The translations under genes and the position numbers were made by a program. A stretch of 64,000 nt of DNA, taken from IMG/VR virus record IMGVR_UViG_3300009537_002640, positions 62,001-126,000 of that record. The stretch is one strand, 5' to 3'. Under the pieces are notes generated by a model. It was not told where the DNA came from. It worked only from the letters and a program-made list of their open reading frames with translations, and did no database searches. Positions 1 through 64,000 of the stretch are shown here, one piece after another (within the stretch, counting starts at the first letter, position 1; each line of letters starts with the position of its first letter).

Positions 1-93
1 TTTGCGCATCTCAGGATCATTCCTTTGCTCGCGCATCCACTCTACATTGGAAGGGTCTATCTCTTTCAGATATACTTTATCACCAACTATCAT
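1..93 (-). CDS. GNAT/RimJ-RimL family acetyltransferase, N-terminus only (runs off the window)
   Basis: Not in the ORF track. ATG at 93 overlaps the TGA of the upstream gene. It reads MIVGDKVYLKEIDPSNVEWMREQRNDPEMRK, which resembles the start of RimL/PseH-like GNATs. Confidence 0.6.
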   Translation of the reverse strand, partial: MIVGDKVYLKEIDPSNVEWMREQRNDPEMRK

Positions 94-593
94 CAGTTAG
101 TCCTCTTGCTCGTTTTCTTTTTACGAGCGGGCTTCTTAGACGTCTTTTTCTTAGTAGTGGCCTGAGCTATCACCTTATCCTCTTCCGACATAACTATAGC
201 TGGAGCTGTTTGCTCTTGCGGCAAATTCACCACTATAGGAGTTGTGCCCTTGCTTACAACATGAGTATCTTTATTGTCTTCATCTGAACCATATGCGGAA
301 GATGGGTCATTAACAAACTCTATCACTATGCACTCAGTCTCGGCCTCTACTTGATGCATAAAACCTGGAGGAATTGATAGAGATGTTCCTGGTTCAAAAG
401 GAATGCCCTTTATCTGCCCATTCTTAATTACTCTAATGGTAGCTTTTCCGCCCAGAAGATAAAGCACTTTCGTTAGCCTGGTATGAAACACCATGTCGGT
501 TTTCTTACCTGCTTCTATCTTGTGTACGGCACCACCAACATTACGTGCCTTGTCCCAGACAACTGCCCTGGAACCATAACCTATCTCTGACAT
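93..593 (-). CDS. Cupin-domain protein with Lys-rich C-terminal tail
   Basis: Cupin-like motifs MVFHTRLTKVLYLLGG and PGTSLSIPPGFMHQVEA; C-terminus KKKTSKKPARKKKTSKRTN. Confidence 0.65.
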   Translation of the reverse strand: MSEIGYGSRAVVWDKARNVGGAVHKIEAGKKTDMVFHTRLTKVLYLLGGKATIRVIKNGQIKGIPFEPGTSLSIPPGFMHQVEAETECIVIEFVNDPSSAYGSDEDNKDTHVVSKGTTPIVVNLPQEQTAPAIVMSEEDKVIAQATTKKKTSKKPARKKKTSKRTN

Positions 594-603
594 TGTTTTC
601 TCC

Positions 604-1434
604 TTAATATTTTCTTAGCTTCTCTATGATGGGCTGTTCACTTACATACACAGTCTTAATCCCATCACCCAATATAGTCTCAACCTCACGAGCATCACGG
701 CACAACTTACGTAAACCGGTTGGCTCCAATGATGCTGCCTGGTCACTACCATACATTGTACGGTCTAAAGTAATGTGTCGTTCAACTACGGCTGCACCTA
801 GAGATACAGCGAGCAAAGTTGGTAATAGTCCCTTTTCATGCCCGCTGAAGCCGACGCCCTTTGAATCTGGGTATCTTTCGGTGAGAGTCTTAACAACACG
901 AATATTAGACTCCCTGATGTCGGTTGGGTATGTAGAAGTGCAATGCATAACTGTAAAAGGACACTTGTGCTTCCTAAATATTTCTACTGCATGGTCAACC
1001 TGTTCTAGGGTACTCATACCCGTAGATATATAGGTGTGCTTTCCTTCTTGAGCTACAGTCTCTAATAGCTCATCGTATGTCAAGAGCGCTGAAGCAATCT
1101 TATTAAACTCTAGGTCATACTGCTGTAAGAACTTCTGGCTTTCTAAATCCCAGGCGGATGCGCTCCATGCTATACCTTTCTCTTTACAGTATCTATCTAT
1201 CTCGTCGTATTCTTCTTTGCCAAACTCTAAGCCTTCTTTCTGCTGCCTGTTGATTGTTCCCCAAGGCGATTCGCGAGACTTATCTAGCTCTTCCTTTGTA
1301 TACACTAAATCAATAGTGCGCTTTTGAAACTTAACAGCATCACATCCTGCATCTACTGCCAGGTCGATTAGCTTCTTGGCAATTCCCAAGTCACCATTGT
1401 GATTAATGCCTATCTCGGCTATAATATAAACCAT
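604..1434 (-). CDS. neuB: N-acetylneuraminate/nonulosonate synthase (NeuB family), short form without AFP-like domain
   Basis: IIAEIGINHNGD, DAVKFQKR, KIASA, ISTGM, MHCTSTYP, GFSGHE, VERHITLDR..GSDQAASLEP. Confidence 0.93.
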   Translation of the reverse strand: MVYIIAEIGINHNGDLGIAKKLIDLAVDAGCDAVKFQKRTIDLVYTKEELDKSRESPWGTINRQQKEGLEFGKEEYDEIDRYCKEKGIAWSASAWDLESQKFLQQYDLEFNKIASALLTYDELLETVAQEGKHTYISTGMSTLEQVDHAVEIFRKHKCPFTVMHCTSTYPTDIRESNIRVVKTLTERYPDSKGVGFSGHEKGLLPTLLAVSLGAAVVERHITLDRTMYGSDQAASLEPTGLRKLCRDAREVETILGDGIKTVYVSEQPIIEKLRKY

Positions 1435-1438
1435 AACT

Positions 1439-2320
1439 TTACCCCTTATTACAAACTAAAAAGATTGTATCGTGTTTTCTAATGGTTTTAAGAAATGCGG
1501 AATACGCCGCGTTCATAAAACTCAAGCTCTTAAATTTACCTGGCTTACCTCTTAGCAGCCAATACAAATGATTATCGAATGAATATCTCTGTAACCTTAT
1601 TTCTTTCTCTACTAAAAACCTCTCATTGTTTAGTAATTTGGTCAGCGATTTTGGTGTGAAGTATGAACAATGGGCGTTCTGAAAATAGAAGCTCTTGTAC
1701 TTCTCTAGCCCCACCAAGGCGTCATTGAGATTTGGAACCTCCACTATCAGACGACCATTATGACCTAACACATCATAAATATGATGCAAGAAAGGGGCTG
1801 GCTCAGGAATATGCTCTAATACATGAAAGAGGGTTACTGTATCTACCTCTTCCTTCCAATCAGAAATATTGCATAGCCTAACGTCCAGTCCTCTTTCTTG
1901 TGCGCTTCTAACTCGTGCCTCGCTAATATCTACGCCTATAGCTCCATCAATCAAACCAACAAAGTTAGAATAACCAGTGCCAACATCTAAAAGCTTGAGG
2001 TTTGGGTGTACATATTTATTCACAAGCTTTGCTCTTCTTTTATCATCTCTGGAGATTTTGGCTTGGTATTTTACGCCTGTTTCACCAGCAATAGAGGTAA
2101 CAAACTTCTTTTGCTGGTCATTATCATAAAATCTTTTGTACTCCTCATCAGTCATGACGGGGTTCAAATACACCAAATCACACTGAATACATTGCTCTAC
2201 AAGCGGGGATGGAAATGTTCCAAGGTCCTGATATTCACGAACATACATGTGTCCTCGTCTACCAAACGAATGCGTAACATCAGACTTGCATATAGGACAA
2301 TCTCTTTCTATAACTTCCAT
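1439..2320 (-). CDS. Class I SAM-dependent methyltransferase with N-terminal CxxC..CxxC
   Basis: CPIC..CIQC, LLDVGTGYS, TLFHVLEHIPEP, LIVEVPN; this form is typical of glycan-cluster methyltransferases. Confidence 0.85.
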   Translation of the reverse strand: MEVIERDCPICKSDVTHSFGRRGHMYVREYQDLGTFPSPLVEQCIQCDLVYLNPVMTDEEYKRFYDNDQQKKFVTSIAGETGVKYQAKISRDDKRRAKLVNKYVHPNLKLLDVGTGYSNFVGLIDGAIGVDISEARVRSAQERGLDVRLCNISDWKEEVDTVTLFHVLEHIPEPAPFLHHIYDVLGHNGRLIVEVPNLNDALVGLEKYKSFYFQNAHCSYFTPKSLTKLLNNERFLVEKEIRLQRYSFDNHLYWLLRGKPGKFKSLSFMNAAYSAFLKTIRKHDTIFLVCNKG

Positions 2321-3480
2321 TATAGTTCCGCTATCACTTGATCTATAAATGTATCCTTGATTATCTCTAGCTGAGTTTTCTTGGCATCCATATTTGATTT
2401 GTAGGTTGCCAGATTATTTACAACTTCATCAATTGTATTTCTTAGGTCGGCTATATCTCCCTCGGTATCCTTATTTAGTGGGATAATCAAATTACCAAGG
2501 TCTACATCTTCTAGAAACCACTTTACCTTATTATGTTCGCCTATACCAATGGGCGGAGTGTTTTGCCCAAAAGCAATAATATTAGCATGTCCTCGCATAC
2601 CTATCACCAAGTCCATTTGATTATATATGTCTACGAACAGTCCTGCCTTGTAATCAAAGGGTGGATATAGCTCCTCAGCCATACAATCAGATACTACATA
2701 GCCATCGCTACCTAAAACGCTAGTAAATAAATCCCTCATATCTTCTTTGTCGAGCTTATTAGATTCATTGGGCATTAGGTGTTCAATCAAATACACATAA
2801 GCATTATGTTCCTGTGCTTTTTCTTTTAGCACATTGAGAGTGGTATCCAGTTTGGTCTTCGCCAAATTACTATCATTGCTCAAATCAAATCTTTGGTTCC
2901 ACCTATCTGTTGCCCAATTGAACCCTATCTTGAGCCTGTTATTATCTAAACAGCTATGAGTATAGGGATAAGCCTCCGCAAATACCGCTGCATCAGGCAC
3001 TACGGTTACATTGGTCATATCAACACCGAAGGATTCCATGGTTTCATAAGTGCCCATATTGCGCACAGAAAATGCTACGGAGTTGTTCACTACTTCTTTT
3101 ACACTATCCCACATAGACTGCGGGAAGCCCACTTGGTCATGCGGAAATTCATTATAGCCTATTCCATATACGGCTATAGGCACTGTGATACTAGCTATAT
3201 TCTCTGTGTCAATGTTGAATTGCCAACCAGAGTGACTGTTGTCTTGTGGGCGATGAAAAATAAAACCGCCGCCGCCCAGCAATAACATATCGGCCTCTGC
3301 ATTCAACTTAGCAATTATTTGAGGAGAAAAGTAAGTGTTCTGATTATCCACATATACAAAACGCAACTCTGTCCCAGCTGGTGCTCGGTCACGCATTATT
3401 TTAGTGGTGGCTATCTGTAAAGCTCTGTCGCCATAGTTGTTTGACCAGCCGCCTACATGCCATATTGTCTTAACTGTCAT
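2320..3480 (-). CDS. Polysaccharide pyruvyl transferase family protein
   Basis: NNYGD, LLLGGGG, YGIGY, FSVRN, VVPDAA, VIGMRGHANIIA. Confidence 0.85.
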   Translation of the reverse strand: MTVKTIWHVGGWSNNYGDRALQIATTKIMRDRAPAGTELRFVYVDNQNTYFSPQIIAKLNAEADMLLLGGGGFIFHRPQDNSHSGWQFNIDTENIASITVPIAVYGIGYNEFPHDQVGFPQSMWDSVKEVVNNSVAFSVRNMGTYETMESFGVDMTNVTVVPDAAVFAEAYPYTHSCLDNNRLKIGFNWATDRWNQRFDLSNDSNLAKTKLDTTLNVLKEKAQEHNAYVYLIEHLMPNESNKLDKEDMRDLFTSVLGSDGYVVSDCMAEELYPPFDYKAGLFVDIYNQMDLVIGMRGHANIIAFGQNTPPIGIGEHNKVKWFLEDVDLGNLIIPLNKDTEGDIADLRNTIDEVVNNLATYKSNMDAKKTQLEIIKDTFIDQVIAEL

Positions 3481-4156
3481 GAATTAAAGCCTCCGCCATT
3501 GTCCAGTCTGCAGAATCATTAATGTCTACAGAAAAGTTTTTACCCATCCTGTAAGCATATACCTTTCCTTGATGAAAGCTGTTTGTCTTCTTCAAATGTT
3601 CTGCAGTAGAAACAAAAATAGAACCATTTACTACAAATAATGGTTTCTTTATATCCTGTCTTTGTACCTCAAAATTATCAACCCTAACAATAGTTTGCAT
3701 GACGCCCTCTTCATCTATCCATCGTAAACTACTGATTGGCTTATCAAACCTAGACACACTGATAACAGAATCACAGTCCTTCCTGTCTAAAAGCGTAAAA
3801 GCTGCATCAATATCTAGGTTGGTTCTCAGTGGAGATGTAGCCAATAGCATAGCTACACTCCCTATTATTATACCCTGTTCTTCGTAAAAGTTTAAGCACT
3901 CCAATACAGCGTGGACTGCATGAACATCATCTTGGGCATTCTCTTGAGAGCGCCAATGAATCTCTGCGCCATATTGCTTTGCCACTTCGGCAATCTCAGC
4001 ATCCTCTGTAGACACCACAACCCTATCAACTGTGCGCGCCGTGAGAGCAGACTGAATACTATATGCCACCAAGGGCTTCCCTGCCAACTCTTTAATGTTC
4101 TTTCGCTCGATGGCCTTAGAACCACCACGAGCAGGTATTACACACATGTTTATCAT
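3470..4156 (-). CDS. neuA: Acylneuraminate cytidylyltransferase (CMP-nonulosonate synthetase)
   Basis: VIPARGGSKAIERKNI, VVVSTED, LLATSPLR, NGSIF, SVDINDSADW. Confidence 0.92.
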   Translation of the reverse strand: MINMCVIPARGGSKAIERKNIKELAGKPLVAYSIQSALTARTVDRVVVSTEDAEIAEVAKQYGAEIHWRSQENAQDDVHAVHAVLECLNFYEEQGIIIGSVAMLLATSPLRTNLDIDAAFTLLDRKDCDSVISVSRFDKPISSLRWIDEEGVMQTIVRVDNFEVQRQDIKKPLFVVNGSIFVSTAEHLKKTNSFHQGKVYAYRMGKNFSVDINDSADWTMAEALIHDS

Positions 4157-4569
4157 GCATCTTTGTCCTCTGGCCCTACTGAGCCTGGCCCTCTCCTAGG
4201 ACTCTCGTAATCTTTCAAGAAGTCTCTAAGGTCTTTCGCACTGCTACCGTCCTCTCTAAGCCTGAAGCCCCTATCATCCACATATATATCTCCTAATATT
4301 TTGCCCAAGTGTAGCTCGTGAAACTTAACTCCCCAGCCCTCTAGTTGTGATTTAGTAAGACAGTACCAATCCTTGTAGGCTAAAGCTCTATTACCATTGT
4401 GCTTACCCATACCTCGTGCTGTGTGAAATATTATGTAATGCCCCGCATCGTACATTTCATTTATCACTGCTATCATGTCTTCATAAGGATATGCATCCTC
4501 ATAATGTCCGTTTGTGTTATTGCAAATAGTTCCGTCGATGTCGAACACTAAACGCCACTTTTGATTCAT
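4153..4569 (-). CDS. Small HAD-family phosphatase (capsule-biosynthesis EcbF-like)
   Basis: FDIDGTIC (motif I), HTARG (II), GK (III), DIYVDD (IV). Confidence 0.85.
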   Translation of the reverse strand: MNQKWRLVFDIDGTICNNTNGHYEDAYPYEDMIAVINEMYDAGHYIIFHTARGMGKHNGNRALAYKDWYCLTKSQLEGWGVKFHELHLGKILGDIYVDDRGFRLREDGSSAKDLRDFLKDYESPRRGPGSVGPEDKDA

Positions 4570-5324
4570 TATCTACTCCTCATAAAATCATCGATATCTA
4601 AACCGATAGCTTTCTTTATCAAACCATGACTAAAATCATAGACCACTATTCCTGCATCAGTAAACTTGGTGTTAATCATTTTGTCTATATACTCTGCACT
4701 TTCTTGAAAAAACTTTGTTGTCTTATATTCTTTACCCTCGTGTGTAATTGTTATGACTGGGCTTCTATTTGCCAGCTTAGTCGTACTTTTGCGATAATGG
4801 CTATCTGGATAATAATGATCAAACTCATCCTTGAACATTAAGTCCGCACCTATGAGATATATTTTCTTTGAACCTATCATTGCGGCAAAATGCATAGCGT
4901 TTAGTGTTACCGTTCCTACCGATAAACCCTTGTGTCCTCTCGGGCCTATAAGAAACCCCTCGTGTTCTTTATGTTTGTATTTACGAATATTAGGCAGCCC
5001 ATCGAAATAAGAACGAGTCGCAGGAACAGCATTAATGTCCTTGGGGAATTTGTTCAAACTTTTGTTATTCAGTATACGAGGCAGGTCTTTTCTATAGGGC
5101 TCTTTCTTCATAGACTCATAGGATTTAATAGGATTCTTCTCCAGTATCATATGATAATCTAACTGCTCTTCGAAATCCTTGGTGGAAAAGTTCAATCCCA
5201 CAATAACATCAAACTTACCCCGCAACTGGTCTTTATACGGAACTAGGGTTTTAGTTGAATGACCCGTACCTATTATAAGCACAGAACTACCAGGGTGTTT
5301 GTTTTCAAAATCACTTGGTGTCAT
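4569..5324 (-). CDS. DUF115/Maf-like (GT-A variant) putative nonulosonate transferase
   Basis: VLIIGTGHS, IVGLN, TVTLNAMHFAAMIGSKKIYLIGADL..HYY; this pattern is seen in DUF115/Maf and CstII-like folds. Confidence 0.65.
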   Translation of the reverse strand: MTPSDFENKHPGSSVLIIGTGHSTKTLVPYKDQLRGKFDVIVGLNFSTKDFEEQLDYHMILEKNPIKSYESMKKEPYRKDLPRILNNKSLNKFPKDINAVPATRSYFDGLPNIRKYKHKEHEGFLIGPRGHKGLSVGTVTLNAMHFAAMIGSKKIYLIGADLMFKDEFDHYYPDSHYRKSTTKLANRSPVITITHEGKEYKTTKFFQESAEYIDKMINTKFTDAGIVVYDFSHGLIKKAIGLDIDDFMRSR

Positions 5325-6445
5325 ATTTGTGAAATCCTATTTTGTATTCGTTTATGAGCCTGTCCATCAAATGTTATACCCATCTTGTCTAACAAGGCTT
5401 TCTGTTTCTCTGGCTCATGATATCTTCCATATCTCAGACAATCCCTTAGCTTCTGGTCAAGGTCTTTTAAATCAGTTATCTCTACTGCCGCACCTGACTT
5501 CACAGTATCGTAGGGGTCGTATCCGTGCTGGCTATTCTCTTTGGTGCGCACAACAAACAAAGGCTTGCCCATAGCACATGCCTCTATCTCTACTGTCGAA
5601 CAACCATTCACTACAAAGATGTCAGCAAAGTAATAATCCAGCACATGATTTTGTCTTGGCCCGATATAACTCACTCTGGTCTTCTCGTATGTCTTTCTGT
5701 ACTTGTCTCGTAGTTCTGGTAGTCCGTGCTTTTTGAAATAGCCCATTAGCTTTTCTTTTTCCTGCCTAGGTTTCACATATAACAAAAACCTTTCGCTATG
5801 TGCCAACCTACTTAATTCAACAGTGGTCTTAAAATAATCTTCGTTGTGATTTACGAAATCTATTCTATCCTTGCAGCAGAATCCGAAGAAGGCAACAACC
5901 TTTGCTTCTGGATTTTCTTTGTATGCTGTGGGGAAATCTACTGGTAATCTTTCTTTCCTATTATGCTCTACGCCATTGTAAAGTATGTCTAGTTGGGGCA
6001 AAGCATTCAGTAGTATCTTATCCTCGCCAACTTTAGCCACATGAGTTATCCAATCTGTAAATACATCATCCCAGGCACCACAATAAAGGTCGCAGCCCTT
6101 CCACACTTCGGTCCTAAACGCTGCTGGCTTAATCAAACCCTTCACATGATTTCCTACTAACCCATGACTAACGTAGACCTTCTTACAACCAGCAGGCAGT
6201 CTAACTCCCTCTGCACATGGCAAGGATGCCTGAACATACACATCTGGCTGAAACTCATCCACACACTGTTGTAGCTCTTTGCTATTGGCATAATACTTTA
6301 GTGTATCGATTCCAAAGTTATCAGCATCTCCGGGCTCTGGTTTTCCTGGCAACACCATGCGCTGTTTCATTTCCAAGCTCATGGGAAATGCCTGAAAAGC
6401 CCTCTTGTGTGCTGGGGATGTTGCTACATACAGTACTCGTTTCAT
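5321..6445 (-). CDS. GT-B fold protein, CDP-glycerol glycerophosphotransferase/sialyltransferase-like
   Basis: YVSHG, ALPQLD, YVKPR, ADIFVVNGCSTVEIEACAMGKPLF, FDGQAHKRI. Confidence 0.65.
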   Translation of the reverse strand: MKRVLYVATSPAHKRAFQAFPMSLEMKQRMVLPGKPEPGDADNFGIDTLKYYANSKELQQCVDEFQPDVYVQASLPCAEGVRLPAGCKKVYVSHGLVGNHVKGLIKPAAFRTEVWKGCDLYCGAWDDVFTDWITHVAKVGEDKILLNALPQLDILYNGVEHNRKERLPVDFPTAYKENPEAKVVAFFGFCCKDRIDFVNHNEDYFKTTVELSRLAHSERFLLYVKPRQEKEKLMGYFKKHGLPELRDKYRKTYEKTRVSYIGPRQNHVLDYYFADIFVVNGCSTVEIEACAMGKPLFVVRTKENSQHGYDPYDTVKSGAAVEITDLKDLDQKLRDCLRYGRYHEPEKQKALLDKMGITFDGQAHKRIQNRISQI

Positions 6446-7515
6446 AGTTCGTTTTTAATCGCCTCACAGATTCTCTTGCACGCTTGATCGTCTACCTTGT
6501 AAAAGTACTTCTCTATAAGCCAATCCATGCTGCCTAATGCCAGATTGCCACTCAAGAGTTTGTGCAAATCATTAGCATCATAAGCAGTAGGCATTTCATT
6601 TTTAAACTCTGGAAGTCCCTGCAATTCTTGAGATTTTCCAAACAAAACAAAGATAGATGGCTTCTTGAGAACGGCGGCTTCTAGCATCATAGTGCTAGCG
6701 AAACCTACTACTATATCCGAAAAAATTAGCAGTTCTTTAGATTCCCGCCCAGAATTCCTTATATCTCCAATGACCTTTAAATAACTCTTAGGCTTCTTGT
6801 AATGGCTTTCCAACAGCCCAGAAACTTCTTTCCCGCTACCTATTTTCTTCCTATAGCACTTAAAGGACATTGGGTGAATCTTAATGACCACCTGATAATC
6901 TCTATTGTGCCTAGCAAACTCTTCTAGAGCCCGTATAGTTTCCTCTCGCTCTGGAAATAGGTCTATCTTAATATCTACGCCATTCTCCTTCATGTAACAA
7001 TATGGTGGGTATGACGGAAAGAAAATAGTCTTCTTGTTAGGGTCTAATCCGAACTTCTTTGCTATGGCCTCTCTACTTGCCCAATTCTTCCTATCTACAT
7101 AATAATCCCATCGAGGGTAGCCAGTAATTACTGTTTTTGTTTTGTCCTTCCATAGTTCAGCATATGCAGGGCTTGGAGCTAATACCACATCTGGCGTGAA
7201 ATAGTACTCGTTATTGAAGAAGAATTTTTCCTGAGAGAACATAGCTTCCTTTAGAATATCTGTTTTCAGAGGCTCTCTTGGCATCAGAAAAACCTTAAGC
7301 CCCTTGTCTCTTAGGTACTGAAGTGTTTTCCTAATAGGAATCTCCCAGACCTCGGAGGCTATGACAAACTCATAATCAGGCTTTACCCCTTGTCTTGGAA
7401 TATGAAATGCATCTGGATGTAAGTCTATACGTAAACCAAACTTTTCAGGGCTCCAGAGTGACGAAGACTGAAAATCTATCTGCCAGGTTCTGGGGTCTAA
7501 GAATAATCCCTTCAT
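6442..7515 (-). CDS. GT-B fold surface-carbohydrate transferase (sialyltransferase/TagF-like)
   Basis: ITGYPRWD, IKIHP, SDIVVGFASTMMLEAAVLKKP, DDQACKRI. Confidence 0.7.
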   Translation of the reverse strand: MKGLFLDPRTWQIDFQSSSLWSPEKFGLRIDLHPDAFHIPRQGVKPDYEFVIASEVWEIPIRKTLQYLRDKGLKVFLMPREPLKTDILKEAMFSQEKFFFNNEYYFTPDVVLAPSPAYAELWKDKTKTVITGYPRWDYYVDRKNWASREAIAKKFGLDPNKKTIFFPSYPPYCYMKENGVDIKIDLFPEREETIRALEEFARHNRDYQVVIKIHPMSFKCYRKKIGSGKEVSGLLESHYKKPKSYLKVIGDIRNSGRESKELLIFSDIVVGFASTMMLEAAVLKKPSIFVLFGKSQELQGLPEFKNEMPTAYDANDLHKLLSGNLALGSMDWLIEKYFYKVDDQACKRICEAIKNEL

Positions 7516-8342
7516 ACAAATGAACCTTCTCCCTCTGGATAAAACTTCACCAGTGGCACATATTCTTTCATAAAGGCTATTTCTGCCTCGTTGTATTTCT
7601 TAGTATAGGTGCGAGTAGTTGTATTAAATATAGTGGCGTCAGTCTCCTGTATGCCATCAAAACTTACAGTCACCACCAACTGCCCATCAAACTCTGGATG
7701 CTTCTCCACAAACTCATTCACTATCTGCCTTAGCTTCATAGCCTTTTGAATGGGGGTCTTTTCGTCAAACTGATGGCCAACCTTATCGGTGATATCCTTA
7801 GCTGGAGAGCCACCATACACATGATTAGGCTCCATATCCTTTGTGATAACTGAGCCCACTAATGCCATACTCTTCTCACCAATCTTAACAGGAGAAACTA
7901 TACAGTGTCCAACAAGCCAGGCGTCTTTACCTATATACATAGGCTTACGGGAATGCCATCTGGGATTAAGCCCCTCAACTAAATCTCCGAACTGAGCGTG
8001 AGTCCATATTTGACTATGGGCACCTATACCTACGCCGTCATCTATTGTTAAGCCCCCAAGAGAATCTAGCACTGTATTCCCGCCAATCCAACAACACCTG
8101 CCTATCTTCATTGGCAAGGAGCCATGAGCAAATGCAAATGCATGAAGTTTAGAATAGTCTCCGAGCCTAAACTCAGGTACTATAATTCTAGATTCTCTGC
8201 CTATATAGCAGAAATCACCAAGCACAACTTTCTCAGCAGGGCCACCTTTGCCCGTGATTACTACGCCTTCCTCTATAACTACTCCGCGCCCTATCTGTAT
8301 GTCCTTGGCATTTATTTTGCCACGGATATCACTCTCAATCAT
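7512..8342 (-). CDS. Hexapeptide-repeat (left-handed beta-helix) acyltransferase
   Basis: Repeated IG...I hexapeptides, QIWTH, KIGEKSMALVGSVITKD, YGGSPAK. Confidence 0.85.
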   Translation of the reverse strand: MIESDIRGKINAKDIQIGRGVVIEEGVVITGKGGPAEKVVLGDFCYIGRESRIIVPEFRLGDYSKLHAFAFAHGSLPMKIGRCCWIGGNTVLDSLGGLTIDDGVGIGAHSQIWTHAQFGDLVEGLNPRWHSRKPMYIGKDAWLVGHCIVSPVKIGEKSMALVGSVITKDMEPNHVYGGSPAKDITDKVGHQFDEKTPIQKAMKLRQIVNEFVEKHPEFDGQLVVTVSFDGIQETDATIFNTTTRTYTKKYNEAEIAFMKEYVPLVKFYPEGEGSFV

Positions 8343-9637
8343 GTCTTATCTCCAGACATCTCCTTTTTGAAAATGGTCACTGAGCGCTCACCTTCTAGAT
8401 ATTTATCTATAGCGTCTTCTTTTACAGCCTGACCAACAAACTTAAGACTCTCTTTCATAGCATTGATTGTTTGAGTAATGTGTTCTGGTTTATGAGCCCA
8501 AATCACATTTACATTTGTACCCATGAGAATGCCTCGCTTAACCATTTCTTGATGAAACAAATCCTTAACGCCGCCTGGGTCATCAGTCTCGAACTTAGCT
8601 ACTAATCTTGGTCCGATGCCTACCATATGGGCATTGATACCATTCTGCTTGCATAGTTGATTAAATGCCTCTCTAATTGCTGCGCCTTGAGTCCAAAGAT
8701 AAGGATAGATATCATTCTTACCTTCCTTTAGTTCCTTAACAGTCTCTATAGCAGCAGCTATAGAGCAAGCCTCGCCACCAAATGTTGAGGAGAAGAAAAC
8801 ATGGTCTAGCTCTTGCATATACTTCCTCTTGCCCGCAAGAACTGAGATTGGCATCCCATTAGATATCGCCTTACCAAACGTAGCCATATCTGGAACAACC
8901 CCATAGTATTCTTGTGCGCCACCTAATGCCAGCCTAAAACCAGTTATCATTTCATCGAATATTAGAATAGTTTCATACCTGTCACACAGCTCTCTTACGC
9001 CCTCTAAGAATCCTGGCTTAGGAGGGTCTAGAGCAACTGGCTCCATAATAACTGCTGCAAACTTTCCAGTCTTAAGCTTCTCTTCCAAACTGTCCAGATT
9101 GTTATATTCAAATCGTTCTACCAGAGACTTTAGACACTTTGGTAGCCCGTAATCTCTTGGGGTAGCTGCAGCAAAGAAATCTGCCCAACCATGATAATGG
9201 CCTTCTGGACTCAATATATGCTCCTTGCCAGTATGTGCTCTGGCAACACGGACAGCAATAGAAGTCACATCAGAACCATTCTTGCCATACCTAACCTGCT
9301 CAGCACATGGAATTACATCATATAGAAGTTCAGCAAGCTCTACCTCTACAGGGTGCATTAGGGAAAATACGCTGCCTTTCCTAATTTGCTGTTCCACTGC
9401 CTTAACTGTTCTTTTATGCGAGTATCCCAAGATAACAGCACCGAGGCCACATGGATAATCTATATACCAGTTGCCATCTACATCCTTTACCTTACAGCCT
9501 TCACCGCGCTCTAAATAGATTGGATGAACCCCGAAGACATATTGGTCGGGAGCCTTACTCATTGTTTGCGTACCACGAGGCATCAATTCAACTCCTCGCT
9601 TCCACAGTTCTAATGACTTAGTAATTTTTCTTGACAT
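8339..9637 (-). CDS. Class III PLP aminotransferase (glutamate-1-semialdehyde aminomutase-like, glycan-cluster type)
   Basis: DVDGNWYID, ILGY, KNGSD, HYHGW, IFDEMITGFR, PDMATFGKAISNGMP, STFGG. Confidence 0.9.
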   Translation of the reverse strand: MSRKITKSLELWKRGVELMPRGTQTMSKAPDQYVFGVHPIYLERGEGCKVKDVDGNWYIDYPCGLGAVILGYSHKRTVKAVEQQIRKGSVFSLMHPVEVELAELLYDVIPCAEQVRYGKNGSDVTSIAVRVARAHTGKEHILSPEGHYHGWADFFAAATPRDYGLPKCLKSLVERFEYNNLDSLEEKLKTGKFAAVIMEPVALDPPKPGFLEGVRELCDRYETILIFDEMITGFRLALGGAQEYYGVVPDMATFGKAISNGMPISVLAGKRKYMQELDHVFFSSTFGGEACSIAAAIETVKELKEGKNDIYPYLWTQGAAIREAFNQLCKQNGINAHMVGIGPRLVAKFETDDPGGVKDLFHQEMVKRGILMGTNVNVIWAHKPEHITQTINAMKESLKFVGQAVKEDAIDKYLEGERSVTIFKKEMSGDKT

Positions 9638-9649
9638 GTTAAACTCCTC

Positions 9650-10210
9650 TTATTGCCATTCCTGCAATTTGTAAAAACGGTGGGCTGCTAGATAATCCCC
9701 CTCTAAAAAATACTCTTGTGGGATAACGCAATACTCTTTGAACCCATTTCTATCTAGCACTTTAATAGAGCCTATGTTGCCTTCTACCACACCCGCTTCA
9801 ATCTTATTCATGTTGAGTCTATTGAAGCAATAATCTGAGAGAAGACTCACTACCTCGGTAGCTATACCTGCACCCCAGTAGTTTTCTTCCCCTATCATGT
9901 ATCCAACTTCTGCTCGTCTAGAAATCCAATCAATGCTATTTATAGATGTTGTCCCTATATAGTTGAGATACTCGTTGTCTTGAACTAGTGCATCCTTAAC
10001 TTTATCATAGGACAAATTGGACATCATTGCGAACCTCATTTCCCTTTGTCCATCTGGAATTGTTATTTCCTCTCTACACAAAGGTATGCGACCGGCGAAC
10101 ATATATCTATTAACCCTATGGTCATTAAGCCAATCTATGTATTTAGCAGTCACGTGACGGTCTGTGAATTTTACCAGTCTAACCTTGCTGCCCTTCAAGT
10201 ATTCCATCAC
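9650..10210 (-). CDS. GNAT N-acetyltransferase (PseH/RimL-like)
   Basis: YIDWLND, AEVGYMIGE..YWGAGIATE, LNMNKIEAGV..NIGSIKVLDRNGF. Confidence 0.85.
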   Translation of the reverse strand: MMEYLKGSKVRLVKFTDRHVTAKYIDWLNDHRVNRYMFAGRIPLCREEITIPDGQREMRFAMMSNLSYDKVKDALVQDNEYLNYIGTTSINSIDWISRRAEVGYMIGEENYWGAGIATEVVSLLSDYCFNRLNMNKIEAGVVEGNIGSIKVLDRNGFKEYCVIPQEYFLEGDYLAAHRFYKLQEWQ

Positions 10211-10458
10211 ATCACCCGCGTGTATTTTATTTCATCCGTATCTTGCCTAAACTCTACAGCGAACTTCTTAATCCTTCGCATATCACTTCCGCGAACCTCG
10301 GTGCGCTTAAATACACCTTGTTTAATAACCTCTCTCCAGCTCACATAAACAACAGTCCACTCTTTGCCAGAGTTTCTAGAGGTGCCATCTTCAGCATACA
10401 ACTTGGCTTCCTTTGTTAATACAGCTTCATATAGCTTTACTATAGCTGGGTCTATCAT
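10207..10458 (-). CDS. Hypothetical protein
   Basis: 83-aa ORF with 4-nt start/stop overlaps on both sides. Confidence 0.6.
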   Translation of the reverse strand: MIDPAIVKLYEAVLTKEAKLYAEDGTSRNSGKEWTVVYVSWREVIKQGVFKRTEVRGSDMRRIKKFAVEFRQDTDEIKYTRVM

Positions 10459-10877
10459 TGTTTACCTCCCAATTGATCCATAGCTCGTGCAACAAGTTCA
10501 CTGGAACTCTGTGCCTTTTCACCACCTAGATTCCATACGAGCTTTATGTCTAGTTCTTCACACAAAGCAACCTCGGGAGTATTTTCATTCTTCCTGTCGC
10601 CACCATTCCCAAAATACATCACACCGGCCCTATGTTCCCTTAGAGCCTCACACACCGTATCGTCGCTGTCGTCAACTGGAACTACATACTCTACGTTTTC
10701 AAGATTCAATAATATCTCGCAGCGTTCTTCCCATGGCATAAACACGTAGCCCTTCTTTCTCTTGAGCCAGGCGTCACTATTGAGGATGATAAGAACTTTG
10801 TCCACTTTAGCAGCATCGTTTATCATCCTCAGGTGCCCAATATGCAACGGGTCAAAACCACCAGACAAAGCTATCAT
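10455..10877 (-). CDS. HxGH cytidylyltransferase (TagD/glycerol-3-phosphate cytidylyltransferase-like)
   Basis: SGGFDPLHIGHL, LNSDAWL.RKKG, FGNGGDR, SSS. Confidence 0.88.
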   Translation of the reverse strand: MIALSGGFDPLHIGHLRMINDAAKVDKVLIILNSDAWLKRKKGYVFMPWEERCEILLNLENVEYVVPVDDSDDTVCEALREHRAGVMYFGNGGDRKNENTPEVALCEELDIKLVWNLGGEKAQSSSELVARAMDQLGGKQ

Positions 10878-11587
10878 ACCATTGCATCCTTTATAGCCTT
10901 ATTTAAGTCTCCGTGCTTATCATACTCTCTTGTTAAAGCTACCAACATATCGTAATCTTCTTTAGTATCGAATGAAAAATCTTTGATTTTCTGACTGATT
11001 TGACTATTAGGCCGATTATTTAGAAATGGATAAATATCATACTTGGTGCCTACCCTGTACATATATGGGCTAACGTGCTCTCTCATCTGTTGGTCTTTGG
11101 CATATTTCCATGTTTCAGCCAACATCCAATAAGGAAATATTTCTACATCAGTTCCGTCTGGATATGGATTAGGAGATATCAACCCATTGTTTCCCATAAA
11201 GCCATTGTATCCTCTACTAAGATATTCAATCAACATTTCGTCTATGATATATCCTTGAATGAGAGGACAGTCTGCCGTAACCCTAACTATTAGGTTAATT
11301 CCCACTCTTCTGGCTGCTTGGAAATATCTATCCACTAAATCGTCAGAATCTCCAAAATAAACACTAAACCGGCCGTCCACAACTTCAGTAAACTCACCCT
11401 TGCTGTCTCGCTCTAAAAACTCTTGTTTATCATACTCTGGCATAGCAAGCACAATCCTCTGTGGTACTGCTGCACTCTTAACACCTTCCAAGACTCGCTG
11501 TAATGTATATTTGCCATTGATATCCTGATATGTCTTTCTAGGAAATCTATTAGAACCTGTGCGTGCCTGAATTATAACTCCAATCAT
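10874..11587 (-). CDS. SpsF/PseF-like CMP-sugar cytidylyltransferase
   Basis: IIQARTGSNRFPRK, DLVDRY, IVRVTADCPL, YPDGTDVE, REHVSPY, FDTKEDY. Start moved to ATG 11587, which follows a GGAG RBS. Confidence 0.88.
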   Translation of the reverse strand: MIGVIIQARTGSNRFPRKTYQDINGKYTLQRVLEGVKSAAVPQRIVLAMPEYDKQEFLERDSKGEFTEVVDGRFSVYFGDSDDLVDRYFQAARRVGINLIVRVTADCPLIQGYIIDEMLIEYLSRGYNGFMGNNGLISPNPYPDGTDVEIFPYWMLAETWKYAKDQQMREHVSPYMYRVGTKYDIYPFLNNRPNSQISQKIKDFSFDTKEDYDMLVALTREYDKHGDLNKAIKDAMV

Positions 11588-11675
11588 TCTACACTCCAAC
11601 TTATAAAAGCTTTCGCACCTACCCCCTAAGATATTATGGTAAGTGCCCGAATAAACACAATATTACCTGCTTAGT

Positions 11676-12527
11676 TTAACTGCTTGTTTTGACATTATTT
11701 AAATCCTCGATAATGCTACATATTCTAGCAGAACCCCTGCCATCAATATAGCTCTTAGCGAATCTACTCAAAGACTCTCTTTTGTAACTACTCTCTAACA
11801 ATTCCTCCACATGGCCCTTAAGACGCAACATATCACTCTCTATACATCCCTCTGGAAACATTTTTATGTTAGTGAGCTGATGTTCATACTGAGGAATTGC
11901 GATTGTGGGTAGCCCGAAACACATAGCTTGTATCAGAGTAAGCCCACCGTTAGTTATTCCTATCATACAGTCTTGCATGGCGTTATAGTAGTCATCCTCA
12001 GTTAAAACCTCTACGTTCTTAAAAAACATCTTGAAATTAGAATGGTTTATACTCCTAGCCACTATCACTGGCACATCCATAGATTCTAGCATTCTGACTA
12101 CTCTGTATGCCAAATTATTAGCGTCAAAGCCTCCCATGGCAACAAATGCTGTTTTAGACTTAGTGTCCAGTCTATATGTTTCGCTATAAGAGGGCTTCGG
12201 TATAGCAAAGTACTTCGCGCCCTGATACTGTGCAAGTGGATTATAAATAGCGCTAACGCTTGCGTCTACCAACTCTACATCTTCTTCGGCACCATCTATA
12301 AGCACAACCTTTACTCCCGCAGCTTTCGCCTTAAGTATCAAGTCCCTTTGGGTGTGTATATGGTCAACTACAAGAACCTTTGCTTCTGGATTACATTCCC
12401 TATTCTGAACCCAAGATGTAACATGACCTCTGGAGGATAGTTCGCGTGCAATTTCCAATAATCTGTATAAATGCCCGGTACCTATTTCACGCTTCTCTCC
12501 ATGTTCACAAAACAAAGAAACATGCAT
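11676..12527 (-). CDS. PseG/SpsG-like nucleotide-sugar hydrolase (GT-B fold)
   Basis: IGTGHLYRLLEIA, VAMGGFD, ITNGGLTL..AMCFGLP, EHQL, IDGRGSARI. Confidence 0.82.
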   Translation of the reverse strand: MHVSLFCEHGEKREIGTGHLYRLLEIARELSSRGHVTSWVQNRECNPEAKVLVVDHIHTQRDLILKAKAAGVKVVLIDGAEEDVELVDASVSAIYNPLAQYQGAKYFAIPKPSYSETYRLDTKSKTAFVAMGGFDANNLAYRVVRMLESMDVPVIVARSINHSNFKMFFKNVEVLTEDDYYNAMQDCMIGITNGGLTLIQAMCFGLPTIAIPQYEHQLTNIKMFPEGCIESDMLRLKGHVEELLESSYKRESLSRFAKSYIDGRGSARICSIIEDLNNVKTSS

Positions 12528-13351
12528 TATGAATATCTCCTATAAGGCACTGACCCTTGTTCTATATCCTGCAACCCTATCGTACCATCTCCAAGCATTG
12601 ACTCATGTTCGCGTATGGCATCTATCATGTCTCTCATCATTCTTGGGTCAGCTGATACAGCATTATCTGGAGAGCCATCATTCAAGTCAAGCGTAAAGTG
12701 CTTTTCTACAACTGTAGCTCCCATAAATACAGATAGGGATGGGACTAAAATATCATTAGTGTGGTCACTATACCCAACCTCTATCCTTCCGTGCAATAAC
12801 CTGCGTAAAGTTTTAATTGCACTCAGGTTTACCTCATGTTCTGGTGTTGGATAAGAAGAAACGCAATGCAACACGGCCAGTGAATTTACGTCTGGCAAGC
12901 ATGTGAGTGCGCTAGAAAGCTCAGCCGGGTTAGCCATTCCAGTAGACATCACTACCTTTAGTGCCGCATATCTTTTTGCACACTCGTTAATTAGAACCAA
13001 TTGAATGCGGTTTGTTAAGTCCATAGATGCTATCTTAACCCTTCTAACCCCCAGGTCTTCAACTAAGAATGCTAAAGAGTGCTCGTCAAACGGAGTGGAA
13101 AAAAATTCAATGCCAACTTTATCAGCGTGCCACTTAACATCAGCCGTTTGCTCATAGGACAGCTCGCACCTCTTTAGAATCTCGTATGCCCCTTGAGATG
13201 GATTAGACCTAAGGTCCGCCTGATAAGTTTGAAACTTAATGGCGTCTGCCCCGGCCTCTTTGGCTGCTTCGACAAGAGCCATTGCTTTTCCAACATCACC
13301 GCCATGATTTATTCCAGCTTCTGCAATTATAAACGCTTCTTTCTGATACAT
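12527..13351 (-). CDS. neuB: Nonulosonate synthase (NeuB/PseI/SpsE family), short form
   Basis: IIAEAGINHGGD, DAIKFQTY, FFSTPFD, KIAS, MSTGM, LHCVSSYP, GYSDHT, VEKHFTLD. Start set at ATG 13351 (GAGGAG RBS). Confidence 0.92.
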   Translation of the reverse strand: MYQKEAFIIAEAGINHGGDVGKAMALVEAAKEAGADAIKFQTYQADLRSNPSQGAYEILKRCELSYEQTADVKWHADKVGIEFFSTPFDEHSLAFLVEDLGVRRVKIASMDLTNRIQLVLINECAKRYAALKVVMSTGMANPAELSSALTCLPDVNSLAVLHCVSSYPTPEHEVNLSAIKTLRRLLHGRIEVGYSDHTNDILVPSLSVFMGATVVEKHFTLDLNDGSPDNAVSADPRMMRDMIDAIREHESMLGDGTIGLQDIEQGSVPYRRYS

Positions 13352-13362
13352 CTTCTCTCCTC

Positions 13363-15111
13363 TTACTCCACAGTTACACTTTTGGCCAAATTTCTTGGCT
13401 TGTCTATATTGCACCCGCGCAAATCAGCTACATGATATGCCAATAACTGAAGCACCACTGACGCTGTAAATACCGTGGCACTTTCGTGGTGTTCTGGTAT
13501 CTTAATGACTTTATCCACAATATGTTCTGCCAACTCATCGTTTTCGCCTACCACTGCAATTGTAAAAGCACCCCGAGCCTTTACTTCTTCAATATTGGAT
13601 AATACCTTTGGATACACATTACTGTATCTATCTGCTATAAAAATACATGGCACGTTGTGATGTATCAAAGCTATGGGGCCATGCTTTAGTTCACCAGCCG
13701 GATAAGCTTCGGCATGCACATATGAAATCTCTTTTAGTTTCAGGGCTCCCTCTTGAGCAATCGGCACTCCATAGCCCCTACCTAAAAAAAACATAGAGTT
13801 TGCATGATAGATATTTTTTGCTGCTTGCGCAATATTTTGTTCCTGTTGTAACACTTGCTCCATCAATTCTGGAACCCTATATACCCAATCCGGCAAATCC
13901 ACTAATGCATTTGCCAACATAAACAACACGGCCACTTGAGCAGTAAAAGACTTGGTTGAGGCCACACTAATCTCAGGACCAGCCCATGTACAAATACTGG
14001 CGTCAGCCTCTCGTGTCATTGTAGAACCAAGGCGATTAATTACAGTCAGAACATATACATTTTTTTCTTTTGCGAGCTTGATAGCCTCTAGAGTATCAGC
14101 GGTCTCTCCTGATTGACTTACTGCGACCATCACTACATCATCATCCAGAACTCTATTATAGTATCTAAGCTCTGATGCTAATCTAACATCACAATCTATC
14201 CCTTTCGATTCAAAATATATTTGGGCGGTTAGGCAAGCATGATAGCTGGTACCGCATGCAGTGAGCAGGATTTTCTTGTTCTGAAATTGATTCTTCTCAA
14301 CCAGTTCCATAATAGGAACCAGATTTCTTTCCCAGCATTCCCTGATAACTTCTGGTTGTTCAAAAATCTCTTTGTGCATATAGGTATCATGATTTTGATG
14401 CCCCAAGACACCAAACACATCACTCATAATACTAATCGTTTCTGCTCTTGTCTCGTTGCCATTTGCATCGTATAGTTTAATAGAGCCTGATGCAAGTTCA
14501 GCTGTTTGACCATCTTTCATCACTATAGCCTCACTGGCATGACCAATAAGCGCATAGATATCAGACGCCACCGCTGCACCTTTCTCGCAAACACCAATTA
14601 CCAGTGGAGATTGTTTACACGCCAACACTATTTTATCTGGCTCATTTGGAGACATTGCTACGAACGCATAAGAACCCTTGAGCAGTGGAAGGGTCTGTTG
14701 GAGCCGCATAAGTAATGTTCCATCGAAGCTATTAATAACACCAGCGGCTATTTCGGTGTCTGTTTGGGATACTGGATTATACCCCTCGGACAATTCTTTG
14801 TAGTTCTCTATTATCCCATTGTGTACCAATATTACATCACCCACCATATGCGGATGTGCATTAGTTTCATTCGGCTCCCCATGCGTGGCCCATCGTGTAT
14901 GACCAATAGCTATAGAAGATTTAACTGCTGTATCTAGCTTTTTGAAAAGATTAGATACCTCGCCCTTGGCTTTGATTAAGCTCACGCCATCCTCAAGCAA
15001 GTACGCTATACCCGCTGAATCATAGCCCCTATACTCCAAGGTTTTAAGCCCGTGCTTAACATTATGAATCGCATTCTTAGCGTCACTAATGAAGCCTACT
15101 ATTCCACACAT
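13363..15111 (-). CDS. glmS: Glutamine--fructose-6-phosphate transaminase (isomerizing)
   Basis: MCGIVG, LEYRGYDSAG, GHTRWATHG, HNGIIENY, SQSGETADT, EGALKLKEISY, ELKHGP, DKPRNLAKSVTVE. Confidence 0.97.
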   Translation of the reverse strand: MCGIVGFISDAKNAIHNVKHGLKTLEYRGYDSAGIAYLLEDGVSLIKAKGEVSNLFKKLDTAVKSSIAIGHTRWATHGEPNETNAHPHMVGDVILVHNGIIENYKELSEGYNPVSQTDTEIAAGVINSFDGTLLMRLQQTLPLLKGSYAFVAMSPNEPDKIVLACKQSPLVIGVCEKGAAVASDIYALIGHASEAIVMKDGQTAELASGSIKLYDANGNETRAETISIMSDVFGVLGHQNHDTYMHKEIFEQPEVIRECWERNLVPIMELVEKNQFQNKKILLTACGTSYHACLTAQIYFESKGIDCDVRLASELRYYNRVLDDDVVMVAVSQSGETADTLEAIKLAKEKNVYVLTVINRLGSTMTREADASICTWAGPEISVASTKSFTAQVAVLFMLANALVDLPDWVYRVPELMEQVLQQEQNIAQAAKNIYHANSMFFLGRGYGVPIAQEGALKLKEISYVHAEAYPAGELKHGPIALIHHNVPCIFIADRYSNVYPKVLSNIEEVKARGAFTIAVVGENDELAEHIVDKVIKIPEHHESATVFTASVVLQLLAYHVADLRGCNIDKPRNLAKSVTVE

Positions 15112-15119
15112 TTATTACC

Positions 15120-15833
15120 TCACCATGCACTTAGTCCACCGTCTACTACTAAATTCTGTCCCGTAATATAACTAGAGAGTGGGCTGAGCAAAAATAGAAT
15201 TGCATTCACAATTTCTTCAGGCTGTGCCATTCTTTGCATAGGCACTCGGTCTGAATATAGAAAATCGAATTGGGCATCATGGTTCTGCTGGATGCCGCCA
15301 GGACTCACTGCATTAACTCTAACACCCCTGGAAGCTAACAATACAGCTTGATATTTGGTTAACTGTATTACTCCTGCCTTAGATGCGCCATAAGCTACAG
15401 CATTGAATTCTTTTTCATCTCCCATATAAATACGAAAATCAGGACTGAGACATCCATATATACTAGCAACATTAACTATGCTAGCATTTTTGAGAGATTT
15501 GCTAAACCAATATATACAACTATTGGTTCCTGAAACATTAACGGAGAGCGTCTTTTCGAACTCATCTCTAGTAACATGTTTATCTGTACCTTTACATCCA
15601 ATCGCAGCGTTGTTAACCAAACCATCCAGGTACCCATATTTTGCGGTCACCCTGTGAAATAATTGAGATATAGAATGCTCATCAGACAAGTCCAAATCAT
15701 AATCGGCGTCATGTAAATCTGCACCTATGGGATTTGCTCCCTCTACGGTTAAGGCTCTCATAATATGCTGACCCAGAAATCCAGCCGAACCAGTCACCAA
15801 TATATTCTTGTCTTTAAGTTGGAATGTACACAT
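15120..15833 (-). CDS. SDR oxidoreductase (PtmA-like, nonulosonate-cluster type)
   Basis: VTGSAGFLG, LVNNAA, ASIYG..PDFRIY, YGASK, VNAVSPGG, ITGQNLVVDGG. Confidence 0.9.
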   Translation of the reverse strand: MCTFQLKDKNILVTGSAGFLGQHIMRALTVEGANPIGADLHDADYDLDLSDEHSISQLFHRVTAKYGYLDGLVNNAAIGCKGTDKHVTRDEFEKTLSVNVSGTNSCIYWFSKSLKNASIVNVASIYGCLSPDFRIYMGDEKEFNAVAYGASKAGVIQLTKYQAVLLASRGVRVNAVSPGGIQQNHDAQFDFLYSDRVPMQRMAQPEEIVNAILFLLSPLSSYITGQNLVVDGGLSAW

Positions 15834-15834
15834 A

Positions 15835-16140
15835 TCAATACTCTATATACTGAATCATATTTCCTATAAAATCTGCCAGGTTTCCCTCATCTATCTCTAT
15901 ATTTTCTTCTCTGATATTAAGCCCGCCATCTTTACTCATGAACTTAGATATAACCCTGTTGTCTCTAAGGGCCATCTTGTAAAAAGTCTTAGCTGCCCCT
16001 TTAACAGAATCATCAGAGTTGTTCAAAGTAATATTACAATTGGAAACAACCACCTTGAGATTCTTCTCTCGTATGTTATCCAGAGTCTTATCGAACTCTC
16101 CCATGTCACATGTAATATTACAATTAGTTATACTTAGCAT
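15835..16140 (-). CDS. Hypothetical protein
   Basis: 101-aa ORF filling the gap between two enzyme genes; the motif NCNIT occurs twice. Confidence 0.6.
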   Translation of the reverse strand: MLSITNCNITCDMGEFDKTLDNIREKNLKVVVSNCNITLNNSDDSVKGAAKTFYKMALRDNRVISKFMSKDGGLNIREENIEIDEGNLADFIGNMIQYIEY

Positions 16141-16141
16141 C

Positions 16142-17368
16142 TTATCTCCTGTAAAACTTCAGAACTTTCCTTACTGCTTCTATTACATCTGTCACGTCCT
16201 GGTCAGTTAATTTAGAGGACAGTGGTAACGAGATTGTTCTGTCTGAAACCCATTGTGCATTGGGGAAATCTTTTGCTGTCCAACCATAAGTCTTAGTATA
16301 ATAAGGGTGCGTGTGAATTGCCTGATAATGAACCCCTACACCAATACCCTCTTCTTTTAGTGCACCTAGGACAAAATCTCTATTAACCCTAAGTTGGTCT
16401 AACTTCAACTCAATAGTATATAGATGGTGCCCATGCTTAATGTTAGAGGGGTATTCGGCTGGAGTATATAGTGGTAATCCAGACAGCTGCTCGTTGTATT
16501 GTCTCCATATATGATTTCTGCGTTGCCACGACGCTTCGATGCGTTGTAACTGGCAAACACCTATTGACGCCACCAAGTCCATCATATTGTACTTAAAACC
16601 AGGAGCCAGCACTTTGTAGTGTTGGAAACCTTCTGCACCATAACGATTATGGGCATTCCTAGATAACCCATGTAGAGACATCATTCTGACTTCTTTCTCA
16701 ATCTCCTCGTTATCTGTAATCAGCATTCCTCCCTCGCCACAAGAGATGTTCTTAGTGACATAGAAAGAGAACGCACCAACATCTCCAAACGTACCGGCAT
16801 GTTTTCCGTCTATAGTGGTCTCTATGGCATGAGCACAATCCTCTATAACATACAGACTGTATCGTTTGGCTATCTCTGTTATTGGCTCCATATCACATGG
16901 CATCCCACACATGTGAACTGGAATGATAGCCTTGGTGCGTGGAGTTATCTTAGATTCGATTTGCTTCCAATCAATGTTCTGTGTCTTGCGACTAATATCA
17001 CAAAGCACAGGCTTCAACCCACTGTGAACGATAGAAGATATGGTCGCAGTGAATGTAAGGTCTGTGCTTATTACCTCATCGCCAGGTTGAAGGCCCAGTG
17101 ACACAAGAGCAAGATGTAGCGCAGCAGTACAAGAGGAGGTTCCGACTGCATACTTACTTCCTTTGTATGCAGAGAACAGCTTCTCAAATGCTATGGTTTT
17201 TGGACCAGTACTTAACCATCCCGACTTTAATGTGTTAACCACTTCATCGATTTCCGGCTGTTGTATATCAGGGCTACCAAAGACTAGAAAATTCTGTCTA
17301 ACTGGTGTCCCGCCCTCAACGGCTGGAATACTATTGGTCACTGTTTTCGGTGCTACGCTAAAACTCAT
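16142..17368 (-). CDS. DegT/DnrJ/EryC1/StrS sugar aminotransferase (PseC/SpsC-like)
   Basis: SGWLSTGPK, SCTAALHLA, IIPVHMCG, IEDCAHA, FSFYVTKNISCGEGG, GFKYNM, SLPLS. Confidence 0.93.
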   Translation of the reverse strand: MSFSVAPKTVTNSIPAVEGGTPVRQNFLVFGSPDIQQPEIDEVVNTLKSGWLSTGPKTIAFEKLFSAYKGSKYAVGTSSCTAALHLALVSLGLQPGDEVISTDLTFTATISSIVHSGLKPVLCDISRKTQNIDWKQIESKITPRTKAIIPVHMCGMPCDMEPITEIAKRYSLYVIEDCAHAIETTIDGKHAGTFGDVGAFSFYVTKNISCGEGGMLITDNEEIEKEVRMMSLHGLSRNAHNRYGAEGFQHYKVLAPGFKYNMMDLVASIGVCQLQRIEASWQRRNHIWRQYNEQLSGLPLYTPAEYPSNIKHGHHLYTIELKLDQLRVNRDFVLGALKEEGIGVGVHYQAIHTHPYYTKTYGWTAKDFPNAQWVSDRTISLPLSSKLTDQDVTDVIEAVRKVLKFYRR

Positions 17369-17369
17369 C

Positions 17370-18314
17370 TTACTTTATATACTCCGCATAATGTGTTAGG
17401 AACGATCCTACGTTCTCATGTTTTTTGATAACTAAAGGAAAGAGCAAAGATTCAGCTTCATCCATAGTAAGGTTTCTTTCAAACTTAACTCTTCTTCCGT
17501 AGCCGCCTGGTTTAATCTGCTTCTTCCAATGACTAAACCTATAGTAAGCCGAAAAGAATGCCCACCTGTCTTCTGGTGAGATTGCCCTAATGTCACTCAC
17601 CTTAAACTCCACAGGCTCAACTAAGCGTTTCGCCAAGTCTGAGTTTCTTACTATCTTTCTCAGCAAGCCTCTTCGCCTGCTACTATTTTGCAAATCTTTA
17701 GCACTATATCCAAGACAACTATACTTATCAGTGTCTCTTAGTACAGCCTTAAGCTTTTCATTCTTAAGTCCTTGTGGGACAAAGCCAACAAACTCTCTAA
17801 GTATTGGTGGTGCTATAACATCTGCAGAATATTGAATCAGCTTCAATGGGTCTACTCTACCTGCCGCAAGATGCTTCTTGACCATCTTCTTATAGGTAGT
17901 CTTGGTAAAATATTTCTGGTCGCCGTATCTTGATCCATACTTATACGTGTGGCTCCATTGCCTATCGCTCTTACTATATGCGCATGAAAAAGATTTGATG
18001 AGCATATCGCCGAATTTCTTTTGCACAGACTTTGGAAACTTATCAATGATAGCATCTGTAAAGATGATATTCGAGTCTCCCATGCCATATGTTTTATTCT
18101 CGCTGTCGCTTAGCATTTTCTCCATTCTAGATGTAAGCAAATCGAACAGCTGCTCTTTGTCTTTTTTTCGTGCGCCTTCATAAAGCGCTAACCACTCTTG
18201 GTTGCTAAAACTAATATCGCTTTCATATGCAGATATGAAGTCCATAAAAACCTGTGGTGATTTCTTATACATCTTAACCAGGGATTGTGTTCCCCCTTGA
18301 AAATCAAAACTCAT
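17370..18314 (-). CDS. Hypothetical protein (basic, probably helical)
   Basis: 314-aa in-operon ORF; no motif recognised. Confidence 0.7.
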   Translation of the reverse strand: MSFDFQGGTQSLVKMYKKSPQVFMDFISAYESDISFSNQEWLALYEGARKKDKEQLFDLLTSRMEKMLSDSENKTYGMGDSNIIFTDAIIDKFPKSVQKKFGDMLIKSFSCAYSKSDRQWSHTYKYGSRYGDQKYFTKTTYKKMVKKHLAAGRVDPLKLIQYSADVIAPPILREFVGFVPQGLKNEKLKAVLRDTDKYSCLGYSAKDLQNSSRRRGLLRKIVRNSDLAKRLVEPVEFKVSDIRAISPEDRWAFFSAYYRFSHWKKQIKPGGYGRRVKFERNLTMDEAESLLFPLVIKKHENVGSFLTHYAEYIK

Positions 18315-18327
18315 TATAAGCCTTTCG

Positions 18328-18570
18328 TTATATCTTATATTTATCTATGAATGAATTAGTGTCTTTCGTTTCTAGACAACTGCTACCTCTAGTCCAGTTG
18401 CCATCTCCCGTATATATGTTTATACCCCAAATGTCCTCGCCACTTAAAGCGTCAACCACTTTATTGGAGCGATAAATATAAGTAATTTTTCCATTACCAT
18501 CATTCTGCCCACCAGTAATAGGCGGCTTTAGTGTCCACTGATAAAGAAACTGAAGAACCGGGTCAATCAT
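18328..18570 (-). CDS. Hypothetical protein
   Basis: 80-aa ORF with an ATGA overlap with the upstream gene. Confidence 0.55.
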   Translation of the reverse strand: MIDPVLQFLYQWTLKPPITGGQNDGNGKITYIYRSNKVVDALSGEDIWGINIYTGDGNWTRGSSCLETKDTNSFIDKYKI

Positions 18571-19715
18571 TCGTCAAACCCTCTAAGTTCATCTGCGGTA
18601 AATTGCTCAACATTGTCAGATGTATATTCGAATGATTCTACCTTTGGCTCATCAGGATAGCTAATATCCCACCCAAGACTTCTGTCAGTAACTCCTGGCG
18701 GAACAATCTTGTAATACTTGCCACAGTCTACGGTGTACAATACCTCTGTCTTTGATATCAGGTCTTCATGTATCTTCTCGTAACCCCTCAGCCCAATGAA
18801 CTCTACAGGGATGCCGGGAGCAAATGTTTCAGCAAACGCCATAATGCTTGTGGCTTTAAGCTTGGGTATGAATATCTCGCCGCCTATTGTGTTGTTAAGG
18901 GCAAACAGATTTAGATTAACCGCTTCATCCATTGACATAAAGAATCTGGTCATATCTTTGTGCGTAACTTTAACTTCGCCTTCTTTAGCCTGCTGTTCAA
19001 ACAATTGTCTCACAGAACCATTGGAACCATAAACGTTTCCATATCTTGTGCAAGTAAAGACTGTCCCATTTTTGCCAGAATAATTGTTGCCGTTGATAAA
19101 TACTTGTTCAGCAACAAACTTTGTTCCACCATACAAGGTGGCTGGCGCACAGGCTTTATCTGTAGAAACCAGAAGCGCCTTACCTACGTTGTTCTCTATA
19201 CAGGACTCTAAAACATTCACGCTTCCTATTACATTGCTCTTCACAGCTTCAATTGGATTATAAGTGCAGGTTTCCACTCGCTTCATACAGGCAGCATGAA
19301 TACAAACATCCACACCACGCAAAGCTCGCTCTAATCTTTTCCTATCCCTTATATCACCTATCAAATATCGTATGTTTATCTTGTCGGAAAACTTGGCTCT
19401 CATTCTTGCCTGCTTTAATTCACAGCGACTAAAGATGATAACCTTCTTAGCCACGTCAACTATACGCTCTGTTAAAGCATGTCCAAGAGAACCCGTGCCA
19501 CCAGTGATAAGCACAACTTTCCCACGAACGGCGTCTAGATCAGAACCGTCTCGTTTGTATTTAGTCTTTCCTGACATTTCAAGGAACTGGTCATGCGTAT
19601 AGAACATACGCCCAGAAGGTTTGCGTTGGGCTACAAGTTTGCCTTCCTTGTCCCAGTTTCGCAAGGTTTGAACAGAAACCCCAAGTTTTTCAGCCATTTC
19701 AGTTGTCGAATACAC
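18567..19715 (-). CDS. pseB: UDP-GlcNAc 4,6-dehydratase (PseB/FlaA1-like) with N-terminal MerR/IS607-type HTH fusion
   Basis: aa 1-48 EMAEKLGVSVQTLRNWDKEGKL..RKPSGRMFY (HTH). Then ITGGTGSLG, FSRCELKQ, YNPIEAVKSN, STDKAC.PATLYGGTK, RYGNV.GS.GS, MTRF, GGEIFIPK, EKIHE. GTG start with GGAGG RBS. Confidence 0.9.
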   Translation of the reverse strand: MYSTTEMAEKLGVSVQTLRNWDKEGKLVAQRKPSGRMFYTHDQFLEMSGKTKYKRDGSDLDAVRGKVVLITGGTGSLGHALTERIVDVAKKVIIFSRCELKQARMRAKFSDKINIRYLIGDIRDRKRLERALRGVDVCIHAACMKRVETCTYNPIEAVKSNVIGSVNVLESCIENNVGKALLVSTDKACAPATLYGGTKFVAEQVFINGNNYSGKNGTVFTCTRYGNVYGSNGSVRQLFEQQAKEGEVKVTHKDMTRFFMSMDEAVNLNLFALNNTIGGEIFIPKLKATSIMAFAETFAPGIPVEFIGLRGYEKIHEDLISKTEVLYTVDCGKYYKIVPPGVTDRSLGWDISYPDEPKVESFEYTSDNVEQFTADELRGFDE

Positions 19716-19774
19716 GGATGTCCTCCTATATAATATGCCATCATATTAGTAGATTTTACGGTGTTTGGGGTTAT

Positions 19775-19805
19775 ATTATGACACAAATGTATAAAAATGT
19801 GTTAA
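19775..19805 (-). promoter_or_regulatory. Putative sigma70-like promoter with 10-bp direct repeats in the spacer
   Basis: Minus strand reads TTAACA-19 nt-CATAAT with a TG extended -10. The spacer region holds ACATTTTTAT ACATTTGTGT. It lies in one of the few intergenic gaps. Confidence 0.4.
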
Positions 19806-20893
19806 GATAGAATGTCTTTTACTATAGCCTGAGAGCTGTTGGGGGGAGTCATTCCGACATATTGAGACAACCAGTCTTCTATTGCTAGACCGTCTGGCTG
19901 GGGCGGGATTAGTTGAAAGTCCGGAGATAGTGCTTCTTCTTGACTCACACTCCAGACGGCCTCTCTAAAGTTATACACTGGGCTTTCAAAGTAATCTTTC
20001 ATCTTCTTCTTATCATGAGACCAGCGCTTGAGGTTCAGAGGGATATTCACCACATGTTTACCTGCTACCATACACTCATAGATACCCGAGCTATAGAACA
20101 TGACTACACAATGAGTTTCAGCAAAGGCTCCAGAAATTGACGGCGGATACATTTTGTCGCCGTCATCTATTATCAAAGCACCATACTTCTTTAGCTCATC
20201 CGGCATCCATTGTTTCTTGCGCGTTTTGAATATTAGATGGTGCTCGTTACCTCTGCAGATATTATCCATCATCTTTAGGAAATTGTCTTTTCCCCCAAAA
20301 GCAATCTGGACATGCTCTGCTAAAAGATTCGGCAGCAATACTAATAGCCCTGGCCTTGGAACAATATCTGACCTAAGCCCGTCATAAATAGGGGAGCCTA
20401 ACCACTTATCACGCTTCGGGTCTAGCTTTAGCCCGAGCATATCAAGGTGCAGATTCATTAGATGTTGAGATGAATAATAGACACGATCACATGACGTGAT
20501 ATTTTTAGGGTCGGGAGTCCACAAAGAATCCGTAAGGTAAAGGATATTGTAAATCCCAATATTGTTTTTCTTCAGTTCGTTTATGTAGTCTTTGGCCCAC
20601 AAGTAAACCTCAAGACTTACCAGTTTAGTTATCTTATCATGAACCAATTGTTTGAGGAGTTGATTATCATTACCAAACGCTTTTACTTTAGCGGCATTGG
20701 CAACAACCCCTGGGGACGATAGTTTTAGCTTAGCCAAACTTGCTCGATTGTATTCTTTACTGCCTCGCGGAGCATCAAAGTGGTATAGGACATAGGGTGC
20801 ACCTGTCCTGTGAAGTTCCTCCATTATAGGATGGAGAACCTTTAGAAATGTTAATTCTCTAACTACTACTCCGATCATCGGCTGTGTATCCAT
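19802..20893 (-). CDS. GT-B fold putative glycosyl/sialyl-transferase
   Basis: LGSPIYD, IFKTRKK, VMFYSSGIYECMVAGKHVVNI; the C-terminal pattern is shared with 5321..6445 and 6442..7515. Confidence 0.55.
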   Translation of the reverse strand: MDTQPMIGVVVRELTFLKVLHPIMEELHRTGAPYVLYHFDAPRGSKEYNRASLAKLKLSSPGVVANAAKVKAFGNDNQLLKQLVHDKITKLVSLEVYLWAKDYINELKKNNIGIYNILYLTDSLWTPDPKNITSCDRVYYSSQHLMNLHLDMLGLKLDPKRDKWLGSPIYDGLRSDIVPRPGLLVLLPNLLAEHVQIAFGGKDNFLKMMDNICRGNEHHLIFKTRKKQWMPDELKKYGALIIDDGDKMYPPSISGAFAETHCVVMFYSSGIYECMVAGKHVVNIPLNLKRWSHDKKKMKDYFESPVYNFREAVWSVSQEEALSPDFQLIPPQPDGLAIEDWLSQYVGMTPPNSSQAIVKDILS

Positions 20894-21020
20894 ATTTCAG
20901 AAACCCTGCATATATAATTCCTATGTCATAGGGTTTGTATTTTTTCTTCTTCAGTGAATCGTAAAACATCCAATGAAATGTTGGGCCATAAACACCGGGC
21001 TGCACAAAATATTTAGCCAT
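20859..21020 (-). CDS. Small hypothetical protein (53 aa, mini-ORF family member)
   Basis: Not in the track. MAKYFVQPGVYGPTFHWMFYDSLKKKKYKPYDIGIIYAGFLKYGYTADDRSSS; its start overlaps the upstream stop. Confidence 0.55.
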   Translation of the reverse strand: MAKYFVQPGVYGPTFHWMFYDSLKKKKYKPYDIGIIYAGFLKYGYTADDRSSS

Positions 21021-21210
21021 CTACATGCCATCCGTATTTCAATATAAAGGTATATGCCGAATAGATATCATCTTGGCTACACGTACCCTTATTAATTCTA
21101 TCTATAACATCATGTTTCCATAGATGCTTGAGAAATGTCATATCTTCTCTAAACTGAATATCTCTTATGGCTTTACGCTGAGCCGCTGCAACTAAATCTA
21201 TCACATCCAC
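21013..21210 (-). CDS. Small hypothetical protein (mini-ORF family member)
   Basis: 65 aa ending DDIYSAYTFILKYGWHVDG. Confidence 0.6.
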   Translation of the reverse strand: MDVIDLVAAAQRKAIRDIQFREDMTFLKHLWKHDVIDRINKGTCSQDDIYSAYTFILKYGWHVDG

Positions 21211-21488
21211 ACCACATGCCTATTGTAATCTACCAATCTATCATCAATGTGTGCGGGTCTACGACGGGCAACCTTTCCACACTTATTACATATTACATCT
21301 GTTTGAGCAAAACCATATTCCATATAACCAGAAGGGATAACTTCAAAACAGTGCCAATCATGCCAGCACAAAAACTTTCCACGCTCTATCCTGTGCTTTT
21401 TGTGATATTCCACTGCCCACCTCAAATCAGCTGGCTTTATTTTACCTTGACATAGAAAGTACTTATATAGTATTATTTTGTTAAGCAT
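21201..21488 (-). CDS. Small hypothetical protein, possible Zn-binding C-terminus
   Basis: 95 aa; CWHDWHC...CNKCGK. Confidence 0.6.
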   Translation of the reverse strand: MLNKIILYKYFLCQGKIKPADLRWAVEYHKKHRIERGKFLCWHDWHCFEVIPSGYMEYGFAQTDVICNKCGKVARRRPAHIDDRLVDYNRHVVWM

Positions 21489-21628
21489 GTTATCTTGCCT
21501 TTTGACTTAAGTGCCCCAATATACAATTCTCGTATGTCACTAAAACTTACATCATCCATACACTCTGCCATCAACAAACATAAGTACGCATGTTTGAACA
21601 AAACATTATACTGTATATCACCCAGCAT
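21473..21628 (-). CDS. Small hypothetical protein (51 aa, mini-ORF family member)
   Basis: Not in the track. MLGDIQYNVLFKHAYLCLLMAECMDDVSFSDIRELYIGALKSKGKITCLTK; it fills the gap and overlaps both neighbours. Confidence 0.5.
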   Translation of the reverse strand: MLGDIQYNVLFKHAYLCLLMAECMDDVSFSDIRELYIGALKSKGKITCLTK

Positions 21629-22367
21629 CTAACACGCCTCTAGCTACCTTCTTCCACTCTTCCAATTGTTCTGCTGGGTGCTTAAAGCCTTTACGGATTG
21701 CTTTACCGCCTAGATTGCTACCTCTACCAAAGTGAGCTAACACAGGTTCACCATCTACCCAAAACTCATCTGACTGAAATCTTGAATCGAAATATGCACC
21801 GTCGCCAGTTTTGCAATCTACGAATTCCATAGGCTTAACTTGGTCAGGTCTTACATAGTTGCGCAACTGCCAGCCTACATCCTCGTGTGCTTTGTATGGC
21901 CTGTTGGAACGATTCTTATCCTTACCTGGACGAAAATCAATGGTAGTTCCATGACGCAACAGGCGCGAACTGCCTACCAAAAAACAAACATGATAAAAAG
22001 GTTGTCCTGCTAAATCTCCCTTTTTAGCTGCCAGAAGCTTGTGCTTAGAGAAATCTAAATCACCCCAGCCTTTCTTTAAGATGATACAATCGGACTCTAT
22101 TATGGCAAACTTAGGGGTGGTAACAAAATCGAAAGCCGCGTTGAGACCTTCGCCATGACGATTACTCCCACCATGCAGTGCGGGTTCATGTGAAAATATC
22201 ATAATGTTTGGATCATTAGCATACTTATCCAACACATCTTTATTATTGCCATTGTCACATATAACAAAGTGGGGACACGGATCGGTAAACTTTTTGACCG
22301 ATTCAATCATCAGGTCTATTAGTCCAGCATCATTCTCTACAACGGTTACTACTGTTAGGTCTGTCAT
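21618..22367 (-). CDS. Glycosyltransferase family 2-like (GT-A)
   Basis: LTVVTV, VICDNG, HGEGLN, IIESDC, EDVGW, AHFGRGS. Confidence 0.75.
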   Translation of the reverse strand: MTDLTVVTVVENDAGLIDLMIESVKKFTDPCPHFVICDNGNNKDVLDKYANDPNIMIFSHEPALHGGSNRHGEGLNAAFDFVTTPKFAIIESDCIILKKGWGDLDFSKHKLLAAKKGDLAGQPFYHVCFLVGSSRLLRHGTTIDFRPGKDKNRSNRPYKAHEDVGWQLRNYVRPDQVKPMEFVDCKTGDGAYFDSRFQSDEFWVDGEPVLAHFGRGSNLGGKAIRKGFKHPAEQLEEWKKVARGVLDAG

Positions 22368-22368
22368 A

Positions 22369-22671
22369 TTACACCTTGTCTGCTAGCTCTGCCAGAATAT
22401 CACCATGACAGGGCGCATCTGGATTAGCCTTTGTCTTGCACCAGCAGCCTAGCACCTTTCCTTTAAGCTCTGGCAATCTTTCTAATAGGTCTGGCCTGGA
22501 CATGATATACTCTCGGTATTTGTCAACCGCCTCTTCCACACTGGCTACTTTTTGCTTAGCCCATGTTCCATCTTTATGAGTATATGGATTTCCCCATACA
22601 CTACCTCTACCTCGCCCAATATAAACATCATACTCTTCCTGCATACAGTGAACTACTTTAGTCTTACTCAT
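22369..22671 (-). CDS. DUF4326 family protein
   Basis: DVYIGRG.GSVWGNPY, ELKGKVLGCWC..PCHGDIL. Confidence 0.88.
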   Translation of the reverse strand: MSKTKVVHCMQEEYDVYIGRGRGSVWGNPYTHKDGTWAKQKVASVEEAVDKYREYIMSRPDLLERLPELKGKVLGCWCKTKANPDAPCHGDILAELADKV

Positions 22672-22927
22672 TTCCTACTCCCGACAGTTCTTTTACTAGT
22701 ACTTCTTTTTTACAGTCTTCTAGGTGTTTACTTAAACCATCTATAATGAATTTAAGTGCCTCTATCTTTTCTTGTGCGGTCATATATCGATTTTGATTAT
22801 TGGACGTGAGAATAGCAGAAACCATAAATGTCCCAACATCATCATCAAGTCTACCTTTAGTACAACTCAATTCCAAGGCATATGTGTTATAATACTTCTT
22901 TTCACTTAATGTCATCGTCTTCCCCAA
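22664..22927 (-). CDS. Hypothetical protein
   Basis: In-operon ORF; the true start may be a few codons downstream (MTLSEK). Confidence 0.55.
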   Translation of the reverse strand: MGKTMTLSEKKYYNTYALELSCTKGRLDDDVGTFMVSAILTSNNQNRYMTAQEKIEALKFIIDGLSKHLEDCKKEVLVKELSGVGNE

Positions 22928-23121
22928 TACTTAGCCATCTCTTTTTGAAAAGCATCTGGGCCTGCATACCGCTTACAGCGTCGCTTAAGGTCTCCATAAA
23001 AATACTTCCTAGCTATTTTTCTAGTTTTAGGGCTTGTCTTACACACGGCACCTAATGGCACCCAATCATCACCAAGCAAAGCATAATACAATATTCTAGT
23101 TAGTGTTAGTGGTATTGTCAT
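22912..23121 (-). CDS. Hypothetical protein
   Basis: 69-aa basic ORF with an ATGA overlap. Confidence 0.55.
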   Translation of the reverse strand: MTIPLTLTRILYYALLGDDWVPLGAVCKTSPKTRKIARKYFYGDLKRRCKRYAGPDAFQKEMAKYWGRR

Positions 23122-24113
23122 AACCCCAAAGCCTTTAGATATTTATCCGTCATCTTCTCGATTGATAGTTCATTAATAGCGTGTTTACGAGCTGCTGCAC
23201 TCATCACGCTTAAATCTTGCTTGATTATTTCTTCAGTTCCATCTGCCAGTTTCTGTATATACTCTGCTCCATAATCCCAATGCCCGGTAGGAACTATAAT
23301 CCCTGTTTCTTTGTCTTTCACCATATCCGTGTTGCCGCCCCAAGATGGGATGACAACCGGCAGCCCACAAGCCTGAGCCTCTGCTATCACATTATCAGAA
23401 CTAGAACCCTGTCGAGGTCCAAGGAAAATATCCCCGTGCCCATACAGAGCAGTAAGTTTGGTATTAGGTGATGCGCCCAGATACCTTACGTTGCGATCAT
23501 TACTATACGGACTAAGCACCTTAGCACAGTGCCCGTCCATAGTTCCAGCTAAAATCAGAGCAACTTTATGCCCTCGGTTCTTAAGTTCATTATACACTCC
23601 TACAAGGGATTCCATCAAGTAAGAATCGCGCATTTTTCCTACATGCATTAAATTGATGAAACCATCTGATGGGCGGTCTAAAGGCTTGAATAGATTGGTA
23701 TCTACGCCATTATGTATGACCGACCAATTAGAATCTTCTCTGGGGCAAATCTCTTCATCTATTCTTTCTTTCGACCAATTAGATTGATAAACTACATGAT
23801 GAACATTAGGTATATCACTGGCGAGCTTTGTATGAAGAGCAGTCATATCAGGGCGAATGGGTCTGTTAAACTTCTTATTATACTCCTGGTTATATATACC
23901 ATCTATACGCAATAATAGTTTTGTCTTAGCATCTTTACAATATCTGCGAAACTTTCCTGTTTCAATAATACATATGGCGGCGTCAGCTCGTTGTGGCTTG
24001 TCATAAACCACAGTATGCCCGCGCTTCTGCAGCTCTCGTGCCGTCTTATAAACAAAAGTAACAGGGCCTCCGCCACCTGTGCTACCTGGATGATTGAAAC
24101 AAATAATTGCCAT
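23118..24113 (-). CDS. Glycosyltransferase family 4 (GT-B)
   Basis: GGGGP, RIDG, VYQS, IHNGVDTNLF, NVIAEAQACGLPVV..GG..DMVKDKETG. Confidence 0.9.
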   Translation of the reverse strand: MAIICFNHPGSTGGGGPVTFVYKTARELQKRGHTVVYDKPQRADAAICIIETGKFRRYCKDAKTKLLLRIDGIYNQEYNKKFNRPIRPDMTALHTKLASDIPNVHHVVYQSNWSKERIDEEICPREDSNWSVIHNGVDTNLFKPLDRPSDGFINLMHVGKMRDSYLMESLVGVYNELKNRGHKVALILAGTMDGHCAKVLSPYSNDRNVRYLGASPNTKLTALYGHGDIFLGPRQGSSSDNVIAEAQACGLPVVIPSWGGNTDMVKDKETGIIVPTGHWDYGAEYIQKLADGTEEIIKQDLSVMSAAARKHAINELSIEKMTDKYLKALGL

Positions 24114-24118
24114 AGTTC

Positions 24119-24322
24119 TTACCTCGGAAGTAAATCCTTTCCCTTTTCATCGCACCTTTTTATGAAGTCCGCCACAGAATCCTTTTCGGTACTATACTTA
24201 TTAAAATACAGTCTTCCCATTCTCTTGCTTAGAAAATTGTATATCCACTGAAGCCTAAACCCCATATCCTTACCTAAGTAACACCTATAAACATAATCTG
24301 TGTCATTTAGTTTTCTTGCCAT
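24119..24322 (-). CDS. Hypothetical protein
   Basis: 67-aa ORF with a GGAGGGG RBS. Confidence 0.55.
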   Translation of the reverse strand: MARKLNDTDYVYRCYLGKDMGFRLQWIYNFLSKRMGRLYFNKYSTEKDSVADFIKRCDEKGKDLLPR

Positions 24323-25106
24323 CTTGCCCCTCCTTTTTCAGAATAGGAGCGGTGATAACATCATCAAAGTGCTGTGTTACTATCTTAGGCTCTTTGTATG
24401 GTATGTACACTTTATTAGTTCTCTTGTACTTAAGCTCGTTATCTCCTACCTTCTGATATGCCTTTGATTTTGCTGAGTGACTAAACCTCTTTAGTGCCTC
24501 GTATGCCTTGTTCGATCTTGGGTCTATGTGTTTACCCATTGGCTCTATATACATACTTCTTAGTCTCAATCTCTTGATGCGGATGTACATATCACAATCT
24601 TCGCCGCCATATACAAAGTCTGGAGAATAAAATCCTACTTGGTCAAATACATCGCGGCGCATAAATAAGCAGCCACCGCCAAGATTACCAGACTTAATCT
24701 GCATCTTAACGCCATCTACTTCTTTAACAGGATAGCGTTTGCTCTCAACATTAATGCCAGTTATGCCCAGCCTCTCAATCTTAGTGCAAGCTTCAATTAG
24801 CTTTACGTCGTATTCGTCAGGAACCAAAATGTCATCGTCTATGGTCATCAAGTAATCGCCAGTAGCTTCTTTCAACCCGCTGTTCCTTCCACCAGCCACT
24901 CCGAAGTTACTTTTGTTGAACACCTTAATAACACGCTTTGTATTAGCATTGCCTGTTACGGTTTCTAGATATTCACGAGTACCATCTATGGAGCCATTAT
25001 CAACCAAGATAAGCTCATGTGGCACAGTGGTTTTCAGCTTTAGATGGTGAATTGTCTTCTTGCTCAACTCCCTTCTATTGTAATTGAGAACGATAATTGA
25101 CAGCAT
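24303..25106 (-). CDS. Glycosyltransferase family 2
   Basis: LSIIVLNYNR, VDNGSIDGT, GVAGGRNSGL, TIDDD, YGGEDCD. Confidence 0.92.
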   Translation of the reverse strand: MLSIIVLNYNRRELSKKTIHHLKLKTTVPHELILVDNGSIDGTREYLETVTGNANTKRVIKVFNKSNFGVAGGRNSGLKEATGDYLMTIDDDILVPDEYDVKLIEACTKIERLGITGINVESKRYPVKEVDGVKMQIKSGNLGGGCLFMRRDVFDQVGFYSPDFVYGGEDCDMYIRIKRLRLRSMYIEPMGKHIDPRSNKAYEALKRFSHSAKSKAYQKVGDNELKYKRTNKVYIPYKEPKIVTQHFDDVITAPILKKEGQDGKKTK

Positions 25107-25110
25107 AACA

Positions 25111-25878
25111 TTATACGAGACCCGCTTGGGTAAACAACCTCCGAAATTCTTTCTGCATGTCTTGCCAGTCTTTCGTTTGTTGTGGACTGTGTTGACGCTC
25201 TACCTGTGTATCATGCTGTCTCCAGTGATATAGAACTTTGTCTATTTTCACAACTGGATATTTCATTAGCATTCGTCCAGCAATATTGTAGTCTGTAGAG
25301 TATTGATAGTTGGTATTGAAGCCACCTATATCTCTTAAGCAGCTAATTCTAAATGCCCTAAGGTGCCCTATAGGATTAGCTTTCAAGAATATCTTGCGTA
25401 GAACCTTTTGTCCTTCGGGTGTAAATTGATTGGGAACCATCTTTGCTTTAGGGTGATTCTTGTGTTTTACGCCGCCTGTTTTGTTGACGATATTAAAGCC
25501 GGAATATGTTTGCCCTACCTCTGGGTGTTCGGTAAACATCTTTAATACTTCTTCCAAGGCATTGGCTGCTAACATATCATCGCTATCAAGCACTACCATT
25601 ACTTCAGCTTCGGGAAAGTTTTGAGGTATCCATTCATCCAGAACATAGTTGTATGCTTTCTGTTGCCCGAGATTTTCACTCTTACGAACAAAGTGCATAT
25701 GGTCAAATTTTTTCTCATATGTCTCAGCAATCTTATCTGCCCCGTCCGTGCTTGCATTATCTAACACTAGGTGCACCCACTTATCCTTGGGGAGCGTTTG
25801 TGCCAAGGCTGACTGCAAGGCCGCTGGTAATAGATGCTTTCGGTTGTGTACCAATGTCACCAATACAATATCTGTCAT
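25111..25878 (-). CDS. Glycosyltransferase family 2
   Basis: VHNRKHLL, LDNASTDG, LDSDD, GGFN..STDY, YHWRQH. Confidence 0.92.
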   Translation of the reverse strand: MTDIVLVTLVHNRKHLLPAALQSALAQTLPKDKWVHLVLDNASTDGADKIAETYEKKFDHMHFVRKSENLGQQKAYNYVLDEWIPQNFPEAEVMVVLDSDDMLAANALEEVLKMFTEHPEVGQTYSGFNIVNKTGGVKHKNHPKAKMVPNQFTPEGQKVLRKIFLKANPIGHLRAFRISCLRDIGGFNTNYQYSTDYNIAGRMLMKYPVVKIDKVLYHWRQHDTQVERQHSPQQTKDWQDMQKEFRRLFTQAGLV

Positions 25879-25889
25879 TTCTTCTCCTC

Positions 25890-25928
25890 AAAACTAAATG
25901 GGTGCGCCTCTGTAAAGAGAACGCACCC
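25890..25928 (-). terminator. Putative intrinsic terminator / stabilising hairpin
   Basis: Minus strand GGGTGCG-TT-CTCT-TTAC-AGAG-G-CGCACCC followed by ATTTAGTTTT, just after the stop of 25937..26125. Confidence 0.55.
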
Positions 25929-25936
25929 GCACTATA

Positions 25937-26125
25937 TTAGTCTTTCAATTTCTTAGCAACAAGGACATAAGCCAAGCCAGCTGCACAGCCAGCTAGAACT
26001 GCCCAACGATCTCCAACTAGGAAACCGCCACCACAGCCACCAGCTGCAACAACCACTGCCTCATTTAGGTTGTTCTTAACCAGCTTATAGCCTGCCTTCA
26101 AATAGCCTTTTAGTTTATCCAACAT
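25937..26125 (-). CDS. Small hydrophobic membrane protein
   Basis: 62 aa, Gly/Ala-rich hydrophobic hairpin, strong AAGGAGGT RBS. Confidence 0.7.
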   Translation of the reverse strand: MLDKLKGYLKAGYKLVKNNLNEAVVVAAGGCGGGFLVGDRWAVLAGCAAGLAYVLVAKKLKD

Positions 26126-26136
26126 GTTAGACCTCC

Positions 26137-26571
26137 TTAGATTTTAGCTAATCTAATAATCATTAGCTCTTCCCTAAGCTCTTGCGCTTTTTTGTTGGCC
26201 GCGCTAGCTTCTTGCTTACGGCCCAACACTTTACACGTTCCAGCATAGTGATGCCAGAAACGAAAGGAATCTATAGTACGGAATTGAATCTTATCCCATC
26301 CATGATTTTCGAACATTTTCTTAAACCATTCGGGTGGTTCATTGCCTATCCTAGACTCTTTTTTCCAATTGATTAGCTCAGTTACAATAATATAAAGCAT
26401 TATTCCTGAGACTGCAAAAACACCCGGCACAGTAAATAGAGATGGGATTACTTTGTTTTCGTCTGGTCGCTCGTTAAAGAGCAACATAGACCACGCTGCT
26501 ATCGGAACTTGCCACCATCTCCATATGCGTCGAGGCAGGCTAATCACCGGCTCTGCCTTTTTTATCGACAT
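26137..26571 (-). CDS. Hypothetical membrane protein
   Basis: Hydrophobic segment LFTVPGVFAVSGIMLYIIV. Confidence 0.6.
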   Translation of the reverse strand: MSIKKAEPVISLPRRIWRWWQVPIAAWSMLLFNERPDENKVIPSLFTVPGVFAVSGIMLYIIVTELINWKKESRIGNEPPEWFKKMFENHGWDKIQFRTIDSFRFWHHYAGTCKVLGRKQEASAANKKAQELREELMIIRLAKI

Positions 26572-26573
26572 TC

Positions 26574-27368
26574 TTATTCCTTTCTACCATCCAATATAAG
26601 GCCAGTGTCAAACTTAATCACACCCTCGGGGTCTTTATCGGGGTCATATGGAATATAGGGAACGTATACATTGCCCGTCTTTGCTATCATTGCTCGAAAT
26701 TGAGCAAGGCCAGATAATTCCTTAGAGCCCTTCTTGTGAACTTTATTCTTAGCCACTCGATATTCTTTGTCCTTATCTACGTCCAAATGGATTCCCTTTG
26801 GCTCAATATAGGCTCCCATTAGTCCAAGATGCCTTAGACGCCAATACATTGCCGCATCTTCATGACCATATTGACCAAAGGTATTATAGTAGCCCACACG
26901 TTTGAACACTCTCTTTGGCAAGCATAAACAAGCGCCGCCGAGATTTCCGTTCTTGGGTCTAACTCGAACACCATTTATTTCTTGAACAGGAAACTTGAAA
27001 GGCTCTACATTAACACCTGTAATTCCTAATGCGGGAATCTTATCGCACGCATCTGCCATCAATATATCCCACTTATCTGGCACCAACACATCGTCATCAA
27101 TGGTTACAAGATAATCGCCCTGAGCATGAACCAGCCCAGAGTTCCTACCGCCAGCAACACCAAGGTTCTTATCATTAAATACGTAAGTAACTTTTTCGGC
27201 ATTAGTCTTAACCTCTTTAAGATATTCTCTAGTGCCATCAGCAGAGCCATTGTCCACAAATATGAATTCATGTGGTATGGTAGTTTTCTTAATTAGACAC
27301 TCTATAGTTTGTTTCGAATAATGGCACCTATTCCAATTAAGTACCACTATCGACATTAACTTGGTCAT
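26574..27368 (-). CDS. Glycosyltransferase family 2 (paralog of 24303..25106)
   Basis: MSIVVLNWNR, VDNGSADGT, GVAGGRNSGL, TIDDD, YGHEDA. Start set at ATG 27368 (GGAGG RBS). Confidence 0.92.
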   Translation of the reverse strand: MTKLMSIVVLNWNRCHYSKQTIECLIKKTTIPHEFIFVDNGSADGTREYLKEVKTNAEKVTYVFNDKNLGVAGGRNSGLVHAQGDYLVTIDDDVLVPDKWDILMADACDKIPALGITGVNVEPFKFPVQEINGVRVRPKNGNLGGACLCLPKRVFKRVGYYNTFGQYGHEDAAMYWRLRHLGLMGAYIEPKGIHLDVDKDKEYRVAKNKVHKKGSKELSGLAQFRAMIAKTGNVYVPYIPYDPDKDPEGVIKFDTGLILDGRKE

Positions 27369-27561
27369 GTACTTCCTCCGTGTCTTCTGTTCTAATGTCA
27401 AGATTGCCCATCACAAAGTTACTTGTAATCAACAAGTACTTGGCTCGCGGATACACAACACCAGACAAAGTTATATTCGTTATGACAGCTAAGTCTTCTC
27501 CTGAAAGCAGCTTTATCAGCTTAACCCTCAAGCTATACAGAAACTTCTGCCATTTGCTCAT
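27337..27561 (-). CDS. Hypothetical protein
   Basis: 74-aa ORF with an ATGA overlap. Confidence 0.5.
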   Translation of the reverse strand: MSKWQKFLYSLRVKLIKLLSGEDLAVITNITLSGVVYPRAKYLLITSNFVMGNLDIRTEDTEEVHDQVNVDSGT

Positions 27562-29693
27562 TTCTTTCTAAACCTCACAAAGGTTCTAACAGAGCGTCGT
27601 CTCACAACCGAGGTGGGCGTTCTAATGTGTGAAAACTTCGGACGCCATTTCCTTGCAAGATTATTCAATAGCCGCATAAACTCTTTCTTCCCTGAAACCA
27701 AACTTCCAGACCTAGAGTCATGAACAAGCGGACACAGAATACCATAGTTCTTAAATCCATTGCTTAGAGCATTAAGGCAAATATCTGGCCCATAGAAATG
27801 GAAACCGTCAAAGTTTCTTTCGTCAAACCTTAATCCGCTGCTCTTACGAATAATCATGCAGTGCTCGTCAACGGTCTGTACTGGGAAAACCTTTGCACGT
27901 TTTGTCGCCTGCCATTGCAAAGAACCCTTAATACTATGCACCACGCCTGCAGTATCATCTCGCTTTGTTATACCAGCTGTTCCTAATACGCCCCACTTCT
28001 TTCTGTCTGGTAAAGCTTCTATTTCCTCTATACGGTCGAATAGCATATCCACCCAACCCTCATAGAAAAGCACGTCCTGGTGACAGAGAACAACCACATC
28101 TGCTTTTGCCTTCTCTATTCCTATATTCAGTGCTTGAGCTGCTGAATAAGGATTGCCGAAGTTCATGACTGGAATGACTTCATAGTTCCGCTGGGTGTCG
28201 TTCTTAAACAGAGAGCCAACTATGTAATTTCTGTATTGCGATAGGTTGTTCACGCAAGTCACAAAAGACACCTTGACTGGGTACATTCCCTTGGCCGAAT
28301 TTCGTTGATAGGCACCAAAGTCTTTATCTACCTTTGGCAACCACCTACTCTTAAATGCCTGAATGCCCTTTTGTTGTTTTTCTCCAGCAGTCTTATGCTT
28401 ACGTTGTGTTACGCTTTCCGCATGAATAACTTCTGCCCTAGAAGCATATAGAACCTTCTTGTTAAGCCTCTCTCTAACCTTAAGGCATAAGTCTACATCT
28501 TCATAGCAGAAATAGTACACGGGGTCAAAGCCCTCTACTGCCCTAAAGTCCTTTTCTCTAATCAACAAACATGCGCCTGTGACCGCCTGGAAAAATCTAT
28601 CTTCCTCAGCAAACCCCTTAGGGAATGAACCAAGCACAGCCTTACCTAAGTTAGCTGGCCCTTGAGGAATAAAGGCGATACCCGCATGCTGTATACGATT
28701 CTCAGAATATAGTAACTTTGCTCCAACTATACCAATCTCGGGGTGCCTATGAATCTTAGACATCATTTCATATAACCAGAATGGCTGAGGCTCCGTGTCA
28801 TCATTTAAGAACAGCAAATATTCGCCTGTAGCAAACTTAGTTAGCTCGTTGTTTATAGATGAGAATGAACCTTCTGTGGTACCTCTCTCTACTAACTTAA
28901 TCCTCGGGTCTTGTAATTGCTTAATGAATTCAGCTGTGCCGTCTGTAGATACACTATCTCCTACTATCCACTCCCAGTTAGGATACCCTGTATTTTTATC
29001 AAGCGCAGCATAGCACTTTTTAATGTTCTCGATACCATCTCTGGTAGGAGTTATGATGCTAACCTTAGGCACATCACTGGGCTTTCTAATGAGCACCTTG
29101 TCAACCATAGTAGTGCTTCGGGATTGCTTGTAGGGTTTAAACTTCATTGTTTGGTCTTCCTTCACCGTAACTATTACCGGAGGCTTCGGCTTGAGCTTAG
29201 CCTTTAGACTTGCACGTTTATTATCCTTAGTTACCTTGCTTTTTGCCTGTGGTATTGTAGGTAACTTAGGCTCACGAGGTATATTGGGCTTTCCGCTTAT
29301 AATCTGATACCTAATCGTATTTATGAAAACATTACCAGTAGCGTCGTTTGGTCTCCATACCCTAAGATACACAGGAAGATTACCAGGAAACTTAGGCACA
29401 GGCACAGATACCGTGTAGTCTTTTGTTTCGCTACCGGTCACAAATACTGATATATGGTCTCCGTCGTAATTCTTTCCTCCGAAAAAATTTACTAACAGTG
29501 CGCCGTTGCCACTATTTTTAGAGGCAGATATCGTAACCTTATAATGCGAGTTTGGAGCTACTCCTACTGGCACCATAATAATAGAATCTTTTCGCGGCAT
29601 TGTTACGCATGTTGCATTGTCTTTTCTTATTGTGCGTATTGCTCTACCACGCCAGCGGTAGCCATTTCCACCAATTACTGTAGGAGCTGCCAT
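27558..29693 (-). CDS. Multidomain glycosyltransferase: beta-sandwich N-domain + GT2 + second GT-A domain
   Basis: GT2: VSIITPTRD, FLNDDTE, QHAG, AVTGACLL, YEDVDLCL. Second GT-A: SAAQALNIG, LCHQDV, VDEHCMI, FHFYGPDICL. Confidence 0.88.
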   Translation of the reverse strand: MAAPTVIGGNGYRWRGRAIRTIRKDNATCVTMPRKDSIIMVPVGVAPNSHYKVTISASKNSGNGALLVNFFGGKNYDGDHISVFVTGSETKDYTVSVPVPKFPGNLPVYLRVWRPNDATGNVFINTIRYQIISGKPNIPREPKLPTIPQAKSKVTKDNKRASLKAKLKPKPPVIVTVKEDQTMKFKPYKQSRSTTMVDKVLIRKPSDVPKVSIITPTRDGIENIKKCYAALDKNTGYPNWEWIVGDSVSTDGTAEFIKQLQDPRIKLVERGTTEGSFSSINNELTKFATGEYLLFLNDDTEPQPFWLYEMMSKIHRHPEIGIVGAKLLYSENRIQHAGIAFIPQGPANLGKAVLGSFPKGFAEEDRFFQAVTGACLLIREKDFRAVEGFDPVYYFCYEDVDLCLKVRERLNKKVLYASRAEVIHAESVTQRKHKTAGEKQQKGIQAFKSRWLPKVDKDFGAYQRNSAKGMYPVKVSFVTCVNNLSQYRNYIVGSLFKNDTQRNYEVIPVMNFGNPYSAAQALNIGIEKAKADVVVLCHQDVLFYEGWVDMLFDRIEEIEALPDRKKWGVLGTAGITKRDDTAGVVHSIKGSLQWQATKRAKVFPVQTVDEHCMIIRKSSGLRFDERNFDGFHFYGPDICLNALSNGFKNYGILCPLVHDSRSGSLVSGKKEFMRLLNNLARKWRPKFSHIRTPTSVVRRRSVRTFVRFRKK

Positions 29694-29710
29694 TGCATCT
29701 CACCCTCCTG

Positions 29711-30562
29711 TTATTCGTCATCTTGTGTAACTATAGGTTGCTTGTTCTTGTAAACCATATAGTTAGGGTTCTGCAAATACAACTGGTGGTCATTAAATAT
29801 CTTTCCGCTCCATTTCTCTCGAAACAACTTCATATTTGTCTTAAGATGTGGGTGCTGTTTAAATGTCCCTGACACACCTTCGTGATGTATAAGTTGAGCT
29901 GCTGCACAATATACAGAGCTTTTTTTCAACTCATGCCTCAGTCTCAAGCAGTAATCTATATCTTCATATCCGTAAATATATCCTTCATCAAACCCGCCTA
30001 AAGTCTCAAAGTCTTCTCTGCGAACTAAAAGACATGCGCCTGTCACTGCTTGATAATATCTACTTGATGCCATAAATTGTGTTGGCGGTTGTTTGTAGTA
30101 AATATGATAAGGTAATCCGTTGGTTCTCTCATCAAACATTACTCCGCAATGCTGCACTTGTTTCTTATTTGGGTACAACAATAACGCTCCAACCGCCCCC
30201 ACTTTTGGGTCAGTATCAAGCACCGTGGTCATTCCAACCAACCATGACTCGTTAACTGGCTCTATGTCGTCATTCATGAACAGTATATATTCAGAGTCGC
30301 CTTCGGCTGCAGCTTCATTATTGTTAGATGAAAACGAGCCATCATTACTGTCATTGTAAATAGGTTCTATACGATCGTTAAACAAAATGTCATCTATATA
30401 CATGGCGTCATGTATAGCCTGCTTAACTTCATCGTTAGGGTCATTAGCCCATATGTACCATCTGTAATCCACAAACTTAGTGCGCTCTGTAATAGTCTCT
30501 AAGCATATCTTGAACTTATCTACACTTCGATATGTGGTAGTAACAATATCAACCTTAGCCAT
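29711..30562 (-). CDS. Glycosyltransferase family 2
   Basis: SFSSNNNE, FMNDD, VQHCG, AVTGACLL, YEDIDYCL, HHEG. Confidence 0.9.
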   Translation of the reverse strand: MAKVDIVTTTYRSVDKFKICLETITERTKFVDYRWYIWANDPNDEVKQAIHDAMYIDDILFNDRIEPIYNDSNDGSFSSNNNEAAAEGDSEYILFMNDDIEPVNESWLVGMTTVLDTDPKVGAVGALLLYPNKKQVQHCGVMFDERTNGLPYHIYYKQPPTQFMASSRYYQAVTGACLLVRREDFETLGGFDEGYIYGYEDIDYCLRLRHELKKSSVYCAAAQLIHHEGVSGTFKQHPHLKTNMKLFREKWSGKIFNDHQLYLQNPNYMVYKNKQPIVTQDDE

Positions 30563-30569
30563 ACTAACC

Positions 30570-30830
30570 TCAACGATCCCACATCCAATGCTTGGTAATA
30601 GGACTCCATCTCAATTTCTTATCATTCACAAGAGAGTGGAAATGTCCTTCAATAATTCTATACAGCTTATGAGTACATCTTTCCCTCTTGTCCATTGTTT
30701 GCACTTTCGCCTGCAACTTATGAGCTATGTCTTCTTGCAAATCATATGGCAAACTATCTTCGAATGTCACCGTAACATCTCCGTTAGTTCCCCAATCTTC
30801 ATCTATAGTAAACTTAGGAATCACTTGCAT
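30570..30830 (-). CDS. Hypothetical protein (86 aa)
   Basis: Start reassigned to MQVIPKF (ATG 30830, just after the GT2 stop, with AAGGA RBS). Confidence 0.6.
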   Translation of the reverse strand: MQVIPKFTIDEDWGTNGDVTVTFEDSLPYDLQEDIAHKLQAKVQTMDKRERCTHKLYRIIEGHFHSLVNDKKLRWSPITKHWMWDR

Positions 30831-30831
30831 G

Positions 30832-31506
30832 TCATCCTTCCTTTCTGATAATGTCGAGAAAAATCTCCCTTTTTTTATTATATTCTTCAGCCAAGTTAAA
30901 ACCCTCAGCTTTGAATGTCGTGTGGTAAAGGTGCTGGACGTTCGTGCCTTCCGTAATTCCCAGCTTGAACCCGGCCCCCTTTGCCCTATGCGAAAATAAA
31001 ACATCCTCAAAAAACCCACGCCCAAAATTTTCTGGCATGAGACCTACTTTATCAAACACCTCGCGTTTAACTAACAGACACCAGCCTACCAGATATGAAA
31101 ATCTTTCTGCCCGCGTCTTTGCTTCGCCAGGTTGATAATTCCAATTGCTATCCATTCGTCCGCCAGCAGGAGCAGTCATATCGAATTCATCCATAGACTG
31201 AACCATAGTGCTAAGCCACTTGGGATTTGGTAATCGGATATCATTGTTGAGTAAGCATATGAGATTATGCTGCGCCTCTCTTATACCCCGATTGACTGTC
31301 TTTGCGAAACCTAAATTTTTCTCATTCGTAAGTACCTTGACTTGTGGGAACAATTTAGGTATAGCTTTTGATATGGGTTCCTTAGAGCCGTCGTCTACAA
31401 CAATAATCTCAGTCTCTACACCGTATGTCTTAACCAAATCTCTTAAGCAATCTATCGTTACTTTCATCTGGTTGTATACTGGAATAACTATACTAACCTT
31501 CTTCAT
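30832..31506 (-). CDS. Glycosyltransferase family 2
   Basis: VSIVIPVYN, VVDDGS, NLGFAKTVNRG, LLNND, GWCLL, FEDV. Confidence 0.93.
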   Translation of the reverse strand: MKKVSIVIPVYNQMKVTIDCLRDLVKTYGVETEIIVVDDGSKEPISKAIPKLFPQVKVLTNEKNLGFAKTVNRGIREAQHNLICLLNNDIRLPNPKWLSTMVQSMDEFDMTAPAGGRMDSNWNYQPGEAKTRAERFSYLVGWCLLVKREVFDKVGLMPENFGRGFFEDVLFSHRAKGAGFKLGITEGTNVQHLYHTTFKAEGFNLAEEYNKKREIFLDIIRKEG

Positions 31507-31507
31507 C

Positions 31508-31771
31508 TTACCAGCTCCCGTTGCTAAAATAGTCTAGAAAAATACCCATTCCTTCTGCTTGAGTTAAAGCTCTATCTGTCGTTGCCCAACCCGGTGACAG
31601 TTTATAGTCGCCTATAGGGGTGCCATACTTAAGATGACCTATATAAAACGACCTTGTTATCTGTTCCATTATCATCTCAAAGGTTATACCAAATGGCATA
31701 CGACCTTCTATGTGTTTAGAAAACTCATCATACATTTGGTCAGCGCGGGAGTTTGTAAGTTCCTGGCTCAT
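31508..31771 (-). CDS. Hypothetical protein
   Basis: 87-aa in-operon ORF. Confidence 0.55.
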   Translation of the reverse strand: MSQELTNSRADQMYDEFSKHIEGRMPFGITFEMIMEQITRSFYIGHLKYGTPIGDYKLSPGWATTDRALTQAEGMGIFLDYFSNGSW

Positions 31772-32945
31772 AATGCGGAATCCTTCCTTCTACAGCATCA
31801 ATTATCTTTTGGGACGCAGCAGTCCAACTAAACCCATTAACCACGCGCTCCATCTCTGGCTTAAACTTTTTCATAAGCTCGTCGTACTCATTAACAGCTT
31901 TGTGCATAAGCTCTTTTGTATGCTCCTTATTAGCCTCGCCTATTTTTGACTTAGGGTTAAATGTCCAATAAGACTCTACTGGCTTAGCATGTCGCATACT
32001 AGTTTTAATCAGCAGAGAATTATCTTCGTTCATAAAGTCTAACTGCCCACTATAGTTTGGGGCTATACTCAACAACCCGCAAGCCATAGACTCTAGCAAT
32101 GGCATTCCAAAGCCCTCTGCTCCTGTAGTAGTTATGTGACAATCGCAAGCATTATAGATGCTAGACACATTATCTACATGGCCACTTAGCAACTCTATCT
32201 CCGGAATATCCTTACCAAACTTTTGATGCAGCTTCTTAAAGACATCACCCAGGACTATTTCAAATGCCTTTCGGCCCTTAGGATTTTTCTTCATGTCGTA
32301 CTGACCATCACTATGCTTATACACTTTGGTCTTCAGTACCAAGCACACATCATCTTTAGCAGTGAATGCTTCACAATAGGCATTTAGTAGTAGCTCTATG
32401 TTCTTTCTATAGTGAGGTGCTACTACCGATACAAACTTAAACTTCTTCTTGGTGTTAAGTTTGACTTTCGGTATATCTGGATTAAATACCTTTGTATCTA
32501 TACCGTGTGGTATTACAAAAGTTTTTTCTGGCGGCACCCCATTAATAGCAAAAACCTCAGCTGAAAAGTTCGAACTTGGGAAGTAATAATCCACAAAGTG
32601 ATAGAACTTTTTCCACTGAGGATGCCAATAGGTTATTTCGTAGTTATATATTGCACACTTATATCTGCTGTTTGCTAAAAACCGCTGAGGAAAATTCTGT
32701 GGAACCGTATAGGTTATATCTATATCAATAGGCTTCTTGCCCGGCCCGAACTCTAAAAGCTTCAGGGCCGATTCTGCAAGCCTATCTTTTTCTCTATCAG
32801 CGTTGTTTGCTAACCCATTTGTGGATGCAACATAGACATTATGCCCCATTTCTTCAAAGGCATTCATCAAGCGGTCCATCACATATGCCCAGCTCAAACC
32901 GCCTTGCATCCAGGTATAGGTGCGAATATTCAAAGGTTTTTCCAT
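31740..32945 (-). CDS. Glycosyltransferase family 4 (GT-B)
   Basis: VIPHGID..FNP, RKNIELLL.AY, EGFGMPLLESMACGL..PNYSG.LDF. Confidence 0.92.
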   Translation of the reverse strand: MEKPLNIRTYTWMQGGLSWAYVMDRLMNAFEEMGHNVYVASTNGLANNADREKDRLAESALKLLEFGPGKKPIDIDITYTVPQNFPQRFLANSRYKCAIYNYEITYWHPQWKKFYHFVDYYFPSSNFSAEVFAINGVPPEKTFVIPHGIDTKVFNPDIPKVKLNTKKKFKFVSVVAPHYRKNIELLLNAYCEAFTAKDDVCLVLKTKVYKHSDGQYDMKKNPKGRKAFEIVLGDVFKKLHQKFGKDIPEIELLSGHVDNVSSIYNACDCHITTTGAEGFGMPLLESMACGLLSIAPNYSGQLDFMNEDNSLLIKTSMRHAKPVESYWTFNPKSKIGEANKEHTKELMHKAVNEYDELMKKFKPEMERVVNGFSWTAASQKIIDAVEGRIPHYEPGTYKLPR

Positions 32946-32979
32946 TCTTCCATCCTTACAATAAAGAGTCCTTGATTAC

Positions 32980-33009
32980 ATTATACACCAAAAGTTAGAC
33001 CGCTGTTAA
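32980..33009 (-). promoter_or_regulatory. Putative sigma70-type promoter at the start of the glycan cluster
   Basis: Minus strand TTAACA-18 nt-TATAAT, about 35 nt upstream of the GT4 start. Confidence 0.5.
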
Positions 33010-35817
33010 CAATTCTTGCAATCTAGAGCTGGTTACCTGGACTTCCTCATTATTAAACCCTGCCTTTTTAAGATAAACAGTAAGCACTATTTTTGTTCTC
33101 AATTCTGGTCGTGTTACAATATTACGAATATTGTTTGCTCTTATACGCAATATTCCTGATTCTTGCGTATACAACACAGCTATGGTTTCATCAATCGCAG
33201 CGTATCCGTCTACACTCTGGAAGTCATATCCGTCAGTGTCTTTGACAAAGGACTTAACAGATGCTGTTACTTTGACACGGTTATTTGCTAATGCTGTACC
33301 TGTAACCAACGAACCATCTGAATATGTCATTTGATTACGTATGAAGTTATTGAAGATATCCACCTCGCCTTGGGTCGACCCCTCTGGCAAATCTATAACT
33401 ATAGTGTTCACTTCTAGGTCTATAGAGTATGGATTTCCATCTACGTCTAGGAGATTACCATCTAGAAGGACATCTCCCGGAATAAATGTAATATTGGTTC
33501 CGCCATTTTGTGGTGACCCAGTAATATCCTCTTCAGTAAGTTCAGTGAATGTCTTAGGTATGAATCTCCTAAGGTCGCTAAGAACTAGATTCTCTGGCTG
33601 CCACAATGGCACGAAGTCTATTCTGAATTCAATCGGCACAAACGGAACATCGTTAAATGCAGAGTTGGTGCCTATGATATCAGGTGTAGTAGTCAAAGGA
33701 TTAGTAAGATTCTCTACAGTAAGAACCACTCTCTTAAATGAGCTACCTGCATTAAATGCTGTCCCTAACGCAATGTTCTGTTGGATTGATTGAGGGTCAA
33801 AAATGTTTAGAACGCCATCATTGGTAACATCGGCACGAATGATTTCCTCAATTGTTACAGTGCGATTTACGATTGCTGCTTTTTGATCTGAAGATGCAAG
33901 CGAACCACTCTCTAGATTTTTAGAGTATCCGTCAAGGTCGTTTGCTCGTGCTACATCATTAAGGTCTACTACACCATCAGCATTAACGTCACCGTATGCA
34001 TCATCAAATTCCTCTACCTTAATAATACGATACTTAAAATCTGGTTCATCGACATCGGGAATTAGAATCGAACCCACCAGGTTGTTTAATAGAATATCCG
34101 AGTTAGGCTGTATTATTGTAAATGTACTTTCTCTAACCAAACCAGGAAACTCTGTTCTACCCTCAATGGACGGATTATCAACAGGGTTAGTGTCTGTCGC
34201 TGCACCGAGAATGATGTTTTCATTACCCGCGTTTATCAGTGTAATAAGAGTATCTTCTGATACTACAGCAACATCTGGCACATCCTCTATTCTGGTAAAC
34301 ACAGGATTACCGGTAGAAGGATGTGGCACAGCAGTAGTAAAATTATCTTTCTGCTGAACTATCACATAGTTCTTGGCACTTTGCGAAACATCAACCAAGC
34401 TATGATGCCCTTCTACATATGGCGAAGTAATTCCCAAACCATCTTCTTTTGTCTTGGGAGATGTTATTTGACGGCCATTATCAAACGCCGTACCCGAGGT
34501 GATTCTCAGGGCGTTTGTGTAAATCTTAAACCAAAGGTCGCTCTCTGGCACATCTGTCCAGGTATTTTGTGAAAATACGGACATGCGCATTGGGTCTACT
34601 TCATTGGGTTGCGCATTAGTATTTGCTGCTTCCTGTAGAACTATTGTGCCCTTACTGACATTACCAGTTCTCCTGATAGTAAGCATGTAATAGCGACCAG
34701 GTACAATGCTGGGTTCAAGATTAGGATTAGCCAACAGAGATTGAGTGAAAATGAAATCCACTATCTGGGGCGTTCCTGTTAATGCTACACCAAGCTCTTC
34801 TAATTGCTGTTGGTCAAAAGACACTTCTGCAATAGGGGCTGGTTCAGGATCAAACTCAATATCTGTATCTGGTACCGTATCAGTAGGACAACTAGTAGTA
34901 GTCTGTAGTCTACGAATCGCAACTACCAAATCTCCAGACCAATCAAACTCTTCACCGGGTAGGGCTAGAGTGTTCTCTTCTACAGAGAGTAGTAATGATA
35001 TCTTCTGGATGTTATTTGTTGTTGCTTGAAACTTCTGACCTATGATTAAACCTGTACTATCATTTGGCGGCAATTCTCTTTGGTCTGTCGCCGTCACATT
35101 TATACGCAAGTCATTTGGATTGAGAGTTGCTGAGTCTGCAATTTCGTTCAAGAGAATATCTAATGTCTTTGATAGGGTTGCTGGCTTAAAGTTAACATAA
35201 TCCATGTTTGGCTCTATTGCCTGCTCTACCATAATCACATCTCTAGCTAAAGTCATAGGGAGAGATTCTAAGATGCGAATACGGCCACCGTTATCTGCGC
35301 TTGCTATACCAGTAATAGTAGTGTTTTGATTGCCACGAAAATCTTGAGTCATCAAAGCCACTATCTGTGTATAATAGTTTCTTGTTATTTGAGATTCGTT
35401 CGTTTCGAATGTTAGTACTTCCTGAACAAATTCACCTCCAAAGATGAGACCAAATATGTATATCTTCATCTTGGGCGAGCCATCAAGTTCGGCCCCTGAC
35501 ACATTTACTTCGAGCTGAACACCCTCAAATGAATCTGACGGCTGCAGATAAACAGTTTGATTGAATGAGTCAATTGGATATATTGGCTCCCCGTCGAAGT
35601 TTGTTGTATCTATTAATGTTTGAATTGAAGCAGGCACATCATCTGAATCAAAAAGAAGACGCTGGGTAGAGAATTCCTTCTCTACGCCGCTGCCTGCCAA
35701 AAAGTCCACTGCGTTCGCGGTCGTTTCTAACCACGCAGTTTGTTCGACATCAAGGTCAGTCTCTGATATCTGCTGACCGTCGAAGAAATTATTTCGTGGC
35801 AATATTGGACGAGTCAT
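32995..35817 (-). CDS. Virion structural protein (baseplate/fibre-associated) with dockerin-like domain
   Basis: N-terminal RNNFFDGQQISETDL resembles baseplate-attached fibre N-termini. Paired GDVNADGVVDLND / ADVTNDGVLNIFD motifs. Acidic and beta-rich. Confidence 0.7.
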   Translation of the reverse strand: MTRPILPRNNFFDGQQISETDLDVEQTAWLETTANAVDFLAGSGVEKEFSTQRLLFDSDDVPASIQTLIDTTNFDGEPIYPIDSFNQTVYLQPSDSFEGVQLEVNVSGAELDGSPKMKIYIFGLIFGGEFVQEVLTFETNESQITRNYYTQIVALMTQDFRGNQNTTITGIASADNGGRIRILESLPMTLARDVIMVEQAIEPNMDYVNFKPATLSKTLDILLNEIADSATLNPNDLRINVTATDQRELPPNDSTGLIIGQKFQATTNNIQKISLLLSVEENTLALPGEEFDWSGDLVVAIRRLQTTTSCPTDTVPDTDIEFDPEPAPIAEVSFDQQQLEELGVALTGTPQIVDFIFTQSLLANPNLEPSIVPGRYYMLTIRRTGNVSKGTIVLQEAANTNAQPNEVDPMRMSVFSQNTWTDVPESDLWFKIYTNALRITSGTAFDNGRQITSPKTKEDGLGITSPYVEGHHSLVDVSQSAKNYVIVQQKDNFTTAVPHPSTGNPVFTRIEDVPDVAVVSEDTLITLINAGNENIILGAATDTNPVDNPSIEGRTEFPGLVRESTFTIIQPNSDILLNNLVGSILIPDVDEPDFKYRIIKVEEFDDAYGDVNADGVVDLNDVARANDLDGYSKNLESGSLASSDQKAAIVNRTVTIEEIIRADVTNDGVLNIFDPQSIQQNIALGTAFNAGSSFKRVVLTVENLTNPLTTTPDIIGTNSAFNDVPFVPIEFRIDFVPLWQPENLVLSDLRRFIPKTFTELTEEDITGSPQNGGTNITFIPGDVLLDGNLLDVDGNPYSIDLEVNTIVIDLPEGSTQGEVDIFNNFIRNQMTYSDGSLVTGTALANNRVKVTASVKSFVKDTDGYDFQSVDGYAAIDETIAVLYTQESGILRIRANNIRNIVTRPELRTKIVLTVYLKKAGFNNEEVQVTSSRLQELLTAV

Positions 35818-35921
35818 AAGATTTTCTCCCTATTTTTACTTTTTCTCTTGACAAATTTCTGAAACTCGCGCATACAGATCACTGTCGTCTGTACCGGGTT
35901 CCCTTTATATACTTCACCCAT
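35814..35921 (-). CDS. Possible 35-aa mini-ORF
   Basis: MGEVYKGNPVQTTVICMREFQKFVKRKSKNREKIL; its TGA overlaps the ATG of the next gene (ATGA); G-rich RBS. Confidence 0.3.
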   Translation of the reverse strand: MGEVYKGNPVQTTVICMREFQKFVKRKSKNREKIL

Positions 35922-35951
35922 TACCCCACCCCATTAAAGAAATGAAGTAAC

Positions 35952-38900
35952 TTACTCAACAAATGTCACTATAGCTTCTGTGTGAGCAGGTTTAATGACA
36001 TTTATCAATTCCTCTAGCAATTCTTCCAATTGCGTATTTCCTATCACTTTATCGAATGAATCTATCACTTCGACTTCGAATCTAAATATTCCTCTCTCAG
36101 CATTGATTATCGTAGCTAAGAACTCTACAGCTTCAGCAACATCATTAGCGTTTATTAGCCTTGTGGTGAACACATCCTCAACCACAGGTATAGCCGAATC
36201 TGTATTCGCACTATAATTGATATCTATGGTATCATTAGTAGTCACCTTGATTCCCTGCAATCTTTGAATCTCTGAGAACCTAATATTATCCATTCTTGCT
36301 CTAGCACTCTTACTAGCTAGAACATCAGAGCCTATATATATCTTGGAAAAGGTATCGGTCATATCTATGTTATCTACTAAGAACCTATTGACACCGGGAC
36401 GCACTTCAGCCTGCCCGTAAATTATTCCTGTTCCGTATATCAAACCTGTACCGTATCTGATAGTTCCGCGTTCACTTCCATCTACAAATAACCTTAATCT
36501 ATCCTGATTATCTGTGGAGTTCATCTTCCACATGACCATAACCCTATGCCATTCGTGACGATGCCAATCTACGTGAACTGTAATCAGGTGCTCTATTCCT
36601 GATGCTTTAACGAAGAAATTTACGAATCCTTGCGGGTCCCTAAATATACTAACTCTATCTCCCTGAGCACTCAGCGGCACATAAGTTACAACCACAGCTA
36701 TATTCTGTCCGGGTAGTGGAGTGCCTAATGTAATAGTTCGTCTATCAACATTAGATAAGCTTCCTCCAATAGCATAATTAGTCCCAGTCTCATATATATC
36801 AGTGGCTAATCTAACGCTTGTTATTTCTCTAGCCCGCTGAGATATTATGACAGATACACTTGTAGACGATTCCAAACTTTCAGTAACAGTAGATGACATA
36901 TCTACATAGTAATGAAAGTTAGGGTCACCTTTTGTATCATCTAATGGACTAACCCAAAACTCTATCGTTCCTTCGTTGGGTGTAAATACAGAGCCCGCAT
37001 TACTTAGTATTAACGGATCAGTTCCATCAAATAATGCTGCTGTTCCAAATTCCGAGTTTACGCTTGCTGCTGTTAAAACTCCAGCATTAAATCTGTCATA
37101 GAATACAGAGTCATCCTCTGTGTCGTCATCAAAATGAGCAAGAAACAAAGTATTAGAGTTTGCGGTAAATGGGTTATCTGTATTGTAATCAGTGGTTATT
37201 GAGCGCTCTCCTGTCTCTAACTCCTCACCTACGCGAGTATCTTCGGACAAATAATCTAACACCCTAAACTCATCTATAACTCCATCGAATTGAGCAGCGC
37301 CGCTCATGTTGGTTCCTATCTGGAATGTGTCAGGTGTGCCGTCAAATCCTATTCTCAAAAACGTAGGATAGTCAATCTCGTATAAACATGACCTTAATTC
37401 ATAGTCAGAGCCGCCCGTACCATAGGTTTCTAATCTAATCAACCCATTGGAGTAATCTACCACCTCAGCAAAATCCCCGTTATTTTCAGAGATAGTTATT
37501 GGATTATTCTCTTTTATTTCCACTATACCTACAGGTTGTGTTGCGTCAATAGGAATCACTGATACTACTATGGAATCGATGGTTGTCCAATATTCACTGG
37601 TGACATTGATGCCATTTTCTGTAAACAGAAGCGTTTCTTGTGTAGCGCCAGAGTATGTCGTGCCCGTTATTATAATTTGGTTACCAGGAATATCATAATT
37701 GATATTGTCCCCCGACAAACAAATTGCTAGTTTTCTACCAGCCGAATTGTTGCTTGGTTGGCAAGGGTCAGCAAAGTACGACTGAAGTAAGGTTACAAGC
37801 TGAGCACCTATTACGGTACCTATAAGTCCGAAGCCACCACCAGTGCTAATCAAGGTTCTAGGCAATATGATAGAAGTGATTTTTACGTCATCAAGAGATA
37901 CTGGGGCAGAAGCATTTACTCTCAATGTGTTACTCATGCCGTATGAAAACACTCGTTCTCTGCAGCGCTTAAATATCAAACCTAGGGGCTTAACTATTAC
38001 AGCCTCTCCTAAACCTACGCCGTTGTTTATGGTTATTACGTGTGTATGGTCATTTCCTCTACGGACAGCATAATCTGGCACCTCAGCATCAATACCCTGT
38101 AATTCTGTTTCATTACCATCCGCATCAATTGCGAACACGGCAACGTCTTGGAAGTTAACCTCTGTAGTTATTGTAGCTGTTACTGAGTTAACACTGTATG
38201 TTAGATTTCCAAGAGTTAATGTGAACGCTCTATCTACGGTTAGAGTATTGCCGCCTACACCAGTAACTGTGTATGGTAGCCCAAAGTTAGGGTCACCTGT
38301 ACCGTCTGGAGTCTCATCTAATAGGCTTAGAGTATCACCAACCTCTATACCTAACGCCTCAAAGTCCGTATCGAGTGAACGGAAAAGAGTATCACCGGCC
38401 TCAGTGTTACCATCAATTCCTCCAACTATAGGTCGTATTGCTGAAGATATAATAGTCTCTTCTGCTACATCTCCAAAGTCGAACAAATCACTGGCCTTAG
38501 GGTTGCCACCATATTTGAATAGATTTGGAACCTCAGCACCATCTACAAACAAGTGCATTTCATCTCTTTCATAAGGCGAATTGAACACCCACGATACAGC
38601 AACATGGTGTAGCTCATTAGGCTCCCAATCTCGAATATTGTGAGATATATTATAGAACCCGGCATCGTATCCGCGAGTAACCTGGTTATCATACACTTGG
38701 AAGTTTAGATAGCCAGTACCGTCTTTAAAGATGGACATACGATTAGCATCTGGTCTAATACCCATATCAAAGATGTAGTGTTCATCACCGGAGGCAAAAG
38801 CTAACCCATCTAATGCGTAAGTCGTAGTGTTAGATAATGCATCGTATCCATCTATAAATGCTTCAAATCGTATCTCTTGAATAGAGCTTGTGATAACATC

Positions 38901-41900
38901 TGTAATCTCATTTATCTCATAACCATCAGGGCCAACAGGTTTGACTACATTGAAGAACTCTCCGGTGCTAGTTATTCTTCCGGCAAATTCATGAACCTCG
39001 TTTCTATTTTCACGCCACCTGAGTTGCCAAGAGTCATTTGTTTCGTCGAACCATATGAAGAATCCCGTATCGGAGTCTATGTTGTTAGGCTCTCCTATTA
39101 CAGATATGTCTTCACTCTCAGTACTTAAATCGAATGGTATTGCGCTTGGATTAGTCGCAGCAAATCCTATGAATACTTTATTAGGGTCGGTGTAGCCATC
39201 TATCTCTAAGTCTTGAAACGTAAGTGTGGCATCATTAGATAATCCCTTCCAACCTGGCCTAACCCAAGTTTCTATTGTCCCTTCGTTCACTCTAATGTGA
39301 GCTAATGCTGGAACATCAACCCTATCACCATTGTCTACTGTGATACCATTGTCGAACTTACCCAAGTCGAATGTCTCGGTGCCATTTGTCTCTACACCAC
39401 GCAAGTGTAAGTAGTCTCTCCCCAGAACCCAATTTTGAAAAGCTGATTCAATAATGTTAGGTGTTACATCAGTAAATGCTTCTACCAATCTTTCAATAGA
39501 CGGAATAGTGGGCCCTTCAAGGAATGACTGCAGGGTTCCAGACAGAATATCTCTGTACAACTCTCTGTTCAAATTAGGAGAGAAGTTAGTCAACTGATTT
39601 ATCTGAGTTAATGAACCGAAGTTTGTTAATAACGAATCCCTAAGCGCACCATATTTGTATGTAACATAGTACTCATCTCCTCGGGTAAGAGCGCTGCTTA
39701 TACTCCAATCCAAAGCATTGTTTCCATACTCATACGACACCACAAGATTATCTCTAAGGTAAGTATAGTCTACGAATACGTCTCCGTAGTTATAGCTTAC
39801 AATAACCGCATCGCCAACTTGCAACGGATTAGTGCTTCCAAGTGTTATTACGTTTCCTGTTACAGAATCTCTATTGATATCAAAGTAGCCATCTAGGTCG
39901 GCAGCAGGCTCAGTTCCTAATTGAGTTACGCTAAAAATGTTGTTTACAGCTCGAACGTTGTTTTCAACAGTGATTGTTTTTGGGGAGTCTTCAGATAAAT
40001 CCAATACAGTCCATACACGCCCTGTACCAGTATATGTTGCAGCTGGTGTTATCAATACTTCATGTTCGCTTATTATAGCTGTAACTGTGACATCTTCTAC
40101 CGGAGGCTTATTAGAAGACCCTATTCTGATTGTTCTACCTATGTCGGACTCAGTGAATATTGCACTATTAGATATGAATGACGCATCTCCACTGGTGGTT
40201 ATTCCATCCTCTCCGCTTTGATAAGTTCCTACTATCAATGGCCTGGTGCTATTGCTGTTTACAAATCGCTCGCCCACCTGTTCTAATCCAATAACATTAA
40301 CCGTTGTTGGCTCAATGTCTCCCGCGCGATATGTTCGTATGTTTGGGTCCAGAGAACTCTGACTTCTGTATATGTCGTTAACAAGAAGTATGTTTGCATA
40401 GCGAGTCTGTATGCTCTGATGTTGATAACTTATGTCACCCAGGTCTGTATCCTGAGATGAACTGACTGCTATATATACTATGCCATTGAAGTAATTTATA
40501 CAATAATCTCCTACCTGAGCGAGCCTATTTAAGTTTTGTGCTTCGGTAGCAAGCACTGAGTCATAAAAGAACTCTCTAATAAATAAATCACTCCTGGAAA
40601 ATAATACAGAAGTATCAAAGTTTGCTCCTATAAATCTTCCCTGGCTCCCTATCAGCCCACTGTTAGCAAGATTAATCTTCAATATGCGTAGGGAAGTATC
40701 ATTGGTTAATTCATCTGACACCAGCAGAACTTCCTGCGGCACACGAGAAAAGAATGCTCGCTCACGCTCAGCATCTCTTTGTGCCGGTGCCCTTCTACCA
40801 GTAAATGTTATAGAGGTGTCATTAAACCTTACCGGAGTATACAATTCCCCTGTAGTCTCGTTTAGTATTCTGAATACATTAGTTACAGGAAAGTTTAGTG
40901 TCTCTAACTTAAACTCTCCAACCAGTCTGTTTTCAATCCGTTCATTAAGAGCCTCTACGTGAGATAGTAGCCTGAAGTCTTCTCCATCGGCAAAAGTATC
41001 TTCGTAATCAAAGGTTATCTTAGCATCTATACCAGGAATGTTACGAGTAGAGTTTGCTGCAAACTCATCAGTATCACTGTTAAAAGTAAAGTCCAAATCT
41101 GGCACGTAGACCTTTCGATATGTGTAGTTTGCTACCGGGGGGCTAACTCCAGTGCCATCGTTATCTGCATCAACTCCGAATACAAAGACTTCACCAGTCT
41201 CATAGTTAATAGAATACTCCCCTGGTTGAGCTGGCAATCTAAGAATATCGTATCGTAACTCTCGTCTAAAAGCAGGATGTATGGTAGAAAACGCCGGTTC
41301 GCCATCAGCAGATTGTGTATTTAAGAACTCTACGCCGCCCCGAAAAGATATCTCATCTAGTGAGTTAACAATAGGAGAATTGTCTAACGTAAACCTATTG
41401 ATGATAGCAGGAACACTTTCTCGTATAGCCTGACGCACAGATGAAAGTTGCACAGAGTCAGGGTCTACATCTCTACCTAATCGCTTATATACATACGATA
41501 TTCTTATCTCATCCGAAGCAGAAGGTATCTCAAACCCTCCAGCTTGTCCAGTCAAAGAGCTAGTGGACAACTCAACCTCATCATCCCTTAGGTTAACATT
41601 GATTGATGCTGTATCTGTATCGTACCTATTGTCTCTTAGTGTGTAACCAAACGTCTCTATGTCGTATGGTATTTCTTCCGCCCCACGAACTAAAGTAACA
41701 GATATAACCTGAGCTATAGGTCTGTTGGCAACCCTTATCTTAAGTCCATCAAAAAAGTTAGCTTCATCGGTATTGCTGCTTACACTCTCGCCTATGACAT
41801 CAACAGACTGTAAACTAATCGGGTCAGACGATATAGTTTCCAAAATACTATTTGTAATAGTGGAGCTATCTACTTTGAAGCTCGCTCTACGTCCAGCGTC

Positions 41901-42509
41901 AAACTCTAGAGTTGTAGTTATATTGCTGCCAGTAGGGGTGCTAGCTACCCTGAGTATCTCAAACGCTCCGCCGTTAACAAGCTTATCTATAGGGCCATCT
42001 CCGCGCTCATGTCTTTCATCAGTAACATCAATTGATAGATAGTTGGCAGACCTTGCTGTTGATATCTCATCCCCAGCCTTTTGTAGCTGGTCGGCTGCAA
42101 CAGTAATTAGATTTCGTATAGTGCTCGGTTCATCTACAGGGTATATTTCAGGTGCTGCTCTGAACATAGCCTCCCTGATTTCGTTTTGAATCTCGCCAGG
42201 GCTTGCTATGAAGAAGCTGTTCCTATTCCCATCTTCTGATATTCTGTCTCCATTTACTGTCTGAAATGGCTGAGAATCTGTGCTGAAAAAAGTAACCTTG
42301 TACTGAACATTGGGAAATAAAGGGCTAAATGATAGGCTTACAGTAGAGTCCTCCACGTCCACTGACCTTACAGTGATAGATGGAATACTATCAAACTGCG
42401 GGACAATAGAAACGTTGGTCACCATTGTGTTAGTGTCTACATCATCATTAAACAACACTTGCATTTCTGATGTAGATAAACTCAATACTCTAACAAATGC
42501 AAAAGCCAT
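35952..42509 (-). CDS. Giant baseplate wedge protein (P2 gpI/T4 gp7-like segments) with LamG/concanavalin domains
   Basis: Wedge motifs LLTNFG..ELYRDIL..GPTIPSIERLVEAFT and C-terminal LINVIKPAHT. LamG motifs EGTIETWVRP, HHVAVSW, FDGVIDEFRV, GTIEFWVSP, WHRVMVMW, MDNIRFS. Confidence 0.78.
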   Translation of the reverse strand: MAFAFVRVLSLSTSEMQVLFNDDVDTNTMVTNVSIVPQFDSIPSITVRSVDVEDSTVSLSFSPLFPNVQYKVTFFSTDSQPFQTVNGDRISEDGNRNSFFIASPGEIQNEIREAMFRAAPEIYPVDEPSTIRNLITVAADQLQKAGDEISTARSANYLSIDVTDERHERGDGPIDKLVNGGAFEILRVASTPTGSNITTTLEFDAGRRASFKVDSSTITNSILETISSDPISLQSVDVIGESVSSNTDEANFFDGLKIRVANRPIAQVISVTLVRGAEEIPYDIETFGYTLRDNRYDTDTASINVNLRDDEVELSTSSLTGQAGGFEIPSASDEIRISYVYKRLGRDVDPDSVQLSSVRQAIRESVPAIINRFTLDNSPIVNSLDEISFRGGVEFLNTQSADGEPAFSTIHPAFRRELRYDILRLPAQPGEYSINYETGEVFVFGVDADNDGTGVSPPVANYTYRKVYVPDLDFTFNSDTDEFAANSTRNIPGIDAKITFDYEDTFADGEDFRLLSHVEALNERIENRLVGEFKLETLNFPVTNVFRILNETTGELYTPVRFNDTSITFTGRRAPAQRDAERERAFFSRVPQEVLLVSDELTNDTSLRILKINLANSGLIGSQGRFIGANFDTSVLFSRSDLFIREFFYDSVLATEAQNLNRLAQVGDYCINYFNGIVYIAVSSSQDTDLGDISYQHQSIQTRYANILLVNDIYRSQSSLDPNIRTYRAGDIEPTTVNVIGLEQVGERFVNSNSTRPLIVGTYQSGEDGITTSGDASFISNSAIFTESDIGRTIRIGSSNKPPVEDVTVTAIISEHEVLITPAATYTGTGRVWTVLDLSEDSPKTITVENNVRAVNNIFSVTQLGTEPAADLDGYFDINRDSVTGNVITLGSTNPLQVGDAVIVSYNYGDVFVDYTYLRDNLVVSYEYGNNALDWSISSALTRGDEYYVTYKYGALRDSLLTNFGSLTQINQLTNFSPNLNRELYRDILSGTLQSFLEGPTIPSIERLVEAFTDVTPNIIESAFQNWVLGRDYLHLRGVETNGTETFDLGKFDNGITVDNGDRVDVPALAHIRVNEGTIETWVRPGWKGLSNDATLTFQDLEIDGYTDPNKVFIGFAATNPSAIPFDLSTESEDISVIGEPNNIDSDTGFFIWFDETNDSWQLRWRENRNEVHEFAGRITSTGEFFNVVKPVGPDGYEINEITDVITSSIQEIRFEAFIDGYDALSNTTTYALDGLAFASGDEHYIFDMGIRPDANRMSIFKDGTGYLNFQVYDNQVTRGYDAGFYNISHNIRDWEPNELHHVAVSWVFNSPYERDEMHLFVDGAEVPNLFKYGGNPKASDLFDFGDVAEETIISSAIRPIVGGIDGNTEAGDTLFRSLDTDFEALGIEVGDTLSLLDETPDGTGDPNFGLPYTVTGVGGNTLTVDRAFTLTLGNLTYSVNSVTATITTEVNFQDVAVFAIDADGNETELQGIDAEVPDYAVRRGNDHTHVITINNGVGLGEAVIVKPLGLIFKRCRERVFSYGMSNTLRVNASAPVSLDDVKITSIILPRTLISTGGGFGLIGTVIGAQLVTLLQSYFADPCQPSNNSAGRKLAICLSGDNINYDIPGNQIIITGTTYSGATQETLLFTENGINVTSEYWTTIDSIVVSVIPIDATQPVGIVEIKENNPITISENNGDFAEVVDYSNGLIRLETYGTGGSDYELRSCLYEIDYPTFLRIGFDGTPDTFQIGTNMSGAAQFDGVIDEFRVLDYLSEDTRVGEELETGERSITTDYNTDNPFTANSNTLFLAHFDDDTEDDSVFYDRFNAGVLTAASVNSEFGTAALFDGTDPLILSNAGSVFTPNEGTIEFWVSPLDDTKGDPNFHYYVDMSSTVTESLESSTSVSVIISQRAREITSVRLATDIYETGTNYAIGGSLSNVDRRTITLGTPLPGQNIAVVVTYVPLSAQGDRVSIFRDPQGFVNFFVKASGIEHLITVHVDWHRHEWHRVMVMWKMNSTDNQDRLRLFVDGSERGTIRYGTGLIYGTGIIYGQAEVRPGVNRFLVDNIDMTDTFSKIYIGSDVLASKSARARMDNIRFSEIQRLQGIKVTTNDTIDINYSANTDSAIPVVEDVFTTRLINANDVAEAVEFLATIINAERGIFRFEVEVIDSFDKVIGNTQLEELLEELINVIKPAHTEAIVTFVE

Positions 42510-45500
42510 TATCGCTCCTCAACAACAATATCCACTACGCCTGCATCAAGGTATTCATTCCTTTCAGCAGTTATGCTTAATTTATTACCACTATCTTCTG
42601 TGCTAAAGTTCAATACTCTAACTCTATCTATGCCATTAACTGTATAGAGAGTGTTTACAATATCTGACGCATCCACTGTTGTCCCTAAGCTATTAGCAGT
42701 TAAGAAAGACGACACTGCATCAACAGAATCCTGGACTACAGTTTGTTCTTGGTCTTCAAACTCAGGCAATAACACAATGCGAATAGTGACATCTATCGAG
42801 AGTGCCTTAGCCTCTTTCATCAACACGTCAGCGGTTATTGGTCTCACAACCTCAATAGCTGTGGTTGCGTCATTGATTAATCTATTGTGATTATAGGTTA
42901 CGGTTATACGCTCATTCTCTTTTGGAGCAACGTAATCGTAGTCCACAGAATATGCCGTGTTGTTTGTAGGCTGGTTAAAGTTGCTAAGGACTATAGTGCC
43001 CTCTAGCTCTCCAGCCGGATCCTTGAACCCAGAACCTATAGACACTCTAGATATTTCTTGGAATACCTTGTCCGTAACTCTGGTCCCATTTCTTGAAAAG
43101 AACAGCAATTCAGAGTCATCAGTGTCTATGTAATAAAATGTAACTCTGACGATATCAGCTGTATTTAGCTGAGCCTCTACGTTATCTGTGGTCTCTGGTA
43201 ACACAATCTTTGTGTAATTGATAGACTCATCCTTCAGGGCAACTTCTAAATCATAGGAATTGTCACGCAGCTTGTAATTCACTATATCATATTCATTATC
43301 TACTGAGGTTACAACACCAGAGCTATTTACGTTTACTCGCTCAAACTTAACCAATTTAGTAAGTTTGATATCAGATGGTAGGGATGACACCCCTAAGTCT
43401 TTTTTAATAGCAGATTGCAAATCAACCTCAAATCCAGACCCAGAGGTTACTACAACCAGAGCATCTACTACTTTGTGTCTAGTTGTACCTGAAACAACTA
43501 TGCTGCCATTGCTAGAGGTCCCGTCTATCAGAACTCGTATGTTTGAGGCAGCTCTTCTCAAGTTGGTTGATATATCACCATCGTCGTTTAATAAATTAGA
43601 GGTAGGTTGCTCTCCTAATACGGTTGTACCTATAGAGAATTGATTGAAATTCTTCAAAGCAGGCAAGTCTGAAAGTTCAGTTTCAGAAAGCAAGGTGGAT
43701 ACGTTTGCAATGTATGTAGCCAAAACTGGTGTTCCGCCATTAGATACACTTGGGTCCAGTGTTACGACTTTTCCATCAAATGTACCTTCATCGTAACCAT
43801 CTGGAGAGAACACGTCTGCGGCATTAAACCTTACGGTTACTATGTCACCATCCTCTGCCAATGTATCTGTGGGAAGAATGATAGCGCTAGTTCCAGATAA
43901 AGTTCCATCAAACCTATCTGTGTTAAATAACTCAGAACCATCACTTACGCGCTTCATGTCAATTATATTAGTTACCGTTTCGTTCACAGCAATAGCCCCG
44001 CTGTTAACAGTGGCTATGTCGGTGTCAAAGCTATCTATACTTAGTATTTTGAATACCGGGTGACTAAGTGTTACAGTAAGTACCCCATATCCATCATCCA
44101 CTACAGTAGCTGGCTCTCTAACAACTCTATTTCCGAAACCCCAATCTATAGAATCTTGCACGGTTCTAAAGGTATTAATGTCGCTAAGGTTATCAAAGTC
44201 AAACACTCTATCAAAAGGCTTTCTCCATATATAGTCTACCTGTAAGACATCTGTTCCCACAGGAAGAGTACTGCCGCTAATGAGAATTTTGCCAGTTGAG
44301 TTCACCTCATCATCTATTTCCCCATCAGGATTTGGGTCCTCAACTATGTATCGTTCGCCTGTGGTAACATTGACAATTCGACTAACACTCACAACAGGAG
44401 TGTGCTTCAAATACACCTCTTTTCGATTGGATATGTTAACAGTAGAGTTTTCATTGGTAACAAGGAAATCTTGTGTGATGTTACTTATGTCATTAACATC
44501 AGTGAAGCTAAGAGAGTCAGTTCCATTAAACGTGCCCTTAGTTGCCTCCTCGTCCTCTAATTCAATCTGATTAGATGTCCACCTTATCTTATCAAAACCA
44601 AAAGGACTACCTCCGAAATCTCCAGAGTCCTTTAGCAAGATGTAGTTACCCCTTACGCGCCCCTGGTCATCTGTAAATTGCTCTACAAAGTTAGGCCCAG
44701 AGGAACTACCTACCACTGTGATTATGTCATCTACTGGTTGTAGAGGAAGATTATCGATTAGCTCTACCCTACGTTGAGCTGCATTTAAGGTAGAATCTTC
44801 ACCCTGCTGCCCAAGTATATAGTCGTTATCAGGGTCTGTTGGATCATTCCTTCCACTAAGGTCATTGAATATAAATGAGTCTATTTGGCTCTCTAACTGT
44901 GAGCCTAATACATATATGTCTACTTTGCCACCAGAGCCAGGTTCAGATACTACAAGATTACCATCCGTATCTTCAACCACCTGTGTACCATCCCTAATCA
45001 ACAATGGGTCGCCAGGTACAACTACCAAAGAGTCAGTCACTCCATCAAGTACTTCTATTGCGTTAGTATATCCAAGTGCCGTACCAGTATTGCTGCCTGC
45101 AAAAATACTAAGTATCCTGGTTCTAAATTCATCATCTGTTTCTGGATTAGAGCCACCCGAAAAAGTTTGTGTGTTTGTAATACCAGTGATACCGGAAACA
45201 TTCTGTGTTACCAATCCAAATCTACCAATGTTGCCAGAGCTTCCAGAGGTCAATGCCTGTACAGTCACTTCAACCGCAAATGGGTCGGTGATTGTAGCAA
45301 GCTCTAAATCTGTTCTAAGCCTGGTTGCGTTAGCTCGATATACGTTTGGGGTAGAGGATGACATAATAGTGCTGGTGGTTGTTTGAAATGTTATTCCGTT
45401 GCTGGCAGTTACTACAGTGCCCTGCGGAATCAAAATATCCACATCTAGATTGTTGGTAGTAAAAACAGCTACACCTGCTGCACTGGTTCCTTGTCTTCGG

Positions 45501-45736
45501 CTAGCACCAAAGTTTGAGGCAAGGCGATTTAGGTCAGTACCAGAAGAAGCGAAGAGAGACTGAAGCGATGATATATTGCGGAGCTGTATGTATAGATTTG
45601 CCAACTGTTGAGATGGTAAATCAACAAACAAGTCCCTTGAAACTGTTCCTGGTTTGGTGTCTAGATTAGGCTGCGCAATTCTTAATGCCTCTATCGCAGC
45701 TATAACTAGATCATTGAAGGATCGAAAAACCGCCAT
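42509..45736 (-). CDS. Baseplate J-like (gp6/gp47) wedge protein with large internal insertion
   Basis: DTKPGTVSRDL, DLNRLASNFG..R, IPQGT, GSSGNI, FSGGSNPETDDEFRTR, GGKVDIYV; C-terminal RPITADV..LGTTVDASDIV..VNGID. Confidence 0.88.
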   Translation of the reverse strand: MAVFRSFNDLVIAAIEALRIAQPNLDTKPGTVSRDLFVDLPSQQLANLYIQLRNISSLQSLFASSGTDLNRLASNFGASRRQGTSAAGVAVFTTNNLDVDILIPQGTVVTASNGITFQTTTSTIMSSSTPNVYRANATRLRTDLELATITDPFAVEVTVQALTSGSSGNIGRFGLVTQNVSGITGITNTQTFSGGSNPETDDEFRTRILSIFAGSNTGTALGYTNAIEVLDGVTDSLVVVPGDPLLIRDGTQVVEDTDGNLVVSEPGSGGKVDIYVLGSQLESQIDSFIFNDLSGRNDPTDPDNDYILGQQGEDSTLNAAQRRVELIDNLPLQPVDDIITVVGSSSGPNFVEQFTDDQGRVRGNYILLKDSGDFGGSPFGFDKIRWTSNQIELEDEEATKGTFNGTDSLSFTDVNDISNITQDFLVTNENSTVNISNRKEVYLKHTPVVSVSRIVNVTTGERYIVEDPNPDGEIDDEVNSTGKILISGSTLPVGTDVLQVDYIWRKPFDRVFDFDNLSDINTFRTVQDSIDWGFGNRVVREPATVVDDGYGVLTVTLSHPVFKILSIDSFDTDIATVNSGAIAVNETVTNIIDMKRVSDGSELFNTDRFDGTLSGTSAIILPTDTLAEDGDIVTVRFNAADVFSPDGYDEGTFDGKVVTLDPSVSNGGTPVLATYIANVSTLLSETELSDLPALKNFNQFSIGTTVLGEQPTSNLLNDDGDISTNLRRAASNIRVLIDGTSSNGSIVVSGTTRHKVVDALVVVTSGSGFEVDLQSAIKKDLGVSSLPSDIKLTKLVKFERVNVNSSGVVTSVDNEYDIVNYKLRDNSYDLEVALKDESINYTKIVLPETTDNVEAQLNTADIVRVTFYYIDTDDSELLFFSRNGTRVTDKVFQEISRVSIGSGFKDPAGELEGTIVLSNFNQPTNNTAYSVDYDYVAPKENERITVTYNHNRLINDATTAIEVVRPITADVLMKEAKALSIDVTIRIVLLPEFEDQEQTVVQDSVDAVSSFLTANSLGTTVDASDIVNTLYTVNGIDRVRVLNFSTEDSGNKLSITAERNEYLDAGVVDIVVEER

Positions 45737-45748
45737 CGCTATTCTCCA

Positions 45749-46177
45749 TTATGAAATGATTTGAAATATCTCTTCTACCTTAGTTAATCTTTTGGTTGTG
45801 ACCGCAACCCTTACGTTTATTTGCCTTAGGTCTATAGGATTACGATTAATGCTAATCGGACCTATAGATGTTATTAGCTCTCCTAGGGTTACCTGCTGTG
45901 TAGTAGATTGAGCTAATTGTAATTGTCTCAAACGCTCCAAGCTTTGTTGAATAGATGTTTGAGCTTCTACCTCTATCAAGTTATCTGGATAATTTCGTCC
46001 TATGAGATTTTCGCTTATCGAGCATCCATACCACGGATGAAACTTATTTGACCCCAGGGGAGTAAGTATCATCTTGAGCACGTCCTGTCTTAATTTAGGA
46101 GTATCTGTAACTGTGCGCACAGAGCCATCCGATTTGATGCTTATATCTCCATCCACCAATGCTAAGTCAAAAGACAT
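45749..46177 (-). CDS. gp25-like baseplate wedge / sheath initiator
   Basis: KLRQDVLKMILTPLGSNKFHPWYGC; positioned just before baseplate J. Confidence 0.82.
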   Translation of the reverse strand: MSFDLALVDGDISIKSDGSVRTVTDTPKLRQDVLKMILTPLGSNKFHPWYGCSISENLIGRNYPDNLIEVEAQTSIQQSLERLRQLQLAQSTTQQVTLGELITSIGPISINRNPIDLRQINVRVAVTTKRLTKVEEIFQIIS

Positions 46178-46178
46178 G

Positions 46179-47504
46179 TTATTCCTCCGGTTCCTCGTTT
46201 ATCATCTGCTCGTCGTAATTCATAGGCTTGGTTAATTGTCCATCCATCTCATCATATAAGGCTGTCACTTTTTGTTCAAGAACCATTAATGACGATTTGA
46301 CACTGGTGCCCTGATAAGCAATATCACCCTTGATTTTTGCTAGTCTATCCTTGGCTTCTTGGTTTAATAGCCCAATCAGTTGATCTACATCCATCTCAAT
46401 GAGTGCGGTAATAACAACAAGAATATCTACTCCAGATATTCCTGTAAAGCTGCCCAATATAAGAGACAGGGTTTTGTAAGACCCCTTAAGAGTTTGTTCC
46501 GCAGAGGCTTTCTTCATTTCTACCTCTTTCCTATTTTCTTCCTCTGCTCCATCTTCCTCCACAGTGGTGCTACCCAACAACACTTCTGACGCTAATAATC
46601 CTGCCTTCATGTTATTAACACCGTCATCAAACGTATCATCAAATTCAAATAAGCCTATCAGCGATTCTTTCACAGCCCTATTTAACTGTAGATTAATATC
46701 CTGTTGGTCTATGTCCCCCAAATCCTCTTCATCATCTTCCCTAAGCTCTGTCACAGGATTCTGTTCAGCTATAGGGCCAGTTTGTATATTTTGCTTCGTG
46801 CTGGTTTGCGTACCACCTACTTCCGTGGCAGCATCATATAACAGCTCTGGAATGGCTCTTAGGGAGGATTTTAAACTACCCACTAATAGCTCAGTGAGAG
46901 TGCCTAAATCACCAGTAACCCCTGGTAGAACCTGACTTTGTTCTGAAGAGTTTACTACTCCAATACCCTTTAACTTCATTAGTATTATGGTTTCCAGTAA
47001 TGGCCGTTTGTATTTAGACCCACTCTTCTCCAACTCTCTCTCTTTCAAAAAAGCTCCGGCAACCCTTCGACTTTGCGGAAATATCTCCAAGTTTCCATTA
47101 ACCACAAATGGTTTTAGTGGAAGCCTAACCCCCAATGTCTCTCCATCTTTTAGGCCACTGTTTAGTTTTTCAGTAGTTTCTAGTAGAAATTTTTTCTCGT
47201 CTTCCACCTTAACTGTAGCAGTAGCTCTCATTTGTCTCGTGCTTAAATCTTGTTCGTAAGTTCTAAAAGACAACTCGCTCTCGGGAAATATGTTAGCCAC
47301 GCTGTTTTGATCTCTTGGAGGCGCCTTAGGATTTGTCTCAGACTTTATCACTGCCGGTAACCCTACGGCTCTGTAGAAAGCATTAATCCTAGATTCAGCT
47401 GGTATTATATTTCCAAACTTACTTCTAGACCTAATGGAGTCAATAACCTGCATAGCTTTGACAGATACCTGTTCAAAGTTGAAATCAGTATTCTTGTCAG
47501 CCAT
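46179..47504 (-). CDS. Hypothetical virion protein (helical, acidic)
   Basis: 441-aa ORF inside the baseplate operon. Confidence 0.65.
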   Translation of the reverse strand: MADKNTDFNFEQVSVKAMQVIDSIRSRSKFGNIIPAESRINAFYRAVGLPAVIKSETNPKAPPRDQNSVANIFPESELSFRTYEQDLSTRQMRATATVKVEDEKKFLLETTEKLNSGLKDGETLGVRLPLKPFVVNGNLEIFPQSRRVAGAFLKERELEKSGSKYKRPLLETIILMKLKGIGVVNSSEQSQVLPGVTGDLGTLTELLVGSLKSSLRAIPELLYDAATEVGGTQTSTKQNIQTGPIAEQNPVTELREDDEEDLGDIDQQDINLQLNRAVKESLIGLFEFDDTFDDGVNNMKAGLLASEVLLGSTTVEEDGAEEENRKEVEMKKASAEQTLKGSYKTLSLILGSFTGISGVDILVVITALIEMDVDQLIGLLNQEAKDRLAKIKGDIAYQGTSVKSSLMVLEQKVTALYDEMDGQLTKPMNYDEQMINEEPEE

Positions 47505-49447
47505 TAACGACCTCCAGGCTCTCTATCTGAACTAGAGCCGGTAGCAGACTTAGTTGTCTGTCCCACACGCGAAACCTTGCGACGTTTTGGTAGGATAGAA
47601 TCAGCAATGAACTGTACCTCTAATTCTTTCACCACCTCAGTATTGCCATCAAACGTAGTTATGAAGTCTTGATTGACCTTTGCTGAAATAGTAGCAACCC
47701 CAGGAAATGGTGAACTTAACTCGGCAGTAATTTGTCCTGTTGCATTGTTACGCTGTTGATTAGCCAAAGTTCCAAAGTCGGTAAATATATCAACAGCGAC
47801 ATCAACCCCGTCTGGAATGTTTTTAGCTATAGTTGCTCCCGTAAAATCTCTAGGTGTAACTATAACTGTGGCTATATTATCACCGCCGCCTGCCTTGACT
47901 ATATTTTTATCTACAGCCAGTTCACTAGTCACCCTGTCTGTAGACCTTGCAATAACAGCGTTCATAATGGTCTTTAGGTCGTTCTGAAAGCCAAACAACC
48001 TATTGATTAAAAAGTCCTGTTCTTCTTGAAATCCAGATATAACTGTGTCGATAGGTATCGCAGGATTGGGCAAATCATTATTGTTTAAAGTCCTAAGCCT
48101 CGCAATAGAACCATCCAGGTCATCATTAAGGTCATTAACATCACCTAATAAATTGGCCGCCTCAGGGTTTTTATCTAAAGCAGAAAGCTCTGTATCGCCC
48201 ATGCGTGCTTGAAGTTGAGAAATAACTGCCTCAACATCTGGATGACACCCTACCCCTATAATATTTCTTCCAACTAGCATAGGATAGTTTGGCACAATTT
48301 TGTAATCAACCAAGCCTATCTTTGTAATTAAAATAGGGTTAATGGTTACTATAACATTCCCATATGTTTTAGCTATCGGTGATGTTATAGTATTGCCCCT
48401 CTTATCTGTAATTTCCAGATTAAAGTGAGCAGTGTTTCCATCCCCACCAAATGGAGATGCTTCATCTACAGGCTCATCTAGCTGCGGGTCTAACTGAGAT
48501 TTAAAATCCTGCAAGAACGGACGTATTTCAGGTATTCGAGCATTCCCATCCAATGTTATCACCAGATACGCAAAGAAGGGGATAGAGTCACCAAAAAAGG
48601 ATGGTATCAGTATAGCCGAACCTTGCGGAGGATCCTTTAGCACCTGAGGACATTCATTTGTTGTGTCGCTCTCATCACAAGGATAATTTTCATCTCCACC
48701 ACGTGGTAAGCTTCCACGAGAACAATCGGAACGTTTACCACCAGAACACGGAAAGCCAGTAACTAGTCCCAGCAATAAGAATATAAGTTCTAGTAGCGGC
48801 AACAGTAAAGCTAGAATGCCAAACCTGTTCGCTAAATCGGTGATTACTTTTTCAATCATCTGCTGGCAATTTTGTATAATGGCCTGTCTTTCTTCTATAC
48901 TTGCACTAGCAGGTATGCCACTTAGTTCTTTTATGCACGAAATTATCAGCTGAACAGTTGGAACTATCTCTGTCATTATGAAAAACACTATAGCCAAGAT
49001 AGCCTTAATTGTGCTCAGGATAATAATGATGCCAGCAAACGGTGGGAACAGGGAAATAAAAGGAGGTATCCATTTTACAAACAATCTAATTACTGCAGCA
49101 ATAACAGCAAATGGATTCATCATAGCACACATAATTTCTATCAGTCCACGAATAACACCTAAGATAGGTAATATGAGTCCATATGCAGAGATGAATGGCG
49201 CGACCACAGCAAGCATACTATTGATAGCACTACCCATATTTTGCGATGACGCAGGCTCTGCATAACCTTTTAGTTCACTTCCACCCGGAAGCTGATACTG
49301 AATTAAGGTTTCGTTATTACGCTCATTAGCATTGTTAGGCTGAGTATCAGAATCATATGGGGCATTATAGTTAGGCCCAGCTAATTCTAAGATAGTCTGT
49401 ATGATGCTAAGTGCTGTTGGATCCTCTATGAAATGAATATTAACCAT
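47504..49447 (-). CDS. Virion protein with long hydrophobic helices and C-terminal invasin-type Ig domain
   Basis: Hydrophobic at about aa 75-160 and 208-232. C-terminal ATVIVTPRD..G..VDIFTDFGTL..GQITAELSS..PGVATISAKVN. Confidence 0.65.
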   Translation of the reverse strand: MVNIHFIEDPTALSIIQTILELAGPNYNAPYDSDTQPNNANERNNETLIQYQLPGGSELKGYAEPASSQNMGSAINSMLAVVAPFISAYGLILPILGVIRGLIEIMCAMMNPFAVIAAVIRLFVKWIPPFISLFPPFAGIIIILSTIKAILAIVFFIMTEIVPTVQLIISCIKELSGIPASASIEERQAIIQNCQQMIEKVITDLANRFGILALLLPLLELIFLLLGLVTGFPCSGGKRSDCSRGSLPRGGDENYPCDESDTTNECPQVLKDPPQGSAILIPSFFGDSIPFFAYLVITLDGNARIPEIRPFLQDFKSQLDPQLDEPVDEASPFGGDGNTAHFNLEITDKRGNTITSPIAKTYGNVIVTINPILITKIGLVDYKIVPNYPMLVGRNIIGVGCHPDVEAVISQLQARMGDTELSALDKNPEAANLLGDVNDLNDDLDGSIARLRTLNNNDLPNPAIPIDTVISGFQEEQDFLINRLFGFQNDLKTIMNAVIARSTDRVTSELAVDKNIVKAGGGDNIATVIVTPRDFTGATIAKNIPDGVDVAVDIFTDFGTLANQQRNNATGQITAELSSPFPGVATISAKVNQDFITTFDGNTEVVKELEVQFIADSILPKRRKVSRVGQTTKSATGSSSDREPGGR

Positions 49448-49461
49448 GTTTGTCTTACTCC

Positions 49462-51420
49462 TTAAATTACTATATTACCGTTTGGTAGTACAAATCTTTT
49501 TCCTGGTTTCGCTGCCCGAGTTCCTGCCACGGCTTCATCAGCTCCACCACCAAGCCAAATTGTTGTGCCTTCTAATACCAATTGACCTTTAGCCACTATG
49601 GAAAAATCGCCCTTACTGGTAAATAAAGTGTTCCCCTCTATTGCAACTGTTATGCCGGTTTCATCTATGATTATCTTTTGCGGTTCACCACCACTGCGTG
49701 CAAGGTGTATCTCTAATCTTCCTGGTCGCGAGTCGTCGCCAATCTGCATTATTACGTCTCCGTCAGATTGATGAGTTATACTCCTACCCTGTTTATTTCG
49801 GCCAAAATGTGATATCAAACCACCAGCTAAATCCATAACCAACGACTTATTGTCAACACTGTCGGCGCCGATTGATATCTCTGCGCTACCGTCTAAGTTT
49901 ACATTTAGGCTTCTACCACCAGCATTTGCCCCGCCTCCCTCTATAGAGTTATTCAAGGAGGTGGTCATAACCTCACCAGACCCATGCTTACCCTTGCTAA
50001 AAATAGATGAAGCTGTGGTGGTAAGGTCGTGATGAGCAGTACCAGCAGTTATCGTACCAGAACCATCCACTGGCGGCTTATAGGTAGAATTGCTTATCGT
50101 AGGACCTCCTTTGGAAAAAGGAAGCATTTTAACGTCTACTTTGCCAGAATCTCTATAAGTGCCGCTAGACGGATTTTCGTCATCTCTGGTATTAACATAT
50201 CTACCTAATACAGGAATATTACCAGTTTCAGAGCTGGCCGGTATATTAATCTTGGTTAAACCCTCGCCATCAATGTCTATGCTAAAACGGCTGAAATCCT
50301 TACCATTATTGTCACCAGTAGAGCTTTTTGAGGGCTCATTTCCAGACAGCTTCTTGCGAGAGTTTATCTCGTAATGCATCTTTACAGAGCGTCTTAAATA
50401 GGCGTATATGTTGTTTAGGCCCGATTTAGCAGCCGAAGCGTTGCCAGTCTTGATACTATCTGCGTTAGGTACAGGTATAATGTTTCGATTAATGTCCAAA
50501 ACATTACCATATATATCTACAAGTGTTCCCTCTACTTTCTCTATAAGATGATTGTAGTTGTTCAAATTTAGATTTAGAACATCTGTTCGGCGCTCTTGTC
50601 TCGCCGACCTATTTCTGGTTATGTTTTTGAATCCCTTGCCAGGCTGATTTTTGTCACCAGACTCCATAGCAGAGGCTTCATTTTCAAGATTGGTGACGTT
50701 GTAACTCTCAGCGTACTCATAAACAATAGAGCGTTTCTCTACCAAACTGGGATTCCTGATAAGAGGAGCAGATAAGGTTGTAGTCCTGTATGATATGCCG
50801 CTCTTAGGTGAACGTCCTATAGTTCTCAATATCCTATCGTACGCCTCGCCATCTAAGAAATTGAAAGTATTGGTTTCCTGTTCGCGCTCGCCTCTTGCTA
50901 CATTACGTCGGATAACTCCCTCTACACTTCTACCAGCCTCAGTAAACTTAAAGGTGTTGTTCACTCTTGTGAATAATCCTTTAGATACTGTAGATAGTTC
51001 TAAGTTAGAACTCTTCTTGCCAATGTTGGCGCTGAAACTTATATTGCCCTTTCTAAATAAATCTAGTCGAGAACCAGATGGGCCCTTAACACAAATCTCT
51101 CCAGGCTTCATATTCTGAGGATAGGGAGTAGTGTTAATAGATGTATTCTCTACACCCTCAGTATTGAAGTATAGTTCTCTCTCAGGAATACCCTGAACTA
51201 TAAAGGGCTTCTCCATTGGGCCGCGTGCTATAAGAACCGCCTGCCCTACCTCTGGACAAAAGAATATACCACCACCCGACTGTCCTGCCGATGGATGCGG
51301 CATAGGACATCTTATCGTTGGCTCACCGCGTCTATCTGTGAACTCACAATCTACGAAGGTTTTTCCTACCTTTCGTATTATAGCTCGGCGAACATTAAAG
51401 TTTGGTAAACGTCCAGACAT
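49462..51420 (-). CDS. Baseplate spike / gp5-gpV-like protein
   Basis: N-terminal OB-like GIFFCPEVGQAVL, ..PGEI.V.G.SGS; C-terminal beta-strand repeats; follows the hub gene. Confidence 0.7.
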   Translation of the reverse strand: MSGRLPNFNVRRAIIRKVGKTFVDCEFTDRRGEPTIRCPMPHPSAGQSGGGIFFCPEVGQAVLIARGPMEKPFIVQGIPERELYFNTEGVENTSINTTPYPQNMKPGEICVKGPSGSRLDLFRKGNISFSANIGKKSSNLELSTVSKGLFTRVNNTFKFTEAGRSVEGVIRRNVARGEREQETNTFNFLDGEAYDRILRTIGRSPKSGISYRTTTLSAPLIRNPSLVEKRSIVYEYAESYNVTNLENEASAMESGDKNQPGKGFKNITRNRSARQERRTDVLNLNLNNYNHLIEKVEGTLVDIYGNVLDINRNIIPVPNADSIKTGNASAAKSGLNNIYAYLRRSVKMHYEINSRKKLSGNEPSKSSTGDNNGKDFSRFSIDIDGEGLTKINIPASSETGNIPVLGRYVNTRDDENPSSGTYRDSGKVDVKMLPFSKGGPTISNSTYKPPVDGSGTITAGTAHHDLTTTASSIFSKGKHGSGEVMTTSLNNSIEGGGANAGGRSLNVNLDGSAEISIGADSVDNKSLVMDLAGGLISHFGRNKQGRSITHQSDGDVIMQIGDDSRPGRLEIHLARSGGEPQKIIIDETGITVAIEGNTLFTSKGDFSIVAKGQLVLEGTTIWLGGGADEAVAGTRAAKPGKRFVLPNGNIVI

Positions 51421-51426
51421 ATACGA

Positions 51427-54400
51427 TTACTCCTGCACCAACACGGCCTCGATGATATTATTTAGCCCAACTATAGAAGCTGCACTAAAGACCTCATCTC
51501 TAGGATATCTGGATTCAGCTATATTGTGTTCATTAGGATTGATGACATCAATAGGATCATTGTTGCTACTGATAGCTCTAATTTGTCGCTCTGTCAGCGC
51601 CTGGTCATCAAAACTATCCTTATCTAATTTGATAAATTCCTGTTTAGTCTCGATGTACCTGCCACGAGGAGATTTAAACCATGTCCTCATAGCTTCCATT
51701 CTGCGTTTTATCTTATTTGCTTGAGTAGAATCAGTATAATATCCCCGTATCTCTACTTTTGGGAAACCATCTGCAGTGTCAGGACCAATATGAGCAACAG
51801 CCTTAAGCAAAGCATTTTTTAACTGAGTTACATTGTGCAGGGCATACTGTCCATGCAACATATCTATCATTGCAGAATCCCCCTCTTGGTCACCAAATAT
51901 AGCTAGCCCTAAATGTACAACCGGCTTAGCACTTGGAACAGTCTGTCTAATAGTCTTGGTCTTGTTAAATTCTTTTTGTGTTTTGATAAGCGCCTTACCC
52001 ATTACATCTAAAGGAGTAGGTATATACTCTCCCAATGGATGTCCATATTTGAGTTCTAAGGTAGTTTGAAAGCTACCAGAGCCATAATCGAAAGACTGGT
52101 CTACTCTGGTGACATAGTAAAGCATATCACGAGAATTTACATATACCACATCTCCTAGTTGATAAAATTCATTTCCGTAAATGGTTATAGTGCCCCGTAC
52201 AACATTTCTACGCTGCCGTGTAAGCAGCATTAACGCATACGGGGCACATTGGGATTCCGCATCCTTAAAGAAGGGCTTGTTAACCGAGCCCATAGTTCTC
52301 CAACCATATTGTCGCCATAGGTCGAAGTCCGTCGCACCCGCCCACAATACTGGAACTTGTCCGATGTTTCCAGGCTTATCGCCCAGCAAATCTATTTCTC
52401 CAGCAACGTCTATTCTAGTGTACTCTACATTTTCGTCCGATTCTACGAAGTTAGAGGAGATTATTTGGTCATCATATATAATGAATCTCTTAGAGGAACC
52501 TGGCCCCAAGAAATCATTAAAGTCATCCTCTATTATGTCTCTAAAGGGCTCTAAAGCTTCCTCTCTTTCGCTCTTGCTCATATTTGTAGAAAATCTAGAC
52601 GTACCATCACGACCAGAAAATTTATCTTCCTGCTCAGATACTTTAGACAAAGTAGCAGCTAACTGCTGCCTTCGACTAACCAATTGTGAAGTTTTATCAG
52701 TTAAAGCCAACCTCTTAGAGTTTACGTTGGCCGAGCCTGGGCTGTTTAGCTCCTCTATCTCATCTCTTATCTCCTGCTCTTCTGCAGAATTTTCTTGTAT
52801 AGACTCGCCGCCATTACGACTCCTGAGTATATTCATAAACTCCACTACGGTCTTAACTGCGTTCTCTACGCTACCTGATGTGGTTGCTGCACTAGACTTT
52901 ATAGGCTGAAGTTCGAATGCACCAGGACTACTATTATCATCAGTGATCCTTTCCTCTGTGATACGATTTATTTGGTCAAAATTTCCGCCTAGCTTTGTTA
53001 TATTCACAGCTATTTCAGTATCTATGTTCTCCAATTGTTCCTTTAAGGTTTTGGATTTTAGGTTGAACAAAGACCTTAGGAAATCCGGATATAATTGTTT
53101 ACCTTCTCTCTCATCTAGCATAAACAATTTTAGCAACAATGATAGTGGTGTTTTATTGTAACGTGGGGGACGAAAATGTATATGTCCCTGAGTATCACAA
53201 AAGAATTCAAAGTCAAGCGTCTTAGCTACATTTTGACAAATCTCTATAGGAGTTTTGAAACCACTCTCCCACAAGGGCGGTTCTTGTGAATTCAATGACT
53301 GCAGAACAAATGCCTGAATGTCTAAGTCTTTGTCATATTCATCGCCAACTATAAACAGATTCTCATCGTTGTTAAACTTGCATCGAATTTGTGGGCGCAT
53401 TTGTATGAGAGTGTTTCGTAATCTAACAGACCTATCGGATTCTTTTCTGGCCTCAGATTCGCTCTCGGCTGTTTCAGCAGCTACTGTTGTAGCGGTAGGA
53501 TCATTCCCATATATTCTAAGACCCAATGCTTCGCCCTCTTTTGCATGCTGTTTAAACTCTGCCTGTTTCTGGTCTAATCTTTGCTGAACAATTGCTATAG
53601 CATCCTTTAATGCATTCTCTGCTCGCGCTCTATTAGGGTCCGCAGCATCCTTAAATCTAGCACCACCAATGGTATCTAATTGGTCCTGTAATCTCGCCAA
53701 CTCCGAACGAAGATTCCTAATCTCCTTAGAGTCCTGGGTAAGGAAACCCTGTATGTTTACACGCTTATGTAAACTTTTTTGATTTACGTTGATTACTTTG
53801 TAGGGTTGGAAATTTCCCAAAGCCTTGCGGGTGGACTTTTGAATATCAAAAAATGAGTGAAAGTAACTTTCTGCAGAGTTATTTTGTCCGGGAGTATAAA
53901 CTCCTACAGACTTGGCATTTTCAAAGAAAGACTCATAATTGTGAGGAACACCAGTAACCAACAAACTTACTATGTCAGCGGCATCTAAACTGGCAAATGG
54001 CCCACTTTCATTAGAGCCAGTCGTTACAGTAATGCCGTAATCTCTAGCTAGCTTATTGCTCTGGTCATCACTACCATCTAGAGGGCGCTTAAGATTTACA
54101 TCACGAGTTACCGATATGATTCCTTCTTTCCATCTGTATATCATACCTGGCGCATGCTGTTGTATTTCTTGTGCAGTGCCGTCGCCATTATCAGAATAGT
54201 CTTGCACTAAATTCTGTTCAGTAACCTTCTGCCCCTTACGAGAACTAGAATCATCAAAGTGAAGCAAGCCGTCACTTATTCTCTGCTTGTTGGCTTGAAG
54301 CAACTCCTTGCCCTCTATTAAGCCAGTTCCTTCTTGTATTTTAAATGTGTATGGAGTAAGCGGGTCTTCAAGTATTCCCTCTGCCTGGTCTAAACTTGGC

Positions 54401-56172
54401 CTAACATTAATACGAGACATAGCTAACCATTTCATGTTGCTTTGCCCGCTAATATTTAGTGTATATGAGCCACTATTGGCATTATAGTTTTCTGTAACGT
54501 TTGATATCAACCCGCCAAAAGTATGTACCCCTGCATTCCTTAGGAAAGAACTTGTGCGCAATAGTTTGTACAAATCTACCGATATACCTATTTTATCGAT
54601 ACCAAACTGTCGCATCTCTTCTTCTATCATATCATCAGATATATCTCTATCGGTAGCAAACTGTTGAACAAAGTTTGTGCCTGACAACAAGGCATCTAGC
54701 GGGCCAACACCCTCACCGTCTTTGATAGTTTTGCTTCTTATGTAAACATGAATACCATCCATAGGCTGAACTATAGACTTACCAAGATAAAACTTTCGAA
54801 GCTGCCTACGAGCATACTTTACACTGTCCTGGGTATTGACAGCCTTATTGCGTTCATTCATAGCTTGCACAGTTGTGACATACTCATCTAAAAGCTCAAA
54901 TATCTCTACAACTAAACGGTCCTCGGTGATATCCAACTGTTCCAATATAGGTAACTGTAAAAGAACTATTCTAAAATTGTCTTTATTGAAAGTTTCTGGT
55001 AGGTTAGTTATAGTTGCAGTAACCTTGTTTGACGAATAAGACGTTGGGTTTATTTCAAAAACTATCTCTGGAAAATCAGCGTTATTGAGAGGACCAGCGC
55101 TTCCTGCCCCCAGACCAAAGGAGTTAGCTATGCGCTCCTTTCTATGCCTTCTAAGTTCCTCTTCTTTTCTTCGCGCCTCCTCTAATATTTGAACTGGACC
55201 TCTATTTACCTGGCCGCTTAATGCCTCTGGAGAAATACCCTCTTGCAACATCTGCTTTAGAGCTATATCTTCACTATAAGCAAATGTTATAGCCGCATCA
55301 ATATCGTCAGACGTAATTTTCATTATGTTATATGGATCCTGAACACTAAAACTTATAGAGCCAAGCCCTCCGTCTAATGATAATGACGAGCGCAAGTCTG
55401 TAATAGTTGTAAGTTCTATTACGCCTGCGCCGCGTCCTGTGTTAATGGCGTCTGTATCATCAGTATCAACGACCCACGTTGTATTTGTTGCATGCCTAAG
55501 CTTTTCATTTGTTTTTGCTAAGTCCTCCAGGTTCTCAAGAATGTCGTTGTATTTCTTCATTTCCTCTTCAAAGACTTGAACTATATCTAAGAGAAATGCA
55601 GTATTGTTAGGGTCAGTGGCCACAGAAGCCTCTAGGTCTGCGTTTAGTGCATCGAAATTTATACTACGAAGGATATCTATAAGTTGATTTATACGATTGC
55701 TATCAAGCTCTACTTCTTCACTGATTAAGGAAGATGCCTTGGTTAGGGCCTCATATGCTGCAACCTGATTGCACTTTCGCTCAAACAGTAGCTTTGTGGC
55801 GCGCATAAACAGACGCTCTGAGTCATCCATAAATCTGGGATCATACTCGTTCCTTAGCGACCAGAATTGGCGCTTCTTAACATAAACTGTAAGTATTGGT
55901 TCTTGGGTAGTATGGCGCCTGGTTTGAATGTCATCAATATTATCGATGCCAGTGCCAAGAAAAGATGTGCCCGGAACGTTTGTAAAACCACTATCTACAA
56001 ATACGCTCTCTTTGGGCGGAGGTTTGCCTAGACCAATCGGTTGGCCAGTAAGTCTGCTAAAGTTATCTAATATGCCTGAGCTAATGTTACTTAGGTCTTG
56101 GGTAATTTGTGCTACATAATTACCAAAGTGGTCTTCGCGAACACCAGCGTCAGACCCAAAAATGATTGCCAT
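51427..56172 (-). CDS. Baseplate hub protein (gp27/late control D-like) with coiled-coil insertions
   Basis: QPMD.IHVY, FEFFCDTQGHIHFRPPRYN, RQYGWR, RGTITIYGN..QLGDVVY..YYVTRVDQSF..FQTTLELKYG. Confidence 0.75.
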   Translation of the reverse strand: MAIIFGSDAGVREDHFGNYVAQITQDLSNISSGILDNFSRLTGQPIGLGKPPPKESVFVDSGFTNVPGTSFLGTGIDNIDDIQTRRHTTQEPILTVYVKKRQFWSLRNEYDPRFMDDSERLFMRATKLLFERKCNQVAAYEALTKASSLISEEVELDSNRINQLIDILRSINFDALNADLEASVATDPNNTAFLLDIVQVFEEEMKKYNDILENLEDLAKTNEKLRHATNTTWVVDTDDTDAINTGRGAGVIELTTITDLRSSLSLDGGLGSISFSVQDPYNIMKITSDDIDAAITFAYSEDIALKQMLQEGISPEALSGQVNRGPVQILEEARRKEEELRRHRKERIANSFGLGAGSAGPLNNADFPEIVFEINPTSYSSNKVTATITNLPETFNKDNFRIVLLQLPILEQLDITEDRLVVEIFELLDEYVTTVQAMNERNKAVNTQDSVKYARRQLRKFYLGKSIVQPMDGIHVYIRSKTIKDGEGVGPLDALLSGTNFVQQFATDRDISDDMIEEEMRQFGIDKIGISVDLYKLLRTSSFLRNAGVHTFGGLISNVTENYNANSGSYTLNISGQSNMKWLAMSRINVRPSLDQAEGILEDPLTPYTFKIQEGTGLIEGKELLQANKQRISDGLLHFDDSSSRKGQKVTEQNLVQDYSDNGDGTAQEIQQHAPGMIYRWKEGIISVTRDVNLKRPLDGSDDQSNKLARDYGITVTTGSNESGPFASLDAADIVSLLVTGVPHNYESFFENAKSVGVYTPGQNNSAESYFHSFFDIQKSTRKALGNFQPYKVINVNQKSLHKRVNIQGFLTQDSKEIRNLRSELARLQDQLDTIGGARFKDAADPNRARAENALKDAIAIVQQRLDQKQAEFKQHAKEGEALGLRIYGNDPTATTVAAETAESESEARKESDRSVRLRNTLIQMRPQIRCKFNNDENLFIVGDEYDKDLDIQAFVLQSLNSQEPPLWESGFKTPIEICQNVAKTLDFEFFCDTQGHIHFRPPRYNKTPLSLLLKLFMLDEREGKQLYPDFLRSLFNLKSKTLKEQLENIDTEIAVNITKLGGNFDQINRITEERITDDNSSPGAFELQPIKSSAATTSGSVENAVKTVVEFMNILRSRNGGESIQENSAEEQEIRDEIEELNSPGSANVNSKRLALTDKTSQLVSRRQQLAATLSKVSEQEDKFSGRDGTSRFSTNMSKSEREEALEPFRDIIEDDFNDFLGPGSSKRFIIYDDQIISSNFVESDENVEYTRIDVAGEIDLLGDKPGNIGQVPVLWAGATDFDLWRQYGWRTMGSVNKPFFKDAESQCAPYALMLLTRQRRNVVRGTITIYGNEFYQLGDVVYVNSRDMLYYVTRVDQSFDYGSGSFQTTLELKYGHPLGEYIPTPLDVMGKALIKTQKEFNKTKTIRQTVPSAKPVVHLGLAIFGDQEGDSAMIDMLHGQYALHNVTQLKNALLKAVAHIGPDTADGFPKVEIRGYYTDSTQANKIKRRMEAMRTWFKSPRGRYIETKQEFIKLDKDSFDDQALTERQIRAISSNNDPIDVINPNEHNIAESRYPRDEVFSAASIVGLNNIIEAVLVQE

Positions 56173-56181
56173 ATCTCAACC

Positions 56182-57090
56182 TTATATCAGTAATCCGCCT
56201 TCGGTTCTAACTGTAGAGAATCCGTTTAGGGTTCCAGTAGTATTAACACCAAAGTCTGCTGCCAGAGAGCTTCCACCAAATGTAAATGGGGCATTTTCTG
56301 GATGGAATTGCTGCGGCGCTTGTTGGTCAAGTCCAACTAAGGACCTGAGCGCATTGCCAATCCCGTTTATTAATTGTCCCGCAAGATCATCTGCTAATGG
56401 TTCTTTATGCCATGCCATGAAGTTCTTACGATTACCACGTGTCTCTGTAACCATAAAGGTCATGTTGTAATCAAAGAGTCCGAGTTTGCTTATACTTTCA
56501 GTCATAGAGAATTCTGTGAAGAATCCCCTGTATTGTACTCCTTGATAAAATAACATAACACTAAGTGCCAGAGATGCTAGAGAGGGTCTAAGAATGAAAT
56601 TCCTCTCTGACAATTTCTCACTAACAGTTCGTAATGCGTCGCCCGCCGTGTTTAGGTCAAAACCATTTTGAATTGCATCTACTAAGTCTCGTGTTTGAGT
56701 TATGGCCACAAGCTCAAATGCTTTATTTTCCGCACGATAAATATCTCGCAAGGCTTGTATACCTCTTATACCAGAGGAACCAGTAGTGCCACTTAATGTG
56801 AGTTGAGTAAGATTATCTCCCCAGTATTGCATAACAAATCCGCCTTTGGTACGAACACTGCTTATTTGCTTACTCTCTCGAACCTGAAAATTTTCAGGGT
56901 TGATATACATTTGAACACTAGAACCATTAGGCAATCTCCAAGTCATAATCTGTCTATTACGATTAGTGATACCTTGAGCAAGTCTAAAGTTAGGGCCAGG
57001 GGAAAGAGCACGTAATGCTCCACCTACAGCATCGGTTACTTCACCGGCTGTAGATACAAATTCTGATACTCCATCCTTAAAAGTTCCCAT
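56182..57090 (-). CDS. Tail tube initiator / baseplate tube-fold protein
   Basis: MYINPE..RTKGGFV.QYWGD.LT.LTLSGTTG, YRGFFTEFS.TES..FDYNMTF; follows the tape measure gene. Confidence 0.75.
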   Translation of the reverse strand: MGTFKDGVSEFVSTAGEVTDAVGGALRALSPGPNFRLAQGITNRNRQIMTWRLPNGSSVQMYINPENFQVRESKQISSVRTKGGFVMQYWGDNLTQLTLSGTTGSSGIRGIQALRDIYRAENKAFELVAITQTRDLVDAIQNGFDLNTAGDALRTVSEKLSERNFILRPSLASLALSVMLFYQGVQYRGFFTEFSMTESISKLGLFDYNMTFMVTETRGNRKNFMAWHKEPLADDLAGQLINGIGNALRSLVGLDQQAPQQFHPENAPFTFGGSSLAADFGVNTTGTLNGFSTVRTEGGLLI

Positions 57091-57100
57091 AGGTTACTCC

Positions 57101-59620
57101 TTAGTTTTCGGCCCCGCCAGCCTCAACTTCCCTGATTACTTTTTTGATATGCTCGTCATCTACACTAATAGATACTGATTCCTTATCAGCTACTACCTTA
57201 AGCTTTATCTCTTGCTCTACAGGTTCAGACTTAAACTTCAGCCTAATTTGTTCCTGTTGCCTTCTTATTCCCCCGGCTCTTTCTGCAGTTTCCCTTACTG
57301 GAGCCTGTGGACGTTGGCCTCTTCCTACTAATGCATTAAGCTGTTCTCTCTGTTCTTGTGGACGCCTTGCTTGTCGCTCTGTGGTTTCTTCCCCTCTACC
57401 TTGAAGTTGTTGTAGTGCTGCTCTTCCGCGCTGTTGCTCTCGCCTATCTTGAGGACGACGCTCTAACCTACCTGAGCGCATTTCTTTTGCAGACACCTCG
57501 TCTATAGTGCGGCCTGTTGTTGCCCTTTCCGCAGCATTAATAAACTGCTGCAATGATGCCTTCTCTCTTTCTTCAGCATCTGTTGGGCCACCTTCTCGTT
57601 TACCAGCCCTACCAAGTTGATTTAATCTGTCTCGTAAAGGCTCCAAGGTTCTTTGTATAGCGGCCATTGCACCAGGGCTAGAAGTATCTCTGCCCCTAGC
57701 CTGCATGCGAGATAGTTGCTGAGCCAACCTATTATTAGCAGCAACCATGAGATTTCTACCCTCTCCCGGTTGCGCCTGAACAGCAGTTTGCCTCATGGCT
57801 TGTGCACCAGCGTTTCTTTGAATGTTATTTAGAACACTATCTATATCTGGAACCTGTCCTTTTGCTCCGACGTTTTGCATCATTTCTTGTTCACGACGTT
57901 GCTGTACTCTTTGTGGGACACCAGCTTGAGCGACCTGCTCTCTAAACTGATGGCGTTGGTCAGCAGTCATATCTTCTGATTCACCAGTCCCCAAGGTTGC
58001 CAGTGTAGTATTCATAGCCTCTACAGCTTGAGTAATGCCAAGGCCACGTGATAAGTCTCTAATAGCTCCTATGACTAACTTACCTGATGACATCACTGCT
58101 CTTTCTTGGTCACGACTAGCATTATCTATAGCCGACACTGTTGCATTTTTAGTACTCTCACCAGATTTCATAAGGTCATTTAAGGTTTCCTGTGTATCAC
58201 CACCAACAGTCATTCCATTCTTATCTACGTCTTTAAGAATACCTAACATTTGATTTGCTGAAGCTTGATCAACCCCAAGCATTTGTTGTAGCAATTGTCT
58301 TTGTACTATGAAATTTCTTTCCAGTGCAGGGTCAGCCATAGCTTCTTCTCTTGTTATTACACCTTGGCCACCACCAAATTGATTTAGGGCTTGAATTAAG
58401 TTAGCACTTACTTTTTCCATACCTTCACCGGTTTCTAAGGCTGCTTCCATCTGTAGTCCTGCACCTATAGCAGTTCCACCGCCTCCAGCACCGCCTGCCA
58501 TACCCCCTATAGTTCCTAATAGGGCACGTGTACTAAGCCCCATCTTCTGAAGTCCGCCAACATATTGGTTCATTAAATCAGTAGCCAGTCCTTTTCTGCC
58601 TTCACCTAATGAAGCTACAAAAGATTTAAAAACAGGGGTAACTGATGCTATTGTTCCGCCCCACATTTTAAGAGCGCCAGCAGAACTCATTACCGCCTGA
58701 GATACTTGGTTAAAAGTTAGTTCGGAGTCTTTTGCAGCGTCAGCAATTAGTGCTATTGAGTTTCCAGCATCCTGTACCTTTTCTCCCAGCTCCAAATGGG
58801 CTTTACCAAGAATATTAGCCATTTGAGAAGCTTCCATGCCAGTAGCAGCCGCTGTTAATAATGCTAAATTTGTAAGATTCATAGCGCTTTGAACCCCAGC
58901 GCTTGCTTCGGTCAAATTGTTTAGATTGCCTACCATTTCTGTAGTGTCGAACGCAGCAGCTAATGCTTCTCGTACCTGTAGAACTTCTTGAGCAGAAGCC
59001 CTAGTGGTTTGAATGGAGTCTGCCAAAGTGCTCTTAAATATTTCTGTACTTTGTGCAGCGGCGTCAAAGCTTTTACCAAATGCTTGCCCAGCTTTCAAGG
59101 CAGCAGCATCGGCAGCCTTCAAGTCTTTCTCTATAGTAAAAACCCCTACGCCTAATACTTTACTGCTAAGATCATCAAGAGTCTTTATCCCAGATTTCCC
59201 TAGACCAGTCATAGCTATATCTGCAGCGCCTATTGCTGCAGGCACAGTTCCACCAAATACTTCTTTTACATGTTCCCCGGCACTCTTTATGGAATCTCTA
59301 ACCATAGTTACAGCTGTGGCTACAGTTCCGGCCCCTATACTACTAGCATCTAACTTCTCAAACATCTGCCCAAAATCTACCAATGAGCTTTGTGCATTCT
59401 CAGCAGTAGTGCCCATGTTTGATAATGAAGATATAACTGTTTGTATTACAGCACTAGACGCTCCCATCTTCATGAGAGTTTCTATAAGAGATTTGGCCTT
59501 AGCACTAACACCTTCAAGCTTGGCACTCATGTCGCCAAGACTATTATTGGTGCCCTCTACTTGACCTGTTTCTAGAGGGGGCTGCTGTCCCTCAGCTGGC
59601 TGTTGGGTTTCCTCAGGCAT
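57101..59620 (-). CDS. Tape measure protein
   Basis: 839 aa, Ala/Gly/Ser-rich and helical; located after the chaperone pair and before baseplate genes. Confidence 0.8.
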   Translation of the reverse strand: MPEETQQPAEGQQPPLETGQVEGTNNSLGDMSAKLEGVSAKAKSLIETLMKMGASSAVIQTVISSLSNMGTTAENAQSSLVDFGQMFEKLDASSIGAGTVATAVTMVRDSIKSAGEHVKEVFGGTVPAAIGAADIAMTGLGKSGIKTLDDLSSKVLGVGVFTIEKDLKAADAAALKAGQAFGKSFDAAAQSTEIFKSTLADSIQTTRASAQEVLQVREALAAAFDTTEMVGNLNNLTEASAGVQSAMNLTNLALLTAAATGMEASQMANILGKAHLELGEKVQDAGNSIALIADAAKDSELTFNQVSQAVMSSAGALKMWGGTIASVTPVFKSFVASLGEGRKGLATDLMNQYVGGLQKMGLSTRALLGTIGGMAGGAGGGGTAIGAGLQMEAALETGEGMEKVSANLIQALNQFGGGQGVITREEAMADPALERNFIVQRQLLQQMLGVDQASANQMLGILKDVDKNGMTVGGDTQETLNDLMKSGESTKNATVSAIDNASRDQERAVMSSGKLVIGAIRDLSRGLGITQAVEAMNTTLATLGTGESEDMTADQRHQFREQVAQAGVPQRVQQRREQEMMQNVGAKGQVPDIDSVLNNIQRNAGAQAMRQTAVQAQPGEGRNLMVAANNRLAQQLSRMQARGRDTSSPGAMAAIQRTLEPLRDRLNQLGRAGKREGGPTDAEEREKASLQQFINAAERATTGRTIDEVSAKEMRSGRLERRPQDRREQQRGRAALQQLQGRGEETTERQARRPQEQREQLNALVGRGQRPQAPVRETAERAGGIRRQQEQIRLKFKSEPVEQEIKLKVVADKESVSISVDDEHIKKVIREVEAGGAEN

Positions 59621-59623
59621 TCA

Positions 59624-60060
59624 TTACTCCAGGTCTAAATTCATCCAATCCTTGTAAGTTGTTTTTGAAGTTTCTGGCGCGGTAGTTATCGCCTTGTAAT
59701 GTTGCATTGCTGCTTTGGGGTCAACAGAGTGTATCTTACCATCTGCTTTCTTAACACTACCAAGGTCAATATCTCTACCACCAATACTCTTGATAGCACT
59801 TCGTAGATTGTCATCTGTAACTTCAACTGCGCGATCTCTAGCCGATACTATTTGTCTCACTGCTTCTGGCTCTATGAAACTAGCTAGATACTCAGTCATG
59901 TTCCTTCTACTTTCGAAATCTTCCTTATCGTCCTGCATGAAGTTATAGTGGTACCATAGCCACTGTGCATCATTCAGTCGCTCAAATAGGCTGTGGTCCA
60001 TAGGCACGTGCCACAATTTGCAAAGCTTCCAGCGGAGCCTGTGCCAAGGCTCCTTTATGA
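59624..60060 (-). CDS. Tail assembly chaperone, C-terminal (-1 frame) part of the frameshift fusion (lambda gpT-like)
   Basis: The -1 frame is open from the slippery site (LIKEPWHRLRWKLCKLWHVPMDH...). The track's TTG start has no convincing RBS. Confidence 0.8.
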
Positions 60061-60070
60061 GTTTTTTAAA
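60034..60070 (-). promoter_or_regulatory. Programmed -1 ribosomal frameshift signal (slippery site + stem-loop)
   Basis: GAT TTA AAA AAC TCA TAA (T TTA AAA / A AAA AAC), then a 7-nt spacer, then GGAGCCT-TGGCAC-AGGCTCC. Confidence 0.85.
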
Positions 60071-60690
60071 TCTTCACCTTGAACAAGCTTCTGACTCTCC
60101 TCTACCATGTCAGAATAAAGCTCATACATCTTTTCCACTACTGTAAGCTGAAGATTATCAACTATCTCCTTCCGTCTATACAAATCGCTATCAAATGTTC
60201 CATCTACCTCTATTTCATTTAAGCTGACGCCGTTTATAGACTTAAGAGCTAGAGCCATTGTTAGTGTTTTGATTATGAGCACGTCTGTGGAATCTCCAAG
60301 GCCATATAGCTCTTTAACAACCATATTATGCTCTTTATTTGTCAGAGTAGATAATTCGTATTTATTGCCAGCTAACACAAACTCTTTTTGCACCCTGCCC
60401 GCAAATAGCAAATCTTCCAATGTCTTCTTGGACATTTTGCTTTTAACTGTGGTATTAGAGTATGGTGCTGGAGTTGATGGCTGACTATAACTCTTCTGAG
60501 CACCTGTTTCAAATTGTCTTAATCGTTCCTCTAGCGGATCCACTTCTTCATCAACATCCTCCTGCTGAAAAACCTGAGACTCTTCCATCTCAGGGTCGCC
60601 ACTGACGTCTTCAACAACAAATGTTTCTGGTGGATTTTGGACGGAGGTATCCCGTCCCTTCCGCATTGAGGGATGTGTAATCTTAACCAT
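60055..60690 (-). CDS. Tail assembly chaperone (lambda gpG-like)
   Basis: Lies between tube and tape measure; LALKSING..; ends EDLKNS at the slippery site; GGAGG RBS. Confidence 0.8.
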   Translation of the reverse strand: MVKITHPSMRKGRDTSVQNPPETFVVEDVSGDPEMEESQVFQQEDVDEEVDPLEERLRQFETGAQKSYSQPSTPAPYSNTTVKSKMSKKTLEDLLFAGRVQKEFVLAGNKYELSTLTNKEHNMVVKELYGLGDSTDVLIIKTLTMALALKSINGVSLNEIEVDGTFDSDLYRRKEIVDNLQLTVVEKMYELYSDMVEESQKLVQGEDLKNS

Positions 60691-60781
60691 ATCTTCCTCC
60701 TATGTGATTATACGGGTAAAAGGTGAAAGGTGGGTAACCTATCATTTGTGATCCTTACTTTATAAAAACAAATAATGGTTA

Positions 60782-61453
60782 TTACTCTGCAAAGAATGAA
60801 TTGACTAGTCCAGCCGCACTTAGAGAACCTAGACGTGCACCTGTGTTAACCTCACGTTCAACTCCACCACCATCAGTTTGGGCCTCGATACCACGTAGTC
60901 CGCCAGAAGCCGGGATGTCTGCACCCTGACCTAAGCCGCTACCGATAAACGCACTCTCTGCCCAAATATTGGCAGTTTCTGTAATGATGTAGTTGTCTGC
61001 TGCATAAGGAGTCTCATAAGTTTGGAACCAGCAATTCTTGTATGTCATAGTAATAACATTTGCGTCACTTGCAGGATCATCACCCAACCTGGCATTTTCA
61101 TCCGCATTAGTGATATCGAACACTTCGATATCGAACGGTACACGCTGGGAAGCTATGAAACGGAAACCACGAGAAAATGCTTCGGGCAAACGAAGCAAGT
61201 CAAACACAACACGCTCAACTCTCAATTCATAAGTGGTCGCACCATTAGGTACGATTTCAATAACGCCGTCAGTTCCAATTTCTTGGATACGCTGCAACGG
61301 ACGATTTTGCGTAACGCTCAATCGCTGAAGTGCACCGACAGGGTTGTTACCAACCTTGATGATAATCTGAGTTGATAGTGTTGAAGCAGTTCGTGGACTA
61401 CCATTATTGGCATCCAAAGTTGTGCCCGTATTAAGTGGTAAAAGATCTGCCAT
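60782..61453 (-). CDS. Tail tube protein
   Basis: Follows the sheath gene. VGALQRLSVTQNRP...EIG...EIVP, PFDIEV, YKNCWF..Y..PY.ADNYIITE. Confidence 0.82.
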   Translation of the reverse strand: MADLLPLNTGTTLDANNGSPRTASTLSTQIIIKVGNNPVGALQRLSVTQNRPLQRIQEIGTDGVIEIVPNGATTYELRVERVVFDLLRLPEAFSRGFRFIASQRVPFDIEVFDITNADENARLGDDPASDANVITMTYKNCWFQTYETPYAADNYIITETANIWAESAFIGSGLGQGADIPASGGLRGIEAQTDGGGVEREVNTGARLGSLSAAGLVNSFFAE

Positions 61454-61481
61454 TGTTGATATCTCCTATTAGATATATAGT

Positions 61482-64000
61482 TTATAGTAAGCCAACGCTA
61501 ATGTCTACAAATATCCAGTTGACTGGGAAGGTCGGCTGAACTTCTACACTTACATTCCACTGTCTTGGCTCAACCTCGTCACGCTGTACGTTTAGATTTT
61601 GATATGCCGTGATGAGACCTTGAGCGTTCATAGCTTGCAACGCTTTAGTAACTGTAGTTGTGATAGATGCTGTCAAGGTTGGATCTTCGGGAATACCGAT
61701 GAAGCCTCTTAGCACGCTTCGAAGAACCGTAGCAACACGGTCTCGAATGAACACAACTGAAATTTCTTCTTCTTCTGGTGCGCCACTTGCTACGGTTGTT
61801 CTACCGAATAGAACCTGTCCGCCGCCTGTGACTGGTTGCACCACTGTAGCACCAGCATTACCAAGCTCATTACGTAGCTGCGGTGAAAGCAACTTATCAC
61901 GTAGAATGGTAAAGCCAGTTAAAATCTTACGGGTTAGCGGTATTGCAATATTTGGTTGTGCTGCCATATAACCTGCTGCAGCTGCCGCCATGTAAAAACC
62001 ATGAATGAATGTTCTGGTTCCATTAATCGGTCGAACAATTTGATCCGGCCAGAAGTAAACAGTACGGAAGCTTGTTCCATAATTGGTAGTTATGTTGTAA
62101 TCCTGGAGGTCTTCAATGTTACCAGCCAATACTTCTTCTGGGTCATCACCTTGAACACCTTCGATTACACCAACATCTTCTGCTGCAACCAATTCTCGTC
62201 CAACCAAAGCTGCGTTGGTAACGCCTGCTTGCGCACCGATAAACAATATACGCTCACGCTGATTAGCTGTATTACTCATTAGCTCAACGTGACTACGACC
62301 TGCTTGCTGAATTGCACTGAAGGCCAAGTTTGGTAGAGGGACAACAATCTGGCAATCAATAGCCTCAAGAGCTTCATATGCAGAAGCCCAGTTGTTATCA
62401 AAGAAATCAGCATCATCTATATCAATGTAAGATGCTCTGATACCATCTCTACGACGGATAGCTCCGCTGGTTACCAAGTCCTTAGTGAACAGTACCCTGG
62501 CAGACTGGTCAGCATTATCTACTAACTCCCATCTCAAGTTAGATAGGCTTGCAGTGAAAGGCAATGTGCCACCAGCACTTGGGTTGGTAAGAGTAACTAT
62601 AGTATCATCACCACTTCCGTCTCCGACAGAGGCAATATCATAAACACCTGCAACATCACTTGCATCATTACCGAATTTATCTCTACTTAGAATTCTAATG
62701 GATTTTAGAGTGTCGGCTTCGCCTGCTTCGATATTGAAAGATGAGAATGAAGCAGAGTCGGCTGAAAAGGTACTTCCACCAACAGTAGTGACACCATCAT
62801 CACCCTCGTCCTCAACTTCACCATCAAGAATTACAGTGTAACTATAGGTGTAGTCTGGACTGTCTACAAAGTTATTGAACGGGTCAGCAGTAATAACTGA
62901 ATCGTAGAAACCAACTTTTGTTGGGAACAGCTGAGTCTCTTCTCCAGAATCTCTATCAATCACGAAGAGATTAACCGCAGTATCAGTATCTGGTCTGCCA
63001 TTATCCAGAGTGTAACGGAAAGCATCTAAGTCATCAGATGCGACCGGAGTTCCAACTGGTGGGAAACCTTCCTGCTCATCTGAAAGAGGATCGTCTCTCT
63101 CAATCACCACTTCGCTTGTACGACGTGGTAGGGGTGGTCTTGCCTGAAGCGCAATCAAACCGAATGCGCCGTTCTCAAATGCCATAGCTGCACCGAGTGA
63201 AAGTGTATTATCCTCAGATGGCTGTCCGTGTTTTGCAAACAATGCGTTTGCATCTACGAAGAACTCTGGGTCATACAAATCTTGTGCCGCTATGTATCGT
63301 GCTTCTAGAGTATCTCCTTGCTGCAGAACACCGCTTGCTACACGAATAGTATAGCGGTCCCCACGCTCATAAGGAGTTACGCCCTCTGTAATAGCGATTC
63401 TTAGAATGCCGTTATCTCTCACAACACCGTCGCTTATAAATACAACTGGTGCGCCATAGGCATCGGTAGGTTGGCCAGACTCTGAACCGACTGCGGTAAA
63501 TACAGCATTACCAGAAACAGGGTCACCGTATGCATCGCGAATTACGCTTGTTACACGAAGGGTCCATGTTTCTGTGGGGGCATTTGCATCAATTAGCTCT
63601 AATGTGGAAACAGAACCGTCACCTACATTACTTGAGCCTGGTGCAGCAAATACACCTCCCTGATCTACCAAAGCAGCCCTTTGCAACTCAAATCGTCCTG
63701 TGGTTGGCTCAAGACGTGCGTCGAACCGTCCATCGAATGCATCAAGGTCAATAGTGTCCTCAAGAATCCTTAGTGGGATTCCGTTCTTTAACAGTGATGT
63801 TCTTCGTGGGGTCAAGCTAGTCTTTGATAAGACAAAGTGACGTCCGTCTGGGGCATTCGCTGCCTGATAATTGGGATTTACACCGTCTGCTCCGCCACCT
63901 TCGGCTTCTAGCACGACGGTTTCTTGGGCTTCACCCAATCCGACAATTGCAGCAATACGAAGTCCACCCGGGATGGAAACTGCTCTGCGGATTGTTCGAA
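61482..64000 (-). CDS. Contractile tail sheath protein (5' end beyond the window)
   Basis: HVELMS..ERI, AAAAAG..PLTRK, EISVVFIRD, VEVQPTFPVNWI. The frame is open from 63938 to the window edge (RTIRRAVSIPGGLRIAAIVGL). Confidence 0.9.
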   Translation of the reverse strand, partial: RTIRRAVSIPGGLRIAAIVGLGEAQETVVLEAEGGGADGVNPNYQAANAPDGRHFVLSKTSLTPRRTSLLKNGIPLRILEDTIDLDAFDGRFDARLEPTTGRFELQRAALVDQGGVFAAPGSSNVGDGSVSTLELIDANAPTETWTLRVTSVIRDAYGDPVSGNAVFTAVGSESGQPTDAYGAPVVFISDGVVRDNGILRIAITEGVTPYERGDRYTIRVASGVLQQGDTLEARYIAAQDLYDPEFFVDANALFAKHGQPSEDNTLSLGAAMAFENGAFGLIALQARPPLPRRTSEVVIERDDPLSDEQEGFPPVGTPVASDDLDAFRYTLDNGRPDTDTAVNLFVIDRDSGEETQLFPTKVGFYDSVITADPFNNFVDSPDYTYSYTVILDGEVEDEGDDGVTTVGGSTFSADSASFSSFNIEAGEADTLKSIRILSRDKFGNDASDVAGVYDIASVGDGSGDDTIVTLTNPSAGGTLPFTASLSNLRWELVDNADQSARVLFTKDLVTSGAIRRRDGIRASYIDIDDADFFDNNWASAYEALEAIDCQIVVPLPNLAFSAIQQAGRSHVELMSNTANQRERILFIGAQAGVTNAALVGRELVAAEDVGVIEGVQGDDPEEVLAGNIEDLQDYNITTNYGTSFRTVYFWPDQIVRPINGTRTFIHGFYMAAAAAGYMAAQPNIAIPLTRKILTGFTILRDKLLSPQLRNELGNAGATVVQPVTGGGQVLFGRTTVASGAPEEEEISVVFIRDRVATVLRSVLRGFIGIPEDPTLTASITTTVTKALQAMNAQGLITAYQNLNVQRDEVEPRQWNVSVEVQPTFPVNWIFVDISVGLL

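Follow-up and report, generated by a model that had tools for sequence, protein, structure and literature searches.

Why an uncultured jumbo phage would carry a large set of sugar-synthesis genes directly after its tail genes, and where the resulting glycan would be placed, are the questions raised by this locus. We analyzed a 64,000-nucleotide window (positions 62,001 to 126,000 of IMG/VR record IMGVR_UViG_3300009537_002640, a 206.5-kb contig; coordinates below are those of the window). The initial annotation had described a glycan-synthesis cluster of 33 kb or more, with about 13 transferase-like genes, downstream of baseplate genes and co-oriented with them, and that observation was confirmed and is, if anything, understated. 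All long ORFs are on the minus strand, so transcription runs from the tail genes down into the cluster, and the first glycosyltransferase (GT) gene starts at 32945, 49 nt after the stop of a 940-aa gene. Within 93 to 32945 we identified 12 GT genes with 13 catalytic domains, namely, 2 GT4 genes, 6 GT2 genes with 7 domains (earlier counted as 7 GT2-type genes), 3 TagF-like GT-B genes and 1 stand-alone Maf/MptE-like gene. However, the block does not end at window position 1 but continues 23.3 kb beyond it, for a total of 56.27 kb and about 83 ORFs, of which at least 46 are sugar related, with 16 GT genes and three NeuB paralogues.

Next, to confirm that the contig is a phage, its genes were compared with PHROGs and with Bacillus phage G. 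The major capsid protein (MCP) matched phrog_2522 at 1e-78 and is 53.5% identical to the phage G MCP, and a protease domain and baseplate genes are present. Upstream of the cluster, a gp25-like baseplate/sheath-initiator protein (45749 to 46177) matched phrog_2669 and phrog_120 at about 1e-12 (Sheath_initiator, 26 bits, below cut-off), and a 1,075-aa baseplate wedge (gp6/J-like) protein (42509 to 45736) matched phrog_6 at 1.5e-35 and is 30.7% identical to the phage G baseplate wedge subunit. The description of the cluster as lying directly after baseplate genes rests on homology for only these two genes. The 2,185-aa protein (35952 to 42509), in the position of the third wedge/fiber gene, had no family hit but has a syntenic homologue in all related loci at 29 to 66% identity. 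The 940-aa protein (32995 to 35817) is a conserved beta-sandwich protein with a dockerin module (AF2 pLDDT 79.7; local dockerin match at probability 1.00, and weak tail-protein matches), with 147 homologues at E<=0.001, of which the 120 listed were 32 to 93% identical and some carry a Pfam dockerin. Both proteins are assigned as distal tail parts (the 940-aa protein as a distal tail or baseplate-periphery protein) by position and weak fold matches, and the 940-aa protein is a candidate glycan acceptor. The 49-nt gap before the first GT (32946 to 32994) holds no terminator but is overlapped by a sigma-70-like match (TTAACA-18-TATAAT, 11 of 12, at 33009 to 32980), although overall site counts were not above chance.

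To define the gene content of the block, ORFs were searched against Pfam, NCBIfam and PHROGs, and selected products were compared with ESM Atlas structures and PDB sequences. The first gene of the block, a 401-aa GT4 (31740 to 32945; Glycos_transf_1, 9e-11; phrog_2170, 3e-33), is the most conserved GT of the lineage. It is followed by a 224-aa GT2 (30832 to 31506; Glycos_transf_2, 1e-22), present in most relatives, and a 283-aa GT2 (29711 to 30562; Pfam GT2 families), present in most relatives down to 26 to 38% identity, both belonging to the conserved core. A 711-aa protein with two GT2 domains (27558 to 29693; Glycos_transf_2 in two stretches, 3.5e-26, and Glyco_tranf_2_5, 2.4e-13) is conserved at 55 to 76% identity in close relatives, and a 275-aa GT2 (26574 to 27401; Glycos_transf_2, 4e-24), also part of the conserved core, has homologues in most related loci. 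Two small hydrophobic, single-pass ORFs of 62 and 144 aa (25937 to 26571; hydropathy peaks, 1.64 and 2.21) are the only membrane-type ORFs in the block, a point missing from the initial annotation; the 144-aa ORF had no family hits and matched only itself among relatives. Two further GT2 genes of 267 and 255 aa (24303 to 25106 and 25111 to 25878, together 24303 to 25878; Glycos_transf_2, 5e-23 and 2e-19) precede a 331-aa GT4 (23118 to 24113; Glyco_trans_1_4, 4.5e-15) with homologues in close relatives at 45 to 47% identity. A run of small phage-type filler ORFs of 51 to 249 aa follows (20859 to 23121), including DUF4326 (1e-21; phrog_464, 2e-30) and a conserved 249-aa protein 45% identical to a homologue in L026 (L labels denote viral contigs used for comparison), whereas the rest had no hits.

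The next part of the block holds a near-complete pseudaminic-type pathway. A 363-aa TagF-like GT-B (19802 to 20893; Atlas structure TM 0.74/0.76 to a Glyphos_transf cluster), conserved upstream of PseB in a relative, has a 359-aa homologue in relative L096. A MerR/HTH domain fused to a PseB-like UDP-GlcNAc 4,6-dehydratase (18567 to 19715; Polysacc_synt_2, 5e-80; MerR, 3e-10; PseB, 338 bits, cut-off 408) also occurs as the same fusion in L096. A 314-aa protein (17370 to 18314) without hits in Pfam, NCBIfam or PHROGs separates it from a PseC/ArnB-like sugar aminotransferase (16142 to 17368; DegT_DnrJ_EryC1, 1e-122; PseC, 342 bits, cut-off 423; ArnB, 358 bits). These are followed by a short-chain dehydrogenase/reductase (15120 to 15833; adh_short_C2, 9e-44), a true GlmS, glutamine-fructose-6-phosphate transaminase (13363 to 15111; TIGR01135, 649 bits, and NF001484, 662 bits, both above cut-off), and NeuB2, a second short-form nonulosonate synthase (12527 to 13414; NeuB, 2e-65; NeuB_NnaB, 256 bits, and PseI, 196 bits, below cut-off; PDB 6NCS, 1.7e-47). 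A PseG-like UDP-sugar hydrolase (11676 to 12527; PseG, 53 bits, cut-off 154; weak C-terminal part of Epimerase_2), a second CMP-sugar synthetase (10874 to 11599; CTP_transf_3, 2e-16; weak KdsB-family hits), a small RfaE domain II/TagD-like nucleotidyltransferase (10455 to 10877; CTP_transf_like, 1.7e-10; rfaE_dom_II, 48.8 bits, and g3p_cytidyltrns, 33.2 bits, both below cut-off) and a weakly PseH-like GNAT N-acetyltransferase (9650 to 10210; Acetyltransf_3, 3e-22; PseH, 34.6 bits, below cut-off) come next.

The remaining genes of the window are mainly tailoring and transfer enzymes. A class III (HemL-like) aminotransferase (8339 to 9637; Aminotran_3, 1.5e-48; PRK06209, 354 bits, below cut-off), probably involved in NulO side-chain tailoring, has a homologue in L096 and in 13 of 79 viral NeuB loci. 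A hexapeptide-repeat sugar acyltransferase (7512 to 8342; Hexapep; WcaF and NeuD/PglB/VioB family hits, below cut-off) is followed by a TagF/TagB-domain GT-B (6442 to 7515; Glyphos_transf, 8e-8; BFO_1060 family, 59.6 bits, cut-off 200) that keeps an HP motif in an alignment and is a candidate Pse/Leg-type transferase, as BFO_1060 orthologues are shown NulO transferases (PMC5420450). A 374-aa TagF-like GT-B glycosyl/glycerophospho-transferase (5321 to 6445) had no Pfam or NCBIfam hit, but its Atlas structure matched a Glyphos_transf cluster (TM 0.74/0.79). The stand-alone Maf/MptE-like (DUF115) protein (4569 to 5324), a candidate NulO transferase, scored only 20.5 bits in Pfam (cut-off, 34.6) and had no PDB sequence hit, although its structure matched a "motility associated factor glycosyltransferase" cluster at TM 0.75/0.68. 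A small HAD-type phosphatase candidate (4153 to 4569; weak HAD hits) travels with NeuB1-type genes, as a homologue lies next to NeuB in L014 and L015 and in 37 of 79 IMG/VR NeuB loci. The last genes encode a PseF-like CMP-nonulosonate synthetase (3470 to 4156; CTP_transf_3, 2e-22; PseF, 148 bits, cut-off 206), a CsaB-type polysaccharide pyruvyl transferase (2320 to 3480; PS_pyruv_trans, 4e-21; CsaB, 37.8 bits, below cut-off), a SAM-dependent methyltransferase (1439 to 2320; Methyltransf_23, 8e-16) and NeuB1, a 276-aa short-form nonulosonate synthase without an SAF domain (604 to 1434; Pfam NeuB, 4e-70; NeuB_NnaB, 246 bits, and PseI, 173 bits, both below cut-off). The best PDB hit of NeuB1 was 6NCS, a 290-aa sialic acid synthase (2e-45), and homologues 49 to 64% identical were found in 79 IMG/VR loci. 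The first full gene inside the window encodes a weakly cupin-like 166-aa protein (93 to 593; Cupin_1, 21.5 bits, just below cut-off), and the next genes outside are GNAT, NeuB3, methyltransferase, TagF-like and GT2 genes. Since every Pse/Neu equivalog score is below its curated cut-off, the sialic-acid-like nature of the sugars is supported at the family level only.

The absence of export genes and the continuity of the assembly had been named beforehand as conditions on which the interpretation depends, and both were examined. No flippase, polymerase, ligase, ABC permease or exporter, or polytopic initiating transferase was found in the cluster, in its flanks or in the 192.7 of 206.5 kb (93%) of the contig that was scanned, which leaves out 13.8 kb; over the same range there was no multi-pass membrane protein of these types, no multi-pass membrane protein lies in the cluster itself, and no Bac_transf, Wzx, Wzy or ABC Pfam hit was obtained in our scans or in precomputed lists. 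A chimeric junction of a bacterial polysaccharide locus and a phage contig at about 33 kb, for which nothing speaks beyond the bacterial look of the enzymes, is refuted. GC content is uniform (0.40 to 0.43 across 1 to 56 kb), there is a single coding strand with 97% coding density, phage replication genes and tubulin follow on the far side, the identical contig is present in both JGI and IMG/VR records, and the same junction occurs in 61 of 62 independently assembled related contigs.

We then sought to establish whether the association with the tail genes is conserved. The order baseplate-J, 2,185-aa gene, 940-aa gene, GT4, GT2, GT2 is kept in 61 of 62 related viral contigs, down to about 30% identity. 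GT4 identity tracks that of the tail protein, with 53 to 76% against 53 to 74% in close relatives and 28 to 39% against 31 to 36% in distant ones. The GT core is a vertically inherited neighbor of the distal tail genes across a deep lineage, and these comparative data add real support for a link to the virion. The first GT starts within 30 nt of the stop codon of the tail gene in 11 of 65 relatives and within 100 nt in 24 of 65, although in many relatives small ORFs separate them. The slot between the 940-aa gene and a tubulin gene, both conserved anchors, measures 5.4 to 7.8 kb in 13 distant relatives, about 40 kb in a 53%-identity relative and 56.3 kb here. The 940-aa family is essentially absent from cellular genomes, with 3 MAG contigs among 185,579 species.

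Overall, the locus is best explained as a phage-encoded glycan factory that needs no membrane export machinery and fills an expandable slot in an uncultured phage-G-like jumbo myovirus. The analysis itself shows that the phage encodes enzymes running from central metabolites to activated sugars (GlmS, a UDP-sugar dehydrogenase, RmlA/B/D-like enzymes and a PMM-like HAD), a PseB-C-H-G-type route feeding short-form NeuB synthases, two or three CMP-sugar synthetases, 16 soluble transferases, and methyl-, acetyl- and pyruvyl-transferases, without the export and initiation genes named above in the part scanned. What follows is inferred from sequence alone. In this view, late in infection the conserved GT4/GT2 core would build a glycan in the cytoplasm directly on the phage's own distal tail or fiber proteins, with the adjacent 940-aa protein and the giant fiber proteins as prime candidates, and the lineage-specific expansion would then elaborate it and cap it with one to three nonulosonic acids, using the BFO_1060-like, TagF-like and Maf-like transferases. 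In favor of this view, the NulO transferase candidates belong to families that in bacteria act on protein-bound glycans or directly on proteins (for BFO_1060, PMC5420450). The likely benefit would be a changeable particle surface serving as a shield, an adhesin or mimicry, which is speculative. The initial annotation, which proposed a nonulosonate-capped glycan on virion proteins acting as a shield, host mimicry or anti-adsorption coat, is partly supported: phage identity, the absence of a chimera, the missing exporters and the size of the gene set hold, but the acceptor and the role of the glycan are not shown, and sequence tools cannot show the acceptor. We consider virion glycosylation the best-supported reading, at roughly even odds.

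Other destinations of the glycan must be weighed against this reading. Remodeling of the host envelope, in which the phage enzymes hijack the host's lipid carrier, initiating transferase and export or ligation machinery to change LPS, capsule, teichoic acid or S-layer glycans, and so might block superinfection by competitors or alter the surface before lysis, is the main rival and remains possible, though less likely. GT2, GT4 and TagF-type enzymes without TM segments routinely act on undecaprenyl-linked intermediates at the inner face of the membrane; TagF-like and TagD-like genes and a CsaB-family pyruvyl transferase are typical of cell wall polymers; and WcaF/NeuD-like acetyltransferases and RmlABD-like enzymes likewise belong to bacterial surface polysaccharide loci. 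PHROGs files the GT4 family under "moron, auxiliary metabolic gene and host takeover," the structural proteins have no obvious Ser/Thr-rich acceptor tracts, the two membrane-type ORFs lie inside the GT block, and the sigma-70-like site and the small ORFs in relatives make separate, earlier transcription possible. Nevertheless, the lack of export and initiation genes in 93% of the genome speaks against it, and a GT core that co-diverges with the tail genes across a lineage found in many habitats is easier to explain by a co-inherited phage acceptor than by fast-changing host envelope acceptors that differ between strains. Moreover, about 46 genes' worth of pathway seems costly for a surface destroyed at lysis by what looks like a lytic jumbo phage, no integrase having been seen in the gene lists read.

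Glycosylation of host proteins, for example, capping of flagellin, pili or S-layer proteins with NulOs to mask receptors, or production of a soluble or secreted glycoconjugate, such as a cytoplasmic oligosaccharide with a metabolic or osmotic role, is unlikely. In bacteria, Maf-type and BFO_1060-type enzymes act on flagellins and S-layer glycans (for BFO_1060, PMC5420450), and cytoplasmic flagellin glycosylation needs no export system. However, the Maf-like protein lacks the N- and C-terminal domains that accompany the catalytic domain in bacterial Maf proteins, and this reading explains neither the tail-adjacent GT core nor the need for about 16 transferases. DNA hypermodification, in which the transferases would glycosylate modified bases of the phage genome to evade restriction, as in T-even phages and the more complex DNA glycans reported recently, is very unlikely. 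Phage GTs are classically DNA modifying, diverse DNA glycans are known (cited in PMC12619734), a thymidine kinase lies inside the slot of a relative, and dUTPase and RNR genes occur elsewhere on the contig, but no dCMP/dUMP hydroxymethylase-type or other base-hypermodification gene was seen in the Pfam lists for 93% of the contig. The scale of the set (16 GTs, three NulO synthases and pyruvyl, methyl and acetyl tailoring) and the tail-adjacent synteny do not fit, and the metagenome assembled normally with short reads.

Virus-encoded glycosylation is already known, and what would be new here is its very large size. The gene content is far larger than any tailed-phage glycosylation set that we could find, and the earlier statement that the phage has more autonomy than known few-GT systems is correct for tailed phages. 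Giant-virus clusters of 6 to 33 genes are a close precedent, and the clade-specific variation of the slot resembles that of giant-virus fibril clusters (PMC10117803).

The 64 kb window comprises positions 62001 to 126000 of a 206,495 bp metagenomic contig (JGI 3300009537 Ga0129283_10000002, also IMGVR_UViG_3300009537_002640), in the same orientation. Every long ORF was found on the minus strand, with a coding density on that strand of 97% over the 110 kb first assembled. GC content was flat at 0.40 to 0.43 from 1 to 56 kb and rose from about 0.41 to 0.43 to 0.46 over the last 8 kb (56001-64000), which covers structural genes; we have no explanation for this rise. A tRNA scan found none, and a megablast search of 44 kb of the window against 50,697 GenBank phage records found no match.

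Next, to verify the transferase and sugar-synthesis genes listed in the initial annotation, the proteins were searched with Pfam, NCBIfam and the ESM Atlas. The observation held almost item by item. In the direction of transcription, the transferases are a GT4 at 31740-32945; GT2 at 30832-31506, 29711-30562, 27558-29693 (711 aa, with two GT2 domains), 26574-27401, 25111-25878 and 24303-25106; a second GT4 at 23118-24113; TagF-like GT-B folds at 19802-20893, 6442-7515 and 5321-6445; and a stand-alone MptE/Maf-like domain of 251 aa at 4569-5324, giving 12 genes with 13 catalytic domains. Between and after them lie the predicted sugar-supply genes, namely a MerR-HTH::PseB-like dehydratase, a PseC-like aminotransferase, an SDR, a genuine GlmS that scores above its equivalog cut-off, NeuB2, a PseG-like hydrolase, two CTP_transf_3 CMP-sugar synthetases, a small RfaE/TagD-like nucleotidyltransferase, a GNAT, a HemL-like aminotransferase, a hexapeptide acyltransferase, a HAD, a pyruvyl transferase, a methyltransferase and NeuB1. 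Small ORFs without family hits are interleaved, for example across 20859-23121. In the dehydratase (18567-19715, minus strand), a MerR/excisionase-type HTH domain is fused to the N terminus of the PseB-like enzyme, and the same fusion is present in a 53%-identity relative (L096:13288-14442); it may be a self-regulating first pathway enzyme.

The pseudaminic-type assignment is a family-level statement, since every Pse/Neu equivalog score lies below its curated cut-off. Best hits were PseB 338 bits (cut-off 408), PseC 342 (423), PseH 35 (93), PseG 53 (154) and PseF 148 (206), whereas the NeuB-type synthase scored 256 bits with the NeuB model and 196 with the PseI model (cut-off 340). All six enzyme types are thus present, and the product could be Pse or another 5,7-diamino NulO. 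The NeuB paralogues are short forms without the C-terminal SAF domain; their best solved relative, 6NCS, is itself a 290 aa sialic acid synthase, indicating that the truncation is a natural class and not decay. The Maf-like assignment is also weak by Pfam (20.5 bits, cut-off 34.6) and rests on predicted-structure similarity to a Maf-family cluster (TM 0.75/0.68). Because this protein aligns only to the central domain of Maf clusters of 530 to 838 aa and lacks the flanking N-terminal (Maf_flag10_N) and C-terminal substrate-recognition domains, it is Maf-like in fold but not a Maf family member. The BFO_1060-like GT-B (6442-7515) has a TagB/Glyphos_transf domain, no TM segment and an HP motif, but scores 59.6 bits against the 200-bit cut-off of NF046086. 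PDB sequence searches with the Maf-like and TagF-like ORFs were uninformative.

Walking along the contig showed that the sugar genes continue for 23.3 kb beyond window position 1. This stretch holds a second GNAT, a third NeuB, three methyltransferases, a fourth TagF-like protein, a GT2, two GT1/GT4 genes, a DUF2334 protein, a saccharopine-dehydrogenase-like protein, a thioredoxin, two or three NDP-sugar epimerase/dehydratases, a UDP-sugar dehydrogenase, cupins and an RmlA-like nucleotidyltransferase. A Macro domain protein and an AAA_28 ATPase (contig 52480-53999; locus L002:18604-20114) sit in the middle of the block, and a LAGLIDADG-like ORF supported only by a faint hit also lies in the block. 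The block ends at contig position 38730 and is followed by a TubZ-like tubulin gene of 477 aa (contig 37295-38728, equivalent to window -24705..-23272; locus L004:14289-15722), a UvsW-like helicase, a DnaC-like loader and DnaB. The slot from the stop codon of the 940 aa gene (32995-35817) to the tubulin gene is 56.27 kb and holds about 83 ORFs of at least 50 aa, of which at least 46 are sugar-related and 16 are transferases. With GlmS, the PseB/C/G/H-like enzymes, three NeuB, two or three CMP-sugar synthetases, the UDP-sugar dehydrogenase and RmlA/B/D-like proteins, the virus encodes nucleotide-sugar biosynthesis as well as a clustered set of glycosyltransferases.

We then asked whether the contig is a true phage. 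Upstream of the cluster lie a gp25-like protein, a gp6/J-like baseplate wedge protein (42509-45736), a tail-tube-initiator-like protein and an unusual number of giant proteins (among them those at 35952-42509 and 51427-56172, and in loci L006, L008, L010 and L012), of 3811 aa (PTL_trimer domain), 2185, 2180, 1702 (beta-helix), 1581, 1342 (protease domain), 1195, 1075 (the wedge protein) and 1040 aa, most of them without a family hit. Further on lie a major head protein (phrog_2522, 1e-78), 53.5% identical to that of Bacillus phage G, and a head-maturation protease domain, in agreement with a phage-G-like jumbo myovirus of the Caudoviricetes. Phage G itself has no sugar genes after its baseplate genes, where small ORFs and then replication genes follow. 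PHROGs searches with 20 proteins of the right-hand region returned, besides the head protein and the protease domain, only weak lysin hits and one weak hit of unknown function, and terminase and sheath were not recognized because the phage is too divergent for PHROGs. Elsewhere, the contig carries a stress- or sporulation-type signaling set (about 24.4-32 kb; locus L181:11741-19236), comprising a PrkA kinase-DUF444-SpoVR trio, a DisA-type diadenylate cyclase, a YpsA/SLOG protein and a PMM-like HAD, of which PrkA, DUF444 and SpoVR are 70 to 74% identical in a relative. At its right end (L180:531-4403), a 1290 aa protein combines a type-I topoisomerase domain with a 2',5'-RNA-ligase-type domain. 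A chimeric join at about 33 kb, which had been named beforehand as a result that would overturn the finding, is excluded by composition, by the phage genes on both sides and, decisively, by the comparative data described below. A bacterial contractile-injection-system island was likewise considered and rejected, given the replication genes and tubulin beyond the block, the major head protein, the shared locus order and the scarcity of the 940 aa family in cellular genomes.

To search for export machinery, a hydropathy scan was run on the block and then on 192.7 of 206.5 kb of the contig (all but positions 1-13768). Only two coding-strand ORFs with three or more hydrophobic segments were found. 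One is a 647 aa protein inside the tail module (47504-49447, minus strand), with seven hydrophobic segments in its first 300 residues, which may be a tape-measure or membrane-insertion/ejection protein; the other is an 83 aa ORF lying within the span of the 3,811 aa gene. No Pfam list for the regions read, ours or precomputed, contained Bac_transf, Wzx, Wzy, O-antigen ligase, ABC-2 or membrane-synthase families, and all GT2 proteins lack TM segments, so none is a membrane synthase. The locus therefore does not have the gene content of a Wzx/Wzy-, ABC- or synthase-dependent polysaccharide locus. Nor does it have that of the wall teichoic acid pathway, since four TagF-like folds and a small cytidylyl/adenylyl-transferase are present but no TagO, TagA or TagGH was found in the same scans. 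Two small single-pass or hydrophobic ORFs (62 and 144 aa, 25937-26571) sit inside the GT block; they resemble nothing known, and no homologue of the 144 aa ORF was found in relatives.

The 940 aa protein encoded immediately before the first GT has 147 homologues at E <= 0.001, of which the 120 listed are 32 to 93% identical and lie on contigs of up to 481 kb, many from sediments. None was found in GenBank phages by tblastn, and only three lie in 185,579 species genomes, all on MAG contigs from unrelated phyla. An AF2 model of the protein (pLDDT 79.7) gave no significant full-length PDB match, only weak tail-protein matches and a local match to dockerin (probability 1.00), so that its role as a tail part rests on position. 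The predicted dockerin-type calcium-binding module is also recognized by Pfam in many homologues; dockerins are unusual in phage tail proteins and suggest a cohesin-like partner on the virion or host. A search for Ser/Thr-rich acceptor tracts in the structural proteins found none.

To examine how this arrangement is conserved, 80 related viral loci with 10 kb flanks were compared with the annotated proteins. The order baseplate-J, 2185 aa, 940 aa, GT4, GT2, GT2 (followed by the double GT2 and a further GT2) recurs throughout. In the window, the conserved GT core comprises the GT4 at 31740-32945 and the GT2 genes at 30832-31506, 29711-30562, 27558-29693 and 26574-27401. Of 62 non-self loci with at least 5 kb of downstream DNA, 61 have the GT4 orthologue and 54 have three or more GT ORFs. 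GT4 identity follows that of the tail protein, with 53 to 76% against 53 to 74% in the close group and 28 to 39% against 31 to 36% in the distant group, indicating that the GTs are vertically inherited core genes and not recent cargo. The GT4 start lies within 30 nt of the stop codon of the 940 aa gene in 11 of 65 relatives and within 100 nt in 24 of 65. In the phage studied here, the gap between the two genes (32946-32994) is 49 nt and holds the best minus-strand sigma-70-like match of the region (TTAACA-18-TATAAT, 11 of 12). Nevertheless, promoter and terminator consensus scans did not exceed shuffled expectation, and no shared intergenic motif was evident in the 14 gaps of at least 35 nt, so these scans gave no indication of expression timing.

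In a distant relative, the whole module consists of GT4, GT2, an unknown gene, GT2 and an NDP-sugar 4,6-dehydratase, followed by a homing endonuclease, the tubulin gene and a GH25 lysozyme. In 13 such loci, the distance from the 940 aa gene to tubulin is 5.4 to 7.8 kb, and the tubulin homologues, at 38 to 46% identity, sit right after the minimal sugar module, making tubulin a conserved anchor of this jumbo-phage lineage. The 53%-identity relative L096 has the extended GT set plus the HTH::PseB fusion, a CMP-sugar synthetase, the small nucleotidyltransferase, the HemL-like aminotransferase and HisH/HisF-like genes, and its slot is about 40 kb by inference. Overall, a conserved minimal module sits between two conserved anchors and has expanded about ten-fold in this phage, so that cluster content varies by clade around a fixed position. 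A GIY-YIG/NUMOD3 endonuclease sits in the slot of a distant relative; homing endonucleases may contribute to slot turnover.

We also evaluated how unusual such sugar genes are among phages. NeuB-type genes occur in 3 of 50,697 GenBank phage records, one of which is a bacterial contig, and the two real ones (LR756508.1 and MH319754.1) carry small sets of 3 to 6 related genes. In contrast, at least 547 IMG/VR stretches encode NeuB relatives, and among the 79 best (loci L098 to L176) CMP-synthetase, HAD, SDR, PseB/C-like, HemL-like and GT4 genes often accompany the short-form NeuB. NulO modules are therefore a recurrent feature of uncultivated phages that is nearly absent from isolate genomes, although we found no paper describing this in the literature that could be searched. 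None of the sets observed approaches this locus in size or has three synthases.

The gene content, the lack of export genes in the 93% of the contig read, the phage identity, and the synteny and expansion of the slot are established by the sequence analysis. The initial annotation had proposed that the phage builds a nonulosonate-capped glycan on its own virion proteins, and this interpretation is only partly supported, with only indirect support from the synteny with the tail genes. What follows is inferred, including the activity of the enzymes and the identity of the acceptor. In this view, the conserved GT4/GT2 core would glycosylate a phage-encoded acceptor in the cytoplasm, most plausibly the adjacent 940 aa protein or the giant distal tail or fibre proteins. 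The expanded part would then elaborate the glycan and cap it with nonulosonates through the BFO_1060-like and other TagF-like GT-B enzymes and the Maf-like enzyme, with methyl, acetyl, pyruvyl and possibly glycerol-phosphate decorations. The main argument is that a GT core conserved down to 30% identity next to the tail genes, across a lineage spread over many habitats, fits a co-inherited acceptor better than host envelope acceptors that change between strains. In addition, the candidate NulO transferases belong to families that in bacteria cap protein-bound glycans (PMC5420450) or modify proteins directly (Maf). Further precedent is that the clade-specific cluster content mirrors giant-virus fibril glycosylation (PMC10117803), and that the B. 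subtilis spore crust shows that a NulO-containing coat can be laid on a particle inside a cell (PMC7439481). We consider this explanation about as likely as not.

Remodeling of the host envelope, using host initiation and export, is a less likely possibility that cannot be excluded, because soluble GT2, GT4 and TagF enzymes normally work on lipid-linked intermediates, and the TagF/TagD-like and CsaB-family genes, the sigma-70-like site before the first GT and the two small membrane ORFs point that way. Modification of host proteins, or a soluble product, appears unlikely, and glycosylation of DNA very unlikely, since no base-hypermodification gene was seen in the Pfam lists for 93% of the contig and the scale does not fit; an assembly chimera is refuted.

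A further reading, which remains speculative and is doubtful on present evidence, is that the slot between the distal tail gene and the tubulin gene is a phage counterpart of a bacterial O-antigen or capsule locus, a hot spot where a whole lineage of huge phages grows and swaps sugar pathways (from about 5 kb to more than 56 kb) to diversify a glycan coat on their own tail fibres. The nonulosonate-capped glycans would then be functional parts of host recognition or particle survival, and might bind host or environmental lectins, mask the particle or tune adhesion in sediments, making virion "serotype" an evolving trait of tailed phages. Virus-encoded glycosylation of virions without membrane machinery is established for giant eukaryotic viruses and, on a small scale, for some mycobacteriophages. 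If the inference holds, this locus would extend it to a widespread uncultured lineage of jumbo phages, at a scale that rivals or exceeds the giant-virus clusters. The core of three to five GT genes, tightly linked to the distal tail genes, provides a concrete, testable system that does not depend on culturing the phage. Should the glycans sit on virions, this would bear on phage host recognition, particle stability and immune recognition of phages.

Several bacterial and phage systems share parts of this gene set. The bacterial protein-linked NulO systems, comprising the Maf flagellin glycosyltransferases and the Tannerella forsythia Pse/Leg transferases (PMC5420450; bioRxiv 10.1101/2020.06.03.131540), similarly cluster a CMP-NulO pathway with a DUF115/MptE-fold enzyme and a TagB-domain GT-B carrying an HP motif, all soluble; however, the Maf-like protein here is the catalytic domain alone, and the T. 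forsythia glycan is assembled for export, which has no counterpart here. In the spore-crust legionaminic acid (sps) system of Bacillus subtilis (PMC7439481), a NulO and rhamnose-type sugar set, including a GT2 (SpsA) and a TagB-domain protein (SpsB), is made in the mother-cell cytoplasm and deposited on a proteinaceous particle, the forespore crust, inside the cell. This is a good mechanistic analogy for decorating a particle in the cytoplasm, although it is a cellular developmental system, and SpsE is only a distant relative of the phage NeuBs (PDB 1VLI, 3e-31 to 4e-33). The NulO sets of other uncultured phages (LR756508.1, MH319754.1 and the IMG/VR stretches) share the short-form NeuB and its neighbors, but comprise about 3 to 15 genes with one or two NeuB, and we did not see them next to the 940 aa tail module. 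The moraphage lineage, with four core GT orthogroups, is described as PolB-encoding and Bacteroidota-linked (PMC12619734), suggesting that it is not the lineage studied here.

The closest known systems are the Megavirinae (Mimivirus-group) fibril clusters and the mycobacteriophage systems. The former (PMC10117803; reviewed in PMC9614988) combine virus-encoded nucleotide-sugar pathways for rare bacterial-type amino sugars with multiple soluble GTs in one cluster, without host-type export machinery, and their content is clade-specific, ranging from 6 to 33 genes, compared with a minimal module of 4 to 5 genes to about 83 ORFs here. Those viruses infect eukaryotes and their glycans have been shown chemically on capsid fibrils, whereas here the virus is a tailed bacteriophage, the acceptor is inferred, and the cluster sits in the tail module, is larger (56 kb) and carries three NeuB-type synthases with CMP-activation genes. 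In mycobacteriophages (Freeman et al. 2023, as cited in PMC12619734), GT genes are likewise reported to lie with the structural genes, and glycans on virion subunits (capsid and tail-tube C termini) to be made without export machinery. Those phages carry only a few GTs and are not known to encode nucleotide-sugar or NulO pathways; the GT4 described here has only 22 to 27% identity to actinophage GTs, and we found no link to the characterized mycobacteriophage enzymes. If the inference holds, this locus works like these two systems but differs in host domain and scale, in its fixed position in the tail module with a conserved core and an expandable slot, and in its three predicted NulO pathways.

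What the first reader, a model, noticed from the sequence alone, without database searches (positions are those of the whole stretch)
604..4569. Second nonulosonate route (NeuB + NeuA + HAD phosphatase) with no NeuC in view
Seen: a second synthase and a second CMP-transferase cluster with a small HAD phosphatase; no UDP-GlcNAc 2-epimerase is in the window. Established: synthase + HAD phosphatase + CMP-synthetase trios make Kdn/Neu via a 9-phosphate intermediate (e.g. the Bacteroides Kdn pathway). Inference: the phage makes two different ulosonic acids, one possibly Kdn-like from a sugar phosphate.
Basis: partly seen in the sequence, partly recalled or inferred. Interest (0 to 1): 0.6.

Follow-up and report, generated by a model that had tools for sequence, protein, structure and literature searches.

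The report
Phage sugar-phosphate ulosonic acid operon
A large uncultured tailed phage carries a six-gene operon whose short NeuB-type synthase belongs to a huge uncharacterised clade; in cells this clade almost always sits beside a sugar-acid phosphatase, so the phage probably builds a Kdn-like (or longer) acidic sugar through a phosphorylated intermediate, in addition to a pseudaminic-acid-type route and a third synthase.

Summary
The three genes exist. NeuB-family synthase is at 604-1434, a CMP-sialate-type cytidylyltransferase at 3470-4156, and a small HAD phosphatase at 4153-4569, all on the minus strand. They are not a bare trio. They form one tightly packed operon: HAD, NeuA2, pyruvyltransferase-like, methyltransferase, NeuB2, cupin.

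No NeuC (Epimerase_2) gene reaches threshold in the window or in the 206-kb record. A third NeuB lies just outside the window.

The phosphorylated-intermediate idea is supported by comparison:
- NeuB2 belongs to a very large clade of short (~275 aa) NeuBs found in bacteria, archaea and phages.
- In cells, 61 of 81 clade members have a phosphatase within 3 kb, usually a KdsC-type gene 2-30 nt away. 26 of 81 also have a GmhA-like isomerase.
- In phages, a different small HAD and a cupin usually take those places.
- The clade is sister to Bacteroidales NeuBs that sit in Kdn-type trios, and shares basic residues with them.

The phage HAD is not the Kdn/KdsC type. Its closest characterised relative is phage HY126 AfhF, which removes the terminal phosphate of arabinose-1,5-bisphosphate.

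The sugar's identity is open: Kdn from mannose-6-P, or a ten-carbon acid from heptose-7-P.

The parts
4153..4569 (-). Small capless HAD phosphatase (138 aa), first gene of the core operon. Proposed to remove the terminal phosphate of the NeuB2 product.
   Evidence: TIGR01689 EcbF/BcbF 38 bits and HAD-IIIA 21.5 bits. PDB 9iqw E 6e-11 and 1xpj E 3e-7. Foldseek top hits are 1xpj and 9iqw, the latter titled phage HY126 D-arabinose-1,5-diphosphate phosphatase AfhF. Catalytic residues D10, D12, T14, T50, K90, D98 and D99 are invariant in 40 homologues. Overlaps NeuA2 by 4 nt.
3470..4156 (-). CMP-ulosonate synthetase NeuA2 (228 aa)
   Evidence: PF02348 80.5 bits. TIGR03584 PseF 148 bits, below the 205.7 cut-off. 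PDB 1qwj mouse CMP-Neu5Ac synthetase E 5e-29 and 1eyr E 2e-26. No BLASTP similarity to NeuA1 at 10874-11599.
2320..3480 (-). Polysaccharide pyruvyl-transferase-family protein (386 aa). Tailoring or transfer enzyme; role inferred.
   Evidence: PF04230 76.7 bits. CsaB 37.8 bits, far below cut-off. No PDB sequence match. The same family recurs beside NeuB2-clade genes in Agathobaculum L093 and in viral loci L044, L052, L073 and L082.
1439..2320 (-). SAM-dependent methyltransferase (293 aa). Probable O-methylation of the sugar; inferred.
   Evidence: PF13489 58.7 bits. Homologues lie in 15 of 80 viral and 24 of 80 cellular NeuB2-clade loci.
604..1434 (-). NeuB2: short NeuB-family PEP-aldol synthase (276 aa, no SAF/AFP domain)
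   Evidence: PF03102 236 bits. TIGR03569 246 bits and PseI 173 bits, both below cut-off. PDB 6ncs E 2e-45. Residues conserved in over 95% of the 196 aligned NeuBs are kept, including H199 and H220; that these are the metal ligands is from memory. Member of a clade of 168 sampled sequences, support 0.92-0.94.
93..593 (-). Cupin (166 aa) with a Lys-rich C-terminal tail. Divergent member of a phage cupin family that elsewhere occupies the sugar-phosphate isomerase position. The window's copy has lost most metal ligands.
   Evidence: Cupin_1 21.5 bits. Family HMM E 5e-10. In alignment A1 only H37 of the HxH..E..H motif is invariant. Atlas look-alikes are small PF01050 mannose-6-P-isomerase-type cupins, TM about 0.6. 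Foldseek top hit is cupin phosphoglucose isomerase 4lul, among generic cupins.
4569..5324 (-). 251-aa ORF directly upstream and sharing 1 nt with the HAD gene. Weak MptE/Maf-like hit; possible ulosonate transferase (lead only).
   Evidence: PF01973 20.5 bits, below the 34.6 cut-off. Conserved in the syntenic contig L199.
5321..7515 (-). Two TagB-like GT-B proteins (374 and 357 aa). Candidate nonulosonate transferases.
   Evidence: 6442-7515: Glyphos_transf 32 bits and NF046086 BFO_1060 family 59.6 bits. 5321-6445: BFO_1060 15 bits only. BFO_1060 is the T. forsythia homologue of the Pse/Leg-derivative transferases (PMC5420450).
1..93 (-). 5' end (the first ~31 codons; start codon at window 93) of a GNAT acetyltransferase gene, whole gene G000:C1:61449-62093, that follows the cupin
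   Evidence: Acetyltransf_3 60 bits. The cupin-GNAT order is kept in L199.

Best explanation
The six genes 4569->93 on the minus strand form one operon that makes and activates an ulosonic acid by the Kdo/Kdn logic rather than the NeuC/PseG logic.

Proposed steps:
1. A sugar terminal-phosphate is supplied by the host, or possibly adjusted by the cupin. Candidates are mannose-6-P or D-glycero-D-manno-heptose-7-P.
2. NeuB2 condenses it with PEP to give an ulosonate carrying a terminal phosphate.
3. The small HAD removes that phosphate.
4. NeuA2 makes the CMP-sugar.
5. The methyltransferase and the pyruvyltransferase-family protein tailor it.
6. The upstream TagB-like/Maf-like proteins transfer it.

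What is shown: gene identities, operon packing, clade membership, and the comparative linkage of this NeuB clade to phosphatases and isomerases.

What is inferred: the order of steps, that the HAD acts on the NeuB2 product, and the identity of the sugar.
For: 1. Operon packing. Overlaps of 1-11 nt or gaps of 4-10 nt join all six genes. The same order is kept in a relative at about 65-75% protein identity, L199.

2. Clade size. Well over 8000 NeuB-family proteins match at E <= 1e-20 (only the 8000 word-sharing candidates were scored); the 120 best are 63-100% identical. 241 viral and 585 or more genomic loci were confirmed, spanning Lachnospiraceae, Nitrosopumilus, Melainabacteria, SAR11 and others.

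3. Linkage to phosphatases. Within 3 kb of clade members, 61 of 81 cellular genes have a phosphatase: 55 KdsC-like and 6 small HAD. The KdsC-like gene is typically 2-30 nt away on the same strand. 26 of 81 have a GmhA-like isomerase, which is fused to the KdsC domain in Clostridia (L093: TIGR01670 108.8 bits plus TIGR00441 164.9 bits).

4. Replacement in phages. 34 of 80 viral loci carry the small HAD and 27 of 80 carry a cupin. Over 160 loci, KdsC-like and small HAD almost never co-occur: 1 has both, 59 KdsC only, 41 small HAD only. This pattern fits non-orthologous replacement.

5. Phylogeny. The NeuB2 clade has support 0.94. It is sister, at 0.92, to Bacteroidales NeuBs in NeuB-NeuA-phosphatase trios. 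Phage NeuB1 groups instead with PseB/PseC-linked paralogues, near E. coli K1 NeuB.

6. Shared residues. The two phosphatase-linked clades share residues absent from other NeuBs: K38, K66/R, R219, K272 and G198. These are candidate phosphate ligands.

7. HAD relatives. The closest characterised relative, AfhF, removes a terminal sugar phosphate. The catalytic residues are intact.

8. No alternative precursor route. No NeuC or LegG is present in 206 kb. The only PseG-like gene abuts NeuB1.
Against: - The HAD is not of the KdsC/Kdn-9-P phosphatase family.
- The same small HAD plus cupin pair also occurs in nucleotide-heptose-type modules with an HldE-like kinase and adenylyltransferase. AfhF serves an NDP-arabinose route. 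The HAD could therefore serve another pathway.
- Only 22 of 86 viral clade members have a phosphatase within 3 kb, and 25 of 86 lie near PseB/PseC.
- NeuA2's best family model is PseF.
- The window's cupin has lost the canonical metal ligands, so no credible isomerase is encoded here.
- The context counts come from related sequences and are not independent events.
- No enzyme of this NeuB clade has been assayed.
Confidence: 0.6

Rival explanations
1. The HAD, perhaps with the cupin and the CTP_transf_like gene at 10455-10877, belongs to an NDP-sugar route of the kinase/phosphatase type, as for ADP-heptose or UDP-arabinose. NeuB2 and NeuA2 then use an unphosphorylated sugar, and the adjacency is only island packing.
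For: - Small HAD plus cupin, even fused (P0100), sit with an HldE-domain-I-like PfkB kinase, an HldE-domain-II-like adenylyltransferase, an SDR epimerase and a GT9 in L086 and L089.
- AfhF acts on arabinose-1,5-bisphosphate.
- GmhB structures are among the Foldseek hits.
- The window's CTP_transf_like best matches rfaE domain II at 48.8 bits.
Against: - No PfkB kinase was found in the 206-kb record, even at E <= 1.
- Only 3 of 80 viral NeuB2 loci have a PfkB, against 34 with the HAD.
- The HAD is translationally coupled to NeuA2.
- The window's CTP_transf_like is only 28% identical to the L086 enzyme and lies 6 kb away in the first route.
Confidence: 0.15
2. NeuB2 is a second synthase of the diacetamido (Pse/Leg/Aci-type) family. 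It uses a stereoisomer made from the same PseB/PseC products as route 1, and the HAD is irrelevant.
For: - NeuA2's best NCBIfam model is PseF at 148 bits.
- There is one PseB/PseC pair but three NeuBs.
- 25 of 86 viral NeuB2-clade genes have PseB or PseC within 3 kb.
- Extra GNAT and hexapeptide acetyltransferases are present.
Against: - In loci holding PseB/PseC, a second NeuB paralogue of about 30% identity is usually adjacent to them, and that paralogue groups with phage NeuB1, not NeuB2.
- Cellular NeuB2-clade genes rarely have PseB/C nearby (8 of 81) but usually have a phosphatase (61 of 81).
- No second hydrolase (PseG, LegG) is present.
Confidence: 0.12
3. The route is phosphate-dependent, but the substrate is ManNAc-6-P, giving Neu5Ac-9-P as in animals. 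ManNAc-6-P would be fed by the phage GlmS and a GNAT through GlcNAc-6-P.
For: - A full-length GlmS is present (662 bits, above cut-off) and there are two GNATs, one directly after the cupin.
- NeuA2's best solved relative is the mouse CMP-Neu5Ac synthetase.
- From memory, not tested here: the motifs KFQK, SGHE and ERHITLD of NeuB2 resemble human NANS.
Against: - No ManNAc-6-P 2-epimerase or ManNAc kinase was seen in the ORFs scanned (window 93-32945 and about 18 kb upstream), but neither family was searched for specifically.
- Cellular clade members pair with GmhA-like isomerases, not with amino-sugar enzymes.
Confidence: 0.08

Closest known systems
Bacteroides thetaiotaomicron CMP-Kdn pathway (BT1714 Kdn-9-P synthase, BT1713 phosphatase, CMP-Kdn synthetase). 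Also the P. parvum Kdn-9-P synthetase (PMC6200933).
   Same: - Short NeuB-family synthase plus HAD phosphatase plus CTP_transf_3 enzyme, with no NeuC.
- The Bacteroidales trios found here (L190-L193) are the sister clade of NeuB2.
- They share K38, K66/R, R219, K272 and G198 with it.
   Different: - NeuB2 is only 35-36% identical to them.
- The phage phosphatase belongs to another HAD family.
- The operon adds a methyltransferase, a pyruvyltransferase-family protein and a cupin.
- Cellular members of the NeuB2 clade add a GmhA-like isomerase that the Kdn trios lack within about 3-6 kb of flank.
Kdo pathway (KdsD isomerase, KdsA synthase, KdsC phosphatase, KdsB CMP-transferase)
   Same: Same four-step logic: ketose-P isomerase, PEP condensation, terminal dephosphorylation, CMP activation. 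Cellular partners of the NeuB2 clade are KdsC/YrbI-family proteins.
   Different: - The synthase is NeuB-fold, not KdsA.
- 5 of 5 diderm genomes carrying a NeuB2+KdsC-like pair also have a canonical KdsA, so the product is probably not Kdo.
- The isomerase is GmhA-like or a cupin, not KdsD.
Phage HY126 AfhF (PDB 9iqw) and the EcbF/BcbF 'capsule biosynthesis phosphatase' family TIGR01689
   Same: Closest relatives of the window's HAD: E 6e-11, 31% identity and top Foldseek hits. AfhF is a phage-encoded, Mg-dependent enzyme that removes a terminal primary phosphate from a sugar phosphate (PMC13326640).
   Different: AfhF works on arabinofuranose-1,5-bisphosphate in a UDP-arabinose route for DNA modification. 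Here the gene is coupled to a CMP-ulosonate synthetase and a NeuB, and no kinase is present.
ADP/GDP-heptose pathway (GmhA, HldE/HddA, GmhB, HldC/HddC)
   Same: GmhA-like isomerases (165-202 bits on TIGR00441) flank cellular NeuB2-clade genes. The phage small HAD and cupin fill the GmhB and GmhA positions in viral heptose-type modules.
   Different: No kinase or heptose nucleotidyltransferase sits next to NeuB2. The aldose-phosphate would be consumed by PEP condensation instead of C1 phosphorylation.
Pseudaminic acid pathway (PseB, C, H, G, I, F)
   Same: It is present in the same window as route 1: PseB-like 18567-19715, PseC-like 16142-17368, GNAT 9650-10210, PseG-like 11676-12527, NeuB1 12527-13414 and NeuA1 10874-11599.
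   Different: The finding's genes are separate paralogues. NeuB2 and NeuB1 are 33% identical and the two NeuAs are not alignable. They have a different comparative context.

Membership tests
NeuB family (PF03102) PEP-dependent ulosonate synthases | Full-length match to the NeuB TIM-barrel domain with conserved metal and PEP residues | tested here: met
   236 bits over model positions 1-241. Universally conserved E7, N11, H12, K35, Q37, D96, K112, S115, H199, E218, H220 and D231 are present.
Canonical NeuB/PseI/LegI (TIGR03569, TIGR03586 equivalogs) | Score above the equivalog cut-off, and a C-terminal SAF/AFP domain (~330-350 aa) | tested here: not met
   245.9 bits against a 399.65 cut-off, and 173.3 against 340.25. 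The protein ends at 276 aa with no SAF domain hit.
Kdn-9-P synthase of the B. thetaiotaomicron BT1714 type | Orthology to synthases in NeuB-NeuA-Kdn-9-P-phosphatase trios | tested here: not met
   35-36% identity to the Bacteroidales trio synthases. Sister clade, not a member.
Kdn-9-P synthase of the B. thetaiotaomicron BT1714 type | Condenses mannose-6-P with PEP | not testable with these tools
   Needs an enzyme assay. Supported only by shared clade-specific basic residues and phosphatase linkage.
KdsC/YrbI and Kdn-9-P phosphatase family (TIGR01670, NF058599) | Sequence membership of the window's HAD | tested here: not met
   No hit at E <= 0.01. No PDB KdsC or BT1713 hit at E <= 1. Foldseek gives 3e81 at E 0.014, TM 0.32.
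EcbF/BcbF-AfhF small HAD-IIIA phosphatases (TIGR01689; PDB 9iqw, 1xpj) | Sequence and structure similarity, with intact DxDxT, T, K and DD catalytic motifs | tested here: met
   9iqw E 6e-11 and 1xpj E 3e-7. These are the top Foldseek hits. The motifs are invariant. TIGR01689 scores only 38 bits against a 162 cut-off, so this is a distant member.
CMP-nonulosonate synthetases (CTP_transf_3) | Pfam membership, and closest solved relatives being CMP-sialate synthetases rather than KdsB | tested here: met
   80.5 bits. 1qwj E 5e-29 and 1eyr E 2e-26, against KdsB structures at E 3e-7. The PseF equivalog cut-off is not reached, 148 against 205.7.
NeuC/LegG hydrolysing UDP/GDP-GlcNAc 2-epimerases (PF02350) | A gene above the gathering score anywhere in the record | tested here: not met
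   One hit of 27.5 bits (cut-off 30.6), which is the PseG-like ORF. The record is a fragment, CheckV 25%.
Metal-dependent cupin sugar-phosphate isomerases (cPGI, PMI type) | HxH...E...H metal ligands | tested here: not met
   The common viral family keeps them. The window's subfamily keeps only H37, and H79 is Y in 3 of 5. Fold similarity alone is generic.
Polysaccharide pyruvyl transferases (PF04230) | Pfam membership; a PEP-dependent ketal-forming activity | tested here: inconclusive
   76.7 bits against a 25.3 cut-off, but CsaB/WcaK equivalogs fall far below cut-off and there is no solved relative by sequence. Activity was not testable.

The most novel reading that the evidence does not exclude
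The NeuB2 clade, in this phage and in thousands of bacteria and archaea, condenses PEP with D-glycero-D-manno-heptose-7-phosphate. The product would be a ten-carbon 3-deoxy-ulosonic acid 10-phosphate. It would then be dephosphorylated (KdsC-like enzyme in cells, AfhF-like HAD in phages), CMP-activated and methylated or pyruvylated. This would be a class of 'deculosonic' sugars not yet described.

Grounds:
- The dedicated isomerase in cellular loci is GmhA-like, at 165-202 bits on the gmhA model.
- It is the only GmhA-like gene in the 5 of 5 genomes checked whose NeuB2 locus encodes one (Roseburia, Acetatifactor, Hungatella, a Clostridia MAG, Nitrosopumilus), although Hungatella shows a second, unplaced hit.
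- The four Clostridia among these already have a canonical ManA for mannose-6-P.
- Of the diderm genomes that have only the KdsC partner, 4 of 5 carry a GmhA-like gene elsewhere.
- The phage cupin and HAD fill the GmhA and GmhB positions in viral heptose modules.
- A mass-spectrometry survey reported rare 'higher carbon chain ulosonic acids' (PMC8157484).
- No paper in the library names such a sugar.
Probability: 0.25. Interest if true: 0.85.

Novelty: new variant of a known kind. Interest (0 to 1): 0.62.

Why it matters
If right, this phage and many relatives encode a complete phosphate-dependent ulosonic acid route, so far characterised only in Bacteroides, a haptophyte and animals. The phosphatase is a non-orthologous replacement drawn from the family that other phages use for DNA-sugar precursors.

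The finding also draws attention to a very large, well conserved and unassayed NeuB clade. It occurs in gut Lachnospiraceae flagellin islands, ammonia-oxidising archaea, SAR11 and Prochlorococcus. Its product is unknown: Kdn, a ten-carbon acid, or something else. One enzyme assay could name a surface sugar for thousands of organisms and could explain the widespread 'Kdn/Neu-type' signals seen in environmental surveys.

For phage biology, three synthases inside a roughly 50-kb glycan island next to baseplate genes suggest heavy glycan decoration of the virion or of the infected cell.

Tried and rejected
- Megablast of window 1-6000 against 50,697 phage records: no match.
- tblastn of NeuB2 against the same set: 3 records, all unannotated or distant.
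- Literature searches for 9IQW, 'capsule biosynthesis phosphatase', NeuB+GmhA+KdsC, deculosonic acids, and phosphoheptose isomerase with NeuB: nothing relevant.
- The look-up of sequencing runs on 604-4569: none was listed.
- PfkB kinase in the phage record: none at E <= 1. This weakens the nucleotide-heptose reading.
- Kdo as the product: unlikely, because all 5 diderm genomes tested keep a canonical KdsA. G001, where two KdsC-like hits were found, also keeps a separate KdsC-like gene.
- Cupin as a proven isomerase: rejected for the window's copy because the metal ligands are missing. Foldseek hits are generic cupins.
- Promoter and terminator scan of 1-9000: counts no higher than in shuffles.
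FastTree SH-like supports on a curated L-INS-i alignment were used instead.
- Characterised Pse, Leg and Neu synthases other than E. coli K1 NeuB could not be brought in by any tool, so the tree lacks them.
- Human NANS could not be fetched. Its motif similarity is stated from memory only.
- No alternative genetic code was needed. The large representative search and complex prediction were not used.

Full report
**Where the window lies.** The window is bases 62001-126000 of a 206,495-bp linear IMG/VR virus record that CheckV rates about 25% complete. All long ORFs are on the minus strand. A baseplate wedge protein (42509-45736) and a tail sheath (61482-63938) mark it as a contractile-tailed phage. 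Window positions ~1-33000, together with at least 18 kb upstream of the window, form one long glycan-biosynthesis island.

**The observation.**
- 604-1434 is a NeuB-family protein of 276 aa (PF03102, 236 bits).
- 3470-4156 is a CTP_transf_3 cytidylyltransferase.
- 4153-4569 is a 138-aa HAD.

They are not a simple trio. Between them lie a SAM methyltransferase (1439-2320) and a PS_pyruv_trans-family protein (2320-3480). A cupin (93-593) follows NeuB. The six genes overlap by 1-11 nt or are 4-10 nt apart.

A metagenomic relative with about 65-75% identical proteins keeps exactly this order: Maf-like, HAD, NeuA2, pyruvyltransferase-like, methyltransferase, NeuB2, cupin, GNAT (L199). A promoter and terminator scan adds nothing beyond chance.

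**NeuC.** Pfam Epimerase_2 searched over the whole record gives a single sub-threshold hit (27.5 bits). That hit is the PseG-like ORF 11676-12527, directly next to the first NeuB (TIGR03590, 53 bits). 'No NeuC in view' therefore holds for all 206 kb, with the caveat that the record is a fragment. It found a third NeuB (235 aa, G000:C1:59857-60564) flanked by methyltransferases and TagB-like transferases. Only two CTP_transf_3 genes serve the three synthases.

**Route 1.** This is a pseudaminic-acid-type set. It comprises a PseB-like dehydratase, PseC-like aminotransferase (342 bits), a GNAT, a PseG-like hydrolase, NeuB1 and NeuA1. A full GlmS, an SDR, a GSA-aminomutase-like aminotransferase and a hexapeptide acetyltransferase accompany them.

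**Are the synthases different?**
- The three NeuBs are about 33% identical to one another.
- The two cytidylyltransferases are not alignable by BLASTP.
- In a tree of 196 NeuB-family ORFs, NeuB2 sits in a clade of 168 sequences (support 0.92). The ORFs were taken from 80 viral loci, 80 genomic loci, Bacteroidales loci and E. coli K1.
- NeuB1 groups with paralogues that lie beside PseB/PseC, near E. coli K1 NeuB. NeuB3 is in a third group.

**What the NeuB2 clade is.** It is very large and well conserved:
- Well over 8000 proteins match at E <= 1e-20 (only 8000 candidates were scored); the 120 best are 63-100% identical.
- There are 241 confirmed viral loci.
- There are at least 585 genomic loci from Lachnospiraceae, Roseburia, Selenomonas, Melainabacteria, Acidobacteria, Leptospirales, SAR11, SAR116, Prochlorococcus, Nitrosopumilus, Methanoperedens and others.
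- All members are short, about 275 aa.

I searched labelled query proteins with phmmer against all ORFs of the 160 loci. In cells the clade is tied to a phosphatase:
- 61 of 81 members have one within 3 kb. 55 are KdsC/YrbI-like.
- The KdsC-like gene usually lies 2-30 nt away on the same strand.
- 26 of 81 also have a GmhA-like SIS isomerase.
- In Clostridia the two are fused. The Agathobaculum protein scores 108.8 bits on TIGR01670 (above cut-off), 105 bits on the B. thetaiotaomicron KDN-9-P phosphatase model and 164.9 bits on gmhA. It sits in a flagellin island that also has a PS_pyruv_trans gene and a methyltransferase.
- Other KdsC-like partners score 89-171 bits on the KDN-9-P phosphatase model, about as well as on the KdsC models.

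In phages these partners are mostly replaced:
- 34 of 80 loci carry the window's kind of small HAD.
- 27 of 80 carry a small cupin.
- Only 3 of 80 carry a KdsC-like gene.
- Across all 160 loci, KdsC-like and small HAD co-occur once (59 KdsC only, 41 small HAD only).

The sequences are related, so these are not independent events. Even so, the pattern is what replacement of one phosphatase by another would give.

**Relation to the known Kdn pathway.** I searched 201 Bacteroidales genomes with the KDN-9-P phosphatase equivalog. Of the seven best-scoring phosphatase loci I extended, four (L190-L193; phosphatase 170-183 bits, two of them over the 180-bit cut-off) hold NeuB(296-297 aa)-NeuA-phosphatase clusters, contiguous in two. 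This is the arrangement described for B. thetaiotaomicron and used as the model in PMC6200933. Those synthases are only 35-36% identical to NeuB2. On a curated 69-sequence alignment they are nevertheless the sister of the NeuB2 clade (0.92; NeuB2 clade 0.94).

The two phosphatase-linked clades share residues that the other NeuBs lack:
- K38 (KFQK instead of KFQT)
- K66/R
- R219 (ERH instead of EKH)
- K272
- G198 (SGH instead of SDH), W95 and S93

Four of these are basic and are candidate ligands of a terminal phosphate. This is inference. No coordinates were available to check it.

**The phosphatase.** It is not the Kdn/KdsC type:
- There is no TIGR01670 or NF058599 hit.
- There is no KdsC or BT1713 structure at E <= 1 by sequence.
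- 3e81 appears only at E 0.014 by fold.

Its relatives are TIGR01689 (EcbF/BcbF), 1xpj and 9iqw. The entry title of 9iqw is 'phage HY126 encoded D-arabinose 1,5-diphosphate phosphatase AfhF'. According to PMC13326640, AfhF is an Mg-dependent enzyme that removes the terminal C5 phosphate of arabinofuranose-1,5-bisphosphate on the way to UDP-arabinose for DNA arabinosylation.

Homologues of the window's HAD also sit, sometimes fused to a cupin, next to HldE-like kinase and adenylyltransferase genes, an SDR epimerase and a GT9. There they fill the GmhB position of a nucleotide-heptose pathway. The family's common denominator is removal of a terminal primary phosphate from a sugar phosphate. That is also what an ulosonate 9- (or 10-) phosphate requires.

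Catalytic residues are invariant. The model is confident, pLDDT 85.

**The cupin.** The common viral cupin has the full HxH..E..H metal motif. It lies immediately after NeuB2 in several loci, for example L013, and in the GmhA position of the heptose modules.

The window's cupin is a divergent relative (HMM E 5e-10):
- It keeps only H37.
- It has H or Y at position 79.
- It carries a Lys-rich tail.
- Atlas look-alikes are small mannose-6-P-isomerase-type cupins.
- Foldseek hits are generic cupins, led by cupin phosphoglucose isomerase.

I therefore do not claim an isomerase for this phage. The sugar phosphate may simply come from the host.

**Which sugar?** Three chain lengths were considered.

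*Kdo (C8).* This is unlikely. All five diderm genomes tested that carry a NeuB2+KdsC-like pair also have a canonical KdsA. G001 also has a separate KdsC-like gene.

*Kdn (C9, from mannose-6-P).*
- It is the conservative reading, because the sister clade is Kdn-type.
- The cupin look-alikes are of PMI type.
- Kdn/Neu-type acids are common in environmental prokaryotes (PMC8157484).

*A ten-carbon acid from heptose-7-P.*
- The dedicated isomerases are GmhA-like, at 165-202 bits on a model whose cut-off is 209.
- In the five genomes whose locus encodes one, the locus copy is the only GmhA-like gene, apart from a second, unplaced hit in Hungatella.
- The four Clostridia among them already have ManA.
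- Four of five diderm genomes with only the KdsC partner have a GmhA-like gene elsewhere.
- The same survey paper notes rare 'higher carbon chain ulosonic acids'.

None of this decides the matter, and an operon-dedicated isozyme is common. I give the general phosphate-dependent mechanism 0.6 and the ten-carbon reading 0.25.

**Other parts.**
- NeuA2's nearest solved relatives are CMP-Neu5Ac synthetases: mouse 1qwj at E 5e-29 and N. meningitidis 1eyr.
- The upstream TagB-like proteins match the BFO_1060 family (59.6 bits). That family is the T. forsythia homologue of the Pse/Leg-derivative transferases. They are candidate transferases.
- The roles of the methyltransferase and the pyruvyltransferase-family protein are inferred from family only.

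**Verdict.**
- The inference of a second, sugar-phosphate-based ulosonic route is reasonably supported by comparative context and phylogeny.
- The specific Kdn assignment and the assumed phosphatase type are not supported.
- The most interesting outcome is the large unassayed NeuB clade to which the gene belongs.

**Limits.**
- ORFs were called mechanically.
- Loci were collected by similarity to NeuB2.
- Supports are SH-like.
- Few characterised synthases could be included in the tree.
- Nothing was assayed.

Noticed in passing
G000:C1:59857-60564 (= L005:15857-16564, minus strand), 1.4-2.1 kb before window position 1: A third NeuB-family gene: 235 aa, PF03102 167 bits, 33% identical to NeuB2. 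It is flanked by two methyltransferases and TagB-like GT-B proteins. The 206-kb record has no third CTP_transf_3 gene.
   Followed up: partly
window 18567-19715 (-): The PseB-like dehydratase (Polysacc_synt_2, 269 bits) carries an N-terminal MerR/HTH_17 DNA-binding domain (residues 1-48). This is an unusual fusion of a regulator-type domain to a sugar-nucleotide enzyme.
   Followed up: no
window 13363-15111 (-): A full-length GlmS (662 bits, above the equivalog cut-off) is encoded by the phage inside the glycan island. It presumably boosts the hexosamine supply.
   Followed up: no
window 93-593 (-), residues ~140-166: The cupin and its four close relatives end in a strongly basic Lys/Arg/Thr-rich tail that the common viral cupin family lacks. 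They have also lost most metal ligands. The function is unclear.
   Followed up: partly
L093 (Agathobaculum sp., NCBI GCA_964248325.1), 5224-20825: A flagellin gene is followed by GT2, CDP-glucose pyrophosphorylase, NeuB2-clade synthase, KdsC-GmhA fusion, TPP enzyme, radical SAM/SPASM, FkbM methyltransferase, PS_pyruv_trans, GT2, dehydratase and DegT. This is a gut-Clostridia flagellin glycosylation island built around the same synthase clade. No CTP_transf_3 gene lies within 10 kb.
   Followed up: partly
L086, L089-L091 (metagenomic viral-like contigs): Modules of HldE-domain-I-like PfkB kinase, HldE-domain-II-like adenylyltransferase, small HAD and cupin (HAD-cupin fused in P0100), with an SDR epimerase and GT9. 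This looks like a nucleotide-heptose pathway in which a cupin replaces GmhA and an AfhF-like HAD replaces GmhB.
   Followed up: partly
L005:5437-6243 (-), L005:8480-8953 (-), L005:9442-9999 (-): A LAGLIDADG homing-endonuclease-like ORF, a Macro-domain protein and an AAA_28 protein are embedded in the upstream part of the glycan island, among GT1 and GT2 genes.
   Followed up: no
window 32995-42509 and 47504-59620 (-): Very large ORFs (940, 2185, 647, 652, 1581 and 839 aa) next to the baseplate wedge gene have no significant PHROG match, apart from a weak hit to an unknown-function family for the 1581-aa ORF. They are possibly fibres or receptor-binding proteins, and possible targets of the glycan island.
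   Followed up: no
window 8339-9637 (-): A glutamate-1-semialdehyde-aminomutase-like class III aminotransferase (NF004856, 354 bits). It recurs, together with an SDR, beside NeuB2-clade genes in 16 of 80 viral and 16 of 80 cellular loci. It may act in side-chain modification of the ulosonic acid.
   Followed up: no

What the first reader, a model, noticed from the sequence alone, without database searches (positions are those of the whole stretch)
4569..7515. Candidate new nonulosonate transferases: one Maf/DUF115-like and tandem orphan GT-B proteins
Seen: three adjacent transferase-like ORFs sit between the CMP-activation genes, and a fourth GT-B relative (19802..20893) shares the S(T/G)xxEaxxxGKp motif. 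Established: DUF115/Maf proteins and several GT-B families use CMP-ulosonates. Inference: these attach the CMP-sugars made here and may define unclassified, phage-encoded sialyl/pseudaminyl-transferase families.
Basis: inference. Interest (0 to 1): 0.62.

Follow-up and report, generated by a model that had tools for sequence, protein, structure and literature searches.

The report
Phage nonulosonic-acid transferase gene cassette
Three back-to-back genes inside a giant phage's sugar-making island look like the enzymes that attach rare sialic-acid-like sugars to a target. One is a stripped-down relative of the bacterial flagellin glycosylase Maf and two have the teichoic-acid-polymerase fold, so they are good candidates for a poorly known enzyme class, but no activity is shown.

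Summary
The three ORFs are real, co-directional genes with overlapping stops and starts. They lie in a roughly 40 kb glycosylation island of a contractile-tailed jumbo phage (206 kb IMG/VR record).

- **P0001 (4569-5324):** a 251 aa "Maf core". Its AF2 model (pLDDT 95.5) matches the central domain of Maf 5MU5 at Z 16.8, ahead of CstII and MptE at Z 11.
- **P0003 (6442-7515):** passes Pfam Glyphos_transf and hits the NCBIfam family of the Tannerella Pse/Leg transferases (E 2.8e-16, below cut-off).
- **P0002 (5321-6445):** has no Pfam family. Its model is a GT-B fold that ties between TagF (Z 25) and UDP-GlcNAc 2-epimerases (Z 23-24). Profile searches put it nearer TarL. The epimerase acid triad is not conserved, while a TagF-type His (H94) is invariant.
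- **P0004 (19802-20893):** a sequence orphan, GT-B by predicted structure only.

The order P0003-P0002-P0001, followed by phosphatase, CMP-synthetase and NeuB, recurs on at least six viral contigs. The island has three NeuB genes, a Pse pathway, about nine GT2/GT4 genes and almost no membrane proteins, and it abuts the tail-fibre genes.

CMP-nonulosonate transfer is the best reading. Donor and acceptor are inferred, and CDP-polyol phosphotransfer by P0002 is not excluded.

The parts
4569..5324 (-). P0001, 251 aa: minimal Maf/DUF115-like (sialyltransferase-like fold) candidate CMP-nonulosonate transferase
   Evidence: Pfam MptE-like E 4.4e-4, below cut-off. AF2 model pLDDT 95.5. Foldseek top hit is Maf 5MU5 at E 7e-7. 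VIA Z 16.8 over 208 residues of Maf 262-513; CstII Z 11.2; MptE HPPK Z 11.0. Invariant G21, S23, N45, D161, H170, Y177, R178.
5321..6445 (-). P0002, 374 aa: TagF-like GT-B protein without a Pfam family; candidate transferase using a CMP- or CDP-linked donor
   Evidence: No Pfam hit. AF2 model pLDDT 93.9. VIA: TagF Z 24.8-25.2, epimerases Z 22-24, TarL 21.8. Broadened profile against PDB: TarL E 1.9e-11, MnaA 2.4e-7, WecB 2.5e-5. H94, G95, Q151, D153, K225, R227, T284, E286, E288 and K294 are invariant or nearly so.
6442..7515 (-). P0003, 357 aa: TagF-fold GT-B protein, distant homologue of the Tannerella Pse/Leg transferase family
   Evidence: Pfam Glyphos_transf 32 bits, above the 22.1 cut-off. 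NCBIfam BFO_1060_trans E 2.8e-16 at 59.6 bits (cut-off 200); TarB and TarF weaker. Atlas model TM 0.74-0.79 to Glyphos_transf clusters. Invariant R80-E81, GYPR 132-135, K212, H214-P215, S274, E279, K285-P286.
19802..20893 (-). P0004, 363 aa: sequence-orphan GT-B protein of the same island
   Evidence: No Pfam, NCBIfam or PHROG hit for it or for 57 relatives. Atlas model pTM 0.84, TM 0.74-0.76 to a Glyphos_transf cluster, then LpxB and GT4. 86 homologues, Uroviricota where labelled.
3470..4156 (-). PseF-like CMP-nonulosonate synthetase
   Evidence: CTP_transf_3 E 2e-22. TIGR03584 PseF E 2.9e-43, below cut-off.
4153..4569 (-). Small HAD phosphatase (capsule-biosynthesis type), candidate nonulosonate-9-P phosphatase
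   Evidence: TIGR01689 EcbF-BcbF E 1.2e-9. Conserved directly downstream of the P0001 homologue in L002, L004 and L005.
604..3480 (-). NeuB_a (604-1434), methyltransferase (1439-2320) and polysaccharide pyruvyl transferase (2320-3480): the conserved tail of the cassette
   Evidence: Pfam NeuB 4e-70, Methyltransf_23 8e-16, PS_pyruv_trans 4e-21. Same order in L004 and L005.
7512..10210 (-). Hexapeptide acetyltransferase, class-III aminotransferase and GNAT: sugar-tailoring genes upstream of the cassette
   Evidence: The aminotransferase precedes P0003 homologues in L003, L004, L005, L010 and L011.
10455..10877 (-). TagD/RfaE-domain-II-like small nucleotidyltransferase (possible CDP-polyol or NDP-heptose maker)
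   Evidence: CTP_transf_like E 1.7e-10. rfaE_dom_II 6e-13, g3p_cytidyltrns 4.7e-8, all below cut-off. Conserved in L003, L004 and L005.
10874..13414 (-). KdsB-like cytidylyltransferase (10874-11599), PseG-like hydrolase (11676-12527) and NeuB_b (12527-13414)
13363..19715 (-). GlmS-like, SDR, PseC-like aminotransferase (16142-17368), unknowns, and a PseB-like dehydratase with an N-terminal MerR HTH (18567-19715)
   Evidence: PseC E 3e-102, PseB E 5e-101.
23118..32945 (-). Row of eight GT2/GT4 glycosyltransferase genes joining the island to the tail-fibre and baseplate genes

Best explanation
The three ORFs form the transferase cassette of a phage-encoded nonulosonic-acid (NulO) glycosylation island.

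**Shown**
- P0001 has the CMP-sugar-binding, sialyltransferase-like fold of the Maf central domain. It lacks Maf's N- and C-terminal domains.
- P0003 and P0002 are distantly related TagF-fold GT-B proteins.
- P0003 is homologous to the Tannerella Pse/Leg transferase family.
- The order P0003-P0002-P0001-phosphatase-CMP synthetase-(pyruvyl transferase-methyltransferase)-NeuB is conserved on several large viral contigs.

**Inferred**
- The island makes up to three CMP-activated NulOs: one by a PseB/C/G/I-type route, and at least one by a NeuB, phosphatase and PseF-like synthetase route.
- P0003 and P0001 transfer them with release of CMP. P0003 would use the invariant HP His (H214) on the phosphate and an N-domain base, possibly E81. 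P0001 would use H170, which aligns with a His of Maf.
- P0002 uses its invariant H94 as base and R227 in place of the HP His. It adds either a further NulO or, less likely, a phospho-polyol.
- The acceptor is probably soluble and cytoplasmic, most plausibly a glycan built by the neighbouring GT2/GT4 enzymes on a virion protein such as the adjacent fibre proteins. The island has no flippase, polymerase, ABC exporter or polyprenyl-phosphate transferase candidate.

Confidence by gene that it is a CMP-NulO transferase: P0001 about 0.65, P0003 about 0.55, P0002 about 0.4, P0004 about 0.3.
For: **Fold**
- P0001 against Maf: Z 16.8, rmsd 3.4 over 208 residues, well above CstII at 11.2 and MptE at 11.0. 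Foldseek E 7e-7.
- Motifs shared with Maf in the HMM alignment: IIGTGxS / IVGSGPS and GxDL...H...YR.
- The Maf central domain is the catalytic, CstII-like part (PMC11339370).

**Family**
- P0003: Glyphos_transf over threshold and BFO_1060_trans at E 2.8e-16 across residues 62-323, stronger than TarB (3e-8) or TarF (3e-7).
- BFO_1060 is the strain 92A2 orthologue of Tanf_01245, whose deletion removes the terminal Pse from the O-glycan (PMC5420450).
- P0002 relates to P0003 by BLASTP at E 6e-5 and by hhalign at E 1.6e-3, with collinear motifs.

**Context**
- Three NeuB genes and one MptE-like gene in the record.
- PseB, PseC, PseG-like, PseF-like and KdsB-like genes.
- Synteny of the cassette in the window, L003, L004, L005, L010 and L011 at 32-62% identity.
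- Uniform GC across the window.
- Only 2 of 76 island ORFs have a hydrophobic segment.
- GT2/GT4 row, then fibre, baseplate J and sheath genes.

**Not an epimerase**
- The WecB D95, E117 and E131 equivalents in P0002 are S/D, M/L and T/variable. H94-G95 is 60/60 conserved.
Against: - No biochemical datum exists for any of these proteins or their close relatives. All public copies are 'hypothetical protein'.
- P0001 scores below the Pfam cut-off (20.5 against 34.6).
- P0003 is far below the BFO_1060 family cut-off (59.6 against 200), and the D/E-D/E-G motif reported for that family is not seen in it.
- The Tannerella enzymes themselves have only genetic evidence.
- P0002's nearest solved structures and sequences are CDP-polyol phosphotransferases (TagF, Cps3D, TarL). 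It keeps their His, and a TagD-like gene is conserved nearby.
- No solved GT-B sialyl- or Kdo-transferase is among the 50 best of an exhaustive structural search, where the lowest listed Z is 15.2.
- The equivalence of H94 with TagF H444 and TarL H300 rests on offsets in the alignments, not on a residue-level superposition.
- The virion acceptor is pure inference from gene order and the lack of membrane proteins. Host export machinery could serve instead.
Confidence: 0.5

Rival explanations
1. P0002, and possibly P0003 and P0004, are teichoic-acid-type phosphotransferases. They would use a CDP-polyol made by the TagD-like enzyme at 10455-10877 and add glycerol- or ribitol-phosphate to the glycan. 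Only P0001 would transfer NulO.
For: - P0002 model: TagF Z 24.8-25.2, Cps3D 23.4, TarL 21.8.
- Profile against TarL: E 1.9e-11.
- Invariant H94-G95 at the position expected for TagF H444 and TarL H300.
- P0003 passes the Glyphos_transf threshold.
- The TagD-like gene is conserved in the window, L003, L004 and L005.
Against: - The TagD-like protein scores better against RfaE domain II (6e-13) than against the glycerol-3-P cytidylyltransferase model (4.7e-8), and is below both cut-offs.
- P0003 matches the NulO-transferase family BFO_1060 much better than TarB, TarF or TarL.
- P0002 replaces the HP His by Arg.
- The cassette is welded to NeuB, phosphatase and CMP-synthetase genes in every locus, and in L002 no TagD-like gene was seen within 15 kb.
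- Three NeuB genes against only one Maf-like gene would leave too few NulO transferases.
Confidence: 0.25
2. P0002 is not a transferase. It is a pathway enzyme of the Epimerase_2 type (NeuC-, LegG- or PseG-like NDP-sugar 2-epimerase or hydrolase) that supplies the hexosamine substrate for NeuB_a.
For: - Foldseek ranks UDP-GlcNAc 2-epimerases first, at E 1e-12.
- VIA Z 22-24, within about 1-2 of TagF.
- The broadened profile hits MnaA at 2.4e-7 and WecB at 2.5e-5.
- The NeuB_a branch has no other obvious source of its sugar substrate.
Against: - No Epimerase_2 Pfam hit for P0002; the best among 60 relatives is 0.07.
- In the HMM alignment, WecB D95, E117 and E131 fall on S/D, M/L and T/variable columns.
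- TarL is four to six orders of magnitude better in E-value.
- NeuC structures score lower, at Z 19.8.
- P0002 is duplicated in tandem in L011 and has a paralogue at C1:56331-57494, which is more typical of transferases.
Confidence: 0.08
3. P0001 is not a glycosyltransferase. It would be a pyrophosphokinase-type or regulatory member of the MptE/SteA fold group.
For: The Pfam family that it grazes is named after MptE. MptE HPPK scores Z 11.0 and SteA Z 10.8.
Against: - Maf scores much higher, at Z 16.8 over 208 residues, and sialyltransferases fill the rest of the list.
- The gene context has no folate or thiamine genes but three NeuB genes.
- Adjacency to the CMP-synthetase is conserved.
Confidence: 0.05
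4. The chemistry is as in the best explanation, but the acceptor is the host envelope (LPS, capsule or S-layer glycan remodelling during infection, for superinfection exclusion or camouflage) rather than the virion.
For: Phage-encoded O-antigen-modifying GTs are common. One GT2 in the island hits a GtrB-like PHROG. TagF-like and BFO_1060-like enzymes normally act on lipid-linked glycans.
Against: There is no flippase, polymerase, exporter or initiating transferase in about 60 kb. The island directly abuts the fibre and baseplate genes. Neither point is decisive, because host machinery could be used.
Confidence: 0.3

Closest known systems
Maf (motility accessory factor) flagellin nonulosonate transferases, e.g. 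Magnetospirillum magneticum Maf, PDB 5MU5; Pfam PF01973
   Same: The central CstII-like domain is shared: Z 16.8, 208 aligned residues. The N-terminal GxGxS motif and a GxDL...H...YR block are shared. The gene lies next to NulO synthesis genes.
   Different: P0001 is 251 aa against about 630-670 aa and lacks both flanking Maf domains. It is encoded by a phage with no flagellin nearby. It scores below the Pfam threshold. The acceptor is unknown.
CstII / Cst-I (CAZy GT42) and GT29 sialyltransferases
   Same: Same GT-A-variant fold (Z 9-11). These enzymes use CMP-sugar donors.
   Different: No sequence-level match. Clearly more distant than Maf.
Tannerella forsythia Tanf_01245 / TFUB4_00887 / BFO_1060 Pse- and Leg-derivative transferases (NCBIfam NF046086)
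   Same: P0003 is a significant homologue (E 2.8e-16 over about 260 residues). It is TagB-like GT-B, has the HP motif and is encoded beside NulO synthesis genes.
   Different: The score is far below the family cut-off. P0003 is 357 aa against about 445 aa. No D/E-D/E-G motif was found. The origin is viral.
TagF / TarL / Cps3D CDP-polyol phosphotransferases (Pfam PF04464)
   Same: They are the best structural and sequence neighbours of P0002. The shared motif architecture is HG, PxxD, K-x-(H/R), S-T-x-E...KP. P0003 passes the Pfam threshold.
   Different: In P0002 the HP His is replaced by Arg. P0003 has no obvious N-domain His (PRE instead). Both are single-domain proteins without the membrane-targeting or polymerase extensions, in a NulO context.
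UDP-GlcNAc 2-epimerases WecB/MnaA and hydrolysing NeuC (Pfam PF02350)
   Same: Fold similarity to P0002 almost equals that of TagF. There is a weak but significant profile match after broadening.
   Different: The catalytic D95/E117/E131 equivalents are not conserved. No Pfam hit.

Membership tests
Maf / DUF115 (Pfam PF01973 MptE-like) | Score over the Pfam gathering threshold | tested here: not met
   P0001 scores 20.5 bits against a cut-off of 34.6 and 18.9 bits in the six-frame search. Of its 31 homologues, 9 carry a precomputed PF01973 hit.
Maf / DUF115 (Pfam PF01973 MptE-like) | Central sialyltransferase-like catalytic domain | tested here: met
   VIA Z 16.8, rmsd 3.4, 208 residues aligned to 5MU5 262-513. 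Foldseek E 7e-7.
Maf / DUF115 (Pfam PF01973 MptE-like) | Three-domain architecture with N-terminal Rossmann-like and C-terminal helical domains | tested here: not met
   P0001 is 251 aa and the whole model aligns to the central domain only. Architecture as described in PMC11339370.
Maf / DUF115 (Pfam PF01973 MptE-like) | Transfers CMP-Pse, CMP-Leg or CMP-Neu to Ser/Thr of flagellin | not testable with these tools
   No flagellin gene was seen among the window ORFs that were scanned. Donor and acceptor need an assay.
TagF-like CDP-polyol phosphotransferases (Pfam PF04464) | Score over the Pfam gathering threshold | tested here: inconclusive
   P0003 is met, at 32.0 bits against 22.1. P0002 has no hit, and the best among 60 relatives is E 0.0033. 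P0004 and 57 relatives have no hit.
TagF-like CDP-polyol phosphotransferases (Pfam PF04464) | GT-B fold closest to TagF/TarL | tested here: met
   P0002: TagF Z 24.8-25.2, though epimerases reach Z 22-24. P0003 and P0004: Atlas models at TM 0.74-0.79 to Glyphos_transf clusters.
TagF-like CDP-polyol phosphotransferases (Pfam PF04464) | N-domain catalytic His (TagF H444, TarL H300) and C-domain HP His | tested here: inconclusive
   P0002: H94-G95 is 60/60 conserved and lies within 3 residues of the expected position by alignment offsets, while the HP His is replaced by R227. P0003: H214-P215 is invariant, and the N-domain has R80-E81 where I expected the His; that placement is by eye, not by alignment.
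TagF-like CDP-polyol phosphotransferases (Pfam PF04464) | Uses CDP-glycerol or CDP-ribitol | not testable with these tools
   Only a TagD-like gene nearby.
BFO_1060 family glycosyltransferase (NCBIfam NF046086; Tannerella Pse/Leg transferases) | Score over the curated cut-off (200 bits) | tested here: not met
   P0003 scores 59.6 bits at E 2.8e-16. P0002 scores 15.1 bits at E 0.0097.
BFO_1060 family glycosyltransferase (NCBIfam NF046086; Tannerella Pse/Leg transferases) | HP and D/E-D/E-G motifs of bacterial sialyltransferases (PMC5420450) | tested here: inconclusive
   HP is present and invariant in the P0003 family. No D/E-D/E-G tripeptide appears in P0003 on reading. Motifs as defined.
UDP-GlcNAc 2-epimerase / NeuC (Pfam PF02350) | Pfam threshold and the conserved acid residues D95, E117, E131 (E. 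coli WecB numbering, from my knowledge of the family) | tested here: not met
   No Pfam hit for P0002. In the HMM alignment to 1F6D these residues fall on S/D, M/L and T/variable columns.
GT-B sialyl- and Kdo-transferases (CAZy GT38, GT52, GT80, GT99, GT107) | Closest structural or sequence neighbours belong to these families | tested here: not met
   None is among the 50 best of 48,161 representative chains for P0002, where the lowest listed Z is 15.2. No Pfam hit to their models. Only 3 of 57 distant relatives graze A-2_8-polyST, at 2e-4. P0004's feature search lists one polyST-bearing cluster.

The most novel reading that the evidence does not exclude
A clade of very large, uncultured contractile-tailed phages carries a self-contained cytoplasmic glycosylation factory: three NulO synthases, several nucleotidyltransferases and at least 16 transferases. 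It would decorate the phage's own fibre or virion proteins with NulO-capped glycans. The capping enzymes would be a domain-minimal Maf plus virus-restricted TagF-fold families (P0002, P0004) that have switched from CDP-polyol phosphotransfer to CMP-nonulosonate glycosyl transfer, with Arg replacing the HP His. These would merit new CAZy families.
Probability: 0.25. Interest if true: 0.8.

Novelty: new variant of a known kind. Interest (0 to 1): 0.55.

Why it matters
[quoted passage not shown] The Tannerella paper states that knowledge of them is scarce, and only one Maf structure exists.

This cassette offers three compact, soluble, high-confidence-fold candidates. The 251 aa Maf core and two roughly 360 aa TagF-fold proteins sit next to their presumed donor pathways and could be expressed and assayed directly.

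If the assays confirm activity:
- The minimal catalytic unit of Maf would be defined.
- TagF-fold enzymes would be shown to have been recruited repeatedly for CMP-sugar transfer.
- New tools for NulO glyco-engineering would be available.
- Huge phages would be shown to glycosylate themselves or their hosts with sialic-acid-like sugars. I found no paper on this in the library searched.

Tried and rejected
**Searches that found nothing**
- PHROGs: no hit for any of the four proteins.
- GenBank phages: megablast of 8 kb, and tblastn of P0001 and P0002, gave no match.
- IMG/VR pattern scan with P0003: none. With the P0002 alignment: only two contigs.
- GTDB species genomes, pattern scans with the P0003 and P0002 alignments: none. 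The method sees only fairly close relatives, so this is weak evidence of viral restriction.
- Single-sequence and small-profile PDB searches for P0001, P0003 and P0004 gave nothing significant.
- hhalign of the P0004 family against the P0002 and P0003 families: no signal.
- The look-up of sequencing runs: none was listed.
- No terminase was found in the 206 kb record.

**Not obtained**
No statement about binding is made.

**Rejected readings**
It is the generic GT-B helix.
- P0002 is not an epimerase, because the catalytic triad is absent.
- The island is not a recent insertion, because GC is uniform.

Full report
**Where this is.** The window is bases 62001-126000 of a single 206,495-base IMG/VR virus record. 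Every substantial ORF is on the minus strand and GC is a uniform 0.40-0.43 over the sugar island. The window also encodes a baseplate-J protein (42509-45736), a tail-sheath-like protein (61482-63938) and fibre-sized proteins of 940-2185 aa. The record is therefore a contractile-tailed phage. CheckV rates it 25% complete, and relatives of the genes studied here lie on contigs of 289-481 kb, so it belongs among the very large phages.

**The observation.** ORFs 4569-5324 (P0001, 251 aa), 5321-6445 (P0002, 374 aa) and 6442-7515 (P0003, 357 aa) exist as described. They are joined by 4-base overlaps to each other and to the flanking genes. ORF 19802-20893 (P0004, 363 aa) also exists.

They are genuine genes:
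- The word-indexed search found 31, 67 and 85 homologues for P0001, P0002 and P0004, down to about 35% identity. All are from metagenomes and all are unnamed or 'hypothetical'.
- The exhaustive profile search for the P0002 family found 62 clusters (50% identity level) at E<=1e-30 and 374 at E<=1e-3.

The quoted motif is only loosely right. P0002 and P0003 need one more residue before the Glu, P0003 has KKP and P0004 has GKH. The motif is the ordinary nucleotide-binding helix of GT-B C-domains, visible also in the TarL and WecB alignments.

**P0001.**
- Pfam gives only a sub-threshold MptE-like/DUF115 hit (E 4.4e-4, 20.5 bits against 34.6).
- With a 32-sequence alignment, AlphaFold2 gave a model of pLDDT 95.5 and pTM 0.93.
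- Foldseek puts Maf of Magnetospirillum (5MU5) first at E 7e-7. ST8SiaIII, CstII, ST6GalNAc2 and archaeal MptE follow.
- VIA-align gives Maf Z 16.8 (208 residues, rmsd 3.4, Maf residues 262-513). CstII scores 11.2, MptE 11.0 and Cst-I 10.9.
- The whole of P0001 corresponds to the central, CstII-like domain of Maf. The N-terminal Rossmann-like and C-terminal helical domains described for Maf (PMC11339370) are absent.
- The family profile aligns its IIGTGxS and GxDL...DH...YR blocks with IVGSGPS and GVDL...HH...YR of Maf (not significant on its own). G21, S23, N45, D161, H170, Y177 and R178 are invariant in the family.
- Resemblance of these blocks to the CstII CMP-binding motifs is from my memory of the CstII sequence and was not tested.
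- DUF115-like proteins already occur in viral proteomes, in uncultured Caudovirales and ChoanoV1. The kind is not new for viruses, though none is characterised.

**P0003.**
- It passes Pfam Glyphos_transf (32 bits against 22.1; residues 109-351).
- In NCBIfam it hits BFO_1060_trans at E 2.8e-16 (59.6 bits, residues 62-323, cut-off 200), well ahead of TarB, TarF and TarL.
- BFO_1060 is the strain 92A2 orthologue of Tanf_01245 and TFUB4_00887. These are TagB-like proteins whose deletion removes the terminal Pse or Leg derivative from the Tannerella O-glycan (PMC5420450).
- The Atlas's own model of P0003 (pTM 0.78) matches Glyphos_transf clusters at TM 0.74-0.79.
- Five family members share invariant R80-E81, GYPR (132-135), K212, H214-P215 (the 'HP' motif), S274, E279 and K285-P286. 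The D/E-D/E-G motif reported for the Tannerella enzymes is not present.

**P0002.**
- No Pfam family matches it or, convincingly, any of 60 relatives.
- It is weakly similar to P0003: BLASTP E 6e-5, and hhalign E 1.6e-3 over 211 columns. The motifs are collinear: PQxD/YPRxD, KPR/KxHP, ST.E.EA...KP/ST..LEA...KP and a C-terminal DG...R block.
- Its model (pLDDT 93.9) is a GT-B fold. Foldseek ranks UDP-GlcNAc 2-epimerases first.
- VIA-align ranks TagF first (Z 25.2), with epimerases at 22-24. The search of 48,161 representatives that does not depend on Foldseek gives TagF 24.8, Cps3D 23.4, epimerases 22.8-21.6, TarL 21.8 and NeuC 19.8. No GT38/52/80/99/107 enzyme is in the top 50.
- The Atlas shape search returns Glyphos_transf clusters first.
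- Distant relatives from the big search carry overlapping Glyphos_transf (38/57), Epimerase_2 (34/57) and Capsule_synth (24/57) hits. The family therefore sits in the unresolved middle of that clan.
- A second-iteration profile (A6) hits TarL at E 1.9e-11, MnaA at 2.4e-7 and WecB at 2.5e-5.
- In those alignments the WecB catalytic acids D95, E117 and E131 (numbering from my knowledge of the family) fall on columns that are S/D, M/L and T/variable in the P0002 family. WecB H213 and the TarL 'KMHP' His both fall on R227, which is R in 59/60.
- H94-G95 is conserved 60/60, and 56/59 in the broadened set. By alignment offsets it lies within three residues of TagF H444 and TarL H300. This is an inference, not a superposition.
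- P0002 thus fails the epimerase test and looks like a TagF-type transferase with an Arg for His swap at the phosphate-binding site.

**P0004.**
- It has no family hit in any library, nor do 57 relatives. It has no PDB hit and no profile similarity to P0002 or P0003.
- The Atlas's own model (pTM 0.84) is GT-B, with TM 0.74-0.76 to a Glyphos_transf cluster, then LpxB and GT4. Its language-model neighbours are viral clusters, a Leptospira O-antigen family and one polysialyltransferase-bearing cluster.
- 'GT-B relative' is thus supported at fold level only.

**Context.** The record has three NeuB genes: window 604-1434 and 12527-13414, and C1:59857-60564. All are short and lack the C-terminal domain of the NeuB_NnaB model. 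The window also holds:
- PseB-like (with an N-terminal MerR HTH), PseC-like and PseG-like genes;
- PseF-like and KdsB-like cytidylyltransferases;
- a small HAD phosphatase and a GlmS-like gene;
- a class-III aminotransferase, acetyltransferases, a methyltransferase and a pyruvyl transferase;
- a TagD/RfaE-II-like nucleotidyltransferase.

Just outside the window the same record has paralogues of P0003 (C1:58126-59208) and P0002 (C1:56331-57494), another weak TagF/epimerase-like GT-B (C1:54176-55279), a GT2 and two methyltransferases. Window 23118-32945 holds eight GT2/GT4 genes that run into the fibre genes.

Of 76 minus-strand ORFs of at least 80 aa between C1:38 and 100 kb, only two have even one hydrophobic 19-mer. 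I saw no flippase, polymerase, exporter or polyprenyl-phosphate transferase candidate.

**Synteny.** A phmmer comparison of the window's genes with six loci from other contigs shows one recurring order: aminotransferase ... P0003 - P0002 - (sometimes a second P0002 or a P0004-like GT-B) - P0001 - HAD - PseF-like synthetase - pyruvyl transferase - methyltransferase - NeuB. The loci were L003 from a 468 kb contig, L004 from 311 kb, L005, L010 and L002 from one 102 kb contig, and L011 from 158 kb. The full order is seen in L004 and L005, and parts of it in the others. The three genes of the finding are therefore a conserved unit, tied to a NeuB, phosphatase and CMP-synthetase branch.

**Interpretation.** The best-supported reading is a transferase cassette for CMP-activated nonulosonates. 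The evidence differs in kind for each gene:
- P0001: fold plus context.
- P0003: homology to a genetically validated family, plus context.
- P0002: fold, kinship to P0003, and context.

Donor identity is not shown for any of them. For P0002 the teichoic-acid-type alternative stays open. It would use a CDP-polyol made by the TagD-like enzyme, with the His acting as base on a phosphodiester-forming reaction. I give it about 0.25.

The acceptor is inferred. The lack of membrane machinery and the position next to fibre genes favour a soluble, probably virion, protein or its glycan. Host-envelope remodelling using host export is a fair rival.

**Comparison and novelty.**
- P0001 works like a Maf catalytic domain but fails two Maf membership features: the Pfam threshold and the three-domain architecture.
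- P0003 is a Glyphos_transf member by Pfam, and a homologue but not a member of the BFO_1060 family.
- P0002 and P0004 belong to no curated family. Close relatives were found only in viral or metagenomic contigs. The scans of bacterial genomes were of limited sensitivity.
- The library held no paper on phage-encoded nonulosonate transferases or on such islands in huge phages. That is absence in this library only.

I rate the finding as a new variant of known kinds: a useful, assay-ready set of candidates rather than a new principle.

Noticed in passing
window 18567-19715 (-); also L004:1-455: The PseB-like UDP-GlcNAc 4,6-dehydratase carries an N-terminal MerR-type HTH domain (PF00376, residues 4-39). 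The same fusion is seen on a related 311 kb contig. A DNA-binding domain on a sugar dehydratase is unusual.
   Followed up: partly
window 604-1434, 12527-13414; G000:C1:59857-60564: The record has three NeuB homologues, all short (235-295 aa). The two in the window match only the first 266-277 of 329 positions of the NeuB_NnaB model (the third was not run against it), so they lack the C-terminal SAF/antifreeze-like domain. The related contig L002 also has three.
   Followed up: partly
G000:C1:54176-60564 (upstream of the window; L009:10176-16564): A second set of transferase paralogues lies outside the window: P0003-like (C1:58126-59208), P0002-like (C1:56331-57494), a further weak TagF/epimerase-like GT-B (C1:54176-55279), a GT2 and two methyltransferases.
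   Followed up: partly
window 23118-32945 (-): Eight GT2/GT4 glycosyltransferase genes in a row, one of them a 711 aa double GT2. They sit directly upstream of fibre-sized proteins (32995-35817; 35952-42509 with a Laminin_G_3 domain), baseplate J (42509-45736) and sheath (61482-63938).
   Followed up: partly
G000:C1:38000-100000: Only 2 of 76 minus-strand ORFs of at least 80 aa have a single hydrophobic 19-residue segment. The large sugar island appears to have no membrane protein at all.
   Followed up: partly
whole record G000: CheckV calls the 206 kb record 25% complete, which would imply a genome far above 500 kb. No terminase (PF03237) was found in the record. Relatives of the cassette lie on contigs of 289-481 kb, one of them binned in NCBI as a Patescibacteria MAG (246 kb contig).
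   Followed up: no
L004:2427-2729 and 20706-21107; L002:1-1013; L004:4935-6455: Related islands contain Cas12f1-like TNB (TnpB-type) ORFs and a B12-binding radical SAM enzyme next to the NeuB genes.
   Followed up: no
window 10455-10877 (-): The small nucleotidyltransferase scores better against RfaE domain II (heptose-1-P adenylyltransferase) than against TagD. What it activates is unclear, and that matters for the donor of P0002.
   Followed up: partly
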